A stretch of 64,000 bases of DNA from positions 1,376,001 through 1,440,000 of the forward strand of contig CAWFSF010000006.1 of the NCBI GenBank assembly GCA_963818475.1, in the 5' to 3' direction. Below, one piece after another: positions 1-64,000 of the stretch. Origin of the DNA: Nitrospirota bacterium. Its GTDB lineage: Bacteria > Nitrospirota > UBA9217. Made by a program: the position numbers and the translations under genes. Below the pieces are notes generated by a model. It was not told the DNA's origin. It was given only the letters and a program-made list of their open reading frames with translations, and searched no databases. How positions within the stretch are numbered: the stretch's first letter is position 1; each line of letters starts with the position of its first letter.

Positions 1-1332
1 TGCTACCTGCATTTCCCATGTATAGGAGTTGTATCTGTTGCCGAATCCTGATGTGCCGTAAAGTGGTGTATAGCCGCCTAGATTCGGCGTCAGATCGAAC
101 TGCCTGGTTGTCGAATTGAATTTCGGGAGTTCGGCTTCCCCGTACAGAAGCTGGATCTCCGGGTTCGTGTTTTCCACGTTCCTGGCCCTCCAGATTGAGG
201 TCGACCTCGATGTGCCAGCAGAGAGCGTTGATGATTCTTCCGGGCTCTGCGGCTGACCAAAGCAGACACGCGGGTAGGTGCAGTGTTCATGAAGGTAAGC
301 GCCTCTCCCCGGGATATGCATCGTTCCCCAGTAGAGCCAGCCGTCGAACTGGTAGAGAGAGCCCCCTCCATAGCCATAACTGGTCATATAGTCGGGATCG
401 TAATTTTGCGGAGTCCATACCGATTTCCAGTATGCCGTACTTTGCGTCAGACCCTGCGGCAGTTCGATTGCCGGGCTGACCCAGAGACCGCTTGCAGTCA
501 CTGCTATCCTGGCTTTGCCGTCCGTGCCCCGGTACTCGGCGAGTTCCCGTGGGACCCCGTTCACCATTCCTACGGTCACGAACTTCCAGACATCGGTCTT
601 CGTGCCGTACCAGCGGAAAATCCTGCCCGGCTTGCCGTCTATCCCCATGCCGGTATAGAGCTTGTTATTCACCACCACCCACTTCCGTATTGTCCCGCCA
701 TAAGGAAACACATGGGACCCGAGATACTGCTTCGTATTCGCGTCAAAGGCGAACATGTAGACGGCGGGCCCGCTCGCAGCCCCCCCGGCAAGGAAAACCA
801 CCCCGTTATGCGACCCGGCGGAGCGGAACCCCATGATCTGTTTCAACAGCGGATCATCCGGAGTCCGATCAATGAGTGTCCGGGTGACCAGGTCGTATTC
901 GAATACTTTCGGGGGCCTGACGTCGCCGTTTATATCTATAAGGAGACCTTCCCTCGCAAGCTGGCTTTCGCCGTACTCACAAACAGTGGACGAGCTGTTC
1001 ACTACATCATCACCCGCGCCGACGTACAGCGCCGTCGTAGTGCAATATACGTTCGGCCCTGTGCCGAACCAGAGACTGTCACCCTGCCTCGTCAGCCCCC
1101 AGAGATAGGTCTGATTTGTTTTTTCAACGCTGCCCGTGGGGCAAGGCGGCCCCGCTGTCGGACTGTATCCGGCTATCCCGTTCGGATAATCAATGCCCGG
1201 CCCGGCATAGCATTCATCCGGCTGGGCCTTGCCCAGGATCATGTTTGACAACCACGTGCCGGCATCCGCGTTTCCGCAGGCAAGAAACAGCAGGATGAAA
1301 CACGGCAACAGTAACAGTATCAGTTTCTTCAT
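1..1332 (-). CDS. Secreted repeat/beta-propeller-like protein, paralog C (runs off window start)
   Basis: Not in the ORF track because it is truncated. ATG at 1332 with AAGGAG RBS. Translates MKKLILLLLPCFILLFLACGNADAGTWLSNMILGKAQPDECYAGPG..., near-identical to 1426..3495. DNA 1-1332 is colinear with ~2167-3495. Confidence 0.85.
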   Translation of the reverse strand, partial: MKKLILLLLPCFILLFLACGNADAGTWLSNMILGKAQPDECYAGPGIDYPNGIAGYSPTAGPPCPTGSVEKTNQTYLWGLTRQGDSLWFGTGPNVYCTTTALYVGAGDDVVNSSSTVCEYGESQLAREGLLIDINGDVRPPKVFEYDLVTRTLIDRTPDDPLLKQIMGFRSAGSHNGVVFLAGGAASGPAVYMFAFDANTKQYLGSHVFPYGGTIRKWVVVNNKLYTGMGIDGKPGRIFRWYGTKTDVWKFVTVGMVNGVPRELAEYRGTDGKARIAVTASGLWVSPAIELPQGLTQSTAYWKSVWTPQNYDPDYMTSYGYGGGSLYQFDGWLYWGTMHIPGRGAYLHEHCTYPRVCFGQPQSPEESSTLSAGTSRSTSIWRARNVENTNPEIQLLYGEAELPKFNSTTRQFDLTPNLGGYTPLYGTSGFGNRYNSYTWEMQVA

Positions 1333-1425
1333 ATCTTTCTCCTTTGTTGAATGTTCCTTGCTTGCGGCGTTCTCTGGCCTCTGTGTCCCCCCGGTTCCAG
1401 GTTGTTTTACGTCATCGCATCCGGC

Positions 1426-3495
1426 TCACTTTTTATTCGTGAATCTCGTGGTTGCTATTGCGCTCGGCAGCAAGCCTTCGGCAAATGCCTTTGCTTTAAC
1501 CCTCGTTGTGGCGGTCAGTATGATCGGGGACCCGTAGCGGGAAGAGGTTTCTGTCGGATCGGAGTCGTCCAGCGTATAGTAAATTGAAGCTCCGGGTGTG
1601 GAATCGGAAATCGAGACGGTGACGGAACCCGTGAACGCGCCACCATTGGGGCTTATTACCGGCGTGTCCACTTGCGATGTTTTGGTAAATGAAGCGGTTG
1701 CTATATCGCTCGACAGATAGCCCCCTAAAAATGCCCTCGCCTTTACCGTGGTTGTTTCGGACAGAATGATCGGAGATTTATAGGGATTCGAGGTTTGCGT
1801 CGGTTCGGAACCGTCGAGCGTATAGTAAATTGACGAACCGATTTCGGCATTGGCGACCGAAACAGTCACGGTGCCGATGAACATTCCCGCGCCGGGGCTG
1901 ACAACAGGTGTGCTCAGTTTGACCGTCGGCGCCGGGTAAACGAGTTCGCGAAGCTCCCAACCCGCGTTCGATCCGAGATTCGCGTAGCTTGCCATGCCGC
2001 AAAACAGTGTGTTGCCGTCGGGTGACGACTCCATGGTGCGAATACCGTATTTGCGGTAATCACCAAATCCTGACCCATCCTCCCGTACTGCCGGCAGATT
2101 CGAGGAATCAAAGCGCCACAGATCAGTGCCGGTAATATCGAGAGTGCCTATGAACAACCTGCCGTTTGCAACCTGCATTTCCCAGGTATAGGAATTGTAC
2201 CTGTTGCCGAATCCCGACGAGCCGTACAGCGGCACATAGCCGCCTACGTTGTTCGCCAGGTCGAATGTCCGTGTGGTCGGGTTGAATTTCGGAAGCTCGG
2301 CTTCCCCGTACAGAAGCTGGATCTCCGGGTTCGTGCTTTCCAGGTTCCTGGCCCTCCAGATGGTGGTCGACCTCGATGTGCCTGCAGAGAGCGTGGCTTC
2401 CTCTTCCGGGCTCTGCGGCGGACCGAAGCAGACGTTCGGGTAGGTGCATTGTTCATGGAGGTAAGCTCCCCGGCCGGGGATGTGCATCGTACCCCAGTAG
2501 AGCCAGCCGTCGAACTGGTAGAGAGAGCCCCCTCCATAGCTATAACTGGTCATATAGTCGGGATCGTAATTTTGCGGGGTCCATACCGGTTTCCAGTACG
2601 CTGTACTTTGCGTCAAGCCCTGAGACAATTCGATAGCCGGGCTGACCCAAAGGCCGCTTGCAGTCACTGCTATCCTGGCTTTGCCGTCCGTGCCCCTGTA
2701 CTCGGCAATCTCTCTCGGAACTCCGTCCACGGTGCCCACAACCACGAACTTCCAGATATCGGTCTTCGTGCCATACCAGCGGAAAATCCTGCCGGGCTTG
2801 CCGTCTATACCCATGCCGGTGTACAACTTGTTATTTACCACCACCCACTTCCGTATCGTCCCTCCATAGGGAAAGAGGTATGATCCAAGATACTGTTTTG
2901 TGTCTGCATCAAAGGCTAACATAATGAGACTGGGCCCGCTCGTAGACCCCCCGGCCAGGAAGACCACTCCGTTATGCGATCCGGCCGAGCGGAACCCCAT
3001 CATCTGGTTCAGCAGCGGCTCAACCGGCGTTCTATCGATGAGTGTGCGGGTAACCAGGTCGTATTCGTAGACTTTCGGCGGCCTTACATCCCCGACTTTC
3101 GCGTCAACGAGACCTTGCCTTGCAAGCTGGCTTTCCCCGTATTCACAGACAGAAGACGAGCCGTCCACCGGTTCATCACCCGCGCCCACATACAGCGCCG
3201 TCGTGGTGCAATATACGTTCGGCCCGGTGCCGAACCAGAGGCTGTTCCCCTGCCTCGTCAGCCCCCACACGTACGTTTGATTTGTTTTTTCGACACTGCC
3301 CAATGGGCAGAGCGGTCCTGCTGTCGGACTGTATCCGGCTATCCCGTTCGGATAATCCACTCCGGGCCCGGCATAGCATTCATCCGGCTGGGCCTTGCCC
3401 AGTATCGTGTTCGATAACCACGTGCCCGCATCGGCTCTTTCGCAGGCAAAAAGCAGGAAGAACAACGTTAAAAGGAGGATTTTTCTCATTTTCAT
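1426..3495 (-). CDS. Secreted repeat/beta-propeller-like protein with two C-terminal chitobiase/beta-hexosaminidase C-terminal (Fn3-associated) domains, paralog B
   Basis: Signal peptide. Two copies of the motif TPVxSPxxGxFxGxVTV...IYYTLDGSEPT...PI.L..TT.VKA.AF. Core motifs GFGNRYNSYTWEM and YGIRTM. Confidence 0.8.
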   Translation of the reverse strand: MKMRKILLLTLFFLLFACERADAGTWLSNTILGKAQPDECYAGPGVDYPNGIAGYSPTAGPLCPLGSVEKTNQTYVWGLTRQGNSLWFGTGPNVYCTTTALYVGAGDEPVDGSSSVCEYGESQLARQGLVDAKVGDVRPPKVYEYDLVTRTLIDRTPVEPLLNQMMGFRSAGSHNGVVFLAGGSTSGPSLIMLAFDADTKQYLGSYLFPYGGTIRKWVVVNNKLYTGMGIDGKPGRIFRWYGTKTDIWKFVVVGTVDGVPREIAEYRGTDGKARIAVTASGLWVSPAIELSQGLTQSTAYWKPVWTPQNYDPDYMTSYSYGGGSLYQFDGWLYWGTMHIPGRGAYLHEQCTYPNVCFGPPQSPEEEATLSAGTSRSTTIWRARNLESTNPEIQLLYGEAELPKFNPTTRTFDLANNVGGYVPLYGSSGFGNRYNSYTWEMQVANGRLFIGTLDITGTDLWRFDSSNLPAVREDGSGFGDYRKYGIRTMESSPDGNTLFCGMASYANLGSNAGWELRELVYPAPTVKLSTPVVSPGAGMFIGTVTVSVANAEIGSSIYYTLDGSEPTQTSNPYKSPIILSETTTVKARAFLGGYLSSDIATASFTKTSQVDTPVISPNGGAFTGSVTVSISDSTPGASIYYTLDDSDPTETSSRYGSPIILTATTRVKAKAFAEGLLPSAIATTRFTNKK

Positions 3496-3704
3496 TTCTC
3501 CCTTCAGAAATGAATCATTTCCTCGTCTTTATAAGCATGCATCTGACATTTTGAGCCGAATTTCTTTGAAATAAATTCGGAGGCATGAATTCTTTTATGC
3601 CTCGGAATCTCGACGGTTCAAAGATTTTATTTACTTCATTGTCTGAGACAAAGCTCTATATCCGATCAGCCGCTTCACTTCGGCGCAAGGCGCGCCGATT
3701 AATA

Positions 3705-4589
3705 CTAATTGCAGGAACCAGGACCCGTGACACCTTCATTGTAGTTCGTCAACGCAGTAACGAGAGCACTTGTTGCGGAAGGCGACAGATAACCCGAGCC
3801 GACAGGCGGAACCACGAGGCTGCCGATGAGAGCATCAGCGGCTGCGACCGCGCCGGCAATGGCGCCTCCATCAGCACCGCTCGCGATGTTCAGTTTTGCG
3901 GCGATCAAATGGTGCGCAAGGATAAGCAGCCCGTTGGCCGAATCCCCGTCTACCGCCGGCATGTTGAGAATGGCGACGAGCTGTGAAACGTCGTAACCCA
4001 CGGTTCCCAGCGTTAAACTCTGGACGGGCCAGGTGATGCAGAGGGGGCTCTCGGGATTAGTGCATCCGAGTGTCGGGTTATGCGTTTTCCAATATCCCGG
4101 GGTCCGGGTGCAAAGGTCACAAGTCCTGCAGGGCCGCGTACTGCAGGTATGTTCTTCGCTCCAGGCGCTTCGGCACATTAACAGTGTCTTATGCGCGAAT
4201 GCGCGGAAGACATAATCCGTACCGCAGGTGAGCGCATCTTTGCAGTTCGATATCCGGCATCTGTCGAAGAGCGATTCTCCGATATTTACCGTTCTGCACG
4301 CACCAGGGGCGAGATACCCTCCGAACCATGCCTTGCACAGGTTTGGGTCATCCGGGTCGCGCCAACCATTCTCCTGAAAATCGGCCAGCGTCTCCCACTG
4401 GAGAGAGAAGCCTGTGGGCGCGCCGGTATCGCCTGCGCAAACCTTTACGAAGATCGATGTTTGCGTGCTCCACGGGCAGGTTATGGCCGGGGTATCCACT
4501 TTCGCCGTCAAGTCGCCTGCGAAAGCCGGGACTGCAAGCAGAGCGATGATGATTGAAGCGAAAATCCCATAGCGTATGTTTTTATACAC
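3705..4589 (-). CDS. Secreted Cys-rich protein with TPGYWKTH motif
   Basis: GTG at 4589 follows a GAGGAGG RBS. Signal peptide ending AVPAFA. Cys-rich N-domain, then TRTPGYWKTH...LIAAKLN...YNEG, a motif seen in bacterial extracellular proteins. Confidence 0.7.
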   Translation of the reverse strand: MYKNIRYGIFASIIIALLAVPAFAGDLTAKVDTPAITCPWSTQTSIFVKVCAGDTGAPTGFSLQWETLADFQENGWRDPDDPNLCKAWFGGYLAPGACRTVNIGESLFDRCRISNCKDALTCGTDYVFRAFAHKTLLMCRSAWSEEHTCSTRPCRTCDLCTRTPGYWKTHNPTLGCTNPESPLCITWPVQSLTLGTVGYDVSQLVAILNMPAVDGDSANGLLILAHHLIAAKLNIASGADGGAIAGAVAAADALIGSLVVPPVGSGYLSPSATSALVTALTNYNEGVTGPGSCN

Positions 4590-4755
4590 GTTTACCTCCT
4601 CTTTGATCGCCGGAGCAGCATTCCGGTGAACATACGCGCCTTGCGTCGGAGTGAAACGGCTGATAAATCCGATCAACTGCGGAGCCGCAGAGGGCCGTGG
4701 AGAAAACCATTCAACAGGTCTTATCTCCGCGTCTCCCGGCTCCGCGTCAGATTAT

Positions 4756-6471
4756 CTATTCAAATTTCAATGCCCGAATTTCCCATCCCGGCCCAAACCT
4801 GGTGGTCGAAGCATTGCCGACCAGGTTGACGTTTGTTGCCATTCCGAGATAAAGAGTTTGTCCGTCTGCAGATACTGCCATGGTGCGGATGCCGTAATTG
4901 TTGCGATCGCCCACGCCGTTGCCGTCTTCGCGTTTCGCCGGTGTAGCGGAGTTATCAATGCGCCACAGGTCCACGCCGCCGCCTGAATCGTACGTGCCGA
5001 TAAACAGCTTTCCGGCCGCTACATCCATGGTCCAGGTATATGAGTTGTACATGTTGGGGCTTATTGTTTCGTTGGGGTCTGTGTCTTCATAACCGGAGTG
5101 GCCGTACAGCGGGGTCCAGCCGGTGGAGACCGTCTCAAAACTCCGTGTGCCGGCAGTGTACATCGGGAGTTCGGATTCCCCGTACAGCAGTTGGATCTCC
5201 GGGGTTGCGCTTTCCAGGTTCCGGCCCCTCCAGAGGGTCGTTGCCCTCCATGTTCCGTTAAGGAGTTCGTTCTCTTCAGCATCGTTTTGAGGTTCGCCGT
5301 AGCAAGGCCAATACGATCCGTACGTACAGTTCTCATGCAGATATCCAGCCCTGTAGGGAACCATCGTCGTGCCCCAGTAGAGCCAGCCGTCGAACTGGTG
5401 AATCCCTCCTCCGCCGTAACCCACCCTCGATGTCTGGTCGGGTTCATAACTCCACGGTGACCATTTCATACTCCAGGTCGCTGTGCTTGTAGGAAGCCCA
5501 TAGGCGCTCGTTATTGGCGGGCTGAGGTATACATTTTGAGAAATGGTAGCTATTCTCGACCGGCCGCTGTTGTCTACATACTCGGCCAACTCCCGCGGAT
5601 GTCCTATCACACGCCCGACCGTCACGAAGCTGAAGGGGTTGCTGACGCTCCCGGTCCAACGAAGCATATAGCCATAATTAAAAAAACTGCCTCCATTCAT
5701 GGCGTCCGACCCGACGGCCGTATAGAGCCTGTTCTTTACAACCAGCCACTTCCGGATCGACATGTTGGATGTGCCCCAGGTAGTGAACCTGTACGACCCG
5801 AGATACTGCTTCGTGGTTGCGTTGAAAGCAAACATGATGATGCCGCCGCCGACACGGGCGCCTCCGGCGAAGAAAACCACTCCATTGTGGGAACCGGCCG
5901 AACGGATCCCCATGACCTGTTTTAGCAAAGGATCGCTCGTGGGCGTTCGATCGATGATCGTGCCGGTGCCGGTGCCGTCCGATGCAAGGATATATTCGTA
6001 CATTTTTGGCGGCCGAAAGTCGCCTCGTCCCGGACTGGTTACGATGCCCTTCCTGTAAACCATGCTGTCTCCGTATTCGCACACGCTCCGGCTGCCTTCA
6101 TCCCCTTCTTCGTACCCTATGTACATGTTTGCAGTGGTGCAGTATACATTCGCCCCCGTTCCGAACCAGAGACTGTCACCGGACCGCGTGAGCCCCCATA
6201 CATATGTCTGGTTATACTTCTCCTTGACGGCAACCTCCTGACCGTTCGGGTAGCTCGGGGTCGGGCTGGTGATTACGGTCGCGGGACAGGGCGGTCCCGC
6301 CAGCGCGTTGTACCCCGAGATCCCGTTGGGGTAATCAATGCCCAGCCCGGCATAGCATTCGTCGGGCGGAGCTTCCGCCAGCACATTGTTTATCGTGAAA
6401 GTCGGTTCAGCGCTCGCCGCACTTAAGAATGCTAAAAGCAAAAAACAAGAAAATAAAATCGACTTTTTCAT
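4756..6471 (-). CDS. Secreted repeat/beta-propeller-like protein, paralog A
   Basis: Likely start MKKSILFSCFLLLAFLSAASA. Shares PDECYAG, QTYVWGLT, RSAGSHNGVVF, FDGWLYWGT, PEIQLLYGE and YGIRTM with 1426..3495, but lacks the Fn3-associated tail. Confidence 0.8.
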   Translation of the reverse strand: MKKSILFSCFLLLAFLSAASAEPTFTINNVLAEAPPDECYAGLGIDYPNGISGYNALAGPPCPATVITSPTPSYPNGQEVAVKEKYNQTYVWGLTRSGDSLWFGTGANVYCTTANMYIGYEEGDEGSRSVCEYGDSMVYRKGIVTSPGRGDFRPPKMYEYILASDGTGTGTIIDRTPTSDPLLKQVMGIRSAGSHNGVVFFAGGARVGGGIIMFAFNATTKQYLGSYRFTTWGTSNMSIRKWLVVKNRLYTAVGSDAMNGGSFFNYGYMLRWTGSVSNPFSFVTVGRVIGHPRELAEYVDNSGRSRIATISQNVYLSPPITSAYGLPTSTATWSMKWSPWSYEPDQTSRVGYGGGGIHQFDGWLYWGTTMVPYRAGYLHENCTYGSYWPCYGEPQNDAEENELLNGTWRATTLWRGRNLESATPEIQLLYGESELPMYTAGTRSFETVSTGWTPLYGHSGYEDTDPNETISPNMYNSYTWTMDVAAGKLFIGTYDSGGGVDLWRIDNSATPAKREDGNGVGDRNNYGIRTMAVSADGQTLYLGMATNVNLVGNASTTRFGPGWEIRALKFE

Positions 6472-6746
6472 TGCTGCCTCCTTTTCAAGATTCCTTTTAA
6501 ATGGAGAATGTTGAAGAGAGATTGACCTCCCTTCACCTCCGCTCCTCAATACATCATAACAACCGGATAAATCAATGATCCGGCTTTTCCCCTCCTTTCG
6601 ATTGTTCAGCGGGTTATACGCTCTCTGGATGTATTATTGGTGACCCTGCCGAAGAGTTTGTTTTACGTTGTCGTTTGATTTATTACAATAACAGGAAGGT
6701 AAATTCTCCCGAGTAACCGGGGGATGAAATCGCGCTGTTTAACATC

Positions 6747-7373
6747 TCATAGCTGTATTCCGTTTCGTAAGGATTCGCGACAGGCATGGACTTGACGCGA
6801 ATCGCCCGTACTGGAGCTGTCTTTTTCTCGTAAATGGAGCGTGTCCCGCGACGACTCCGCCTGCAAATGAGGACCGGCGTCCTCCCTTCCGTAGCGCAAC
6901 CGCTCGCGTTCTTCTTCTTCTATCTGCAAAAGCAGCCCTTCTGCTGCTTTCTCTATCATTTCCATGACCTTTTCAGGAAGGCCCTCTCCGTTCGCGCAAT
7001 CGAATTTCATTTTTTTATACTCGGGGTCGGTTAATTTATTTTTCAATTCTCTCGCTTTTTCCTGTATTTTCCCGGAATGATCGCTTTCTCTCCATCTGAT
7101 AAGCGCTTCTTTTTCCGTTAACCAGTTTTCTATTACCGGCAATAGACAGACCCAGTGGATCCCGTAGGAAAGCTTGACCATGAGCGCCCTGACTTTTTCA
7201 TGCCGAATATACGCGCGCATACTTTTTGAGTTCGAGACCATCTTCTTTCTGATACGCACAAGGATTTCCTCGTCGGACTTTCCCTGCTGCATGAGTTCTC
7301 TCATGGAGGAAATGTCCTGTTTATGCAGCGATTCTGCCATTATTCTTTCGGTCAGCCACACGGCACTTTTCAT
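6747..7373 (-). CDS. Hypothetical protein, charged and helical
   Basis: 208-aa ORF with a GAGGAGG RBS upstream. No recognisable motif. Confidence 0.55.
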   Translation of the reverse strand: MKSAVWLTERIMAESLHKQDISSMRELMQQGKSDEEILVRIRKKMVSNSKSMRAYIRHEKVRALMVKLSYGIHWVCLLPVIENWLTEKEALIRWRESDHSGKIQEKARELKNKLTDPEYKKMKFDCANGEGLPEKVMEMIEKAAEGLLLQIEEEERERLRYGREDAGPHLQAESSRDTLHLREKDSSSTGDSRQVHACRESLRNGIQL

Positions 7374-7458
7374 GACACCTCCTCATCGCGATCTCGCTTA
7401 GATGTCTTGATTCCCGAGATTGCCTTCTTATACGTCGAGCGAGCCAGGCGAAGCCGTA

Positions 7459-8796
7459 TTATAAAAAACACTGATATTGCCACGTAAACCGGTAGCTAGG
7501 CAATCCATCCGAATCAAGCAGCGTGTATGCATCAACTGCCGTAATATCGTGATAAGCAATAGCATCAGGAGCGTCTGCGCCAAGTCCTGAAGAGGGTTTG
7601 TTCCGATTCGTAAAAAGCATATGACTCACGAAGTAAGGGGGCGTGTCCCGATCTACATTAACGGAGGCCCCAGACTCGTCCATGTGCAAAGCCGCCCATT
7701 CCTCCTGGATAGTTGCCACAGGAACGACGCCGTCCCGTTCGTGGACAAAACCGTAATAGCTGCCCGCCCCTGTCAAGCCCGGCGCCGTCACCCATGCTGC
7801 GACCGTATTCTCCGGGGATCGCTTATCAGCCGGCGAAGCAAAGAAGCAAGCGCGGTCTACCAGTTGCTGCTTTGCGATATAAGCCGCTTCACCTCCGCCG
7901 TTTGAATGGCCGGAAAGACGGATGCTGCTCCATTGCAGCATTCCCGTATCATTCAGATATTGTCCCCAGGCCTCCTGGCTATTGCGCCGGGACAGATATT
8001 GCAATGCCCTGATGAGACGGTTCTCGATAGCGTCGGCTGCATCGACAGAAACCGATCCGGAGACATTTTTGCCGTTAAATATCTCTTCACGAATTTTTCC
8101 ATGGCAATCCGGATCGGCTGAACCCTGGCAGAGAACGTCCAAGGCGATACCGTTCCTGTATGCCAACCCGATCACGTGAAAACCGTTATTAGCCGCAGCT
8201 TGCAGGAGCAGACGGTAATAGCCTGGAGCGGCTTTCGTGCCCGGAAAAAAAACAAACAGCTTTTGCTTCGGGGAAACAGCGGGATTAAGGTAAGCATAAT
8301 GATTTCCAAAGCCCGGCGAGATCGTGGTATCGGTCATCGTCGGGTCGATGACGTACTCGTTCGGCGCCGGAACCTCAGTATCTTCATACACATGCAGGGT
8401 CGCGGCTGCGGTCGTGGATGCGGGGCCTGTCGCAAGACGCACTGAAAACTCCGCATTATCGTCGCCAGCTGCGGTCATCGGCGTCACATAGGTCGGCAGC
8501 GTCGCGCCGGCGATATCTACTCCGTTTTTTTTCCATTGATACATGATCGGCCCGGAACCTTCGGCGACCACGCTGAAGTTCGCAGTCTGACCGACGATAA
8601 CCGTCTGGCTCGTCGGCGAGACGCTGATGGAAATGACGCTGCCCGGTTGTTCGTTTGTGCCGGTGCGACATCCGGCCTGCGCGATGCTGAGTACGGCAAT
8701 CACAAACAAGAGGCGTACAATCCCGCGAACGCAGTTTCGATTTTTCTCGAATCGCCCGTGCCTCTCAGCACACCTTATGTCACGGTCCTTACTCAA
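7459..8796 (-). CDS. Exported lipoprotein: Ig-like domain plus alpha/beta hydrolase (BPSS1187-like)
   Basis: Lipobox-like QAGC. Ig segment PTSQTV..GQTANFSV...YQWKKNG..IAGAT. LFVFFPGT, nucleophile motif GHSNGG, and C-terminal Asp/His candidates. Confidence 0.7.
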   Translation of the reverse strand: MSKDRDIRCAERHGRFEKNRNCVRGIVRLLFVIAVLSIAQAGCRTGTNEQPGSVISISVSPTSQTVIVGQTANFSVVAEGSGPIMYQWKKNGVDIAGATLPTYVTPMTAAGDDNAEFSVRLATGPASTTAAATLHVYEDTEVPAPNEYVIDPTMTDTTISPGFGNHYAYLNPAVSPKQKLFVFFPGTKAAPGYYRLLLQAAANNGFHVIGLAYRNGIALDVLCQGSADPDCHGKIREEIFNGKNVSGSVSVDAADAIENRLIRALQYLSRRNSQEAWGQYLNDTGMLQWSSIRLSGHSNGGGEAAYIAKQQLVDRACFFASPADKRSPENTVAAWVTAPGLTGAGSYYGFVHERDGVVPVATIQEEWAALHMDESGASVNVDRDTPPYFVSHMLFTNRNKPSSGLGADAPDAIAYHDITAVDAYTLLDSDGLPSYRFTWQYQCFL

Positions 8797-8817
8797 GGCA
8801 ATATTTGAATTCCTGTG

Positions 8818-10350
8818 TTATTTCTTCGTTCCTCGATCAGACTGATCTGCCCTTGTTGTTTCAGCCTTCTGGCCGGACAGGGCTATCCGTCTGGCAGCCT
8901 CCGTTACCCACCCGCCGCCCATCGTTTTGTACGTGCTCACCAGCGCCCCAAACAAATCGTTCTGGGTCCGAACATTGCTGACCTGAGAATCAAACAGGCT
9001 TCTTTCCGCATCCAGCACCTCGATGTAGCTTACGTATTTTGCATCGTAGCGGTTATGGGCCAACGAGGTGTACTCTTTGAGTGCGACGACGCGACGGTCC
9101 TGGACGGTGAGCAATTCACGCATTTTTTGTACGCTGACCAGGGAGTCGTTCACTTCTTTGAATGCCGTTTGTATCGTGCCCAGATACGCATTCAGCAATT
9201 GCTGCTGCTGTGCCTCAGCCGTGCGGACCTCGCCGGAGATGCGTCCGCCCGTAAAAAGAGGACCTGCGGCCCCGGCGCCCACCGTCCAGAAGGCCGAGTC
9301 TGCATCAAACAGGTGGGAGAGCGACGTGCTCGCGAAGCCGAACAATCCGGTCAGCGATATGGTCGGGAAATACTGTGTTCTGGCCACTCCGATTCTCGCG
9401 TTTGCCGCGATCAGATTCTGTTCGCTCTGGCGGATATCGGGACGGCGCAAAAGAACGTCAGACGGGATCCCCTGCGGAATTGCCGGAAAGACCAGTGCAT
9501 CCAGCGTTTTGCCGCGTTTGATCGCTCCCGGATTTCGTCCCAGCAGCACGGACAGGGCATTTTCCTCCAGGACGATTCTGCGTTCGATATCCGGAATGCT
9601 TTCCGCCACTTGCTCATATGCCGACCTGACCTGGGCGAGTTCCATGCCGGAAATCTGGCCGCCTGCGAACTTTCTCTGAAACAAGTCCAGGAATTCCTGG
9701 CGCGAGGCGAGCGTCTCTTTCGCGATCTCCAGGAGTTTGTCGAGGCTTAACAGGGTAATGTAACTGTCGGCAACGTCCGAGACCAGCGTTAGAATAACAG
9801 CCTGACGGGCTTCTTCCGCAGACAACAGATCCGCCCGCGCGGCCTCGCTCGCTCTTTTTATGCGCCCCCAAAGATCGAGTTCCCAGCCCGCGCTGCCGGC
9901 GACGCGATCGATGGTATTGCGACGATCGACGCCCGGAAGGGGGATCGGCAGGTTGAGGCTCCTGCTTTCGCGCACCGCCCCAGCCTGGTAACCGACCTGC
10001 GGAAAGTAGCCGGATCGAATGGACTCCAGGCGGCCGCCGAACTCCTCGACACGCGCTGCAGCGATGCGCACGTCCTTATTCTCATTGAGCGCTGTTTGGA
10101 TCAGCTCGTTCAGGACCGGGTCCTGGAATTGTTCCCACCAGGCCGTATTCGCAGTGTCAGCGGCGATTTGGGGCTCAAACCGCCAGGCCGGCGGGACGTC
10201 CGCCCCGGGCCGCACGTAATCCTTCGTCAGGGCGCAGCCCGCGAGAAGACCTGCCGCCAAAAAGACTGACAGCAGCAGGAAGCGCTGGTTTGATCGAATT
10301 TGAGATACCGTATGGCCATTCTCATGCTTTATAATTCCGCTGTTCATCAT
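8818..10350 (-). CDS. Efflux outer-membrane factor lipoprotein (NodT/OprM family)
   Basis: LLAGC lipobox; WWEQFQDPVLNELIQTAL; WELDLWGR; LLRRPDIRQSE; YFPTISLTG. Confidence 0.92.
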   Translation of the reverse strand: MMNSGIIKHENGHTVSQIRSNQRFLLLSVFLAAGLLAGCALTKDYVRPGADVPPAWRFEPQIAADTANTAWWEQFQDPVLNELIQTALNENKDVRIAAARVEEFGGRLESIRSGYFPQVGYQAGAVRESRSLNLPIPLPGVDRRNTIDRVAGSAGWELDLWGRIKRASEAARADLLSAEEARQAVILTLVSDVADSYITLLSLDKLLEIAKETLASRQEFLDLFQRKFAGGQISGMELAQVRSAYEQVAESIPDIERRIVLEENALSVLLGRNPGAIKRGKTLDALVFPAIPQGIPSDVLLRRPDIRQSEQNLIAANARIGVARTQYFPTISLTGLFGFASTSLSHLFDADSAFWTVGAGAAGPLFTGGRISGEVRTAEAQQQQLLNAYLGTIQTAFKEVNDSLVSVQKMRELLTVQDRRVVALKEYTSLAHNRYDAKYVSYIEVLDAERSLFDSQVSNVRTQNDLFGALVSTYKTMGGGWVTEAARRIALSGQKAETTRADQSDRGTKK

Positions 10351-10417
10351 GATTTCCCTGCCTTCTCGATATTGAAATTTATTTTTACCACTTCACCGGT
10401 AAATCACCCCACACCGC

Positions 10418-11335
10418 TCACGGTTTGTGAAATTGTTTCGCGAAATCCCAGGCAAGTTTACTCGCCGAGATATATCGGCCATCTGAAGCTTTATTATTTC
10501 GTCCATGGCCCCCGGCCCAGGCATGGCCTCCGCCTTTAATTACATACAGGGAGACAGGCGCGCCGTCCTTGCAGTCGTAAGAGGTTGCCTGGACGCCGTC
10601 GTTCAGCATTTTCTGCTCAGGCGACGCGCATTGACGCGGCCTGGTAATGAGCTCCATCGTGTCAGGCACTGATCGGTGCGCAACGTTTGCGAGGCTGTCA
10701 TTGCCCATCCCGCCGGCGAACGGCACGTTTTCGTCGCGGTCTCCGTGAATGTGCAGCACGGGAACATCCTTCGCGCGGTCGCAGTTATCGACGGCGAGGG
10801 TGCCGGACACCGGAATAATGGCGGCTATTTTTTCCGGAATTTCGCATGCAAGACGATAGGCCATCATCGCGCCGTTCGACATTCCGGTAACATAGACGCG
10901 CCGCGTGTCGATTGAGTATCTGGCATGGATATCGTCTATCATTTTATCGATGAACAAAACATCATCGACCTCCTGCTTCACTGCCTGTCCGCAGCAGCGG
11001 CCTGCATTCCAGGTCCTCCGGTTGTGCAGAGCTTTACTGCGGCCTCCGGTCCCCTCCGGATATGCCGTAATAAACCTGCCGGAGTCCGCGATATCGTCCA
11101 TGCCGGTCATTTTTCTCATGTACGCGGCGTTACCGAGGCCGCCATGCAGAACGATCATCAGGGGCTGTCCTTTTTCGACCGCAGTCGACGGCTGGTAAAC
11201 AAGATAGCTTCGTACGGCGCCGTTCACGGTCAGCTCATGGACCATAGCTTTCCCTTTCCCTTCGGCGGCGCCATGGGCAGCCGGAACAAGGAACAAGATC
11301 GAGAACAATGCGATGATCCGAAACAAGAGACACAT
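10418..11335 (-). CDS. Secreted esterase, PHB-depolymerase/LpqP-like family
   Basis: Signal peptide; LHGG; WNAGRCCG; DDVLFI; VYVTGMSNGAMM; HGDRD; GGGHAW. Start taken at ATG 11335 after a GAGGTG RBS. Confidence 0.85.
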   Translation of the reverse strand: MCLLFRIIALFSILFLVPAAHGAAEGKGKAMVHELTVNGAVRSYLVYQPSTAVEKGQPLMIVLHGGLGNAAYMRKMTGMDDIADSGRFITAYPEGTGGRSKALHNRRTWNAGRCCGQAVKQEVDDVLFIDKMIDDIHARYSIDTRRVYVTGMSNGAMMAYRLACEIPEKIAAIIPVSGTLAVDNCDRAKDVPVLHIHGDRDENVPFAGGMGNDSLANVAHRSVPDTMELITRPRQCASPEQKMLNDGVQATSYDCKDGAPVSLYVIKGGGHAWAGGHGRNNKASDGRYISASKLAWDFAKQFHKP

Positions 11336-11394
11336 ACCTGCATTCACCTCTCCGTAAACGACGCGCGTGTCCGGGAAAGCACGGACAGCGGCAA

Positions 11395-12312
11395 TCACGC
11401 GTTTCCGACATCCCGGCCCAGCTGCTCAAGCACGACCTCTTCAACTTCCTTGAGCGAGGCGAGAGAATTGTGCAGTTCCGAAGAGATTGCGTCCAGCCAT
11501 TTGATTTTTACTTCTGTTTTCTCCCGCTCGGCGATGATCTCTTCGAGGGGCGGAAGGACTGCCGGTTTTCCGTTCTGATCAAAAAGGAATTTTATTGATT
11601 CGCCGAGTTGCAGGACGCCGTTGATATGATTCATATGCCCCAGGATGAACCTTTTACGCTTGTTTGACTTGAAATTTCTGATCGCGGCTTCACGCAGGGC
11701 GGCTTCGACGGGGCTGAGCCCCTCCGGCGCTACGGTTACGTGCGGTTCGATCTGGTCCGGGCCGATCTTGTCCCGGTCTCCCATGTCCGAATAATAATCG
11801 GCAATGACCTTTCCCTGGTCACCGCGCACCAGCAGCCCCCATTCGATATCGTTTCTGTGTTCTTTCATGTCCGATTTGAAATCTTCTCCGGTCCGGTACT
11901 CCTGCAGGAAGCTGTCCCCTTTTCTGGTTCGGATCATGGCCGTCAATTGATACCCGCACTTCGGTGTTTCCCGTGGATGGGCCGCTTCCAGGATCAACCT
12001 GTTCAGCCTCTTGATGGCCTGCTGGTCCTGTTGGCTCAAGTCTTTGAACGAACCCTTTCGTTTCTCCGCAGTTTCATCGCGGAGTCCTTTCATTTCATCG
12101 GTCAATTCGAGAGATCTTTTTTCTGTCGCTACGCGGTCAAAGAATCCTGTCTGTTGCAGTATTTCATTGAGCCACTCGACGGTATTCTCGGGAGCGCTCG
12201 TTGCGCCGAGCTCATATTCTTCATTTTTGACCGTCCGGCAGAGCCAGGGAATGTCTTTGTTCTGATTTTTGAACTGATCGTCCGTAAAGTCTATGGATTT
12301 GCCGTTATTCAT
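11395..12312 (-). CDS. Hypothetical protein whose N-terminal ~115-aa domain also occurs inside the M50/HlyD fusion
   Basis: 305-aa ORF in the operon. N-terminus aligns with the protein segment encoded at ~15380-15720. Confidence 0.7.
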   Translation of the reverse strand: MNNGKSIDFTDDQFKNQNKDIPWLCRTVKNEEYELGATSAPENTVEWLNEILQQTGFFDRVATEKRSLELTDEMKGLRDETAEKRKGSFKDLSQQDQQAIKRLNRLILEAAHPRETPKCGYQLTAMIRTRKGDSFLQEYRTGEDFKSDMKEHRNDIEWGLLVRGDQGKVIADYYSDMGDRDKIGPDQIEPHVTVAPEGLSPVEAALREAAIRNFKSNKRKRFILGHMNHINGVLQLGESIKFLFDQNGKPAVLPPLEEIIAEREKTEVKIKWLDAISSELHNSLASLKEVEEVVLEQLGRDVGNA

Positions 12313-12387
12313 GATTTATCACCTGTACGAATTCCTATGGGTCCGATAGTATCTATAAGACGTATGAGATCTGGTCATTAGTGTTTC

Positions 12388-13288
12388 CTACGCATACCCG
12401 AACTCGCGCGCGAGCTCGATCACTTCCGGCCTCAGCTTTTTTCCGTCCTCCCGCCAGGGAACGTCCCTGTCCAGCTGAGGTAGTGCCGGCGTGTGCTGGT
12501 GAAATGCGGGGCCGCGCAAAAAATTAGGATCATTGCCGCATAATGCGGTAATCGGCCCGAAGCAGGCGAAGGGCGACCGTTCCGGATGCATCATTTCTTC
12601 AATTGCAGCCGCATCGTCGCGAATGCCGAGCCAGCGGCAGATGTTCGCCAAATGCCTTCGCGGCTGTTCCATGAGCTCCTCACCCAATATGCACATTTGC
12701 TGGTTTTTCGGCACTCCATGGAGAAAATTCAGAATGTTGATATTTATATCGTGCCAGGCGATTTGCGGATCGACAACGACACGATCGTTCATAAAATCGA
12801 ACGAACTCATTAAATAAGCAAAGACGCCGTAATTCAACGCCATGACCGACTTGCCCTGTGGAATGGGATGACGTATCAGATGAATGAAACGGGCCTCCGG
12901 AAATGCATCGTATATCCGCCTCATCCTTCCCAGGGACAGCGTATACGCGGGGCTTTTTTCAACGACAATGAGGGGGTCTACTCTGGCTGCCAGTTCCTGG
13001 AACACCTCTCCGGTCGTCTTTTCTTCCCGCGCGGCGGCCCAATGTTCGGCCATCGCAATGGTTGCGGATGTCTGCTCTCCCGCATAGATCTGGGCCACGG
13101 CCCTGAGCAATCCATGACGAACGCCCGGTATCTCCATCGAGCCGCTCGCCCCAGAACTCACCGATCGTTTCGACGTTGAACAAGTTCAACTCGGGCATGC
13201 CGAACGCCTGTGGGTGCTGGCCGATCATGGCATTGATCACCGATGTATAGGACCTCGGCGGAGCAAGTAAAAAGAGTGGTGCAGACAT
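12388..13288 (-). CDS. PAPS-dependent sulfotransferase (split by one frameshift near 13120-13155)
   Basis: N-part FLLAPPRSYTS...GQHP...PELNLF (5'-PSB-like loop). C-part VEKSP...FPEARFIHLIRHP (3'-PB region). Confidence 0.8.
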
Positions 13289-13415
13289 AGTTGATCGCCT
13301 CGCAAAAGATGTGATTTAGGGTGAATCGAGTGTAACTGACCAAGCCGGGGGACGCTTGCCAGGGCCGGGAGAATTTACCTTGATCCGTAACCCTGGCCCC
13401 CGAACTCTGGACCTC

Positions 13416-16244
13416 CTAGGGCAGCCAGGACCATACTTCCACCTCGAAGAACCGCACGAGCGCCTTCGTCAACACCTTGGCGATCGGCATGTTGTCGGCG
13501 CTGATTTTGGCGTACCCCGTCATCCCTGATTTTAAAAGATCGTCCTTATTGTCCAGCACCGTAAGGACCTTGACGACCTTCCCGGAGTCCTTCTCGGTCA
13601 CGCCTGCGTCAATTGCCATTACCATGCCGTTAAAGTCGGTATCTGAGTACGAGAGGGGCCGGACCCTTATATTTGAAGATTTTTTAATATAACCGATGTC
13701 AGGCTGAGGTACTTCGATCTCCGCGAACACCTGGGAGGTATTCTGCGCCACGGCGAATAATTCCCCCTTATTCAGGTAATGACCCACTTTTTGCCTCAGG
13801 TTGACGCCTTCCAGACGCCCGTCGAACGGCATGGTTATCATCGACTGGTTTATTTTCTCCTGGTAGTAGTCACGCTCTTCCCGGTAGCTTTGCAGCTTGG
13901 CCTCGGCCGCGGCTATTTCCTGCTTGGTCACTTCCGCTTTGACCAGTTCGAGTTTGGCGCGGTACTCCTTGATCTGCGCAGCGTCGACCTCGAATTCCTT
14001 GCGCTGGTCTTCGAACTCTTCCAGTGAAATAGTATTTTCTTTATACAGCGTTTCGAGGCGGTTTATCTTTTGGCCGCTGAAGTATCCCCGTTGTTCCTGC
14101 ACCTGCAGTGCCCGCCGAGCCAGTTGAAGCTCCTCAGGCTTAGGCCTTGCTCTCAGGTCTTCCACGATCGCCTGTTGCTCATTCACCTTTGCGACGTAAA
14201 TTTTCATCTGTCCCTGGTAATCAACGCTGGAGAGCTCCGCAACCACCGTGCCCTTTGTTATGAATTCTCCGCCGTCGAAGTGGACTTTGCTAATAATGGC
14301 CGAGTTTTCCGTGGTAAGTTCGGACTTCTGGTTCGGCAGGAGAACAAACGTTCCGCCTGGTTCATAATGATAGGGCACAAACAGTCCGGCCGCTATGGTA
14401 CCGACGATGAGCCATTGCACCGGGGTCATCGGCGAACTTTTGCTTTCGGTCTCGGCGGACAGCGTCTCAACATTCGGAAGCGCACGGTTCTTCCACCGGT
14501 CAAACTGCGCCGTCCGCTCATAAGCGGCCGCCACCTGCTTGATCTTTGCGGTCAGGCGAAGCAGCAGCGTCATAAGGACGAGCACGACCAGGAATATGCC
14601 GGCTCCGCCGAGGTGCAATTTCAGCAAATTACCGAAAAACAGGATGAATACGGCGAGTGTCGCCATAATGAACAGGGAAGACGCCAGCGCATAGACAGCA
14701 AGGACGTTGTTATCCGCTTTTCGGTAAACATCGCCGCGCAATTTGTTCACGAGCGCCAGGTACGCCTTCTGCCGAAGCTGCGGTTCATTCAGGACGGCCC
14801 CTAACAACTGAGAACCACTGCTTTTCATCAGGGGGTTTGCAGCCAATAGGAGGGATGCCGCGCCGAGAATGCCCACCATCAACGCAAGCTGCGGCAGGAA
14901 ACCGTTCATGGTCCTTGTGCCGAACCAGATCAGAAGACAGACCGATGCAATACCGACGCGGGCCAGAAGAGGAGCGGCATACAGCCATATACATTCGCGC
15001 CGTGACAGCTGCTTCGTGTGGCCTATTCGCACCATAAAACGGGGGAAAAACCCGAAAAGCAGCATGACGCCGAAGGAATTCACCGTTGCACGGTAGGAAT
15101 ATGCCGTTAATGCCGTCACCAGCACCGCAAACAGATTAACCGTGAACATACTGGTAACGACATGCGCTGCAGAGGTCCACCCCATACGGCTGAAATCCTG
15201 CCCGATAAGGTTCGCGTGGTGAATACCGGTGAAAAGGGCAGCAAGTGCCAGGGCGGGAATCATGTATGCCGCATATTTAAGCTGCGACAGATACGGGTGG
15301 ATGAGCTTTAATGCCCGTGCCGGATTGAATATTTCCCACGAAATAAGGTCAGACTGATCGGCATCGTCGAGATTCCGCCCTTCGGAGCTTCTTTATAGAG
15401 AAGTTCGAGGAGCAATCTGTTCATCCTTCTTATGGCATTCTGTTCTTCGATCTTCAGGTCTTTGAGCACTGCCTTGCGGTTCTTTTCTGTTTGTTCTTTT
15501 AATTTCTTTATTTCGTCCGTTAACACGAGCTTTGCCCGCTTGGCCGCCGCTTGATCCAGCAGATCGGGCGTTTGGAGCACTCCATTGAGCCAGTCAATCG
15601 AATTTTCGGGTGCTTGTATCGAGAGCTGATAGTCCTTCATTTTTTATCGCCCGGCAGAGCTTCTGAATATCCTTATTCTGTTCCTTGAATTCATCAGCAT
15701 TAAAATCTGAAGTATTGAAAACGACCGTAAGGGTCGAAACTCCGGATGTCTGCATTTCTTTCTCGCCGGCGGCGTGGACCGCTTCCGGTACAGGCGACGC
15801 GTGCCCCCCTTGCCGTTACCATTGCCGTTTCCGTTGCCGTTCCCCCCATTGCCGTGGGTTTTGGCGGTTGCCGCCTGGGATGACACGCGCCTGCTGGACA
15901 AGCTGAATCCCCTTCTTTTTATAGAACGCGGCCACCAGGGGGTGCGCATCCGCCGAAGAACCGAACAGCTTTATCTCCTCAACCAGCGAGAACAGTTCTT
16001 CGACTTCTTCGTTCGTTATGGACCGTCCGAAGCGGTCCTCGAAAATCGAGGCAAGTTTCGGGAAGTCGTTGCATACCGGCAACACTTCCAGAACAAAAAA
16101 TTGCCAGGTCTCGAACTGATAGGTCAGGCCTTTCCAGTTGTCCCTCACCCGGTATCTCTGCTGGTCGCCCTCCGTTTCACGAAATGCCACCAGACCCTGC
16201 CGCAGCAATGCGGGAAGCGCCACTCTCTGAGGCTCCTGTATCAT
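13416..16244 (-). CDS. Fusion of PqqD-like N-domain, degenerate M50-peptidase-like membrane domain and HlyD-type membrane-fusion domain (~940 aa, four apparent frameshifts)
   Basis: ORF pieces 15816..16244, 15644..15949, 15308..15640 and 13416..15263 join via 1-bp shifts near 15900, 15806, 15635 and 15378. Multi-TM block is followed by a lipoyl/coiled-coil region and LKSGMTGYAKI. Confidence 0.75.
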
Positions 16245-16323
16245 TTTGTAAACCTCCTTTTTTTTAAATCTGTCGTATAAGACTTATATGTCGAAGGGGA
16301 CTCACCGGTCATCAAACCATTCT

Positions 16324-17775
16324 TCATTGATTCGGTGCAAAAAATACTTCGCAACCTCCCCGCGGATTGTGCACATATCCGTCCCCGTCGAGCGGCAGCA
16401 CTTTCGGCCCGAACGGATTGGCCGTTCCGAGAAAGAGGCCGTGCGGCGAGGAAGCCATGGTTCGCAGTCCGATGTTATACGGGTTGTCCATGCCGTTTTG
16501 GGTCACGGGCACCCAGTTCTCCCCGTCAAAGCTCCGATACAGATCGAAGCCGGATTGCCGCTCAAGGATGAACTGCTCGCCGACCTTGTTCACGATATTG
16601 GTGAACGCCCTCGGCCATGTTTCGCGTCGTGCGTATCCGAGGGCGAAGCTCCAGCCGAAAGAAGAAAGGTACAGCCATCCGTTGTGCTCGCACATGCGCC
16701 AGAAATAACCGTTAAAAAAATTGTCGAACCCGGGCAGATACCCGGAAAGGGGGTTTTTATGGCCGTCGGGAGTATCGCGTTCCTCTCCAACGATCAGGTC
16801 CCAGTGCTTGTCAGGGAAAATACGGATCAGCTCGGCCGCTGCCGGCCCGATTTTGTTCTGCCGGTCGACACCGCCGCCCTGTATCCCGCTTCCGACATAG
16901 AGGGCGCCCTTGAACGGGTACATGCTCAGGACGCATTGATTGAAGGCGCCCCGATACGCCCCGCGTTCGATGATTTTTTCCCAGTGATAAGGCTGTTCCC
17001 CTTCCGCTGTTGTGCGCCATACCTGATAGCCGTCAAGATTGAACGTGCCGGCATACAGGTGATCGCCCAGAGCAGCCATTTCAAAAATACCTTTATTGCC
17101 GAGGTCCCCGAACCCGAAATCGTTAATCGGTTCCCACCGGCCAAGAGCCGGGTCCCTGCTTTCGTATATTACGGAATGCCCTGATACATTCGGGTTTCCG
17201 CCGCGGGAGCCGGCCGGCGTGGTATACATCCGTCCTTTAAACTGGGTGAGCGAGCGTATCGTTGTCACCGGCAGCCCTATCAAGCCGGGCTCGCAGGTTT
17301 GTTCGAAGTTCCTGCCGTCCTCGGACCGGAGCAGGACCGGCCCGGGTCCCTTGGCTGGGGACCAGGTGCTGACATAGAGCGCCGGTGCACGGTCCTTCTC
17401 GGCCTGATAGACCAGCATCGCGCGATACGACAGATCCCGCGGAATGGGCTTGCCGTGGCTGCCGGTAATGGTCGGGGACTTATGCACCCTTTCCCAGGTG
17501 TCACCTTCCGGGCTGTAACGCCATATCTCAGCGCGCAGATCCAGATCGAAAGGATTCTCCGGACATTCCACCGGCCATGGATCAAGACCTATCGGCATGC
17601 GCGACTTCATCAAGGGGAAATTTCCTCGCATGGTGCCTACGAAGAGGCAGCCGTTGAACCATGCCATTGAATGGGCATAATTATTGAGCCCGTCGCCGAA
17701 GCCCTGGCACGCGATCAGCTTGAAATCCTTCTGTGAACATCCGGGGGGGATGAACAGTTTGTTCGTTACATTCAT
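16324..17775 (-). CDS. Cytoplasmic repeat/beta-propeller-like protein
   Basis: No signal peptide. Repeated GFGD/GFDN..N.Y..SM..F.G.LYVGT units and C-terminal NPYNIGLRTMASS. Confidence 0.75.
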   Translation of the reverse strand: MNVTNKLFIPPGCSQKDFKLIACQGFGDGLNNYAHSMAWFNGCLFVGTMRGNFPLMKSRMPIGLDPWPVECPENPFDLDLRAEIWRYSPEGDTWERVHKSPTITGSHGKPIPRDLSYRAMLVYQAEKDRAPALYVSTWSPAKGPGPVLLRSEDGRNFEQTCEPGLIGLPVTTIRSLTQFKGRMYTTPAGSRGGNPNVSGHSVIYESRDPALGRWEPINDFGFGDLGNKGIFEMAALGDHLYAGTFNLDGYQVWRTTAEGEQPYHWEKIIERGAYRGAFNQCVLSMYPFKGALYVGSGIQGGGVDRQNKIGPAAAELIRIFPDKHWDLIVGEERDTPDGHKNPLSGYLPGFDNFFNGYFWRMCEHNGWLYLSSFGWSFALGYARRETWPRAFTNIVNKVGEQFILERQSGFDLYRSFDGENWVPVTQNGMDNPYNIGLRTMASSPHGLFLGTANPFGPKVLPLDGDGYVHNPRGGCEVFFAPNQ

Positions 17776-17815
17776 ATTGGGGTCTCGTGAAATTCAAGAA
17801 CAAGTCAACAGCTTG

Positions 17816-17894
17816 TCCGCAGATTTCGCAGATTTCGCGGATGAAAAAAAAGAGCTTATTTATTCTTTTTTATACTATCAGCGTAATCTGCGGA
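17816..17894. repeat. Intergenic palindrome built from 9-mer units (CGCAGATTT/AATCTGCG)
   Basis: TCCGCAGATTTCGCAGATTTCGCGGAT ... ATCAGCGTAATCTGCGGA. Confidence 0.7.
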
Positions 17895-17922
17895 TAAAAT
17901 GGACTCAAAAAAATCATAAACA

Positions 17923-18987
17923 TTACTTCTCAATTCCTCTCGGAACGACTCCAGACTGCTGAGTCCCAAAAAAAGCTTTCGCGTGATTCAGATCATCAAA
18001 CGGTCCTTTTCCCGGCGTTTCTCTCGTATCCAGAAACCACTTGCCTTCCCGGGTATAGAACCGGTCGCTTCGAAAGTACCGCTTGCCGGAGTCCCCTCTT
18101 CTCCGGGGGACCTCATCGAGGAGCGCCCCGTTCCAGAACTGGCGGCATATTTCCATGAACTCGTCGGGGCGCGTGACCGGAAAGAAATGGCCTGCTCCGC
18201 GGATCCTGCGAAAATCTGCCTGAGGCCACACCTCCAAAATCTGTTCTCCGGTTGTCATTGCCGGAGAGTGCTCTCCGTACACGGCCAATATCGGGAAATT
18301 GAGCTTCCGCAACTTATCCAGCGATAAACCGTCATCGCCCATCAATTCTTTCCCTGCCCGGGTCGTCTTGATTAATTGCAGCCAGGCGCTAGCCGTGCGC
18401 GAACTGTTTTTTCCCATGAGCGGGCGGACCATATCTTCGAGCTCCCGGGTAATCGCCGCGTTCCCGAGTTTCAACCGGGCCACTTCGGTCAACAGCCGGT
18501 AGCCGAAACAGGGGTCGGTGACATCTATCTTCAGTTTGTTCTGATCCAGAATTCGCTGGATCTTTTCTCCGAATTCCCATCCCGCATGTCCTGCCCGGCG
18601 GACCGCGTGGATCTGCGTGTCGAGAACCATCAGACTTGCGAACCGGTCAGGGTTCCGGCAGGCGAGGTTCAACGCCACTGCGCCGCCGAAGCTGTGGGCT
18701 ACAAAATGAGCTCGCTCGATGTCGAGTCGGTCGAGAAGCTGCTCAAGATCAAGGGCCATATTCGCAACTGTATAGCCGCTTTCGGTGGTGCCTGACCGCC
18801 CGTGCCCGCGCAGATCGAATAACGTAACGCGGTAGCGCTTCGAAAACGCGGGCGCATGGGTGAAGTACCAGAAAGCAAGATTCGTGGCCAGTCCGTGCAC
18901 CATGACCAGATCTTCACAATCTTCCCCTGAATCGCACGGGATCCGGACGTAATTGATGCGGACACCGTTGACGTCAGCGAACGGCAT
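17923..18987 (-). CDS. Alpha/beta hydrolase (possible thioesterase) with C-terminal DUF6316-like domain
   Basis: HGLA, DLRGHG, AHSFGG and GAGHFFP motifs. Tail RRGD...RSDRFY...GKWFLDTRE...GPF. Confidence 0.8.
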   Translation of the reverse strand: MPFADVNGVRINYVRIPCDSGEDCEDLVMVHGLATNLAFWYFTHAPAFSKRYRVTLFDLRGHGRSGTTESGYTVANMALDLEQLLDRLDIERAHFVAHSFGGAVALNLACRNPDRFASLMVLDTQIHAVRRAGHAGWEFGEKIQRILDQNKLKIDVTDPCFGYRLLTEVARLKLGNAAITRELEDMVRPLMGKNSSRTASAWLQLIKTTRAGKELMGDDGLSLDKLRKLNFPILAVYGEHSPAMTTGEQILEVWPQADFRRIRGAGHFFPVTRPDEFMEICRQFWNGALLDEVPRRRGDSGKRYFRSDRFYTREGKWFLDTRETPGKGPFDDLNHAKAFFGTQQSGVVPRGIEK

Positions 18988-19049
18988 GACAGTGGAACCC
19001 CTTCTACAATCTCGTCCTAACGGGAATTGGCACTGCGGCGCCCCGATTG

Positions 19050-20636
19050 CTATTCCATATACCCCAGCATCTGGAGCTGACCCATTATTTGATCACGTTC
19101 GTCATGGGACATTTTTTCCGTGTCCCCAACCATCACTTCAGCGTTTGTCGCGGCTCCCCTTCTCACTGGTCTTTCCGTCAGATGCTGCAGGGTGAAGATC
19201 GATTCAGGGACGCTGCCCTCGAAATCTGCCGGCACTTCAAGGCCCAGGCTGTACAATAAGACGGCGCCTACATCGTAAATTTGCCGGGCCTCGGTGATTT
19301 CTCCCCGCTTTATCCCCTGGCCGTAGGCAAAAAACACTCCTTCGGGGTGATGAGTGCCGGCGATGTCCCTGCGCCGCTCCACTACGGGCAGCTTGTCTTT
19401 GATCGAAACGAAGCCGGAGTCCCGAAGCCGGAGCAGCAGGTCAGGTGCGTCATTCATCGCAGGACCGGAGAATACATCTTCGCGTTTATATATTCCTGTT
19501 ATTATCCGCTCGCCTGTTTTCGGGTCCCGCAGGTCTTCAAGGTCCACGATCAGCCGGTTCCTGAAGATGTCGTACGCTTCCGGTTTGATCCCCCCGTCGC
19601 CGGGTTTTTTCGCGACGCGGATCGTTATGCCGTTGCTCGACGGAGTCCGGCAGTAAGCGGTCGTATTTTTCCAGTCAAGATTCGCGAACTGAGTGCCTTC
19701 GCGTCGTGCGGCTTCCGGGGTATCAGGCATCTGTCTCCAGTGCAAATATCCTTTTTTATGCAGATACGCATTGATGCGCACGATCTCGTACGTGCCGGAA
19801 AATCCGTGATCTGACGCAAAAAACACCTGCACGTCTGGTCCGGCCGCCGTAATAAGCTTCTCGATGAACCCGTCGAGCTGCCTGAAATAGTCCAGGCACA
19901 GGCCGCGCATGCGGCAATGATACTCGCTCAGTTCTCCCGACTGGAGCGCGGGATCGAGGTAAAGCCATGCCTGATGCTGCAGTTTATCGACGCCGTCGAA
20001 CATGACAGCCATGAGATCCGGAGCTTCCTCGGAAACGAGATATTCCGCTATCCTGAACCACTGTTTCTCGCGCGGCAGATGATACCGGACCCAGTTTTCA
20101 CGCTCTTCATCGGAAATGACCTCGAGCGCCTTTTGCTCCTGTCCAAAATCCCATGCCAGTTCTTTGGGATTGAATCCGGGCACTGCCTTAAGCCGGTCGT
20201 AAAAATCGTCGGGTTTCGTATTACGGCGCAAGTGCCTCCAGGGAACGAACCCGGGGACCATAAAGCCGTTCAAATTCGCGGGTGGAGGCGCTGTGAACGG
20301 GAAATTAAGCGCCGCGATCTTCAAGCCGTTCCTGTTGGCGATCGACCATATCGTCTCTGCCCTGTTATCCCGCGCGTCGTACAGCGTGAAGAACACATCC
20401 TCGCCGGTCTCTTCAGCCCGGATGAAATCAAAGATGCCGTGCTGCCCCGGGCTTTTCCCGGTCATCAGGGACACCCATGCTGGCGGGGTCAGTGGATTCG
20501 GGGTCGAAAGCAGTTTGCTTCGCGCGCCTTCCGCGTAGATCTTCGACAGAAACGGCATTATCGCCGGATTGCCTTTCGTAAGCTCGTCCAGGATCGTGAA
20601 GGTTGCACCGTCAAGACCGATAAATAAAGTACGCAT
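19050..20636 (-). CDS. Alkaline-phosphatase superfamily protein (type I phosphodiesterase/nucleotide pyrophosphatase-like)
   Basis: IGLDGATF; PLTPPAW.S..TGK.PG.HGIFDF; DKLQH; SDHGF; GTHHPEG; C-terminal LQMLGYME. Confidence 0.88.
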   Translation of the reverse strand: MRTLFIGLDGATFTILDELTKGNPAIMPFLSKIYAEGARSKLLSTPNPLTPPAWVSLMTGKSPGQHGIFDFIRAEETGEDVFFTLYDARDNRAETIWSIANRNGLKIAALNFPFTAPPPANLNGFMVPGFVPWRHLRRNTKPDDFYDRLKAVPGFNPKELAWDFGQEQKALEVISDEERENWVRYHLPREKQWFRIAEYLVSEEAPDLMAVMFDGVDKLQHQAWLYLDPALQSGELSEYHCRMRGLCLDYFRQLDGFIEKLITAAGPDVQVFFASDHGFSGTYEIVRINAYLHKKGYLHWRQMPDTPEAARREGTQFANLDWKNTTAYCRTPSSNGITIRVAKKPGDGGIKPEAYDIFRNRLIVDLEDLRDPKTGERIITGIYKREDVFSGPAMNDAPDLLLRLRDSGFVSIKDKLPVVERRRDIAGTHHPEGVFFAYGQGIKRGEITEARQIYDVGAVLLYSLGLEVPADFEGSVPESIFTLQHLTERPVRRGAATNAEVMVGDTEKMSHDERDQIMGQLQMLGYME

Positions 20637-20657
20637 GATCAAGTCCTTTCCTGTTCG

Positions 20658-20690
20658 TCCCTCCCCTTGCCGGGGGAAGGCTAGGTGGGT
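20658..20690. repeat. REP-like GC hairpin (CCCTCCCC...GGGGAAGG family)
   Basis: CCCTCCCCTTGCCGGGGGAAGGCTAGGTGGG. A related copy lies in the opposite orientation at ~21048-21086. Confidence 0.5.
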
Positions 20691-20718
20691 TCGCATCCCG
20701 CATTTGCGTTTACGGGTA

Positions 20719-20997
20719 TTACTTCATCTTCCCATCGATGAACTGCGCCATTTGCGCAAGTGACAGGTCCGAGACATAGCTTCCGTCTTTCATGAGAAGG
20801 TTCTGAAATCCCATTTTTTTGCCGTAATGCTGCTCGATCGCAACGCACAACTGTATGATGTCGACCGAAGCGAATTCCAGGTCAGCAGCCAGCTTTGTGC
20901 GCCCCGTAATGCCGCCGTCCGGCTCCACGCCCCAGTCCTGAACGAGGTCTTTTGTGATTGTTATAAGATTTTTTTCGATGTTCTCAGCGGTATGCAC
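20719..20997 (-). CDS. Stand-alone acyl carrier protein
   Basis: 92-aa protein with L.ADLEFASVDIIQL..AIE motif carrying the Ppant Ser. Sits directly after the PKS genes. Confidence 0.85.
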   Translation of the reverse strand: MHTAENIEKNLITITKDLVQDWGVEPDGGITGRTKLAADLEFASVDIIQLCVAIEQHYGKKMGFQNLLMKDGSYVSDLSLAQMAQFIDGKMK

Positions 20998-21047
20998 AGA
21001 TCTATTCCTCCTCTTTGTTTATTAATCCATGGAGCAGAGCGCTGAAT

Positions 21048-21086
21048 CACCCTTCACCTGACCTCTCCCCGGAAGGGAAGAGGGAT
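21048..21086. repeat. REP-like GC hairpin (CCCTCACC..CCTCTCCC...GGGAGAGGG family)
   Basis: CACCCTTCACCTGACCTCTCCCCGGAAGGGAAGAGGG. Confidence 0.55.
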
Positions 21087-21116
21087 ACGCTCTGCGCTGG
21101 GTGTTTTCGTTAGCGG

Positions 21117-24100
21117 CTACCCCGAATGCCCCGTTGCGAGAGCGATAACCACGTCGTTTTCCGATCTGACAATGACATCGACGATATTCCCGGTATGATT
21201 GACCCGGGCAAGCTCCCAGTCGTCGTCGAGAAATGAAACTTCAAATTCTTCAGGCCTCCCCTGAAGGCCCGAGCCCAGGTATTTAGCAGCGGCCTCCTTG
21301 GCGCACCAGATCCTTAATACCTTCTCGGGCAGAGCTTTCCCTTCGCACCCGCGCAGCCGCATACGTTCCGCGGCGGACAGGGAGCGTTCTATGAGCTCCG
21401 GGTTCTCGATTCTCCCCGAATGTTCTATATCCACGCCGACCGGATGCAGCGGCGGGGTCACGGCCGCCAAAGATATCCGTTTGTCGTGGCTGAGGGAAAC
21501 TTCAGGGGCCTGGACGAGGCGATCGCTCCAAAGCCCGTCGACATAGGGAGCTCCTTTTTCCTCGTGGCGGACTATGATATCGGCCGGATAGATGAGTTGT
21601 CCCGTCTGCTGATAAATCCAGTACCGCACTGCCTCCTTCACGCACGCTCGTCCCAGGAGCCATTCGCGCTTCTGGCGGACATTCGCAGTCAACTGCCTCC
21701 ATTCCTCGCGCTCTTCAAAACCCAGGAGCGTGTGGGCCAGGATGCGCAGGAAGATCCCGCCCGACTGCACGCAGAATTTTTCCGGCAGATGCGCCACTTG
21801 CCACAACAGCGCTTCCTTGTTTCCCGCTGCAGTGACAGGACGCCCCAGCCATGCGGTTAATGGATCCCGGCGAACCAGACAATAGGCGTTCGGGGCCGGG
21901 TAATACACGTTCGTTAGATTCGTCGCCCGAAAGACCGGCATTCCTCCGCTGTCCAGGCATTCGAACTGCCATAAGCGCGGGGCTTCCATGCCGGTAACGG
22001 CGGGATCCACCGGCTGTTGGCGGGCGCGCAGTTTCATGCCCTGCAGGTTTTGTGGACAGGGTGCGTAGAGTTCGATCCGGTCTATGGTCGAGGGGAAACA
22101 ATTAAAATCGGTTCCGACCTTGTGCGCAATCCAATACGCTCCCACCTGCCCCATCGCGTCGAGCAGCACCGGGTTAAGCACCAGGTTGGGCGTTTCGTTT
22201 TCGTCAAAGAAACCCTCGAGCCCGATCTCGGAAAGGCTTGCATCGATGCCTTCCTCATTCCATCCGTCGATTCGCTCCAGACTTTGAAAGATCGGTCCGT
22301 GATACATATCTGTGTAAATCCCGCGTTTATCCCAGCGGGAAGGCCGGAGTTTCGAAAGCTCGCGTAAACCCTGCTCCCGCCAATCCGCTTCAAAGGAAAA
22401 TTCGGCCGAAACGGCAAGAGTATTGCCGTTAAACAATCCGGCCCGGAACAGGCGCGGACCGATAGCCTCTGCGCGCACTTCGAGCACGACCTCGCCATCG
22501 TCGAGCGCTATCCAGTCGAGCACTTTGACATTCTCGATAATGGTGACCCGGATGCTTCCGGCCAGAAGAACGCAGGCCTCGGCCATGATCTCGAGGCTGA
22601 CCGTCAAAGGCGCGCAGGCCAGTCCGATCAGCCCGGGGTCGTCCTTCGAGACGCAGCCGGACAGGGTATGATGTCTCAGGAAGTTGTCTTCGTACACCGA
22701 CAAACGGCATTCAGCCTTCAGGCTGCGCTCATCCCACCCGGTTACCGCCGTCAAAAACGGCGTATACTCATCCACGGGACCGATGGTTCCCGTGGTTCTC
22801 ACCCCGTTCTTCCACTCCGCGTTCCCCGTTCCGAATTCCGCATTGGAATTGCCGGCGCTTCCCGGGTGATCCATGCGCGCTTGTTGACAATCCTGCATCG
22901 GTGTCTTTTCTGTCTCGCGAGTCACCGAACGGGCAGGGACGAGTATCTCGCGTAACGTCGCCCGGTCCGCGTCATTGATATGCAATACCGGCATCGTGTT
23001 GGCAACGCGCATGCCGGGCTGTTTGCCGCTTTTGCCCTGCTTAAGATCCGGGGCCGCAACGGAACATGCAGTGAACAGTCTCTTGAGCTGCAATTCTTTT
23101 CGGTTGACGTAGAGCACGGCGAGCGCGGTTAAAAACTGATCGAGGCTGCTCTTGCGGCGGTTGTCCGTGGCAAGCGAAAGATAATCCTTCCCGGACAGGA
23201 TATCGTTGACGAACGAGGTGAGATTCCCGGACGGTCCGACCTCCACAAAATAGCGGACCCCGTCCTGGTGCATACGGAGGATCGTCTCGCGAAAACGGAC
23301 CGTCTTCGACCATTGTGCTGCGGCAAGTTTCCGCACTCCCCCGGCATCATCCGGGAACAGGTCCGCGGACGCGCAGGAATAGAGCGGCACACTCGGGGGT
23401 CTGATGCCGATCCGGCCGTAAAAATCGAAAAACGCCTCGCTCATTACGGAAAAATGAGCGGTGTGGTATCCACGGTTGAATGGGAGCGGAACGCAGATCC
23501 CGCCTTCTGCGCTCAATTTTTCCTGCAGGCCGGCAATCGCCGTTTCTTCCCCATACAGCACCAGCTGGTTGGCGCAGTTGTCCATTGCAATCACAATTCC
23601 TTGATCGAGAGCGGCGATGTGCTTCTCCACGACTTCCCGGGACAGCGCCCCCACGGTCAGCAATGCGCCCGTCGGAATCCTGCCTTCGGCAAGGCACTGC
23701 TGGTAAACTCCGTTCATATCACGGATCGCATCCGCCAAGCGGGCCGGGCCGCCGAATTCGACTGCACCCGAGGCGATCAGGGCCGAGGACTCTCCGGTGC
23801 TGTGGCCGGCCATTACGTCCGGTTTCACGCCCAGTGACGCAAGCAGCGCGTGGATCGCCTGGCTGCCGATAAGAGCAGCTTCTGACCCCACATCCATGGA
23901 ATGCAGGCGTTCTTCCAGCTCTTTGCGGCGCTGTTCCGTCATCTCACTTTCGGGAGGAAAGATTATATCCGTCCGGCTCTCCCCCGGCGCTGCAGGATAC
24001 AACCCCCGCCAGAAATCAAACCAGGTCCGGACCTCGTCGAAATACAAGGCGAGATCTGCCAGCATGTTGAGATATTGCGAACCCTCACCCGGAAACAGGA

Positions 24101-25820
24101 AGGCAAGCTTGCCGTCCAGGGGACATCGGCTGTAATTGATTCCCTTGTGTGACCAGCGTTCTCCGGGGTCGTCCTTGAGGCGTTCGAGAGACTGATGGAT
24201 CTTTCGTACGAGATCTTCCCTGTCTTTGACGACCATTGCCAGACGATGCGGTCCCTCGCCGTCCTCGTGGGCAAGCGTGGCAGCAATAGCGCCTGGAGAG
24301 TAATCGATATCGCCGCCGTACAAAGCGGCCGCCCGGTTCAATTTATCAATAAGCGCTTCGCCATCGTCTGCGGAAAAAATGCAGAGCTCTGCCGGACGGA
24401 CGTCAAACCTGTGCGGTCTGCGCGCTTCTGCCGGCGCCTCCTCGAGAATTGCATGTGCATTGATGCCGCCGAACCCGAACGCATTGACGCCTGCACGGCG
24501 GGGATTTTCCGGTTGTGCTATCCAGGGTCTGCTCGTCGTATTGACATAGAGCGGAGTAGCCTCGATCCCCAATTCCGGATTTACCCTGTCACAGAGCGTC
24601 AGCGGTAGAATTTTATAGTGCAGAGCGAGCGCGCTTTTTATGAGACCGGCGATCCCGGCTGCGGGAATGCAGTGGCTGATCATCGATTTTATCGATCCGA
24701 GCGCGACGCTGCCCTGCGGCCCCTTGCGCTCGCCGAGTATCTTTTTAATAGCCGAAATTTCAGTTTTATCTCCCAGAGGAATTCCTGAGCCGTGGGCTTC
24801 CACGAGTTCTACTGATGCCGGATCCACACCGCTGGCCTTATACGCCCTTTCCATGGCAAGCGCCTCGCCCTCGACACTCGGCGCCAACAGGCCAAGCCCC
24901 TTTCCGTCACTCGCCTGCCCGATGCCGCGGACGAGTGCGTATATGCGATCGCCGTCGGCAAGTGCATCCGATGCTCTCTTCAGGACTACGATCCCCAGAC
25001 CCTCGCCCAGCAAAGTGCCTTCGCTGCCTTCTTCAAAAGGACGTACTTTGCCCCGCATACTCAATGCGCCGAGTTGAGAAAATATGACGGAGACCTCGGC
25101 GGGCAATGAGGCATTCACTCCGCCTGCAAGCATCATGCGGCTTCGGCCGTTGCGCAGTTCATCGATCGCCGCGCTCACCGACAGCAGCGAGGAAGCGCAG
25201 GCCGCATCGATCAGGTAATTCGGCCCCTTGAGATTGAGCCGGTTCGCAATGCGGCCTGTCATCACATTCGGCACCAGGCCCGGTACGATATCGGTGTTGA
25301 ACTGCGGGAGCCTGCTTTTCAGACAAGCCCGAATTCGCGACAGCTTCTCCGCGTCCAGCGATGGGAACACTCCCTGTAACAGCTCGACCGTCTGGTCCAA
25401 TACGATATTGTGTTGTACGAGATTGCCTTGCCCTCTGTGCAGGTAGGTGCTGTGGCCGAGAACAATGCCGGTTTCGGTGTGATCGTATTCTCCGGCATAT
25501 CCCGCGTCCTCAAGGGCCTCTCGGGCAACGCGTAAGGCCAGATACTGGTCCGGCTCTCCCCCGTCTATTGAGTTCGGCATAATGCCGAACTCTTTGGGAT
25601 CGAAGCGGTAAAGGGCTTTCAGATAGCCCCCGTGAGGGGTTTTGATCCGGCCGGATTCAAGATATCGCCGGGACTCCCATTCCGGCGTCGGCTCGCTGAT
25701 CGCATCCACCCCGGCGAGAATATTGCGCCAGAACGTCCTGACATCGGGTGCCTGCGGAAAGATACAGGCCATCCCGATGATGGCAATAGGTTCTGAGTTT
25801 TTTGCATCCGGTTGCGCCAT
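21117..25820 (-). CDS. Type I PKS/FAS subunit KS-AT-DH-PPTase
   Basis: KS: DAACASS, EAHGSG, KSMISH. AT: FPGEGSQ, GHSTGE, GYHT. DH: FLRHHTL...LLDAMGQ. PPTase: SLSHD...VGVDIE...WCAKEAAAK. Confidence 0.92.
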   Translation of the reverse strand: MAQPDAKNSEPIAIIGMACIFPQAPDVRTFWRNILAGVDAISEPTPEWESRRYLESGRIKTPHGGYLKALYRFDPKEFGIMPNSIDGGEPDQYLALRVAREALEDAGYAGEYDHTETGIVLGHSTYLHRGQGNLVQHNIVLDQTVELLQGVFPSLDAEKLSRIRACLKSRLPQFNTDIVPGLVPNVMTGRIANRLNLKGPNYLIDAACASSLLSVSAAIDELRNGRSRMMLAGGVNASLPAEVSVIFSQLGALSMRGKVRPFEEGSEGTLLGEGLGIVVLKRASDALADGDRIYALVRGIGQASDGKGLGLLAPSVEGEALAMERAYKASGVDPASVELVEAHGSGIPLGDKTEISAIKKILGERKGPQGSVALGSIKSMISHCIPAAGIAGLIKSALALHYKILPLTLCDRVNPELGIEATPLYVNTTSRPWIAQPENPRRAGVNAFGFGGINAHAILEEAPAEARRPHRFDVRPAELCIFSADDGEALIDKLNRAAALYGGDIDYSPGAIAATLAHEDGEGPHRLAMVVKDREDLVRKIHQSLERLKDDPGERWSHKGINYSRCPLDGKLAFLFPGEGSQYLNMLADLALYFDEVRTWFDFWRGLYPAAPGESRTDIIFPPESEMTEQRRKELEERLHSMDVGSEAALIGSQAIHALLASLGVKPDVMAGHSTGESSALIASGAVEFGGPARLADAIRDMNGVYQQCLAEGRIPTGALLTVGALSREVVEKHIAALDQGIVIAMDNCANQLVLYGEETAIAGLQEKLSAEGGICVPLPFNRGYHTAHFSVMSEAFFDFYGRIGIRPPSVPLYSCASADLFPDDAGGVRKLAAAQWSKTVRFRETILRMHQDGVRYFVEVGPSGNLTSFVNDILSGKDYLSLATDNRRKSSLDQFLTALAVLYVNRKELQLKRLFTACSVAAPDLKQGKSGKQPGMRVANTMPVLHINDADRATLREILVPARSVTRETEKTPMQDCQQARMDHPGSAGNSNAEFGTGNAEWKNGVRTTGTIGPVDEYTPFLTAVTGWDERSLKAECRLSVYEDNFLRHHTLSGCVSKDDPGLIGLACAPLTVSLEIMAEACVLLAGSIRVTIIENVKVLDWIALDDGEVVLEVRAEAIGPRLFRAGLFNGNTLAVSAEFSFEADWREQGLRELSKLRPSRWDKRGIYTDMYHGPIFQSLERIDGWNEEGIDASLSEIGLEGFFDENETPNLVLNPVLLDAMGQVGAYWIAHKVGTDFNCFPSTIDRIELYAPCPQNLQGMKLRARQQPVDPAVTGMEAPRLWQFECLDSGGMPVFRATNLTNVYYPAPNAYCLVRRDPLTAWLGRPVTAAGNKEALLWQVAHLPEKFCVQSGGIFLRILAHTLLGFEEREEWRQLTANVRQKREWLLGRACVKEAVRYWIYQQTGQLIYPADIIVRHEEKGAPYVDGLWSDRLVQAPEVSLSHDKRISLAAVTPPLHPVGVDIEHSGRIENPELIERSLSAAERMRLRGCEGKALPEKVLRIWCAKEAAAKYLGSGLQGRPEEFEVSFLDDDWELARVNHTGNIVDVIVRSENDVVIALATGHSG

Positions 25821-25880
25821 GATTAATTACCTTTTCGCGATACCTGGATTAAAATTGACAAATCGTAAAAGTCGGATCTC

Positions 25881-26070
25881 ACCGCGGAGTCGCGGATACG
25901 CAAAAAAAACGCCAAAGCCAAACCATTGTCCGCAGATTACGCAGATTACGCCGATTAGATCAGATCCGATTAGTTTTTTAAATCTGTGTAATCTGCGGAA
26001 TCTGCGGATTACACTTTTCTAACGTTTTTCCTCGCTGATCTTTTTCTCCGCGTCTCGGCGTCTCCGCGGT
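25881..26070. repeat. Nested palindromic 9-mer repeat elements
   Basis: Outer ACCGCGGAG...CTCCGCGTCTCGGCGTCTCCGCGGT. Inner (25929-26008) TCCGCAGATTACGCAGATTACGCCGATT...AATCTGTGTAATCTGCGGAATCTGCGGA. Confidence 0.75.
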
Positions 26071-26091
26071 TAAATTCCCATTTAAATTCTC

Positions 26092-29000
26092 TTAAGCCGA
26101 AGGCTGCGCCGCCGCGTTGACGTTATCACCCGCCCGGTTCAGCTCCACAACAGGAACAGGCACTGTATCTGCGGAAGTATTTCCGCCGGCCGGCGTCAGG
26201 AGACCGGTGTCCACGGCCCGTGATTTCCTTCGTATCGCGCCGATCCTGGCCTCGCGTTCTTCCCACGGTCCCTCACCGCAGATGATCTCGATCTCATCTC
26301 CGCCGTGACGGGCAATTTCCTGCCTGAATACCCCGCGCCCTGCTTCAGGGGTAACGAGAGCGACTCTTTTTCCCGCAAACTTGACTTCCATTTCCGGTGT
26401 CACCATCCCTGCACCGAATTTCGTCGCACCCCACGGTCCCCAGCAGAACGCTTTGACGTTGACCTTGTTCGCCCAGATGCGCTTCAACTGGCAGCAGAGT
26501 CTGTTCATGAGTTCATTAGCCGTAGCGTAATCGCTCTGTCCGCTGTTGCCGTAGCGCCCTGCCACGGAACTCATCACGCCAAAGAAGCGGAGTGATTCCG
26601 GGCGCAAATATTTCTGGAGCAGCAAGAAACCGAGCACTTTCGTTTCTACCACCCGGGACCAGCTGTCGCTCTTCTTGTCTGCAAGCAGCTTATCCTCTAT
26701 GATGCCCGCACCGTGAATGACGCCTGAGATCCGGGAATATTTATTGTATATGCTGTCAAAAAGCTGCCGCATCGCATCATCATTCGTCACATCAACTGAG
26801 TGGTATTCGACCGTTGCACCGTGCTTTCTGAAATCGTCAATGTTATTCCGCATTTCTCTTGCGGCAAGGATGGATTTCACCTTGCGCCGAATCTCCGCCG
26901 GGCTCATCTTCGCGCCCCCTTTGCGGACCTCCGAAACAAAATGCTCGCGTAAAGCCTCGGGAGTTATGAATGACTTCAAATCCCCGGACTCGTCCTGCTG
27001 GAGCGGGCTTCGGCCGGTCAGTATGAGCGTGTTGCCCGGCAGGGCCAGTTCCCTGAGCAGTTCAGCGGTCACACCCTTCATACCGCCGGTCGCGAGGACG
27101 ACCATGTCGCTCGTAAAGTCCGGCCGCTCCTTTTTCTCGGGAAGCGACTCGGCGACGGTCTCGAAGATCGTTCGCGCGCCACGCGGGTAGCCGACCTCCT
27201 GACGCCCGCCTTCAAGCTCGAGCTCGTCCATGAGGTGCGTTGCTATCTCGCCGGCGCTTTGCTCCGGATCCACGTCTATCGCCTTTACCCTGAGCTGAGG
27301 GCGCTCCTCGCTGAGCGACTTGAGCACCCCGATGTCCCCGCCCTGGATGGAGAGACCCGGTGAATTGTTTCCCTGCCTGTTGAACATGCCGCCCAAAGAA
27401 CTTGCCGAGAGGACATGCGCATCGCTCCTGAGCATGCCCGATAGATCGTGCAGGAGGAGGTAAAGCGATTTCTCGTTGAGCTGCAGCTCGCTTCGCCAGG
27501 TCTCGACCGGGGAATCGGCCGGATGCCATGCCGATCCTATCTGGGCGAGATGGACTATGCCCGCGACCGGTTCGCTCGCGGCTTTGCGTGAAACGCACCA
27601 TTGAGCCAGCAGTTGTTCGTCTTGAAGGACTTCGCGTTCGATTATCGTCACGGTACAACCCCGCGCGCGCAGGACCTCGGACAGGTTCTCGGCGACCCGC
27701 AGCGCGTCACGCGTGATGATAAAATTGCCCGCGCTCAGGCGTTTCGAGGCAAGGGCATCGATCGGTTCCTGCTTCGCTTTCATGACATGCCGGAATGAGC
27801 GGCTTGATATGCAAGTCGGTGATCCCATTCCGGCTTCATCAAAAGGGACGGTGGTCCCCGCTTCGGTGCTGCTCACTTTTTCCATGATATCCAGCATGCC
27901 GCTCAAAGTGGGCTGCGTATTCAGCCCGCCGAGGTCTTTGCCCAGTGACTGCCCGTAGACCGGCGGCAATGCCTTCATTAATGCGCCGACGATCTCGACC
28001 CGTTTTATCGAATCGATGCCGAGGTCGGCCTCCAGGTTCTGGTCCATACCGATCATGTCGGGCGGATAACCCGTCTTTTCTTCGATGATACCGAGCAGCA
28101 TGGCCGTCAGTTTTTTCCGGTCCATGCGATCAGCGGGTTTGTCCGCAGGCCCGGCGGAAACCTCTGGCGGAGCAGGTGTTTTCTGAACGCCGGATGGCGC
28201 GGCGATCGCGGGCTGTGGCATGGTTTCCTCAGTCGGGCCGGCCGGCATGTGCGGCGTAACCGGCATATCGGGCCTCAAAAATGGCTGAATGCGCTCAGGT
28301 CCCGGATTCCCGTACGGCGCCTGCGCCGGCATTTGGCTGAGCATTCTCACCCCCGGCCGCCGCCTTCCGTTCGACGGCCCGCTATTCGACGTCCCGCCGA
28401 GATGCATCGACATGATCCGCTCCTGTGTTTCAAGGAACTGCCTCATCATATCGAAATAGGTCGCCATGACTGACTGTTCATCATCAATAGGCATCTCTCT
28501 TTGGCCTCCTTTGTGAAATTTCCCGCTTTCGTATTTTCTTGACGCCAGACGGCTGCTGAAGATCGCATCCGTTTCCGGTCCGGAAGCCGGACGCGCCTCG
28601 CTCGACGTCGGCGTTGTTTTTTGCTTTTGCAGTTCATCCATCCTGATGCCGACTTGCTTCACCTGCTCGGTCGCGCGCCGTGCGCGGCTTCCGTTCAGCA
28701 GCCAGCCTTTTTTCAGATCCTCTTCACTGCGCGCAATCGCCTGGACAGGCGCGTTCAAACGGCCGCGGCCCTCAAAGAGCTTGCCTGCCTCGAGTGGTAT
28801 GCCGGCGCAGAGCAGTTGTCCGAACGCGTGCAAGAACGCGGTAATGCCCCCGCCGTTGGCGTCGATCGCAATCATCTTATGGGGTCTGTCGTCAAGTATG
28901 CCGCTCACGAGCTTGGTCAGAACCGACTTCGGACCGAGTTCCAGAAAGACCCGCGCGCCGTCGCGGTACATGGCCTCGATTTCGGCCACAAATTCCACCG

Positions 29001-32000
29001 GCCGGACCAGGTGATCGGTCATGACCCGCTTGATCTTCTCGACATCGCCGGCGTGGGGCTCTCCCGTGGTATTGGAATAAACCGGAATCGCGGCGTTCCG
29101 CCATACAGTCTTCCCGATCACCTCGGCAAGTGCGGACTGAGCGGGCGCGACGAAACGCGAGTGAAACCCCGCGGCAACTGATATTTTTGCGACGCTGACC
29201 TTGTCCTGGGACATCCGCGCCGAAGCTTGTTCGATCGCCGCAGTTGACCCGGAGATAACACATTGTCTCGGAGCGTTATGGTTTGCAACCACGAGGTCCT
29301 CGATGCCCGAGATTGCCCTTTCAACATATTCTCTCGGCGCCCTGATCGCGGCCATTGTCCCGAGTTCAGCGCCGGCTTTTTTTACCGAATCGACGATGAA
29401 CCTGCCGCGGGCCTCCGAAAGCGACAGGAGCGAGTCGAAATCCAGGACCCCGCCCGCAAACAGCGCGGTGAATTCGCCATAACTGTGGCCGCCCGACATG
29501 TGTGCGCGCAGACCGAACCACTCCATTAATTTCCAGAGACCTGCCCCCATCGCGCCCAATGCGGGCTGCGCAACATCCGTGCCGGTCAATGCCCTGGTTG
29601 CGTCGGCCTTTGCCTGCTCGCTGTAGCAGCCCCGGGGGAAGATGAAATGACTTAACCGTGAACCGACGCCGAAGCGCTGTTCGAAACGCCCGGAGAGCAG
29701 CCGGTCGGCTTCGGAAAGCATGTCCGCATAAACGGAAAAATTCAGGGCCAGTTCGCGCGACATACCGGTAAATTGAGACCCCTGCCCCGGGAAAAGCACC
29801 GCCGTTTTAGCGCCTGGTTCAGCGCCGCTGCCATGGTAGACCCCCGGCGGAAGCGCTTCGAGCTTTCCGGTCAAAAAGCTCACAGCCGACCGGATCTTAT
29901 TCATAAGGTCTCCGACATCGGAAGCGACGATCGCGAGCGTTTCCGCGCCAGGCTGGTAGGCCCTGGCCAGATCGCCGGCGATGCCGTACAAGTCCGATCT
30001 TTTTTCTTTTTCGATTTCCTCCTGCGTATGGGTGATGCCGGCAATCAGTTCTTCCCGGCCCCCGCCGTGCCAGAGCAAAAGTTCGGACGGCCAGGTCTGG
30101 CCGGCGCCTGTATGCCGGAACGGATGCTCCTCACCGTATTCTTCCAGAACAACGTGAAAGTTTGTGCCTCCGAACCCGAACGCGCTCACCCCTGCGCGGC
30201 GCGGCCGGTCTTCTGCGCCCAACCAGGCCATCGGCTGATCGACGAGGTACAGCGGGCTGTCCGCCTGATTGAGCGCCGGGTTCGGCTGATTGACCCCGGC
30301 ATGCGGCGGCAAAACGCGATGGTGAAGAGCGAGCGTTGCTTTGATCATCCCGGCGATTCCGGCCGCGGCTTTTGAGTGGCCGATAAGCGATTTCACAGAG
30401 CCGATCGCGGTCAGGCGCGGTGTGCTCCCTGCTTCCCGGAGAAGCATCGATGTGCTTTCGAGCTCGGCGGTGTCGCCTACAACAGTGCCGGTGCCATGGG
30501 CTTCGAACAGTCCTACCGTATCCGGACCGAAACCCGCCTGTTCATACGCGTTGCGCATGGCGCGTACCTGGCCTTCCGGATGCGGTGCGGTCAACCCTTT
30601 GGCCTTCCCGTCACTGCTGCCGCCTACCCCTTTGATCACCGCATAAATGCGATCTCCATCGCGTTCGGCGTCCTCGAGCCTTTTCAATGCGACCATTCCG
30701 ATCCCTTCAGAGATCACAATCCCGTCCGCAGCGGCATCAAAAGCGGAACAGCGGCCCCGGGGAGACAATGCCTGGGTCTTGCTGAAGCACGTATACCCGA
30801 AAGGTCCCTGCACGGTGTCCACGCCGCCGGCAATGACCAGGCTGCTCCTGCCCGAAACCAGCTCGCCGACTCCCTGATATATCGCGGCCAAGGAAGAGGC
30901 ACAAGCCGCATCCGTAGTAAAATTGACGCCTCCCAGATTGAGACGATTGGCGATGCGGCCCGGTACGACATTCAACAGTATTCCCGGGAACGTATCCTCG
31001 GTCCATTCCGGCAGCCGCTGAGCAACGACCTCGGGCAGTTCGCCCAGAAATCTCGGCAGTTCAGAGCGCAGCCCGTACTGAACGCCAACATCCCCGGTCC
31101 CGCCGCTTGCACCGAGAATGACCGAAGCCGTCTCCCGATCGAACGCTTTTTCTTCGTAGCCCGCATCAGCCAGGGTGCGCCGGGCGACCTCGAGGGCCAT
31201 CAACTGCATGGGGTCTATGGATTCAATCGACTTCGGCGGAAGTCCATAGCGGGTAGGATCGAAGAACAGGTCGTCCATGAAGCCTCCCCACTTGGAATAG
31301 ATCTTGTCCTTTGCGTGCCGATCTTCATCAAAGTACAGCCGCCAGTCCCAACGGTCGCACGGGACCTCGGTAATTGCATTCTTCTTATTCAGGATATTTT
31401 CCCAGTATGTCCGGAGATCCCCTGCTTTTGGAAACAGGCCCGCCATGCCGATAATGGCGACGTCGGACGGCTTCGTCTCCCGTTTTTTCGGACTCGTCTC
31501 ATAGGGGGCCAGGTTGGCCAGTTTCTCGCAAGCTTTGATCGTTACCTCTTCATGCAGATCACGGATGGTCCGGACCCGGTCATGCAGCGCGGCGAGCTGA
31601 CCCGTCATATAGAGTCCTTCTGCATGCTGCGCGGCGCAGTCAACAGGAACAAGCGGGGTCTTCTCTTCCGTCCGATCCCCATCGCCGTTTCTGCCGAGAC
31701 CTTTGGCGGCTATACGCGACTTCCCCAGAATGAGTTTCTCGAGAACCGCGGACATTTTCTTGCCGGTGATATTCTGTTCCGATAGTTCTCTTTTCTTTCC
31801 TTCAAATTTCGCCGCAAGCGGCGTGATGCAGCACCGGAGGGCATGGCCGGGAGAAAACCCGAGAACGGCTGTTTCCCGGCAGTCGAGCACTTTCTGCTGA
31901 TATCCCGCCACGATCGCTCCCGATTCGGCAATCTCGGGAGTAAGAAGATAAGCCGTGCCCATCAACACGCCGATACGCATTCCCGCCTGCGCGAGAGGAG

Positions 32001-33579
32001 CGGCGATAACGGCTGCCATCGAGGCTGAAAGTGCATCATGGATCCCCCCGGCATAAAGGATGTGGTACTCATCCAGCCGGTCGGAGCCCTTCAAAGACTC
32101 GATCAGTTTTTCCGTCATCATGTCCCAGAGAACGAAGCTGGACCGTGGACCGATATGCCCGCCGCACTCATTTCCCTCGAAAATAAATCGTTTCGCTCCG
32201 GCCTGAAGGAACATATCAAGGATGTCCGGTGAGGGCACGTGGACATACGTGGCTATTCCCTTTGACTCCAAGAGAGAAGCCTGATTGGGCAGACCTCCGG
32301 CAATGATCGCGAAGGGTGGTGAAAAATAACTGAGTGCTTCCACTTGTTCCCGGAGAAGTTCTTCTTTATTAAAACCGAGAATTCCAACGCCCCACGAACG
32401 ATCACCCAGCGTTTCCCTTACTTCCCGCAGGAGCGTTTTGATCTCCTCTCCCTTGAGCATCGCTAACGCCACAAAGGGCAGGCCGCCTCCCTCTGCCACC
32501 CGAGACGCAAATGCCGGGCTGTCAGTAATGCGGGCCATGGGTCCCTGGGCAACGGGGTAGAGCGTTCCGTGTGACCTCGCCAGCGGGGAATCCTTGTGAA
32601 GGGTTACCGCTGTCTTTGCTATTTTAGTATGTTCATGAACAGCTCTTCTGATCGCCCGGAGAATCGAGCCGACGGTGCCATATCGTTCAGCGAACGGCGC
32701 TGCAAAGGCTACGTCCTGCCCCAGAAGCCAGAAGGGGTTCCTGGTATCAGTCCAGGACAGTTGTTTCGTGATGATTTCCCGCCACGCAGCCTGCATTTTG
32801 TGATTTTCGTCATGATTGCTCTCTGAAGATATTTCTCTTTTACGAAGATCTTCTAAACAGGGAGAACCGGGACGCATATAGAGCCTGCACGGGGCCTTCG
32901 TGTTTTCTCCAATCAATTGAGGCTCGCTGCCATTCATTCTGCCTATATACTTCTTTACGTCTTCTGGCAACGGAGACTCACGAGTTAAAAGCAGCTGTGA
33001 ATCTAAAACAACACCAGCCGCCCCTGCGGCGTAACAGGCCGCAGCGGTGTGCAATCCGATGCCTCCTTGGGCAAATACAGGCACGTTTGCCTTTGAGAGT
33101 ATCTGTTGGAGTAGAATGAATGCGGTTTTCTCCCCAACCATTCCCGCTGCCTCATTTCCTTTGGCCAGCAATCCATCAACTCCCGACACTTGCCCGAACA
33201 TCGCTTGAGCGAGAGAGGTAACTTCCAGAATTACGTTCTTATTCCGGCGATGGATTTCATTTATGATTTTTTTTATATTTTCTGGGTCACCCCCGGTGAG
33301 AATCACGACCTCAATGCATTCCGGGAGTTCCGACATGAGGGCAGTGATGAAAGCATCATCACCACAACTCACTTTGATACCATAGCGTCCACGGGCATTA
33401 CGTCCAATTTTTTCAATGCTCTGCCTGGCCACCTGGACATCGCCGGTATACTCTAAATCGAGAATGCCCAATTCACCAGCCCTTGCAGCAGCAACAGCAA
33501 TGGCTGGTTCAGGCAACCCTCCTGGAGTGAGTGCGAAACACTGGAACCGAGGGCTTTGTCTTTGTACTGCAGAATCCAC
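26092..33579 (-). CDS. Iterative type I PKS/FAS: tandem FabK/nitronate-monooxygenase-type ER, KS, AT, ACP, KR
   Basis: ER-like KGNEAAG, AQGGIG, QGPMA, EGNECGGH, AGGIHD. KS: DAACASS, EAHGTGT, KSLIGH. AT: FPGQGSQ, GHSYGE, GFHS. ACP: LGIDSIKRVEI. KR: ATGGMKGVT, HGAGIIED, GQSDYATAN. Confidence 0.93.
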   Translation of the reverse strand: MDSAVQRQSPRFQCFALTPGGLPEPAIAVAAARAGELGILDLEYTGDVQVARQSIEKIGRNARGRYGIKVSCGDDAFITALMSELPECIEVVILTGGDPENIKKIINEIHRRNKNVILEVTSLAQAMFGQVSGVDGLLAKGNEAAGMVGEKTAFILLQQILSKANVPVFAQGGIGLHTAAACYAAGAAGVVLDSQLLLTRESPLPEDVKKYIGRMNGSEPQLIGENTKAPCRLYMRPGSPCLEDLRKREISSESNHDENHKMQAAWREIITKQLSWTDTRNPFWLLGQDVAFAAPFAERYGTVGSILRAIRRAVHEHTKIAKTAVTLHKDSPLARSHGTLYPVAQGPMARITDSPAFASRVAEGGGLPFVALAMLKGEEIKTLLREVRETLGDRSWGVGILGFNKEELLREQVEALSYFSPPFAIIAGGLPNQASLLESKGIATYVHVPSPDILDMFLQAGAKRFIFEGNECGGHIGPRSSFVLWDMMTEKLIESLKGSDRLDEYHILYAGGIHDALSASMAAVIAAPLAQAGMRIGVLMGTAYLLTPEIAESGAIVAGYQQKVLDCRETAVLGFSPGHALRCCITPLAAKFEGKKRELSEQNITGKKMSAVLEKLILGKSRIAAKGLGRNGDGDRTEEKTPLVPVDCAAQHAEGLYMTGQLAALHDRVRTIRDLHEEVTIKACEKLANLAPYETSPKKRETKPSDVAIIGMAGLFPKAGDLRTYWENILNKKNAITEVPCDRWDWRLYFDEDRHAKDKIYSKWGGFMDDLFFDPTRYGLPPKSIESIDPMQLMALEVARRTLADAGYEEKAFDRETASVILGASGGTGDVGVQYGLRSELPRFLGELPEVVAQRLPEWTEDTFPGILLNVVPGRIANRLNLGGVNFTTDAACASSLAAIYQGVGELVSGRSSLVIAGGVDTVQGPFGYTCFSKTQALSPRGRCSAFDAAADGIVISEGIGMVALKRLEDAERDGDRIYAVIKGVGGSSDGKAKGLTAPHPEGQVRAMRNAYEQAGFGPDTVGLFEAHGTGTVVGDTAELESTSMLLREAGSTPRLTAIGSVKSLIGHSKAAAGIAGMIKATLALHHRVLPPHAGVNQPNPALNQADSPLYLVDQPMAWLGAEDRPRRAGVSAFGFGGTNFHVVLEEYGEEHPFRHTGAGQTWPSELLLWHGGGREELIAGITHTQEEIEKEKRSDLYGIAGDLARAYQPGAETLAIVASDVGDLMNKIRSAVSFLTGKLEALPPGVYHGSGAEPGAKTAVLFPGQGSQFTGMSRELALNFSVYADMLSEADRLLSGRFEQRFGVGSRLSHFIFPRGCYSEQAKADATRALTGTDVAQPALGAMGAGLWKLMEWFGLRAHMSGGHSYGEFTALFAGGVLDFDSLLSLSEARGRFIVDSVKKAGAELGTMAAIRAPREYVERAISGIEDLVVANHNAPRQCVISGSTAAIEQASARMSQDKVSVAKISVAAGFHSRFVAPAQSALAEVIGKTVWRNAAIPVYSNTTGEPHAGDVEKIKRVMTDHLVRPVEFVAEIEAMYRDGARVFLELGPKSVLTKLVSGILDDRPHKMIAIDANGGGITAFLHAFGQLLCAGIPLEAGKLFEGRGRLNAPVQAIARSEEDLKKGWLLNGSRARRATEQVKQVGIRMDELQKQKTTPTSSEARPASGPETDAIFSSRLASRKYESGKFHKGGQREMPIDDEQSVMATYFDMMRQFLETQERIMSMHLGGTSNSGPSNGRRRPGVRMLSQMPAQAPYGNPGPERIQPFLRPDMPVTPHMPAGPTEETMPQPAIAAPSGVQKTPAPPEVSAGPADKPADRMDRKKLTAMLLGIIEEKTGYPPDMIGMDQNLEADLGIDSIKRVEIVGALMKALPPVYGQSLGKDLGGLNTQPTLSGMLDIMEKVSSTEAGTTVPFDEAGMGSPTCISSRSFRHVMKAKQEPIDALASKRLSAGNFIITRDALRVAENLSEVLRARGCTVTIIEREVLQDEQLLAQWCVSRKAASEPVAGIVHLAQIGSAWHPADSPVETWRSELQLNEKSLYLLLHDLSGMLRSDAHVLSASSLGGMFNRQGNNSPGLSIQGGDIGVLKSLSEERPQLRVKAIDVDPEQSAGEIATHLMDELELEGGRQEVGYPRGARTIFETVAESLPEKKERPDFTSDMVVLATGGMKGVTAELLRELALPGNTLILTGRSPLQQDESGDLKSFITPEALREHFVSEVRKGGAKMSPAEIRRKVKSILAAREMRNNIDDFRKHGATVEYHSVDVTNDDAMRQLFDSIYNKYSRISGVIHGAGIIEDKLLADKKSDSWSRVVETKVLGFLLLQKYLRPESLRFFGVMSSVAGRYGNSGQSDYATANELMNRLCCQLKRIWANKVNVKAFCWGPWGATKFGAGMVTPEMEVKFAGKRVALVTPEAGRGVFRQEIARHGGDEIEIICGEGPWEEREARIGAIRRKSRAVDTGLLTPAGGNTSADTVPVPVVELNRAGDNVNAAAQPSA

Positions 33580-34015
33580 TTATTTCCTCCTAGCGCATGG
33601 CGTTTGGCCTTGCTCCAATTAGCTTTGCCTATAGCATGTTTTTATAGTTAAGCTATAACAGCATCAGAATGCCCGGCAGAAGAATAGACGATACCGGAAA
33701 TGAACACAAAGAGAACCTCTTCATTCCAAAATTCCTTAGCAATGCTTCGCCCTCTCGGTTACAAGAACCGCTAAGTGAGTTGATTTATTAAGATTTTTTA
33801 TTGCGGTGCTGCGCGAATTGTGATGCGAAGGCAAGCCTCAGGTCAGAAAATCGAAAGCCTGCAGAAAAAGATCTTTGACATGAGTATACCTCTGTTTTTT
33901 TTACTGCTTGCAAACCCGGTATGCATACAGAGATGTAAATATTTTCGAATACCCTGTTGCCCATCGGTCAGCTTCTTTGGCCCCTCCTTATGCTTGCATA
34001 CATGTGTACATTAGA

Positions 34016-34033
34016 TAGCAAGTTCAATGCCGC
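34016..34033 (-). promoter_or_regulatory. Candidate sigma-54 (-24/-12) promoter pointing into the PKS operon
   Basis: Minus strand reads CGGCATTGAACTTGCTA, i.e. GG-N10-GC with TTGC, in an AT-rich intergenic region ~440 bp upstream of the PKS start. Confidence 0.5.
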
Positions 34034-34518
34034 GAATGCGAAACTCGTGATATCAGCCAGTTGACTGTAATCGCTGCCGCGTCGTATTCACGAATGTTTC
34101 CATCGGAAACAGATAATTTTTTTAACCGTATTTTTTCATTAAGAACTGTGTCTCTCGGGTAAACAATTCTATTAAATACCTTATAAATTAAAAGATGTGG
34201 TACGGCTCTCTGTATTCTTTGGACACACTTTAATATTCAGGCATTCATGAGGCACTCTTGTACGTTGTATGCCGGTCCTCTAATTCAGGTACGATGGATT
34301 CTCTTTTTGTCTGACACGGACAAGCAACATCGTCCGGCTGCATCAAAAAAAATGTATATCCCGCGGCAACAGCTGCATTGATAACCAGCGGTTTTGTCAA
34401 ATAATCCGGTCAGGTCCCGGGCAAAAGCGGCAAACACTTTGATTTCATCGATTAAAACGGGACACCAAGCGATCAACCAAGGATTGTGATCTTCTGCCCT
34501 TCCCTGCTGGCAGTATTG

Positions 34519-34553
34519 GGGTCAGGGGTATTCGATTCACATCAGCTCCACCA
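34519..34553 (+). other. Degenerate tmRNA/tRNA-like 3' end (possible att-site scar)
   Basis: GGGGTATTCGATTCACATCAGCTCCACCA: T-loop TTCGATTC plus CAGCTCCACCA. No 5' portion is visible. Confidence 0.45.
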
Positions 34554-34560
34554 GAAAAAT

Positions 34561-34590
34561 AAAAAGGTTGGCTATTTAGCCAACCTTTTT
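34561..34590. terminator. Bidirectional intrinsic terminator-like hairpin
   Basis: AAAAAGGTTGGCTA-TT-TAGCCAACCTTTTT, a perfect inverted repeat. Confidence 0.65.
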
Positions 34591-34713
34591 GTATTCTTAT
34601 GAGGAATCGAACGAAGTGTTGGGGAAGAGGCTTCCCCATGCTTCGGGGTTTAAACCGCCATAAGGGAGCTGGCACCCTGTGGAAGCGAGACATGAGATTC
34701 TCCCTTATCACCA

Positions 34714-34746
34714 AAAAAAAGGGTTGACCATAAGGTCAGCCCTTTC
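34714..34746. terminator. Terminator-like hairpin, possibly ending the rtcB operon on the minus strand
   Basis: AAAGGGTTGACC-ATAA-GGTCAGCCCTTT preceded by an A-tract. Confidence 0.55.
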
Positions 34747-34917
34747 TGATTCCTGGATCATAATTTCGAATTGACGGACAGAAGCTTGCACTATTTCATC
34801 TGCAAGGCCTCAGAAATGAGAAGGGCAGCGGTTATCGGCATGATCTGTATCTGAGGCGTTGTTCTGCAGGCGTGATTGTTGATACCATAGTATTTCACAG
34901 GGAACTTGTGCGTCAAA

Positions 34918-36349
34918 TTACCCTTTTACGCAAGCGATCGGTACGACCCGGGCCACCTTGCGCGCCAATCCGGCATGGTGCGCGGCTTCAACGACCTCGG
35001 TCACATTCTTATACGCTTCCGGGGCCTCTTCAGCGATGCCCGAGTAAGAATGGCCGCGCACGATCACGCCCTGCTCTGCAAGCGTCTTGACAACTTCCCT
35101 GCCATGCCACAGTTTCGAGGCCTGTGTGCGTGACATCGCCCTGCCCGGCTCCGTGACAGGCGGAACCGAAGGCCGTCTTCATCCCCTCATCGGTCCCGAC
35201 CAGGATGTATGACGAGGTCCCCATGGTGCCCCCGATCAGCACGGGCTGCCCCATGTCACGGTATTCCACGGGGAGGTCGCTTCTCCCGGAGCCGAAAGCC
35301 CTGGTCGCTCCTTTGCGGTGCACGTAGAGCCTTTTCATTTTTCCATTGACCTCATGTTTTTCGACCTTGCAGGTATTATGGCTCACATCATAGAGCATTT
35401 TCACCAGTGCTTCCGGAAAGATCTCGTCCACCACCCCGCGAACGAGGTGCGCGATGATCTGACGATTCGCCAGCGCACAGTTGATCCCGGCGCACATGGC
35501 GCTGAAATACTGTTTGCCCTGCGGAGAGTTGATCGGAGCGCTCACGAGCTCGCGGTCCCTGATCATAAGGCCGTAGTGCTGAGCTGCGGCTGCAAGGTGC
35601 TTCAGATAGTCCGTCCCGATCTGGTGCCCGAGGCCGCGCGATCCGCAATGGATCGAGATGACCACATCATCCTTCCGGAGGCCCATGATGCGCGCGGCCT
35701 GTTCTTCATAGATATCCCGCACCACCTGCACCTCGAGGTAATGGTTCCCTGAACCAAGGGTGCCCATTTCACGGAATTGGCGCTTTTTGGCAGTCTCGGA
35801 AACCTGCGACGGATCTGCAGCAGGGATCGTCCCCTGCTCCTCGATGAACGCAAGGTCTTCTTTTGTTCCGAAACCCTTGCCAACAGCCCACCGCGCTCCG
35901 CCTGCAAGCATCTCATCGATCTGTCCGGAAGAAAGGTGGATCAGCCCCTCGGAACCCACCCCGGCAGGAACACTGTGAAAAAGACTGTCCACGAGCAGCT
36001 GCAGCCTTGGCCGGACCTGTTCGAGGGTAAGGCCGGTCTTCAATGTGCGCACTCCGCAGGAAATATCGAAGCCCACGCCACCGACGGAGATAACGCCGTC
36101 CTCATCAGGATCAAAGGCCGCAACACCCCCGATCGGGAAGCCATACCCCCAGTGCGCATCGGGCATGGCGATGGAGGCGATCTGGATCCCCGGCAGCGCA
36201 GCCACGTTCATCACCTGCTCACGAACTTTCTCGTCCATGGCCCGGACCAGCTGTTCGCTGGCAAAGATCCTGCCGGGAACGCGCATGGGGCTTTTTTGGG
36301 GGATCTCCCACAGATAATCGTGTATCTTATTCAGCGTAGTAATATCCAT
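34918..36349 (-). CDS. rtcB: RNA ligase RtcB (frameshift near 35140)
   Basis: MPDAHWGYGFPIGG, GFDISCG, GTLGSGNHYLE, HCGSRG, HNT, HRKGAT, SACHGAG. C-terminus MSR...EEAPEAYK...KG lies in another frame. Confidence 0.93.
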
Positions 36350-36407
36350 AAGGTTCTGAACCAACGAGCTACAAGGACCTGAAGTTTTTGCGTTGAGTAG
36401 TAGTTCG

Positions 36408-36434
36408 CCTGACTCCTGACTCCTGACTCCTGAC
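36408..36434. repeat. Heptamer tandem repeat (CCTGACT)x~4
   Basis: CCTGACTCCTGACTCCTGACTCCTGAC between archease and rtcB. Confidence 0.8.
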
Positions 36435-36436
36435 CT

Positions 36437-36853
36437 TCACACATCAACGACGCACTGGGCTACGAACCTGCCTTGTTCTTTTTTTACACGCAGCATATGA
36501 TAGGTGGCGGCTTTTATCTCAACATGAGGCTGATGCCGGACCTGATCGAGATGTTCGCCCCAAGCCCGTCCGGTAAGCGTCATGCCGCTGATATCCACCT
36601 CGAACCTCGAGAATACCATGCGCTCAATATCGGAAAGCGACAGGAGCGCGTTCAGCCATTCGACAAACAGCAGTTCGTGGTCCGACGCCGTAACCGCGAA
36701 GACCCTCATGTCAATCGGCGCTATGGTCGCTACATTCACCATCACCGAGTAAAGCGCGATCGCGGCATTTTCAAAGGCTTCTTCGATGGTCTGTCCGAAG
36801 CCTCTGATCCCGATGTCCGCTTCATGTTCAAAGGTCTCGTAGTGAACCGTCAC
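36437..36853 (-). CDS. Archease
   Basis: YETFEHEADIGIRG...EAFENAA...IKAATYH...VVDV; adjacent to rtcB. Confidence 0.92.
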   Translation of the reverse strand: MTVHYETFEHEADIGIRGFGQTIEEAFENAAIALYSVMVNVATIAPIDMRVFAVTASDHELLFVEWLNALLSLSDIERMVFSRFEVDISGMTLTGRAWGEHLDQVRHQPHVEIKAATYHMLRVKKEQGRFVAQCVVDV

Positions 36854-36921
36854 TATTCCTCTCGATATTCATTACAACGCAGTGCGGAGCAGCCGCGATT
36901 AAGCCTTCTTCCCGGCCGCGT

Positions 36922-37962
36922 CTACGTCCAGATCCCGTCGATGACCGACCCGCAATGACCGCACGCGCCTTTGGCTATGGTATTTTCGATCACGCGGAAC
37001 CCGCTCCTTTTGATAAGCGTTTTGCCGCAGCTCCAGCAGAGCGTGTCCTCGCCCTCCCCCGGGATGTTCCCCTCATAGACATACCGGAGCCCGGCGTCGA
37101 TGCCGATCTGACGGGCCCGTTTGAGCGTTGCGGAAGGCGTGATCCCGGCATCGGTCAACTTATAGGTCGGATGGAACCGGGATACATGCCAGGGGATCTC
37201 TTCTCCGACGGAGCGGATGAATCCCGCTATCTGCCTGAGCTCGGCATCCGAATCGTTATGTCCGGGAATGATAAGCGTGGTGATCTCGATCCAGATGCCG
37301 GCCTGTTTATAGTTTTGAATGGCATCGAGCACAGGTGCGAGGCGGGCGCCGCAGATATTCCGGTAGAAGTCATCGGAGAATGACTTCAGGTCGATGTTGG
37401 CGGCATCGAGGACGGGCCTGATCATGCTGAGCGCTTCGGGGGTTATATAGCCGTTCGTCACGAACACGTTGCCGATGCCGGCATCTTTTGCGCATTTGGC
37501 CGTGTCATAGGCAAGTTCGAAAAAAATCGTCGGCTCGGTGTAGGTATAGGATATGCTGGCGCAGCGGGCCTGCTGCGCGGCAAGAACGATCGCAGCGGGC
37601 GCTACGGCCTTTCCGAGGATCCGCCCGCGCAGCTCCCGGGGAAGCTGAGAGATGTCCGAGTTCTGGCAGTGCTTGCATCTGAAGTTGCATCCCGGGGTGG
37701 CAATGGAATAGGAGTTACTTCCGGGCTGGAAATGAAAGAGCGGTTTTTTCTCAATGGGATCGACGTTCTGGGCGATGACCTTGTCGTACACGAGGCTGTA
37801 GAGGACGCCGTCCTCATTCTCCCGTACTGCACACAATCCCAGCTTGCCGTCACGGATACGGCAACGGTGTGAGCACAGGCCGCAACTCACTTCCTTTCCC
37901 TCCCGCGGCTCCTGGAACAACGCCCGTCTCATATCGGCTTTCATTGTGTTTGGCCTGTCCAT
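36922..37962 (-). CDS. amrS: AmmeMemoRadiSam system radical SAM enzyme
   Basis: CGLCSHRC; DPIEKKPLFHF; GCNFRCKHCQN; YTYTEP; C-terminal CxxC pairs. Confidence 0.9.
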   Translation of the reverse strand: MDRPNTMKADMRRALFQEPREGKEVSCGLCSHRCRIRDGKLGLCAVRENEDGVLYSLVYDKVIAQNVDPIEKKPLFHFQPGSNSYSIATPGCNFRCKHCQNSDISQLPRELRGRILGKAVAPAAIVLAAQQARCASISYTYTEPTIFFELAYDTAKCAKDAGIGNVFVTNGYITPEALSMIRPVLDAANIDLKSFSDDFYRNICGARLAPVLDAIQNYKQAGIWIEITTLIIPGHNDSDAELRQIAGFIRSVGEEIPWHVSRFHPTYKLTDAGITPSATLKRARQIGIDAGLRYVYEGNIPGEGEDTLCWSCGKTLIKRSGFRVIENTIAKGACGHCGSVIDGIWT

Positions 37963-37974
37963 GTCGGACCTTGA

Positions 37975-38748
37975 TCAGCTTGAGGAAATCCGACTCGACC
38001 GCTCTTCCCGTATCTTGTGGTTCAGAGATTCAGCCTGTATCCTGCTCTTGCAGCTCATGCAGATGATATCGTCCGAAGGATTGCTGCATACGAGGCAACG
38101 CCGGTCCTTGCCGGGCTGCAGACCCTCGGCCTGGAAGATCATCTCGAGGAACTCGCTTTCGGTGACATGCCCGTCCATGTGCAGGTTCTCGCCGAAAATG
38201 GTCTTAGGCAGGGTTTTTATGGAATATTTTCTGATGAGTTCAGGGTAATCACTGGCGATGATGATATCCGTACTGACCAGGGTGCTTTCCAGTGCCAGGC
38301 CGATCGCGGTCTGTGCCACGGGTCGGCACAAAGGGCAGTCCGTTTCCACGAATACCTGTATGCGAACCGTTCTCGCCAGATGACGCAGCGTCGAACGGAT
38401 ATCTGCAGGAAACCAGGTGCGTCCTTCCGATGCAGCGTGAAGAGCATCGATAAGGATCGAGAAAAAAACATCCTCGACCAATCCGTAAAAGGTGACCGTA
38501 TGGCCGTCGTTATCCTGAACGACCATCGCCGGGACGCGCTTGATGCCGTAGAGTTCTGTTTTGTCACGGTCCATGACCTGGTCATAGATCTCGAGTGCGA
38601 CCAGTGGCGCGTTCTTTTTTATAGCCTGAGCCGCCCGCTTTGCCTCCGGACAGGTCTCACATCCCACATCATTTACGAACAGGATTAACCGGACCGGTTT
38701 TTTCAATGCCCCGATTGACTGGACCATCATCTGGATCGCAGCTTTCAT
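37975..38748 (-). CDS. Protein-disulfide oxidoreductase (AhpF-N/glutaredoxin-like, two thioredoxin folds) with C-terminal Cys4 motif
   Basis: CETC and CPLC active sites; tail CLVC...CMSC. Confidence 0.8.
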   Translation of the reverse strand: MKAAIQMMVQSIGALKKPVRLILFVNDVGCETCPEAKRAAQAIKKNAPLVALEIYDQVMDRDKTELYGIKRVPAMVVQDNDGHTVTFYGLVEDVFFSILIDALHAASEGRTWFPADIRSTLRHLARTVRIQVFVETDCPLCRPVAQTAIGLALESTLVSTDIIIASDYPELIRKYSIKTLPKTIFGENLHMDGHVTESEFLEMIFQAEGLQPGKDRRCLVCSNPSDDIICMSCKSRIQAESLNHKIREERSSRISSS

Positions 38749-38862
38749 TCATCGTGACACCTCACCGTCATTCATTCCTTTATCCTATTATACCAGATTT
38801 TCATGGATAGCCTTTGCCGCAGTATGCGGAGCGGTCCAGAAAAACCGTGCTCAAGAAATCGC

Positions 38863-38891
38863 TTGAACCAGGTCCGCTGAATTGGTATAAT
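38863..38891 (+). promoter_or_regulatory. Sigma-70-type promoter for the cytochrome pair
   Basis: TTGAAC-N17-TATAAT with extended -10 TG. Confidence 0.6.
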
Positions 38892-38951
38892 GGTTGCAAC
38901 AAAAAAGAATAGTTTCACAGGTGCTAAATAGTAGGGGGGAGGAATCATTTT

Positions 38952-39269
38952 ATGAAAAAGGCACTGGTATTCGCTGTTTTGTACTGCCTCGTTTTACCGT
39001 ACACCGCTTCTGCCGAAAAGGTCGGAGGGGGGGACATAACCTTCACTCCCAAGAACGCTTCAATAGTCATCTTCAGCCATGAAAAGCATGTCAATGAAAA
39101 GGGGCTCAAGTGCACTGGTTGCCATTACCAGATCTTCCAGATGGCGCAGGGTTCATACAAAATGGACATGTCCCGCATCAATAAAGGTGACTTCTGCGGC
39201 AAATGCCACAATGGAGAAAAATCCTTTGACGTAAAGGACAAGAAGAACTGCATCAGGTGTCACCACTAG
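38952..39269 (+). CDS. Periplasmic triheme c7-type cytochrome
   Basis: Signal peptide; FSHEKH; CTGCH, CGKCH, CIRCH. Confidence 0.9.
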   Translation: MKKALVFAVLYCLVLPYTASAEKVGGGDITFTPKNASIVIFSHEKHVNEKGLKCTGCHYQIFQMAQGSYKMDMSRINKGDFCGKCHNGEKSFDVKDKKNCIRCHH

Positions 39270-39275
39270 GAGCCA

Positions 39276-39590
39276 ATGAAGACCATTCTCAGCGCAGTCC
39301 TCATGTTCTGTCTCGTCCCGCTTCCCGCCTTCGCGGTCATTGACGGCGGTGATGTGACCTTCAAGCCTTCCGGCACCAACCCTGTTGTGTTCAGCCACGA
39401 TTACCACATGAAAAGCAGGGGGATCAAGTGCGCGGCATGCCACTTCAAAACCTTTGCGGCGGCAGAAGGCGAGCATCAGATCAAGAAAGAAAAACTGAAC
39501 AAGAGGGATTTTTGCCAGCATTGCCATAATGGCATGAAGGGCTTTGACGTGACATCAGCTGGAAATTGCGCGCGCTGTCACAAAAAATAG
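39276..39590 (+). CDS. Periplasmic triheme c7-type cytochrome
   Basis: Signal peptide; FSHDYH; CAACH, CQHCH, CARCH. Confidence 0.9.
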   Translation: MKTILSAVLMFCLVPLPAFAVIDGGDVTFKPSGTNPVVFSHDYHMKSRGIKCAACHFKTFAAAEGEHQIKKEKLNKRDFCQHCHNGMKGFDVTSAGNCARCHKK

Positions 39591-39627
39591 AGCGCGCCCT
39601 GCTTCTTATTCTTTGGACCTTCCAACG

Positions 39628-39661
39628 AACGGTACCCCTGACTCAGGGGCACCGTTTTTTT
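39628..39661 (+). terminator. Intrinsic terminator
   Basis: AACGGTACCCCTG-ACT-CAGGGGCACCGTT followed by a T-tract. Confidence 0.65.
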
Positions 39662-39738
39662 CTGCTCCGTGCCATGAACTTGCCGGACAATCCAAACAAC
39701 AGGTACACTTTTTTTGCGCCGCTGCGGGGAGCCGTAAT

Positions 39739-40308
39739 TCAGGCAAAGACGAGTGTGCCGAGACCAAGCAGCATGAACAGTATGCCGGCTGCAGGCGTCA
39801 CCAGCCGGGCGGGGATGAACTTATGAAGCCGGCCGGCAACAAGAATCCCGAGCAGGGACGCCAGGCTCAAGGCGACAAGGCTTCCGAGGAACACCGCAAT
39901 GAAATTCTGATACTTTACCGACAGCAGCAGGGTCGCGATCTGGGTCTTATCACCCATCTCGGAGACGGCGATCAGACTGAAGGCGGTAATGAAGCCAGCC
40001 TTTGCCGATGGTTTGACCGCTGCGGTTTCGTTGTCCTCACCCTTGCGCAGCAGCATGTATATCCCAAACAGGATGAACACCCATGCGGATATTCGAGTGA
40101 TCAAATCCGGTGACAGCAGTTCACCCAATCCTTTTCCCAGGACCGCAGCGCTGCCGGAAAGCAGTGCAAATGCAAGGACCGCTCCGGTCAATACCGGACG
40201 CCCCCCGTAGCGCAGGGCAAGCGTGAAAACCATCAGTTGTGTCTTGTCTCCGAGTTCGGCAACAAAAATAAGCCCGAAAGAAACGAGGAATATCATTATG
40301 AGGGACAT
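39739..40308 (-). CDS. TMEM165/GDT1 (UPF0016) family cation transporter
   Basis: Two copies of the E(L/M)GDKTQ motif in a multi-TM protein. Confidence 0.9.
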   Translation of the reverse strand: MSLIMIFLVSFGLIFVAELGDKTQLMVFTLALRYGGRPVLTGAVLAFALLSGSAAVLGKGLGELLSPDLITRISAWVFILFGIYMLLRKGEDNETAAVKPSAKAGFITAFSLIAVSEMGDKTQIATLLLSVKYQNFIAVFLGSLVALSLASLLGILVAGRLHKFIPARLVTPAAGILFMLLGLGTLVFA

Positions 40309-40322
40309 AAATAAAGGCTCTC

Positions 40323-41037
40323 CTAGGGCTTTCCCAACAGGTCATGCTGCTTCCTGACAAGTGCCTTGATCCCTTTTTCACCAAGAGCAACCAGCCTGTT
40401 GAGTTCGGCCTTTGAGAACGGTTCACCTTCAGCCGTCCCCTGCACCTCAACGATCCTGCCTTTGCCGGTCATGACGATGTTCATATCAACCTCTGCAGCG
40501 GAGTCTTCCGTATAGCAGAGGTCGAGCATGGGTTTCCCGTCGACGATCCCGACGCTGATCGCCGCCAGATAGTCCGTCACGGGAATCGTCGTCGATCATC
40601 CCCTGCTTTCTGGCCCGTCTGAGGCCGTCGACGAGCGCAATATAGGCGCCCGTTATCGAGGCCGTACGAGTGCCGCCGTCGGCCTGGATCACATCACAGT
40701 CGATGAGCACGGTCCGTTCACCCAGGGCTTTCATATCCACGACCGATCGCAGGGACCGTCCGATGAGCCGCTGGATCTCATGGGTGCGGCCGCCGACCTT
40801 GCTCCGCTCGCGCGAGATCCGCTGCGCTGACGAACGGGGAAGCATGGCATATTCCGCCGTGACCCATCCGGTCCCCTTGCCTTTGAGGAACGGAGGGACC
40901 GAGTTCTCCACCGTCGCCGTGCACAGCACGCGCGTATCGCCAAACTCGATCAGGACCGAACCTTCGGCTGTTTTGAGATAATTTCTGGTGACCTTCAGCT
41001 TGCGGAGTTCATCCGCTTTTCTGCCATCTGCCCGCAT
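40323..41037 (-). CDS. rph: Ribonuclease PH (frameshift near 40590)
   Basis: MRADGR; AEYAMLP; [15 protein letters not shown]; [13 protein letters not shown]; continues [16 protein letters not shown] in another frame. Confidence 0.93.
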
Positions 41038-41169
41038 TGCATCCTCCTGTTCAGAAATCTCTTTCGCCCGACGCACACAGAACCCCTGCGTTCAAGCATA
41101 ACTTATTATCGGCAATCGCCTGGACAGGCGATGCCGTATGTCCTTGGCGCTCTTATGCGAAACCACCAA

Positions 41170-42531
41170 TTAGATCTTGTACTTTTTCAGTTTGTACCGC
41201 AGCACCCGCTCACTGATGCCGAGCCGTTCTGCAGCGCGTGTCTGGATGCCGTCAGACTCTTTCAGCGCATCGAGGATGAGGCCCCGCTCCACGGTATCGA
41301 GCGTTTCGTTGAGCTGCCCCTTTAAGGGAACAACAGGCGCCTTGCCGTCGCTCTCTGCGCCCTGGAGATGCAGCGGAAGATCCGTGACCGTGATCGTCCC
41401 CCGCTTCGCCAGCACCACTGCGCGCTCGATGATGTTTTCCAGTTCCCTGACATTCCCGGGGTATGCATACCGCATCAACCGGTCCCGTGCCTCTGCTGCC
41501 ACTCCCGAGATTTCCTTCTTATTCTCGGCACTGTATTTTTTAATAAAATGCTCCATCAATGCCGGAATGTCTTCCTTCCGGTCGCGCAGCGGCGGGATGA
41601 CCACGGACACGACATTCAGGCGGTAGTAGAGGTCCTCCCGGAATCTTCCTTCACGAATGTCCTTTTCGATGTCGCGGTTCGTTGCCGTGATCACGCGAAC
41701 GTCGACCTTGATCGTCTGGTTTCCGCCGACGCGTTCGAACTCCCGTTCCTGCAGCACCCGGAGCAGCTTCACCTGCATTCCCGGCGTCAGTTCACCAATC
41801 TCGTCCAAAAAGATGGTCCCCGTGTCAGCAGCTTCGAACCGTCCGATGCGTTTCGAGGTGGCGCCGGTAAAAGCGCCTTTTTCGTGGCCGAAAAGCTCGC
41901 TTTCGAGCAGTGTCTCGGGAAGCGCAGCGCAATTGACCTTGATAAGCGGGCATTTCGCCCGCGGGCTGTGGTAATGGATCGCCTTGGCAACCAGTTCCTT
42001 GCCCGTGCCGCTTTCCCCCCGCAGCAGCACCGTGGCATTGCTGGCCGCCACACGGCCGGCGAGGTTCAGCGCCTCTTCCATGGCATGGCTGGTGCTCACG
42101 ATCTCGTCGAACTTATATCGTTCGCGGAGCTGTTCCTTCAGTTCTGTGTTCTCACGGATAAGGTTCTGTCGCTCCGAGATACGCTCAATTAAGAGGACCA
42201 GCTGTTCCAGGTCAATGGGCTTGGGAAGATAATCATATGCCCCTGCCTTGATCGCCTTCACCGCCGTTTCGATAGTTCCAAAGGAGGTCATAATGATGAC
42301 CGCCATGTCAGGATTCAGTTTGTGTGCCTCGCCTGAGGTCCGGAGCGCATCCACGCCGGGGATGTTACAGTCGGTAAGAAACAGATCGAACCGCTCCCGT
42401 TTAAGCGCCTCCATGGCGTCGGCAACGCTGCCGACACCCAGAACATCATATTTCCGCTGCGCGAGGAACGTTTCGATCCGCTTCCGTTCCTGTTCCTCGT
42501 CATCCATGACCAGAATTCGCGCTTCCTGCAT
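41170..42531 (-). CDS. Sigma-54-dependent response regulator (NtrC/AtoC family)
   Basis: REC domain; GESGTGKE; GAFTGA; YPGNVREL; Fis-type HTH. Confidence 0.93.
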   Translation of the reverse strand: MQEARILVMDDEEQERKRIETFLAQRKYDVLGVGSVADAMEALKRERFDLFLTDCNIPGVDALRTSGEAHKLNPDMAVIIMTSFGTIETAVKAIKAGAYDYLPKPIDLEQLVLLIERISERQNLIRENTELKEQLRERYKFDEIVSTSHAMEEALNLAGRVAASNATVLLRGESGTGKELVAKAIHYHSPRAKCPLIKVNCAALPETLLESELFGHEKGAFTGATSKRIGRFEAADTGTIFLDEIGELTPGMQVKLLRVLQEREFERVGGNQTIKVDVRVITATNRDIEKDIREGRFREDLYYRLNVVSVVIPPLRDRKEDIPALMEHFIKKYSAENKKEISGVAAEARDRLMRYAYPGNVRELENIIERAVVLAKRGTITVTDLPLHLQGAESDGKAPVVPLKGQLNETLDTVERGLILDALKESDGIQTRAAERLGISERVLRYKLKKYKI

Positions 42532-42535
42532 ATCG

Positions 42536-43522
42536 TTACTCGTCCTTTATTGCCGTTGTCTGAGATTGTTTTGCCGAGAGGTCCGCCACGATGCCTTCAC
42601 GCAGCCCCCCGCTGCTGACCAGCATTTCCCTGTATGCGTAGCGTTCCATTATTTCCTGCGTTATGATCGCGCCGGGAAGAATAATGTCTTCGCGCCCCGG
42701 TTCCAGGCCGGCCAGGGTCCTCCGTTCGCTTAAACTGGAGCGCACCAGCGTTTGTACGATCCTGTCTATGGCACTCCGGGTAAGGATCGAACCATTGATC
42801 TTCACGGGATCATAGCTAGCCATCCCCTGGTCCATGGCGGCCAGGGTCGTGATCGTACCCGCGGTCCCGATAAGTTTTTCCGGTCGGCTCCCCGCACCCA
42901 GCGGCAGTGACTGCCGGACGTTCTCCGCCCTTTCCAGTTCCATCCGGATGGCCTGCCGAAGCGCTGCGACCTCATCCAATGCAGGCGGATCAGCGGCAAC
43001 GTATCGCTCAGCCAGATACACTGCTCCGAGAGGAAGGCTCTGCACTAAGGGCCCGCTGCAGCCATTCGTCAGGATGAACTCCGTGCTGCCGCCGCCGATA
43101 TCGATGACCAAAGCCGAGGCCAGCAGGCCGGTCTCCCGCTCACCCTGTCCCTGCAGCGCGCTCGCTACCCCCAGGAGGGTGAGCCGTGCTTCCTCCTCAC
43201 CGTTGACAACACGGACAACGATGCCCGTTCGGCGGTGCACCTCAGCGATGAATTCCTGTGCGTTCGAGGCGTTCCTGAGCGCGCTCGTACCGATGGCCGA
43301 GGTCTTGCTGGCTGAAAAGCGGTGAATATGAGCGCTGAATTCGCTGAGGGCGGAAAAAGACCGCTCCATGGCGTCCGGAGAGAGCCTGCTTGTGCGGTCG
43401 AGGTCTTTGCCGAGGCGGGTTGTCCTGCGTGCTGAATACAGTTCGCGGAAGGCATCCGTGCCGGCTTCGGCAATGATGAGGCGGATGCTATTTGTTCCGA
43501 TATCGATCCCCGCAAGGATCAT
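42536..43522 (-). CDS. Ppx/GppA family exopolyphosphatase
   Basis: IDIGTNS; TSALR; EEARL; DIGGGSTE; GLREG. Confidence 0.9.
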   Translation of the reverse strand: MILAGIDIGTNSIRLIIAEAGTDAFRELYSARRTTRLGKDLDRTSRLSPDAMERSFSALSEFSAHIHRFSASKTSAIGTSALRNASNAQEFIAEVHRRTGIVVRVVNGEEEARLTLLGVASALQGQGERETGLLASALVIDIGGGSTEFILTNGCSGPLVQSLPLGAVYLAERYVAADPPALDEVAALRQAIRMELERAENVRQSLPLGAGSRPEKLIGTAGTITTLAAMDQGMASYDPVKINGSILTRSAIDRIVQTLVRSSLSERRTLAGLEPGREDIILPGAIITQEIMERYAYREMLVSSGGLREGIVADLSAKQSQTTAIKDE

Positions 43523-43977
43523 ACTGTAAGCAGATTTTTGAACCGATCACCATAGGCCCTGATGCGCATGGCGAGCAGCCTCGTGATCGCCATCAGAAGA
43601 CGGGAGCCGGTCCGCGGATCCAGGTCGAGCAGGGCTTGAAAATCTTTTCTGGTGAGCATCAGCAGCTCCGTTTGACCTTCGGATTTTGCCGTCGCCAGCC
43701 GCCCTTCTCCCTGAACCAGCGCGAGCTCACCAAAGAACTCGCCCGGATTAAGCAGCAGCAATCCCCGCTCGTGCCCTTCTCCGGCCATAACGGAGATCCT
43801 GACGTTTCCGCTCTTGATGATATAGAGCGCTTCTGCAGGCATGTTTTCCGTAAATATCGTGGTGTTCGATTTTATTTTGCGTTCCTGGAACAGGCCCAGC
43901 GCAAGTTCAAGCTCCTCGACGGTGCACCCTTTGAACAGCATCGTTTGGTGTAAGAGCTCCAGATTATCCATAGACAA
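43519..43977 (-). CDS. Stand-alone cyclic-nucleotide-binding domain protein
   Basis: LYIIKSG.V...GEFFGELAL...RLATA. Confidence 0.85.
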   Translation of the reverse strand: MSMDNLELLHQTMLFKGCTVEELELALGLFQERKIKSNTTIFTENMPAEALYIIKSGNVRISVMAGEGHERGLLLLNPGEFFGELALVQGEGRLATAKSEGQTELLMLTRKDFQALLDLDPRTGSRLLMAITRLLAMRIRAYGDRFKNLLTV

Positions 43978-44088
43978 TAGTTGATTCGGCTGCTGCCGTC
44001 CCTCCGAAATGAGGCGCCGTAACCAGCCTCATGGTATCCTGATTATAAACGGACAGCTGATTTTGTCAAGAAACAAAGAAGTTTTTTG

Positions 44089-45558
44089 TCATAGCCTGCA
44101 CTGCTCCGGCAATTCCTCGGGGATGGCCATGAAACTCCGTCTTTCGGCAAGAATGACCGTTCCGGGTTTCGCTCCTTTCGGTTTGCTCACCTTGCCGGCG
44201 AGGGTATGGGTGACCGACACTTTTCCCGCTCCACGCCCCTTGCTGTAGAAAGCAGCATACGAAGCCGCCTTCATCAACACCTTCTCTGGCACCGGAACCC
44301 CTCCGGGATTGCGCACCAGGACATGTGAACCCGGCATCCCCTCCGCATGGAGCCACCTGTCGCAGGACCGGGCAAGTTTTGTAGTCAGGTAGTCGTTCCC
44401 TGCCGCACTCCTGCCGACAAGGATCTCCCATCCGCAAAAGACCGTTCTGCGGTATGACGGCGGATCTCCCGCCAATCTCTTTTTTGCGGAACTCTGAGGC
44501 ACGTTACGGCAATCCCGCACGCTCATTTCGACACGAAGACGGATGAGCGTGTCCGTGTCCGGTGCTGCTGCAACGGAAGCTTGCAAGTGCTGGAGGGATG
44601 CCGCCTCCTCGCGTGCCGCGACGAGCCGGGCCAGGACGATCGCTCTTCCTGACTTTGCTTTCTTATATCGTTTAAAATACTGTTCGGCGTTTTGTGTCGG
44701 GGAGCACCGGGGATCAAGCCGCACCGACATCATCGTGCCATCATAATCAGCAAGCGCCGCCTGCTCCTGCCCACGGTCCAGACAGCTCAGGTTTGCCAGG
44801 ATCAGGTCGCCTATTTTTCGGAAATCTTCCGCCCGGCTGGACAAAACAAGGTCGGCCGAGAGTGCCTCTGTCCGGCGAAGGGTTTTTGTCAGGCTTTTCG
44901 CAAGCGCACGCGAAAGCTCTTTGCGCTGTGCGTCAAGTTGTCCACCCGAAATACGCTCATTGAAAAAGGCCTCAGCAACACAGTTCGCAGGTGCATCGCT
45001 CAGGGACGCAGAAGAAAACCGGCCGGTCGGGATCACTCCGGCGTTTTCAAGTTGATGAGCCGTCGTTGCCGGTCGGAATTCCCTTGCCGGCGGAGGAACA
45101 TAGGTAAGGCCTGCAAGAAGCTGCCGTTGACGAGCATCCGAAACCGGGACAGGAAAATAGACCGCCTTAATGACCGACGCTGCATTCACCATGACCAGAT
45201 TTGCCGCGGAGCCGGTGAGTTCGGCAACGAGCCGGAACTCGGCACCCCTGGCTGAAAGCAGGATCTCGACCACGCGGTCATTGTTCAACACCGCCACTCC
45301 CTTGACCGTTGCGCCCGACAGATGACTCCGGAGGTAAAGGACCATTGCATGGGGTGGGGTTACGGCCGGAGGTTTTTTTATGACCAGATGGAGTCGGGGC
45401 ATCGTCCGGTCGGGAGCGATCAGCAGAACGAGATCCCTGTCGGAACGGTGCAGCAGAAGATGGATTCCATTGGCCCCCTGGAACACACGCCGCACCCGCG
45501 CCCCGGGAAGCAGGGCTGCAAGTTCGTCAACAACGGACGTAAGCAATTCGTAACGCAT
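44089..45558 (-). CDS. NFACT/Rqc2 (FbpA-like) ribosome quality-control protein
   Basis: DRVVE; ELTG..ANL; NAEQYFKRYKKAK; VGRSAAGND; WLHA..PGSHV. Confidence 0.88.
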   Translation of the reverse strand: MRYELLTSVVDELAALLPGARVRRVFQGANGIHLLLHRSDRDLVLLIAPDRTMPRLHLVIKKPPAVTPPHAMVLYLRSHLSGATVKGVAVLNNDRVVEILLSARGAEFRLVAELTGSAANLVMVNAASVIKAVYFPVPVSDARQRQLLAGLTYVPPPAREFRPATTAHQLENAGVIPTGRFSSASLSDAPANCVAEAFFNERISGGQLDAQRKELSRALAKSLTKTLRRTEALSADLVLSSRAEDFRKIGDLILANLSCLDRGQEQAALADYDGTMMSVRLDPRCSPTQNAEQYFKRYKKAKSGRAIVLARLVAAREEAASLQHLQASVAAAPDTDTLIRLRVEMSVRDCRNVPQSSAKKRLAGDPPSYRRTVFCGWEILVGRSAAGNDYLTTKLARSCDRWLHAEGMPGSHVLVRNPGGVPVPEKVLMKAASYAAFYSKGRGAGKVSVTHTLAGKVSKPKGAKPGTVILAERRSFMAIPEELPEQCRL

Positions 45559-45669
45559 GCACCTATACTCCTGCTGATTGCTCTGCATCGTTCCAGCTTC
45601 AAACCGGTGACGAAGACGGCAGACAACCGCAGAAAACCCTAAAGCTATCTGACGTCCGGCGCAACGCTG

Positions 45670-46407
45670 CTATGGGACCTGCAGCATCTTGTGCACTTGC
45701 GGGATGACCCGCACATCGCCAAGGATCTCCAGCGCCTTTTCCTGGAAGGCAAGGAGCATGGCCGGTGCCGGTGCGGAATTTCCGCTGGCAGGCTGGAGAA
45801 TGAAAGGAACCGAAGGATCGGTGCTCGAAATGATCCTGGCGGCAGTAATGATGTCGTCCAGAGAGGTGTCATTGGTCATGACCGCTTTTACAAAGCACTC
45901 CTTCCCGCGGGTGGCGACAAGGAACTTCCGGTGTTCTTCCCAGAAGGGACGCAGTCCTGTGGCAGAGGGAAGCTTGATATCCATGCTCACCACATCGATG
46001 AAATCGACGACCTGCTGCAGCGCTTCGAACTGAATGCCGTTCGTTTCAAGATAGATTCGGAATGCCGGCCTCATCTGCGGAAGCCATGCTGATAAAAAAT
46101 CACGCTGGAGCAGCGGTTCACCGCCGGTGAGGCTGAGAACCTGCAGGAGGCCGGGCAGAGCAAGACGCGTGCATAGTTGTGAAAGGCGGTCAGCGGTCAG
46201 CGGATTTTGCACCATTTCCTGTTCCCAAGAGGCCAGCGACCGCTGCGCCCGGCAAATATCACCATGCAACTGAATTGCAGCCGGGGTATCGCAAAAGCGG
46301 CAGCGGATATGGCAGCCCTGAAAACGAACAAAAATATGCCGTTCTCCTATCCGAGGCCCCTCGCCCTGCACTGAGGAAAATATTTCATCAATAAAGGCTG
46401 TCTTCAT
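45670..46407 (-). CDS. queE: 7-carboxy-7-deazaguanine synthase
   Basis: EIFSSVQGEG; FVRFQGCHIRCRFCDT; TGGEPL; ETNG; PQVHK. Confidence 0.88.
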   Translation of the reverse strand: MKTAFIDEIFSSVQGEGPRIGERHIFVRFQGCHIRCRFCDTPAAIQLHGDICRAQRSLASWEQEMVQNPLTADRLSQLCTRLALPGLLQVLSLTGGEPLLQRDFLSAWLPQMRPAFRIYLETNGIQFEALQQVVDFIDVVSMDIKLPSATGLRPFWEEHRKFLVATRGKECFVKAVMTNDTSLDDIITAARIISSTDPSVPFILQPASGNSAPAPAMLLAFQEKALEILGDVRVIPQVHKMLQVP

Positions 46408-46542
46408 ATTGCAGGATAATACAGAACATTAATCTTAAATACAAGTACAAGGACAGAAAAATGCACTTTTTAACTTATCTTGGCGAATCAGGTAGTTAAT
46501 GCAACATATTGATTATACTTCACTTTTACTAGCTATTCTTAC

Positions 46543-46572
46543 TTGACAATTCAACATTAATAAGGTAATACT
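46543..46572 (+). promoter_or_regulatory. Sigma-70-type promoter for the mltD-like gene
   Basis: TTGACA-N17-TAATAC, followed by a GGAGG RBS. Confidence 0.5.
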
Positions 46573-46592
46573 AAAGGTAATATGGAGGTTTC

Positions 46593-47928
46593 ATGAAAAG
46601 CGGTTCTATTGTACTTTCAATCTGCATTATTGTGTTACTGTCGTCAGCCCCGATACAGGCAGAGACCCTGGCCTATCAGGACGGCCAGACAACCATCCCT
46701 TCCCAGCTTAAACCGCCAACTGAGGACCTTGCACAGCTTGATGAACTGATCGATGAGGCTTCTGAAGAGAAGCCCTATCATATCCCCATGATCCTGAACG
46801 ACAGCGTCGAGAACCATCTTGAGTATTTCAAGACGCGCGGACGGGATGTATTCCAGCGGTGGCTCGACCGCTCGGCGCGGTACATTCCGGTTATGAAGGA
46901 TATTTTCAAAGAAAAGAACCTGCCGGAAGACCTGGTCTATGTGGCCATGATCGAGAGCGGTTTCAACCCCTATGCCGTTTCCTGGGCCAAAGCCGTGGGC
47001 CCCTGGCAGTTCATGCCCGCAACCGGCAAGCTTTACGGGCTCAAGATCGACTGGTGGATCGACGAGCGCAAGGATCCGATCAAGTCGACCATGGCAGCAG
47101 CAGAACACCTGAAGGATCTGCACAACCTCTTCGGCTCCTGGCCGCTTGCCCTGGCATCGTATAATGCCGGCGCTGGAAAGGTCCAGCGTGCAGTGCTCCG
47201 GACGCGTTCCGATGATTTCTGGGACCTGAAGGCATCGCGCTACATCCGCAAGGAAACCAAGAACTACGTCCCCAAGTACATGGCCGCAACTATCATTGCC
47301 AAGAATCCCGAGGCATACGGATTCAGCGTCACCAGTATCGAGCCGTACAATTTCGACGAGGTTGTGGTCGACCAGTCCACGGACCTCCGCTTGATCGCGC
47401 GCTGCGCCAACTGCACCTATGAAGAGATCAAGGAATTGAACCCTGAGATCAAACGGTGGGTGACGCCTCCCCAATATGCGAATTACGTCCTGCGGATCCC
47501 GAACGGCAGAAAAGACACCTTCCTTGCGAATTACGCCGCAGTCCCGGCGGAACAGAGGATCACATGGGAACGGCACCTGGTGCAAAAGGGAGAGACCCTT
47601 GCCGTCCTTGCCAGAAAGTACAATACGACCCCTGAGGCGCTCCGCGATATCAACGGGATCAAAAAGGACCGCGTCATTCCCGGCAAGCACATTCTTATCC
47701 CTCTCGACCTGAACAGCAAGACCCAGGACTTAAGCTACCTGACCATCAACCAGGGCAGCAAGACTGCAGGATATCTTGTACCGGGTTCGGAGAGGTGAGA
47801 CGCTCGGCGTCATCGCACGAAATCATAATGTAACGGTTGCCGATATCAGGGAGTGGAACAAAGGACTGGGGAAATCGGTGCGGGCCGGCCAGAAGATCAA
47901 GCTCATCGTGGACACTGACCAGATCTGA
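46593..47928 (+). CDS. mltD: Lytic murein transglycosylase with LysM domains (frameshift near 47765)
   Basis: IESGFNP; GPWQFMP; YNAG; ETKNYVP; LysM repeats, the last of which (YRVRRGETL...) is in a shifted frame ending at TGA 47928. Confidence 0.85.
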
Positions 47929-47949
47929 CACAGACGAAGGCGACGAATT

Positions 47950-47983
47950 AAAAAAAGGCCGGGAGCGAATCCCGGCCTTTTTT
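47950..47983. terminator. Bidirectional intrinsic terminator
   Basis: AAAAAAGGCCGGGA-GCGAA-TCCCGGCCTTTTTT between convergent genes. Confidence 0.8.
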
Positions 47984-48021
47984 ATTTGTCTCTATGCAGT
48001 ACAGCTTATGCAGAGCTGGAC

Positions 48022-48699
48022 TCAGACGGCCAGCAAGGTACCCTGGTTCATGCGGAGATGGCGTTTCGTCTGCCTCGCCAGGTCGGTATTATGGGTGACC
48101 ATGATGAACGTGACCCCTTTGGACCTCGTTCATGGTCTTAAAGAAACGCATCATGTCCCCTTCCGTCTCTTCATCGAGGTCTCCCGTAGGCTCGTCGGCC
48201 AGCACCAGGGCCGGATCGTTCATAAAGGCCCGGGCGATCGCCACCCGCCGCTGCTGTCCGCCGGACAATTGCGCAGGATAGACGTTGATCTTGTCCGTGA
48301 GGCCGACCATGCTGCAGCAGTTCTTCCGCCTTTCGCCGCCTCCTGCCCGGCTGCGCGCGGCCTGAAGACCGTGGGCAGCAGAAGGTTCTCCTTGACCGTG
48401 AGTATCGGAAGAAGACTGGCGAACTGGAACATAAATCCGATCTTTTCACAACGGTATTCCGAGACCCGGTCGCTTGCCAGCGCATAGATATCCTCGCCGT
48501 CGAACAGGACCTTCCCCGAGGAGGGACGGGTAATGCCGCCGATCATGGACAGCAGGGTGGTTTTGCCTGAACCGGAGTGTCCGACGATCGAGATGAAATC
48601 TCCCTTGTCGATCCGCAGAGAAACGGAACGAACGGCGTCGATGGGAGCGTTATCGACGAGGTAGGTCTTGGTGATATTCTCAACAATGATCTGCGGCAC
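48022..48699 (-). CDS. ABC transporter ATP-binding protein, LolD/MacB type (frameshifts near 48315 and 48115)
   Basis: GHSGSGKT; [14 protein letters not shown]; [10 protein letters not shown], spread across frames. Confidence 0.85.
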
Positions 48700-48702
48700 G
48701 GA

Positions 48703-49901
48703 TTACTCCTGTTTGATCACGAGCAGGGGTTCCAGCTTTTTTAAGCCGTTGGACCGGCGACAGCGCCCCCAGCACGCAGATGCCGGTCCCGAACAACAGG
48801 CCGGCAAGAGCGATGACCGTACGGGTGAACGTACTGAGGTCTACGGGGAGATTTTTCAGGATCGAAAAACTTTGCGCCATGATGAACGTCAGTGTTGTTC
48901 CCGCGATAATGCCGACAATGCTTCCTATCGCACCGAGCACAAGGACCTCAAAGAGGAACAATGTTCACCACATGTCGCTCTTTCGCACCGAGAGCACGCA
49001 TGATACCGACCTCCCGCGTCCGCTCGTTCGCAATGGCGGTGAAGATCGCCCACACCAGGAAGAGCGAAAGAACGGTTGAAAGGACCATGGTGAGATAGAA
49101 GATCTTGCTGATGTCCCCCAGGGTGGTGATCAGGCTCTTTCCGATGTCCTTGCGCATCACGACGTCCAGTTCAATGATATTGTTCTCGATCTCGGACATG
49201 ACCGTATAGGGGTCCGCGCCCTTTTTGAGCTTGGCGAAGATCACGGATATCTGGTCCGGCTTGATATCTGCATCGCTGTTCTTGATGATCTCGTCGATGT
49301 TCTCATCGCTGATGAACACCGCGGTATCGAGGCCTGAGCCGGTCTTGTCCAGTACGCCGACCATGCTGAACACGCTGCCGAACAGCTTCGCCTCCATCTC
49401 CACCATTCCAAGATTGATATTATAGGCCGACTCGCTGCCGACGATGGCTTCCCCTTTTCGCAGCTTCCGTCCCAGTTTGTCTTTCAGCCAGGGCGTAACA
49501 ATGAAGTCGGTCTCCTGGTTAAAGGCAACGACCATGGATGACGGAACGGAACAGCAAAGTCCGGTAAGCGTTACCAGATAGGTCTGAGCGGAAACCTTAT
49601 CGATGCCCTCGATCTTTTTGATCCGGTCAAGAAAGGACTTGTTCATGTAGAAGGACGTGGCACGGTTCTCTACCAGAATGTCCTCTGCCCCTCCCCGGGC
49701 TCCCGTAGGCACGATCAGAAGGTCGGCGCCAAGGCGGTCCGACGTCAGCTTGATGCTTGAATTAACGCGCGTGACAAAGGAGAGGGCAAAAACGAGAGCA
49801 GCCACCATCAGGGACAGCGCCGCCACGAGGATGCCGGTCCGGAGGGGCCGGCGGCGCAGGTTACGGAAAGCCATGGATGAGAGCGTAAATTGATCAGGCA
49901 T
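48703..49901 (-). CDS. ABC transporter permease, FtsX/MacB type (frameshifts near 48965 and 48730)
   Basis: RNLRRRPLR; RLGADLLIVP; ERTREVGIMRALGA; C-terminal TMs lie in ORF 48680..48961. Confidence 0.85.
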
Positions 49902-49920
49902 AGTGTTTTAGCAGGCAAAT

Positions 49921-49956
49921 AAAAACCTTCTCTGCGGAATATCCCGCAGAGAAGGT
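49921..49956 (-). terminator. Intrinsic terminator
   Basis: ACCTTCTCTGCGG/CCGCAGAGAAGGT stem followed by a T-tract on the minus strand. Confidence 0.7.
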
Positions 49957-49985
49957 CAGGACGTTTCAGCTATTGGATCTTTATA

Positions 49986-51133
49986 CTACTTCTTCCAGTT
50001 CGTGTCAAGGCCGCAAAGAACAGCATTCTTGTCGCCGAGACCCATGCCCTTGTGGCATGCCAGGCAGACCGAGGTGGACTTGTCGGACAATTTCTTCGCA
50101 TCAGCATCATAGAACATGAGCGTGCCGTCGGTGATGTCAACGCCCTTGCCCTCTTTTACGATCGCCTTGCCGTCGGCATCGCAGCCGGCAGTCACGGTAC
50201 GAACCGTCAGCATGGCATACTTGTCGTCAGGCGTCGTCTGTGCATCGTGGATCTGGTTTCCGGCCGGCATCATCTTCTCGTCGATCAGGGTCAGGGTCTT
50301 TGCATCGAGCACCCAGAGGCGGTCGCCTGCCGACTGATAGATGCGGGTTCCGTCGTTCGAGAAGTACTGGCGGAAGGTGATGGTCTTGTCCGGCTCACCC
50401 TTCAGCGTGTTCTTGGCGATCTTCTTGAATTTGCCCTTTTCAAGCGATGCCATATCAACAAGGATGAAATCGATGGAGCCGTTGCCTTTGCCGTCCTTGC
50501 TGCCTGATTGAGCACCAGAAGGAAGGTCTTCATGTCAGGCGAGTTGATGCCGTGCGTGAACTTGTACGTCCCCTTTTCATAGCCCAGGTCGCTCACCCAT
50601 ACCCGTTCCTTGTGCTTCATCGTGGCCTTGTCAAAGACATCGACATAGCCTTCCTGGCCCATGAACACCGGCATGTAGAAACCCTTGCTCTGGCCGGATG
50701 CGCAATAGAGCGGCGGCTTCGAGCCACCTGCGCTGGCATCGGGGTCCATGGCAACATCCTTGATCACGTTGCCGGTCTTGAGGTCGGACTTGCCTACATG
50801 CTGCTTGCCCTTCGGGTCAAGCACATAGGTTGACCAGAACATGGTGTTCGGATCGTTCGCATCGATACGTGCGTCATGGGTCGGATGGGTCTTCTTGTCA
50901 CCGATAACAATGCGGTCCAGGTTGGTCACTTTGATCGGCTCATTTTCATTGCTCGGGTCGATGGTCACATCGGCCTTGGCAAAGTGGCCGCCCATACCGG
51001 CAACATAGGTTGTGCCGCTGTAGGTAGTGCCTGCTGCGATGGCGACCGGCGTTGTGGAATCAACGGTCGTAAAAGCAAGGTAGCCCATAACAACAACTGC
51101 GCATATGGTCAGTACAACGAAAACCTTTTTCAT
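49986..51133 (-). CDS. Exported His-containing beta-propeller-like protein with C-terminal CxxCH (frameshift near 50495)
   Basis: ORFs 50402..51217 and 49986..50453 join. N-terminal signal/anchor; GMGGHFA, THPTHD, FTHG, QIHDA...TPDDKYA; CLACH. Confidence 0.7.
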
Positions 51134-51325
51134 ACTGTTCCTCCCTATTATAATATTATTTAACATCATACTTGATACATGTTTGTTCGAGTGTTCGACA
51201 TAATACTTCTGTAGCACGTTGCCCCTAGCACCTCCTTGGTATTATATAAAGAGCATATTGCTTATGATTATACACAGTATCACAGAGCTATAACAAGGTC
51301 GTCAACTTCAAATTCTAATTTTACA

Positions 51326-51801
51326 TCATTGATAGCGGCTCCGCGTGGCCCTTGTTGCATAATCCGTTAACTTCATTACTATTGTTCTTTCGCCTGAGCG
51401 TTTAAAGGTCAGCACGATACGAAGCTCCGTCCCCGCCTGCATGGTCCGCGGCAATCTTAAAGATCATGATATGCTTGCCGGCCGGCCTCAGCACAAGAGT
51501 GCTGTTCGCGGGGACGTCCATGCCGGTGACGGTCGTCATTTTCCCGTCTTTCTTCGTCATGCAGTTCCGTTATCGCTCCGGGCATATCCGTACGGGCAGA
51601 CAGAAGCCGATCGTCGCCGTTTCCCGTGTTGACGATCTTCATGAACACCGATGCAACGCCCAGTATGACAGGCGACAGTTTTGCCTCGGGCTCTTCGACC
51701 ACGATCTGAGGCTCTCCGGGAGAGCACGCGGCTCCTCCCAGAAGGAAAGCGACCAGAACTGCCAAGATGGTGCAGATGAGAGGATTCGCCTTCAGGGGCA
51801 T
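51326..51801 (-). CDS. Copper chaperone PCu(A)C (frameshift near 51555)
   Basis: Lipoprotein signal; ASVFMKI.N.G..DDRLL; ELHD..DGKM...L.PAGKHIMI (H-M-H-M ligand pattern). Confidence 0.8.
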
Positions 51802-51825
51802 AGCCAGATCCTTCCCTTGTACGCG

Positions 51826-52524
51826 TTATTTTGCAGCGGTTCCCTTTGCAGGAGGCGCAGCAGCGCCCTGAACCTCAGGCGCAAAGGTGGTACCGCCGAG
51901 CTTTTCAGCGATCACTTTATTCTTTTTCTGCGCCTCAGCTGTGTTCCCAGCACGTTCGTACAATTTAGCCAGTTCCACCGTGGCAATCCCCGGCCCGAGA
52001 ACCGCCTCCGCCTTTTCGAATGACGCTATGGCTTCACTCTGTTTGCCGAGCGCACTATACACGTACCCCATACGCTGATAGGCCAGTCCGACCAGATCCT
52101 TATCAACGAATTTACTTTTTGGCAAGGGTTTCGTATTCCCGAAGGGCCTCATTCGGGCTGGTTGAGCTTTACGAGACAATTGCCGATGTAGAATTGCGCG
52201 ATTGCGCCGCTCATCGTGCGGGGATACTTTTTTTGCACATCGCGGTACCGTTCGAGCGCCTTTGCATAATCAGGCGCAGCACCGCGCCTGCTCCTGATAC
52301 AGTCCCTGTGCGGCGGCAAGCAGTGCGGAGGCTTTTTTGTCGTTGCTGGACTGAAAAAGCGTATAGCCTGCGGCAATGACGACCACTGCCGCCAGGACAA
52401 CGACGGCTATCGTAAGGTTCTTCTGGTACAGCGAAACGAGATCAAGGGCCTTGTTCGCGATGGTCATGAGCTGCGGCTCCGCATGCTTTGACGCGGCAGA
52501 GCCTTTCTTCTTTATCATATGCAT
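51826..52524 (-). CDS. Membrane-anchored TPR protein, YfgM-like (frameshifts near 52285 and 52145)
   Basis: Three ORF pieces: an N-terminal TM followed by TPR helices (YAKALERY..V.KKYP, AIASFEKA). Confidence 0.7.
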
Positions 52525-52602
52525 CCGTACAACCTCCTCAGATGGAATTCACCGGCATTTTCTTATCCGATGCGGAATAATCACGATCGTTACGAGCGCT
52601 TG

Positions 52603-53259
52603 TTAAACCTGTCCAGTGCCAGCGACCGACAGCTCCTTCGAGTTCCTGAACGCGACTGCGATCTGGTCCGCGGTCAGACCGGCCCCCCTGAGCACGGTCT
52701 CCGCGAACTCGCTGGTGATCAGGTCGCCCGGTTCATGGGTATCCGTGTCGATCACGAGTTTCGCACCCGCTTCAACGGCCATCTTCGCCACATATCCATT
52801 GGAAAGGCTGTGGCCCTTGCGCGATGATATCTCGAGATGAACGCCTTTCCGCGCAGCAAGTTCAGCCTCCTCCCTGGTGATCAGGCCGGGATGGGCGAGA
52901 ATATCCACCCCGGCTTCGATGGCAGCACGGTTCGTGCCCGGATGGACCGGCTCCACCAGCGTTTCTCCATGGGCGACCACGATCGCGGCGCCCAGGGAGC
53001 GCGCCTTCTGCGTCAGTTCGGCAAAGGTTTCCGGCGGGATGTGCGTCAGTTCGATGCCCGGCAGCGCGATGATCTTCCATCGGCGGTTCAGTTCCTTGCA
53101 CGCTGCGGCCACCCGCGGGATCGTAAAGTCAAGGTTCGAGGAATCGGCGTGGTCGGTGATGGCGATCACTTCGTAACCCTTCATGACCGCCCGGCGCACG
53201 AGCTCCGACGGCACCAGCACGCCGTCGCTGAACAGAGAATGAGTATGAAGATCGATCAT
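52603..53259 (-). CDS. PHP-domain phosphoesterase (histidinol-phosphatase-like)
   Basis: DLHTHS..SDG; ITDH; ELTH; HGET; LAHPG; DTDTH. Confidence 0.88.
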   Translation of the reverse strand: MIDLHTHSLFSDGVLVPSELVRRAVMKGYEVIAITDHADSSNLDFTIPRVAAACKELNRRWKIIALPGIELTHIPPETFAELTQKARSLGAAIVVAHGETLVEPVHPGTNRAAIEAGVDILAHPGLITREEAELAARKGVHLEISSRKGHSLSNGYVAKMAVEAGAKLVIDTDTHEPGDLITSEFAETVLRGAGLTADQIAVAFRNSKELSVAGTGQV

Positions 53260-53360
53260 GGCAGCTCCTTAAGTAGTTGCATCGCAGAACGCGCGGAGCG
53301 TTCGGCGTTTAAAGCATCCCCTCCTGATCATGGATCCCGTTTTCAGGGAAGGCAGACACT

Positions 53361-54308
53361 TCACCGCAGACGCCGCTTGCCCTGGAACGCCTCTTGCCGC
53401 GCCATATACGCGTCAAGGTCGTTCAGCAGTTCACTGCGGGTCTTGTTCCAGACCGGAGCAATGAGGATCTCATCGGGAGCAGCGGCAAAAAGCCGCTGCA
53501 GCACGATCTCCGGGGACAACCGCTCCAGAAAGTCGGACAGCATTTCGATGTATTCATGATAGCCGAAGGTCGGAAAAGGCCGTTCTGCATAGAGATCGGC
53601 AAGCGCCGTTTCCCTGACCACCTGGAGTTGATGGATCTTGAGGAATTCGATGGGAAGCTGTGAAAGTTCATCGGCCATACCGAGCATCTCTTCCCGCGTT
53701 TCGGTCGGGAAGCCGAGGATAAGGTGCGCCCCGATGTGAATGCCCCTGCCGGCGGTCAGTTCCAGTGCATGTTTGAAACAGGCGTAGTCATGCCCCCGAT
53801 TGATGAATGCCAGCGACTTGTCGTAGATCGACTGAAGTCCGTATTCGACCAGGATAAAATGATCACGGCCCAGCCGTTCCAAAAGCGCGATCTTTTCCTC
53901 GTCAACACAGTCCGGGCGGGTCCCGATGGCAAGCCCCACGACACCCGGGTTATCGAGTGCCTGGCGATAGAGCCGTTCGAGGATATCAACGGAAGCATAG
54001 GTGTTCGTGTAGGGTTGGAAATAAACGATGAACTGTTCTGCCCCATAGCGGGAGCGGAGGTAGGGTATGCCGTTCGCGATCTGTTCCTTGAGCGATGCAG
54101 TGCTCGTGCAGGCCGACGGCCTGAAGCTGTCGTTATTGCAGTAAATACAGCCGCCCGTGGCAACGCTGCCGTCCCGGTTGGGGCAGGTAAATCCCGCGTC
54201 CACGTTCACCTTGTAGACCGGCCGGTGGTACAACTCCTTCATATACTGCCCGAAGGCGTTGTAACGCCTGGTCGTTGTCTTTTTATCGGATAGAGCTGCT
54301 GCCTTCAT
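53361..54308 (-). CDS. TIGR01212 (YhcC) family radical SAM protein
   Basis: GFTCPNRDG..GGCIYC; YFQPYTNTY; GTRPDC; EYGLQS; KIHQL. Confidence 0.9.
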   Translation of the reverse strand: MKAAALSDKKTTTRRYNAFGQYMKELYHRPVYKVNVDAGFTCPNRDGSVATGGCIYCNNDSFRPSACTSTASLKEQIANGIPYLRSRYGAEQFIVYFQPYTNTYASVDILERLYRQALDNPGVVGLAIGTRPDCVDEEKIALLERLGRDHFILVEYGLQSIYDKSLAFINRGHDYACFKHALELTAGRGIHIGAHLILGFPTETREEMLGMADELSQLPIEFLKIHQLQVVRETALADLYAERPFPTFGYHEYIEMLSDFLERLSPEIVLQRLFAAAPDEILIAPVWNKTRSELLNDLDAYMARQEAFQGKRRLR

Positions 54309-54445
54309 GGCTATGACCTGTTGCCGAGGATCCCTGGAGTATGGACAATAATTGGATTTGTTAATATACCAGAGGCAATGGAGAAAAATCCAGAAAGGAA
54401 TTTATCCGGGGCCCCGCTCAGGCGGCCCCGGACGGGTGATCGCAT

Positions 54446-54779
54446 TTACAGGTCAGCGTACTTCCGGGTGGATTCCACGACGATCAGGAGCGCCCCGAGC
54501 AACAGGACGACCAGAAAGATCTGCTGGGTCCGGCCCGCGTTCGTGCTGGTCAGTTGGGTGACGGCACCAATGGCCAGCGTCGCTGCAAGGACGAGCTCAG
54601 CGATCACCAGCTTTTTGGGCTGTACCGCCGGGAGCTCAAAGGTCTGGACCGCCAGAAGGACCAGTCCGATACAAAAAGAACGCCATGTCCCCCTTTATTG
54701 CCGTAGCGCCGACAAGAACGAGCAGGACCCCGAGATTGATGAGAATGTTCTTTAACATATCGCTTTTCTTTTCCGTCAT
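54446..54779 (-). CDS. Small multi-TM membrane protein (apparent frameshift near 54680-54700)
   Basis: MTEKKSDMLKNILINLGVLLVLV... then ...IGLVLLAVQ...LVVLLLGALLIVVESTRKYADL*. Followed by a GC hairpin at ~54404-54432. Confidence 0.5.
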
Positions 54780-54881
54780 GGTTCCCCCTTTACCCTTTCA
54801 TATGATCAAGCTGGTGAAAAACTGGATCATTATATCGACGCCTCGTACAATCGTCAATCCTTTTTTATTCCCCCATGCATA

Positions 54882-55283
54882 TTAACGATCCACGACAATC
54901 CGGCCCACAGCATCAAAGAACCCCGATGCATCGGCCAGCAGTGCCTCCACCTCGTGCCGGGAGATCATGTTGAGCTGGGGAACCGAACATTTTGGTTTAA
55001 GCTCGAATAATCTACGAAGGGCATGGAAAAAGCGCTGATCGATCTCTCCGGTATTGACGAACTCCTTTTCGAACAACGCGACCGATACACTCTGCATAGC
55101 TGCAGGAATTCCCCTGGTATGGAGAAGCGCAAGCGCAGGATAATACATCGCATAATACAGGCTGTTCACGACATATTTCAGCTCCGCATTGTCAGCCAGC
55201 AGGCCCCGCGCATCTTCGAGCGCTTCATTGGCCTGCGCCAGCTTGAGCCGGGCATATTCCCTGTGCGCCTTGTTTACTTCCAT
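54882..55283 (-). CDS. HEPN domain protein
   Basis: A.EALEDA..LL...LYYAMYY.ALALL...F.KEFV.TG, the pattern of HEPN/MNT-type HEPN proteins. Confidence 0.7.
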   Translation of the reverse strand: MEVNKAHREYARLKLAQANEALEDARGLLADNAELKYVVNSLYYAMYYPALALLHTRGIPAAMQSVSVALFEKEFVNTGEIDQRFFHALRRLFELKPKCSVPQLNMISRHEVEALLADASGFFDAVGRIVVDR

Positions 55284-55313
55284 CTGCGCCTGCTCCCGAT
55301 CGCCGCTTATAGC

Positions 55314-55769
55314 CTATCTCGTCCAGACCGCTGTTCTGCCGATCAGCGAGATGCCGATGAAGCCCCGCAGGTTCAGCTGCGCGGGCGAAACGAGCGTCAG
55401 CTTGCCTCTGTAGGTCCTGCCGTTCTTCGGATCGTAGACACGGCCGCCGGACCATGTATTTTCACCGGCATAAGAAAAATCGCGCACGATCTGAAGGCCG
55501 ACGACCGGCGAGCTCCGGAGGTTCCTGTCAGGGTTATTATGGTCGACCTTCGGCGTTCCCGGAACACCCTCGTTCGACCCCTCAGGATAGTTCGGCGCCT
55601 TGAGCCAGACGATCTTGCCGCAGTAGTTATCGCCGCATTTTTGGATCTCGATCTTGGCGTCCTTCTCCTGATTGTTCCAGACGCCAAGGATATCGTCTGC
55701 GCCAGCAGCATACGCAGCGGCCGCGATCATTTGCAACAGCATGATTACCAGCAGAATGGTTTTTTTCAC
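55314..55769 (-). CDS. DUF2147 domain secreted protein
   Basis: GVW..; CGKIVW; D.NNPD..LR; G.VYDPKNG.TY; LRGFIG..L.GRT..W.R. Confidence 0.9.
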   Translation of the reverse strand: MKKTILLVIMLLQMIAAAAYAAGADDILGVWNNQEKDAKIEIQKCGDNYCGKIVWLKAPNYPEGSNEGVPGTPKVDHNNPDRNLRSSPVVGLQIVRDFSYAGENTWSGGRVYDPKNGRTYRGKLTLVSPAQLNLRGFIGISLIGRTAVWTR

Positions 55770-55776
55770 AAGCCCC

Positions 55777-56617
55777 TCACTGTATCAGCGATCTCACGAC
55801 CTTCATATTCTTCGGGTCGTCCTCTTCCGTTTTTTTCGGTGTCTCCATGATTTTAGGCACATTCTTAAAAGCCGGATGGTTGAGCAGCAGTTTGAAACCG
55901 TCAAGGCCGATTTTGCCTTCGCCTATATGCCAGTGCCGGTCTACATGCGAGTTCAACTCCTTCAGGCAGTCATTGAGATGCATCCCCTTTAACTGCGCCA
56001 GGCCGACCGTGGAAGCTATCTTGTCGGCAAGACTGTTCACGCCCTCTTTTGTGCGGATATCGTAGCCTGCGGCAAAACCGTGGCAGGTGTCGTAGCAAAG
56101 CCCGATATGATCCGTATTGGAAAGCCGCGATATGACCTCCTGCACCTGCTCCAGCGTGTAGCCCACATCGCCCTTTTCCCCTGCCGTATTCTCCAGCAGA
56201 ATGGTCGCTTTCGGCTTATGGAGCTTCATTGCCATGTTCAGCGCACTCGCCACGCGCTCGATCATCCAATCCTCGCTCTGACCGCTTGCAGATCCCAGAT
56301 GCGTGACCAGATATTCAGCGCCCAGGGTCTCGGTCCGTTCAAGGTCGATGACGAACTGCTCGATCGACTTCTCATACAGATCCGGCTTTGACGAAGCGAG
56401 GTTGATGAGGTAGTTCGTATGCACGAACACCGGCGCGATGTCCAGGTTTTCGCGCAGCTTTTTGAATTCGGCCACGTCGGCTTTATCGAGCGGCTTGACG
56501 GTCCAGCCGCGCGGGATTCCTGCTGAAGATCTGCATGCAGGTGCAGCCCAGCTCGGAAGCGCGTTCGACCGAACTGGCAAAACCGCCGCTGATGGAGACA
56601 TGAAAGCCTATTCGCAT
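55777..56617 (-). CDS. nfo: Endonuclease IV (indels in the 5' part)
   Basis: MRIGFHVSISGG; HTNYLINLAS; HLGS; LENTAG; CYDTCH; HLND; DRHWHIG; METP. Confidence 0.9.
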
Positions 56618-56645
56618 ATGCTCATCCCGCCGATTAAATACCAGT

Positions 56646-58745
<2,100 letters not shown>

Positions 58746-58787
58746 TTACGTGCTGCTGTTATAACACAAAAGGGAAGGCGGTATTTT

Positions 58788-59978
58788 CTATCTTCCCCCG
58801 GCTTCGATGAGCGACTCATTTACCACGGCCATCGCATCCTGGTTGCGTTGAGTTATTGTTCGCTTATAATAAAATTTTCCTTCTTTTTGCGCCGTTTCGT
58901 TCTGCTTAACTTCTTTCATCAAAACCAATTTTCCGCCCGCGACGCGGTAAAAACTCTCCACATAGAGCTGACCCGCATCTCCGTAATCGTTGAAGACACG
59001 AATTTCCTGGACATCCGGCCCACTGACCGAATCAGGCAGCATCGCTCCGGCGAATGGAATGAACATGGATTTTTTCCTGTTGTAAATATAATAAAGGTAG
59101 CCTGCCCGGGTCCCATCGTCGCGCATGCACAACAGTTTAAGGTCCTTGTTCCAGTGCGCATTAAAATCTGCAGCAATCAGCAATCCTACTCCGCCAGGTG
59201 ATGGTCCGCATTCAAAATCTCCGTATTTGAATGTCTGATGAATCTTGTTTTCGCCTTCCCGTACTATATCTATGCGCGAAAGGTTTTGTTCTCTGTTGAA
59301 CGTTATATAAAAAGAGTAGTTTTGCTGTTCATCATCCATTGAGTAGCTGTAAACATATTTCCTTTGAAATGCGGCCGTCGTTTCCACATTCGATACAAGG
59401 CCATTTTTATAACGAGCCAATCCCTCCATGCGATTCCTGATCATATTGGCATGTTTATACCCCGGATTCAGCTTCAACGACAGATCATAGTTCCCGATAG
59501 CGCAGTCCGGCAGGCCCTCATCGTAACAGAGGTCCCCCAGGATCAAATAGGTGTCCCATCTGTCAGGGTTGATATCGACCACCCGATTCAAACAGGCCTC
59601 GGCCAAGAGATAATATTTGCTGCCCATCTTGAAATAAGCCTGCCCGAGGTTGAGCAGCACGTCAACATGCGCAGGACAGGCCAAGCCGGCAGTGAGCGCA
59701 AGACCATCGGCTTTTTTCCACAACGCAACGGCCTCCTGTCGCTTCGTCTTGACAAACATCTGAAGCGCCTCATTATTTAAACGTTCGATTTCCCGGACCG
59801 TTTGTTCGCCGGATGGAGGCGGGTCTTTGGCCACAGCGACGAGAGGGAACACAAAGGGAGTAAGACTGATAAACAAAGCGGTGAGCAGGAAGCAGTTCCC
59901 CCTGAATGACCGGCATGTTACTTTAGCATGAGAAACGGTGCGAAACGTGTATGCCACGACAGTGAACCTCCCTACCAT
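58788..59978 (-). CDS. Exported TPR-containing protein
   Basis: Hydrophobic N-terminus; TPR-like helices (LNLGQAYF..., LGDLCY..AI.NY..SL.LNP); beta-rich C-domain. Start uncertain. Confidence 0.65.
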   Translation of the reverse strand: MVGRFTVVAYTFRTVSHAKVTCRSFRGNCFLLTALFISLTPFVFPLVAVAKDPPPSGEQTVREIERLNNEALQMFVKTKRQEAVALWKKADGLALTAGLACPAHVDVLLNLGQAYFKMGSKYYLLAEACLNRVVDINPDRWDTYLILGDLCYDEGLPDCAIGNYDLSLKLNPGYKHANMIRNRMEGLARYKNGLVSNVETTAAFQRKYVYSYSMDDEQQNYSFYITFNREQNLSRIDIVREGENKIHQTFKYGDFECGPSPGGVGLLIAADFNAHWNKDLKLLCMRDDGTRAGYLYYIYNRKKSMFIPFAGAMLPDSVSGPDVQEIRVFNDYGDAGQLYVESFYRVAGGKLVLMKEVKQNETAQKEGKFYYKRTITQRNQDAMAVVNESLIEAGGR

Positions 59979-59999
59979 GCACTCTTTTGATCCCGGCTT

Positions 60000-61385
60000 C
60001 TATTCAACGATCTTTTCCTCAAGCTGATAATCCTTTATCTTCGTAAGAAGCGTCTTATAGCTTACCTGAAGAATCTCGGCGGCGCGGGTCTTGTTCCCGC
60101 CCGTCTGCTTGAGCACCTGCCTGATGCGGCGGGATTCAACAATGCGCGTTGCAGCCTGGGCGATCTCGTGAAGCGGGCCTTCCAGTGGCACATGTTCTGC
60201 AAAGGCCTCCAGGATGCTCGACTCACTGATGCCGAGGTCTTGGGCACGGATCACGCCGCCTTCGGCATAGATGACGGCCCGTTCGATCACGTTCTCCAGT
60301 TCACGCACGTTCCCTCTCCAGGGCGCCTTCATCAGGATATCCATGGCCTCGTCGGAGATGGTCAGCGGGCCTTTGCGCACTTCGGCGGAATACTTGTTCA
60401 GGAAACTCGCCGCCAGCGCAGGAATATCGTCTCGCCGTTCGCGAAGCGGCGGGATCGTGAGGGGGAAGACGTTCAAGCGGTAAAACAGGTCTTCACGGAA
60501 GAGCCGGGCATCGACGGCCTTTTGCAGGTTCTTGTTCGTGGCGGCAACGATCCGCACATCGATCTTGATCTGCTTGCCGCTGCCGCCGATCCGCTCGATG
60601 ACCTGTTCCTGAAGCACCCGCAGCAGCTTTGCCTGAAGCGCCAGGTCCATGTCCCCGATCTCGTCGAGGAAAACGGTGCCGTTATCCGCCAGTTCGAGTT
60701 TGCCGAGCTTTCTCGCGTCAGCGCCGGTGAAGGCGCCGCGCTCATACCCGAACAGTTCGCTTTCGAGCAATTCATGGGGGATGGCGGCTGAGTTGATAGC
60801 CAGGAAGGGCCGATCCTTCCGCAGGCTCAGGTAGTGAATGGCCCGGGCGAAAAGCTCTTTTCCCGTACCGCTCTCGCCCTGAATCAGGACCGTGGCATTC
60901 GTGGACGCCACTTTCTGGATTTTTTCGCTGATCTCCTGCAGCTGACTGCTTTTGCCTATGATCTTCGGAAAGCCGAGCTTGTCGGAGAGTTCTGACCGGA
61001 GCAGGATGTTCTCCGTTGCCACGCGGGTCGTATCGAGCGCACGTTTGATAAGCACCAGCAAATGGTCGATGTCAAAGGGCTTGGTCAGGAAATCGTACGC
61101 GCCCTGCTTCACGGCCCTGACCGCAGTCTCGATCGTGCCGAAAGCGGTCATGACGATGACCGGCAGAAGCGGGCTGTCTTCCTTTACGGCCTTGAGCACC
61201 TCGAACCCGTCTTTTTTAGGCAATTTCAGGTCCGTCAGCACCAGCATGATGCTCTCGTCGGCGAGTTTTTTTATGCCCTCGGCGCCGTCTCTGGCAGGGA
61301 CAACCCGGTAGCCTTCGGCCTCGAGGGTCTGCGTAAGCATGGCGAGCATGCTTTCCTTGTCTTCTATGACGAGAATCGTGTCCAT
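60000..61385 (-). CDS. Sigma-54-dependent response regulator (PilR/AtoC-like)
   Basis: REC; GESGTGKE; GAFTGA; WRGNVREL; HTH. Confidence 0.92.
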   Translation of the reverse strand: MDTILVIEDKESMLAMLTQTLEAEGYRVVPARDGAEGIKKLADESIMLVLTDLKLPKKDGFEVLKAVKEDSPLLPVIVMTAFGTIETAVRAVKQGAYDFLTKPFDIDHLLVLIKRALDTTRVATENILLRSELSDKLGFPKIIGKSSQLQEISEKIQKVASTNATVLIQGESGTGKELFARAIHYLSLRKDRPFLAINSAAIPHELLESELFGYERGAFTGADARKLGKLELADNGTVFLDEIGDMDLALQAKLLRVLQEQVIERIGGSGKQIKIDVRIVAATNKNLQKAVDARLFREDLFYRLNVFPLTIPPLRERRDDIPALAASFLNKYSAEVRKGPLTISDEAMDILMKAPWRGNVRELENVIERAVIYAEGGVIRAQDLGISESSILEAFAEHVPLEGPLHEIAQAATRIVESRRIRQVLKQTGGNKTRAAEILQVSYKTLLTKIKDYQLEEKIVE

Positions 61386-61426
61386 ACCGTAATAACTACC
61401 TGACCCGGACAAACCGGAATAAATTT

Positions 61427-61528
61427 GCCACGAAGACACGAAGGCACCAAGAGAGGCATCCGTGTCTTTGAGGTCTGATTAACGCGATACGTTTCAAGAC
61501 GTTCTTTGTGTCTTAGTGCCTTCGTGGC
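61427..61528. repeat. Intergenic palindrome of 9-mer units (CACGAAGAC/GTCTTxGTG)
   Basis: GCCACGAAGACACGAAGGCACCAAG ... CTTTGTGTCTTAGTGCCTTCGTGGC. Confidence 0.7.
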
Positions 61529-61571
61529 GATAATTTCCTGCCCTTTTGTGTCGCATTTGATGCGTAACTTA

Positions 61572-62840
61572 CTAATTCCCTGTCATCGGCAGAACCACCG
61601 TAAAGGTCGTCCCCTGCCCTTCGGTGCTCTGCACGTCGATCCTTCCGCCGTGGGACAGGACTATCTTGTGCACCAGGGCCAGGCCGAGACCGACACCCGT
61701 GTCCTTGGTCGTGAAGAACGGGAGAAATATCTTCTTGACTTTCTCCCGGGGAATGCCGGTCCCGGTATCGGTTATCGTGAGGGAAAGCTCCCTGCCGGCG
61801 CCCATGCCCTGGATCGTCAGCGTTCCGCCTTCCGGCATGGCTTCGACGGCATTCTGGACCAGGTTCGTCAGTGCCTGGCGCATCAGTACTTCGTCGAGGG
61901 AAACCTCGAGATCGGGCAGGTCCAGCACCGTTCTGGTCCGGTCATCATTTCCTTTGGCTTGAAGAACGTTCGCGACACAGCCTTCGATCAGTTCCCTGAT
62001 GTTGATCCGCACCCGGTTCAGCGAGGCAGGCCGGGCAAAGGTCAGCAGGTCGTCAATAATGCGGTTCATGCCGTTGATCTCGGCGACCACGTCCCTGATG
62101 ATCTTCTGTTCGGGAGCGGCTGACTTTTTTGAGACCAGTGCAAGATAGCCGGCAATGACGGCCATGGGATTCCGCAGCTCATGTGCTATGCCGGCCGACA
62201 TCTCGCCCAGGGCGGTGAGCCGTTCGCGGAGTTCCACCTGTTCCTGCAGCCGCTTCACCTCGGTGAGATCCGAAAATGACAGAATAACGCCGAGCGAAGA
62301 ACCATGCCGGTCGGTTAAGAGCGCGGTGTTGTACCCAAGCCACATGCGGCCCTCAGGACGCTCCAGCGTTGCTTCCATTCTCAACAGGGTCGTGGCCCGC
62401 CCGAGGGTCTCCCCTACCGAACGGCAGATGTCGCCGGCGCCGAAAATGTCGCTGCAGGGCCGGTTAACCGCCTGTTCATGGCTTATGCCGAGCATCTCTT
62501 TCGCTGCGTGATTCAGGGTGATGACCCGGTTATTCCGGTCGAAGGTCATGACGCCGCTCGTTACACACTGGAGGATGTTCTCATTGTAGCTCTCGACGTT
62601 CTCGGCTCGTTGTTCGGCGCTGGCACGAAGCCGTTCAAGTTCCTGCTTCTTTTCCTTGAGCTCCTTGGTCACGCCGTGGAAGGCATCGATGATAAATCCG
62701 ACGTCTTCTTTTTTCCGCCGTTCTTGTTTTTTGAGGCCAAGGTCCTGCCGGAAACGGCGGGACAAGATCCAGGCTATCGCCAGGCCGACTGCAACGATGA
62801 CCAGTCCGAGCAGCTGTATGGAAAGTGAATAGGACATCAT
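61572..62840 (-). CDS. PAS-domain sensor histidine kinase (PilS-like)
   Basis: TM; PAS; AHELRNP; NLVQNA; DTGTGI; FFTTK; GLGL. Confidence 0.9.
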   Translation of the reverse strand: MMSYSLSIQLLGLVIVAVGLAIAWILSRRFRQDLGLKKQERRKKEDVGFIIDAFHGVTKELKEKKQELERLRASAEQRAENVESYNENILQCVTSGVMTFDRNNRVITLNHAAKEMLGISHEQAVNRPCSDIFGAGDICRSVGETLGRATTLLRMEATLERPEGRMWLGYNTALLTDRHGSSLGVILSFSDLTEVKRLQEQVELRERLTALGEMSAGIAHELRNPMAVIAGYLALVSKKSAAPEQKIIRDVVAEINGMNRIIDDLLTFARPASLNRVRINIRELIEGCVANVLQAKGNDDRTRTVLDLPDLEVSLDEVLMRQALTNLVQNAVEAMPEGGTLTIQGMGAGRELSLTITDTGTGIPREKVKKIFLPFFTTKDTGVGLGLALVHKIVLSHGGRIDVQSTEGQGTTFTVVLPMTGN

Positions 62841-63664
62841 ATGCGGAGCAGGCCCAGGTACCAGGAAATGATATCGGAGCCGTAAAGCATCGTTGCCACC
62901 CCCCCCGCGGCCAGGAACGGTCCGAAGGGTATAACGTGGTCAGCCTCGTGCTTTCGCAGCAGGATGAGCGTCACACCCACGACAGATCCCGCGATCGCGC
63001 CGAGCATGATAATAAGGAGCGCGCTTTTCCAGCCGAGAAAACTTCCGAACATGCCCATGAGCTTCACATCGCCGCCGCCCATCGCTTCAACGTGGCGCAG
63101 CTTTTCCCAGATCCAGCCGAGGATAAGGAGCGGCGCGGCTCCACACACCAGTCCGATGAACGAGTTGATGACGCTCTCGACATACGGCCAGTCCTGGGGC
63201 ATCAAACGGTCCAGAGAGAACGGGAGCGGCCCGGCCAGTGCCGGCATGAAGAACGGCGCGACGACCAGGCCGAGAACCATGCCCGGAAGCGTGATCGCAT
63301 CGGGGATGATCTGGTGGTCGAGATCGATGAACGTGATGACGATCAATGACGAGCAGAGCGCCATGATCAGGATCGCTTCGCCGTTCAGACCGAGCTCCCG
63401 GTAGACCCACCCGTAGGCCAGGGTGTTCAGCAGTTCGACCAGCGGATAGCGCCAGGAGATGGGCAGACCGCAGGTCCTGCATTTTCCCCGAAGCAGGAGA
63501 TAACTGATAACCGGTATGTTGTCGTAGAATTTGATCGGTTTCCTGCAGCGGGGGCACTGGGACGGCGGCGTCGCGATGGACTCACCGTGAGGAAGCCGCA
63601 CGATGCAGACATTGAGGAAACTGCCGATAAGAAGACCAACCAGGAGGACCAGGCCAATGATCAT
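62837..63664 (-). CDS. pilD: Prepilin peptidase/N-methyltransferase
   Basis: GSFLNVCI; CPRC/CRTC; IDLD; MGGGDVKL; PFGPFL. Confidence 0.93.
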   Translation of the reverse strand: MIIGLVLLVGLLIGSFLNVCIVRLPHGESIATPPSQCPRCRKPIKFYDNIPVISYLLLRGKCRTCGLPISWRYPLVELLNTLAYGWVYRELGLNGEAILIMALCSSLIVITFIDLDHQIIPDAITLPGMVLGLVVAPFFMPALAGPLPFSLDRLMPQDWPYVESVINSFIGLVCGAAPLLILGWIWEKLRHVEAMGGGDVKLMGMFGSFLGWKSALLIIMLGAIAGSVVGVTLILLRKHEADHVIPFGPFLAAGGVATMLYGSDIISWYLGLLRI

Positions 63665-64000
63665 GGAGTGGTCTCCCCCGCCTGTTTCGGCGCCGGTCGG
63701 AAGACGGACGCTTCGTTCCTGATTTCATCGGTCAATCGGTCAAGTTCCTTCTCCAGCAAAACGATCTCGGTCAGCGACGCCGCGACCTTCTCGTCCTGCA
63801 GCAGCTGCTCCGTCAGTTTGGGCAATGATCCGGAATTGTTCAATTCCACCAGGGTATGGCCTATGATGCGGTATTGTTCATTGACGCTTTCCTGAACATT
63901 GTCGACCCTGATCCGGAGACGCACGATGTTCAGCTCCGCCCGGACCCGTTCAGATAACGTGGCTGCTGCAGCCATCAATTTGTCCGATCCCTTCTGCATG
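63661..64000 (-). CDS. Hypothetical coiled-coil protein (5' end probably outside window)
   Basis: Open frame up to the window edge; its stop overlaps the pilD start. Confidence 0.55.
   Translation of the reverse strand, partial: MQKGSDKLMAAAATLSERVRAELNIVRLRIRVDNVQESVNEQYRIIGHTLVELNNSGSLPKLTEQLLQDEKVAASLTEIVLLEKELDRLTDEIRNEASVFRPAPKQAGETTP

What the first reader, a model, noticed from the sequence alone, without database searches (positions are those of the whole stretch)
8818..33579. Uncharacterised secondary-lipid cluster: ER-ER-KS-AT-ACP-KR plus KS-AT-DH-PPTase, with sulfotransferase, phosphodiesterase-family enzyme and a dedicated exporter
Seen in sequence: eleven co-oriented genes with intact KS Cys/His/His, AT Ser, ACP Ser, KR Tyr, DH His/Asp and PPTase motifs, plus a free ACP. 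Established knowledge: an N-terminal FabK/NMO-type ER on KS-AT-ACP-KR with DH and PPTase on a partner protein recalls the Azotobacter ArsA/ArsD type I FAS and the Pfa/Hgl secondary lipid synthases. Difference: no type III PKS or chain-length factor is present. Instead the partner carries a second complete KS-AT, and the tailoring set is a sulfotransferase, an alkaline-phosphatase-family enzyme and hydrolases. Inference: the cluster makes a long-chain lipid, extends it further on the free ACP, sulfates and/or phospho-decorates it and exports it to the surface. I know of no characterised product for this arrangement.
Basis: partly seen in the sequence, partly recalled or inferred. Interest (0 to 1): 0.82.

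Follow-up and report, generated by a model that had tools for sequence, protein, structure and literature searches.

The report
Widespread orphan lipid-synthase gene cluster
This is a real gene cluster, found in many unrelated bacteria and never studied, that most likely builds a long-chain lipid, modifies it with a sulfate group and sends it to the cell surface; its product is unknown.

Summary
On the minus strand, 8818-33579 holds a two-protein iterative type I FAS/PKS: NMO-NMO-KS-AT-ACP-KR, then KS-AT-DH-PPTase. It also holds a discrete ACP, an alkaline-phosphatase-superfamily hydrolase, an alpha/beta hydrolase, a sulfotransferase, an HlyD adaptor, a secreted esterase and a NodT outer-membrane protein.

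The gene set is syntenic in all 5 relatives I could fetch: Nitrospira, Thiodiazotropha, Desulfobulbaceae, Spongiibacteraceae and Rickettsiaceae.

New points:
- The best-conserved gene is an unannotated 483-aa beta-propeller, 64-81% identical across phyla.
- The sulfotransferase is nearest to the CurM/OLS "activating" sulfotransferases. In Thiodiazotropha the cluster's ACP is fused to a true CurM-type sulfotransferase.
- The "exporter" is a fusion of a PqqD-like domain, a protease-dead M50-like membrane domain and HlyD. No inner-membrane pump is present.
- In this assembly the sulfotransferase is frameshifted and the adaptor gene is interrupted. Three unrelated genes in the window are frameshifted too, so assembly indels are likely.

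Nine literature searches found no paper on this cluster. I favour sulfonation of an ACP-bound beta-hydroxyacyl chain followed by hydrolytic release. Whether the sulfate leaves or stays is open. Verdict: a new variant of a known kind.

The parts
26092..33579 (-). PKS1, 2495 aa: FabK-like NMO, PfaD-like NMO, KS, AT, ACP, KR
   Evidence: Pfam. NCBIfam: TIGR02813 PfaA 994.9 bits (cut-off 1010.1); FabK TIGR03151 on residues 25-237. Motifs. 46-67% identical in 5 of 5 loci.
21117..25820 (-). PKS2, 1567 aa: KS (Cys-His-His), AT, PKS-type DH, PPTase
   Evidence: Pfam. DH second half matches PksJ DH 8QK4. His1051 invariant in 15 of 15. Thousands of same-architecture homologues. 53-65% identical in 5 of 5 loci.
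20719..20997 (-). Discrete acyl carrier protein, 92 aa
   Evidence: NCBIfam NF003757, E 3.9e-5. Invariant Ser in 6 of 6 orthologues. The orthologue in L002 is fused to a CurM-type sulfotransferase.
19050..20696 (-). Alkaline-phosphatase-superfamily hydrolase (PF01663), cytoplasmic, substrate unknown
   Evidence: Pfam E 4e-41. Present in 4 of 5 loci, absent from L002. Profile against PDB gives only marginal hits: GalNAc-6-sulfatase 0.013, NPP 0.04, PhnA 0.2. 'LTPPAW', 'ASDHGF' and 'GTHH' are invariant in 5 of 5.
17923..18987 (-). Alpha/beta hydrolase (Ser in HSFGG) with C-terminal DUF6316; candidate chain-releasing enzyme
   Evidence: Pfam. Nearest solved structures are generic esterases and lactonases. 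46-71% identical in 5 of 5 loci.
16324..17775 (-). 483-aa beta-propeller of unknown function, the most conserved gene of the cluster
   Evidence: No Pfam or NCBIfam hit. 64-81% identical in 5 of 5 loci. 1723 homologues, all 'hypothetical' among the top 120. AF2 model pLDDT 93.7. Only generic propeller matches, TM at most 0.47. More distant relatives are fused to methyltransferase, PlsC acyltransferase or NAD-reductase domains.
15816..16244 (-). PqqD-like (RRE-like) domain; in orthologues it is the N-terminus of the adaptor fusion
   Evidence: Fused in 4 of 4 orthologues. Atlas score 0.94 to PqqD-bearing clusters. No Pfam hit.
15264..15815 (-). Interrupted linker with in-frame stops and an insert that is a diverged copy of the 5' part of the 305-aa gene (ORF 15308-15640)
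   Evidence: Translation. DNA alignment. blastp of the 110-aa ORF against the 305-aa protein: 43% over 90 aa, E 1e-22. Absent from the four orthologues.
13416..15263 (-). Membrane domain (5 predicted TM segments, M50-like, no HExxH) fused to an HlyD-type periplasmic adaptor
   Evidence: Pfam HlyD_D23/HlyD_3. Orthologues match NF041824 daptide intramembrane metalloprotease (E 4.9e-9) and YydH/LiaK (9e-5). HExxH found in 0 of 4. TM segments.
12388..13288 (-). CurM/OLS-related sulfotransferase, frameshifted at about 13120 in this assembly
   Evidence: Pfam Sulfotransfer_3. PDB 4GOX E 1.8e-11 and 4GBM E 1e-10. Frameshift. 66-74% identical in the 3 of 5 loci that reach this far. Domain fusions.
11395..12312 (-). 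305-aa protein. The C-terminal ~140 aa are a conserved helical domain and likely sulfotransferase partner. The N-terminal ~160 aa are specific to this genome.
   Evidence: Only residues 121/177-305 match other loci. Orthologues are 141-214 aa. Two copies of this domain are fused to the sulfotransferase in 4 proteins.
10418..11398 (-). Secreted PHB-depolymerase-family esterase (GMSNGA)
   Evidence: Pfam. NCBIfam NF050058, 179.7 bits, above its cut-off of 150. N-terminal hydrophobic segment. Present in the 3 of 5 loci that reach this far.
8818..10350 (-). NodT-family outer-membrane lipoprotein
   Evidence: TIGR01845, 371.7 bits, above cut-off. 'LAGC' lipobox. Conservation unknown: the flanks of L001 and L004 end before it, and L002 has none within 2.7 kb.
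7459..8796 (-). Possible extension: secreted BPSS1187-family protein with a GHSNGG hydrolase motif
   Evidence: NCBIfam NF047580, 236 bits, above cut-off. Sequence. Conservation with the cluster was not tested.
25930..26007 (.). Two inverted copies of the intergenic repeat CCGCAGATTNCGCAGATTNCGC between PKS1 and PKS2. A third copy lies at 17817-17838.
   Evidence: 3 matches against 0 expected in 100 shuffles. Also reported as repeat D9 and as a hairpin.

Best explanation
Core reading (about 0.9 confidence): this is a functional-type biosynthetic gene cluster that has spread horizontally and has not been characterised.

Chain assembly (inferred from domain content): PKS1 and PKS2 together carry every activity of an iterative type I fatty-acid synthase: two KS, two AT, ACP, a B-type-looking KR, DH, FabK/PfaD-type ER and their own PPTase. 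They should build a long, mostly saturated acyl chain from malonyl units. This follows the same logic as the Pfa/Ars 'secondary lipid' synthases.

Specific mechanism I commit to (about 0.4):
1. A last extension is parked at the beta-hydroxy stage on the discrete ACP.
2. The CurM/OLS-type sulfotransferase sulfonates that hydroxyl with PAPS.
3. The alpha/beta hydrolase releases the chain, with sulfate acting as a leaving group. This is the CurM/OLS logic and would give a terminal alkene or a related elimination or substitution product.
4. The alkaline-phosphatase-superfamily enzyme handles a sulfate or phosphate ester by-product or intermediate.
5. The product is passed to the envelope by the PqqD-like/M50-like/HlyD fusion together with an outer-membrane channel. 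Secreted esterases may process it there.

Shown: gene content, motifs, synteny, family similarities and domain fusions. Inferred: chain length, the substrate of the sulfotransferase, the fate of the sulfate, and the roles of the propeller, the AP-family enzyme and the esterases.
For: - Domains and catalytic motifs are intact.
- Synteny of PKS1, PKS2, ACP, AP-family enzyme, hydrolase, propeller, adaptor fusion, sulfotransferase, 140-aa domain and esterase holds in 5 of 5 loci from five lineages, as far as each contig reaches.
- 18 identical 'longest contig' lengths are shared by the top-120 lists of PKS2 and of the propeller. This is an indirect sign of further co-location.
- The two best solved relatives of the sulfotransferase are the OLS and CurM sulfotransferases.
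- The PAPS-loop-like 'APPRSYTS' and 'PEL' align with CurM-type 'SPPRSGST' and 'PEL'.
- In L002 the cluster's only ACP is fused to a CurM-type sulfotransferase, E 5e-62 to 4GBM.
- Of the 12 longer proteins that contain this sulfotransferase type, one is a PF00975 thioesterase-sulfotransferase fusion and three are fusions to alkyl sulfatase domains. The sulfotransferase is thus repeatedly paired with an enzyme that can cleave the ester it makes.
- The KR motif 'HGAGIIEDK' resembles the B-type that gives the (3R)-hydroxyl. The motif rule is recalled, not taken from a call.
- Export part: HlyD adaptor and NodT OMP; weak DevB similarity, E 1e-10 and below cut-off.
Against: - The alpha/beta hydrolase is PF00561-type, not a PF00975 thioesterase. 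It shows no specific likeness to the CurM thioesterase.
- L002 keeps the window-type sulfotransferase as well as the CurM-type one, so the two may do different jobs.
- Fusion of this sulfotransferase type to a reductase (1 of 12, like SwfB) and the presence of export genes and secreted esterases fit a stable, amphiphilic sulfate ester as well as or better than a hydrocarbon (PMC3908369 passages).
- His62 of CurM ST (residue role recalled) is Asn here.
- No inner-membrane pump is present.
- In this assembly the sulfotransferase and the adaptor genes are broken.
- No experiment on any member was found.
Confidence: 0.4

Rival explanations
1. The sulfate is retained, and the cluster makes a long-chain hydroxy-lipid sulfate (an alkyl or acyl sulfate surfactant) that is exported to the cell surface.
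For: - Export components and two secreted esterase-type proteins sit next to the synthase.
- Relatives of the sulfotransferase are fused to an NAD-dependent reductase-type domain, the R+ST arrangement for which an alkyl sulfate was proposed in the swf cluster (PMC3908369 passages).
- Alkyl-sulfatase fusions show that alkyl sulfates are the chemistry of this family.
- L004 carries an extra PF00884 sulfatase-family gene in the cluster.
Against: - The nearest characterised sulfotransferases (CurM, OLS) make transient sulfates.
- The sulfotransferase is repeatedly paired with ester-cleaving enzymes.
- No such lipid has been reported from the named carriers. I know of none and ran no search for one, so this is recall.
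Confidence: 0.33
2. The lipid is not the final product. The acyl chain is transferred to a peptide or small protein that the PqqD-like domain recognises, and the conjugate is exported. This would be a lipidated RiPP-like product.
For: - The adaptor is fused to a PqqD-like domain (Atlas 0.94).
- It is also fused to a membrane domain homologous to daptide and YydH/LiaK RiPP-maturation proteases.
- Alpha/beta hydrolases can act as acyltransferases (general knowledge).
Against: - No precursor-peptide gene is conserved in the five loci.
- The M50-like domain lacks HExxH in 0 of 4 orthologues.
- The PqqD assignment has no Pfam support.
- The conserved 140-aa protein is fused to the sulfotransferase in other genomes, so it looks like an enzyme partner rather than a substrate.
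Confidence: 0.1
3. In this particular genome the cluster is decaying. The sulfotransferase and the adaptor are pseudogenes, and no final product is made.
For: - Frameshift in the sulfotransferase.
- Stops and a diverged insert in the adaptor gene.
Against: - rtcB, rph and an ABC ATPase in the same 64 kb are frameshifted too. This points to assembly indels.
- All PKS domains and the other accessory genes are intact.
- The adaptor pieces could still work as separate proteins.
Confidence: 0.15

Closest known systems
Azotobacter vinelandii ArsA/ArsD type I fatty-acid synthase (Type P secondary lipid synthase of Shulse & Allen 2011)
   Same: - A FAS/PKS with a single ACP and its own PPTase that makes a specialised long chain (C22-C26). 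Sources: PMC3098273 sections 5-8; PMC4824345 passage.
- The PPTase has the P1a 'x(G/D)xP' and P1b' 'hShxH' motifs of types M-T. Here these are 'KGAP' and 'VSLSH'.
   Different: - There are no type III PKS genes here. The neighbours are a sulfotransferase, an AP-family hydrolase, a beta-propeller and export genes.
- The ArsA/ArsD domain order is only recalled. No sequence comparison was possible.
PUFA synthase PfaA and other Pfa-like secondary lipid synthases
   Same: - TIGR02813 PfaA is the best NCBIfam match for both PKS proteins.
- NMO/PfaD-type enoyl reductase.
- Iterative logic.
   Different: - The PKS1 score of 994.9 is just under the family cut-off of 1010.1.
- One ACP instead of a tandem array.
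- No chain-length factor: both KS domains keep the active Cys.
- No FabA-type DH pair.
- ER and PPTase are fused into the megasynthases.
CurM (curacin) and OLS (cyanobacterial olefin synthase) ACP-ST-TE off-loading
   Same: - A Sulfotransfer_3 enzyme whose nearest solved relatives are 4GOX and 4GBM.
- Partnership with an ACP, shown by the ACP-ST fusion in L002.
- A hydrolase next door.
- A TE-ST fusion among relatives.
   Different: - Here ST, ACP and hydrolase are separate proteins.
- The hydrolase belongs to another alpha/beta family.
- The window-type ST is only distantly related to CurM ST.
- The synthase is an iterative FAS, not a modular PKS or FAAL-primed module.
swf cluster of sponge symbionts (SwfA FAS/PKS plus SwfB reductase-sulfotransferase)
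   Same: An orphan, widespread type I FAS/PKS paired with a sulfotransferase, with product unknown (PMC3908369, abstract and passages).
   Different: - SwfA is a single KS-AT-DH-ER-KR-ACP protein.
- Its sulfotransferase is fused to a thioester reductase.
- It has a radical SAM partner.
- It has none of the propeller, AP-family or export genes.
Heterocyst glycolipid system (HglE-type synthase with DevBCA-TolC export)
   Same: A Pfa-like synthase makes a long-chain lipid that an MFP plus a TolC-type channel places outside the cell. The adaptor gives a weak DevB hit, TIGR02971 E 1e-10.
   Different: - No ABC components (DevC/DevA) and no glycosyltransferase.
- The DevB score is below its cut-off.
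- The comparison of function rests on recalled knowledge.
RiPP maturation and export modules (PqqD/RRE, daptide and YydH/LiaK intramembrane proteases)
   Same: The adaptor fusion carries a PqqD-like domain and a membrane domain homologous to these proteases.
   Different: - No HExxH.
- No precursor peptide.
- The module is fused to HlyD inside a lipid-synthase cluster.

Membership tests
Secondary lipid synthase (Pfa-like FAS/PKS, Shulse & Allen 2011) | The pfaA-like gene has at least one KS, one ACP and one KR domain | tested here: met
   Pfam; definition from PMC3098273 section 5.
Secondary lipid synthase (Pfa-like FAS/PKS, Shulse & Allen 2011) | The proximal KS groups with validated Pfa/Hgl/Ars KS domains in a phylogeny | tested here: inconclusive
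   No tree could be built because no reference sequences were available. Proxy: TIGR02813 PfaA is the best NCBIfam hit, at 994.9 bits against a cut-off of 1010.1.
Secondary lipid synthase, branch of types M-T | PPTase motifs P1a x(G/D)xP and P1b' hShxH | tested here: met
   'KGAP' and 'VSLSH' in the PKS2 PPTase region; motif definitions.
ArsA/ArsD phenolic-lipid system (Type P) | Type III PKS genes (arsB, arsC) lie between or beside the FAS genes | tested here: not met
   No type III PKS domain appears in any ORF from 4756 to 33579, nor in the neighbours tested.
ArsA/ArsD phenolic-lipid system (Type P) | Sequence orthology to ArsA and ArsD | not tested
   No ArsA/ArsD sequence could be obtained, and the describing papers are not held.
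PUFA synthase (pfaABCDE) | Tandem ACPs, a KS-CLF pair and FabA-type DH domains | tested here: not met
   One PP-binding domain. Both KS domains have Cys-His-His. The DH is PS-DH type.
CurM/OLS-type sulfonation-dependent off-loading | A sulfotransferase homologous to CurM ST, with a PAPS loop and a catalytic Glu | tested here: met
   4GOX E 1.8e-11 and 4GBM E 1e-10. 'APPRSYTS' and 'PEL' align with the CurM-type sequence. The residue roles are recalled. The gene is frameshifted in this assembly.
CurM/OLS-type sulfonation-dependent off-loading | ACP-ST-TE joined in one polypeptide, with a PF00975-type decarboxylating thioesterase | tested here: not met
   These are separate genes here, and the hydrolase is PF00561. 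Partial forms exist elsewhere: ACP-ST in L002 and TE-ST in P0396.
Tripartite envelope exporter | Periplasmic adaptor, outer-membrane channel and an inner-membrane ABC, RND or MFS pump | tested here: not met
   The adaptor and the NodT OMP are present. No pump gene lies in 4756-33579.
RiPP maturation module (RRE plus M50-type protease) | A PqqD-fold recognition domain | tested here: inconclusive
   Atlas 0.94, with 18 of 30 hits in PqqD-bearing sets. No Pfam hit at E up to 0.1.
RiPP maturation module (RRE plus M50-type protease) | A HExxH zinc site and a precursor peptide gene | tested here: not met
   HExxH in 0 of 4 orthologues. No conserved small ORF.

The most novel reading that the evidence does not exclude
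A single gene cassette, moved horizontally and kept under strong constraint in nitrifiers (Nitrospira), anammox bacteria (Scalindua), sulfur symbionts (Thiodiazotropha), sulfate reducers and even Rickettsiaceae, makes a lipid class not yet described. The chemistry depends on sulfonating an ACP-bound intermediate. It needs a new enzyme fold family, the 483-aa propeller. The product leaves the cell through a RiPP-type recognition and membrane module re-used for a lipid.
Probability: 0.3. Interest if true: 0.8.

Novelty: new variant of a known kind. Interest (0 to 1): 0.66.

Why it matters
If the cluster is active, ecologically important and mostly uncultured bacteria share an unknown envelope or surface lipid, or an unknown hydrocarbon. 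That lipid could serve as a biomarker. It could alter surface properties or host interaction. It would also extend the CurM/OLS 'sulfate as leaving group' chemistry from modular PKSs to iterative fatty-acid synthases.

The cluster also gives a concrete context for three families with no known function: the 483-aa propeller (1723 homologues), the 140-aa sulfotransferase partner domain, and the PqqD/M50-like/HlyD fusion.

Tried and rejected
- Single-sequence AF2 of the propeller failed, with pLDDT 31.7. It was repeated with alignment A2, giving pLDDT 93.7. Foldseek against the PDB then gave only generic propellers, TM at most 0.47, so no function follows from the fold.
- Complex prediction of the PqqD-like domain with the 140-aa domain returned no verdict, score 0.00. 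It is not used as evidence either way.
- phmmer of the PF01663 protein against the PDB found nothing at E up to 0.01. A profile search gave only marginal hits.
- tblastn of the propeller against the plasmid collection found no match.
- Rfam on the whole window found no family.
- A sigma-54 promoter consensus does not occur upstream of PKS1. There was one match elsewhere, against 2.0 expected.
- The C-terminal halves of the ST fusions P0401 and P0395 have no similarity to any cluster protein.
- The ArsA/ArsD papers are not held, so the ArsD domain order stayed unchecked.
- The genome-contig scan returned only 5 loci. The true frequency of the full gene set among the thousands of PKS2 homologues is therefore not measured.
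- The swf cluster was considered as an identity and rejected because its architecture differs.
- A chain-length-factor role for KS2 was rejected because its active Cys is present.
Full report
**Observation.** The minus strand between 8818 and 33579 carries a run of co-oriented genes.
- PKS1 (26092-33579, 2495 aa) has two NMO-type enoyl-reductase regions, then KS, AT, one PP-binding domain and KR. The first NMO region is FabK-like (residues 25-237). The second carries a motif I recall as PfaD-like. The two are only weakly alike (E 0.002).
- PKS2 (21117-25820, 1567 aa) has KS, AT, a PKS-type dehydratase and a PPTase.
- Both KS domains keep DAACASS and both histidines, so PKS2 does not carry a chain-length factor.
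- The AT serines, the ACP serine, the KR tyrosine and the PPTase motif are present.
- The DH histidine is invariant in 15 of 15 aligned homologues. The YHGPIFQ and LLDAMGQ motifs align with the PksJ dehydratase 8QK4.
- The small ORF 20719-20997 is an ACP only by a weak NCBIfam hit. Its serine is invariant in 6 of 6 orthologues.

**Conservation.** tblastn of every window protein against them shows the same order everywhere: PKS1, PKS2, ACP, PF01663 enzyme, alpha/beta hydrolase, 483-aa protein, 142-aa protein, HlyD protein, sulfotransferase, the C-terminal part of the 305-aa protein, esterase.

| Gene | Loci with the gene | Identity |
|---|---|---|
| PKS1 | 5 of 5 | 46-67% |
| PKS2 | 5 of 5 | 53-65% |
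| Alpha/beta hydrolase | 5 of 5 | 46-71% |
| 483-aa protein | 5 of 5 | 64-81% |
| PF01663 enzyme | 4 of 5 (missing in L002) | 56-75% |
| HlyD protein | 4 of 5 | 42-54% |
| Sulfotransferase | 3 of 5 | 66-74% |
| 305-aa protein, C-terminal part | 3 of 5 | 46-48% |
| Esterase | 3 of 5 | 50-66% |

The misses in L003 and L005 are where those contigs end. Upstream neighbours differ between loci, so PKS1 is the 5' border. The OMP lies beyond the fetched flanks of L001 and L004 and is absent from L002, so its membership in the conserved core is unproven.

As an indirect extension, the top-120 lists for PKS2 and for the 483-aa protein share 18 identical 'longest contig' lengths.

1. The most conserved gene has no annotation. 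The 483-aa protein (16324-17775) has no Pfam or NCBIfam hit. It has 1723 homologues at E up to 1e-3. The best 120 are 68-87% identical, and wherever a source names them that name is 'hypothetical', bar one odd name. With an alignment it folds confidently as a beta-propeller (pLDDT 93.7), but it has no close structural relative. Relatives at 40-53% identity are often longer. Of 16 tested, 5 carry SAM methyltransferase domains (one also matches the mycolic-acid cyclopropane synthase family), 1 a PlsC-type acyltransferase and 1 an NAD epimerase/reductase domain; the rest carry extracellular-type domains or no Pfam domain at all. This suggests a role beside lipid-tailoring enzymes.
2. The adaptor is a fusion. 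In L001-L004 the 142-aa and 615-aa proteins are one ORF of 797-838 aa. Its N-terminal domain looks PqqD-like (Atlas 0.94, no Pfam support). Its membrane domain matches the daptide and YydH/LiaK intramembrane metalloproteases but has no HExxH in 0 of 4 orthologues. HlyD follows. No ABC, RND or MFS pump is encoded nearby.
3. Two genes are broken in this assembly.
   - The sulfotransferase's first 56 codons are in another frame, with one surplus base near 13120.
   - The adaptor gene is interrupted between 15264 and 15815 by stops, within a stretch that the orthologues lack. That stretch is a diverged copy of the 5' part of the 305-aa gene.
   - rtcB, rph and an ABC ATPase elsewhere in the window are frameshifted as well. 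Assembly indels are therefore the simplest explanation for at least the sulfotransferase break.

**The sulfotransferase is the best mechanistic clue.**
- Even the truncated window ORF finds as its two best solved relatives the OLS and CurM sulfotransferases (4GOX E 1.8e-11, 4GBM E 1e-10).
- The N-terminal piece and the orthologues carry 'APPRSYTS' and 'PEL', aligned with 'SPPRSGST' and 'PEL' of a CurM-type sequence.
- In Thiodiazotropha the cluster's only ACP orthologue is fused to a second sulfotransferase, a genuine CurM-type one (E 5e-62 to 4GBM). That locus lacks the PF01663 gene.
- A search for longer proteins containing the window-type sulfotransferase found 12 (domains checked):
  - 4 fused to two copies of the 140-aa domain that forms the C-terminus of the 305-aa protein, so that domain is a partner of the sulfotransferase;
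  - 1 fused to a PF00975 thioesterase;
  - 3 fused to metallo-beta-lactamase-type alkyl sulfatase domains;
  - 1 fused to an NAD-dependent reductase-type domain;
  - 1 fused to a PQQ-type propeller;
  - 1 fused to DUF6624;
  - 1 fused to an unknown domain.
- L004 also has an extra PF00884 sulfatase-family gene in the cluster.

The enzyme family therefore works on alkyl or acyl hydroxyls, is tied to ACPs, and is repeatedly coupled to enzymes that cleave the ester it makes.

**Mechanism.** From domain content, PKS1 and PKS2 form a complete iterative fatty-acid synthase. I infer the following steps:
1. A final extension is left at the beta-hydroxy stage on the discrete ACP.
2. The sulfotransferase sulfonates it.
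3. The alpha/beta hydrolase releases it.

I give about 0.4 to sulfate acting as a leaving group (CurM/OLS logic, terminal alkene or a related product). Roughly 0.1 goes to a lipidated peptide or protein.

The export part works like the heterocyst-glycolipid DevB-TolC idea, but without a pump. How the M50-like domain moves a lipid is unknown.

The PF01663 protein keeps the metal and Thr-nucleophile motifs in 5 of 5 orthologues. It is only marginally similar to solved sulfatases, NPPs and PhnA. 'Phosphodiesterase' is a family label, not a function, and nothing supports phospho-decoration.

**Comparison with known systems.**
- The cluster belongs with the Pfa-like secondary lipid synthases. PfaA is the best NCBIfam model, though PKS1 scores just under its cut-off. 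The PPTase motifs fit types M-T of Shulse & Allen (PMC3098273: I read sections 5 and 7 and searched passages).
- It is not a PUFA synthase. It has a single ACP, no CLF and no FabA-type DH.
- It is not the ars system, because it has no type III PKS.
- The ArsA/ArsD domain order and sequences could not be checked.
- The swf cluster (PMC3908369, abstract and passages) is a conceptual cousin with a different architecture.

**Literature.** Nine full-text searches found no paper on this gene set. The library lacks most subscription journals, so this is not proof of absence.

**Verdict.** This is a real, conserved, uncharacterised cluster. It is a new variant of a known kind, and the specific chemistry remains open.

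Noticed in passing
window 1-1332, 1426-3495, 4756-6549 (minus strand): Three paralogous secreted proteins lie just downstream of the cluster. They are 51-87% identical to each other, and one carries chitobiase/Fn3-associated C-terminal domains. They show weak similarity to the cytoplasmic 483-aa propeller: 29% over 120 aa, E 9e-5. They may be extracellular members of the same propeller superfamily.
   Followed up: partly
window 17817-17838, 25930-25951, 25986-26007: A 22-nt tandem-half-site motif (CCGCAGATTNCGCAGATTNCGC) occurs three times, only in intergenic gaps of the cluster. Two copies form a hairpin between PKS1 and PKS2. Zero matches were expected by chance. It could be a regulator site or an RNA element.
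   Followed up: partly
window 35030-36364 and about 34800-35030; 40250-41100; 48150-49000: rtcB, rph (RNase PH) and an ABC-transporter ATPase each continue in a second reading frame. This suggests frequent indel errors in this assembly.
   Followed up: partly
window 15308-15640 and 11950-12312: A module of about 90 aa, helical by eye (no prediction was run) ('APEN..WLN..LQ...'), occurs twice. One copy is inserted in the adaptor linker and the other forms the N-terminal extension of the 305-aa protein. The copies are 43% identical at protein level and about 65-70% at DNA level. The module is absent from the orthologues in L001-L004.
   Followed up: partly
L004:18981-19802: The Spongiibacteraceae version has an extra sulfatase-family gene between the adaptor and the sulfotransferase (PF00884; a weak match to the STM4013/SEN3800 family, 75.8 bits against a cut-off of 250).
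   Followed up: no
window 33580-35029: A 1.4-kb stretch upstream of PKS1 is lower in GC and has no convincing ORF. It contains a strong bidirectional terminator-like hairpin at 34559-34592. No Rfam family and no sigma-54 consensus were found.
   Followed up: partly
L005:9974-14206: The Rickettsiaceae PKS2 orthologue is shorter, at 1410 aa, and matches only to query residue 1443. Its PPTase domain therefore seems to be missing or truncated.
   Followed up: no
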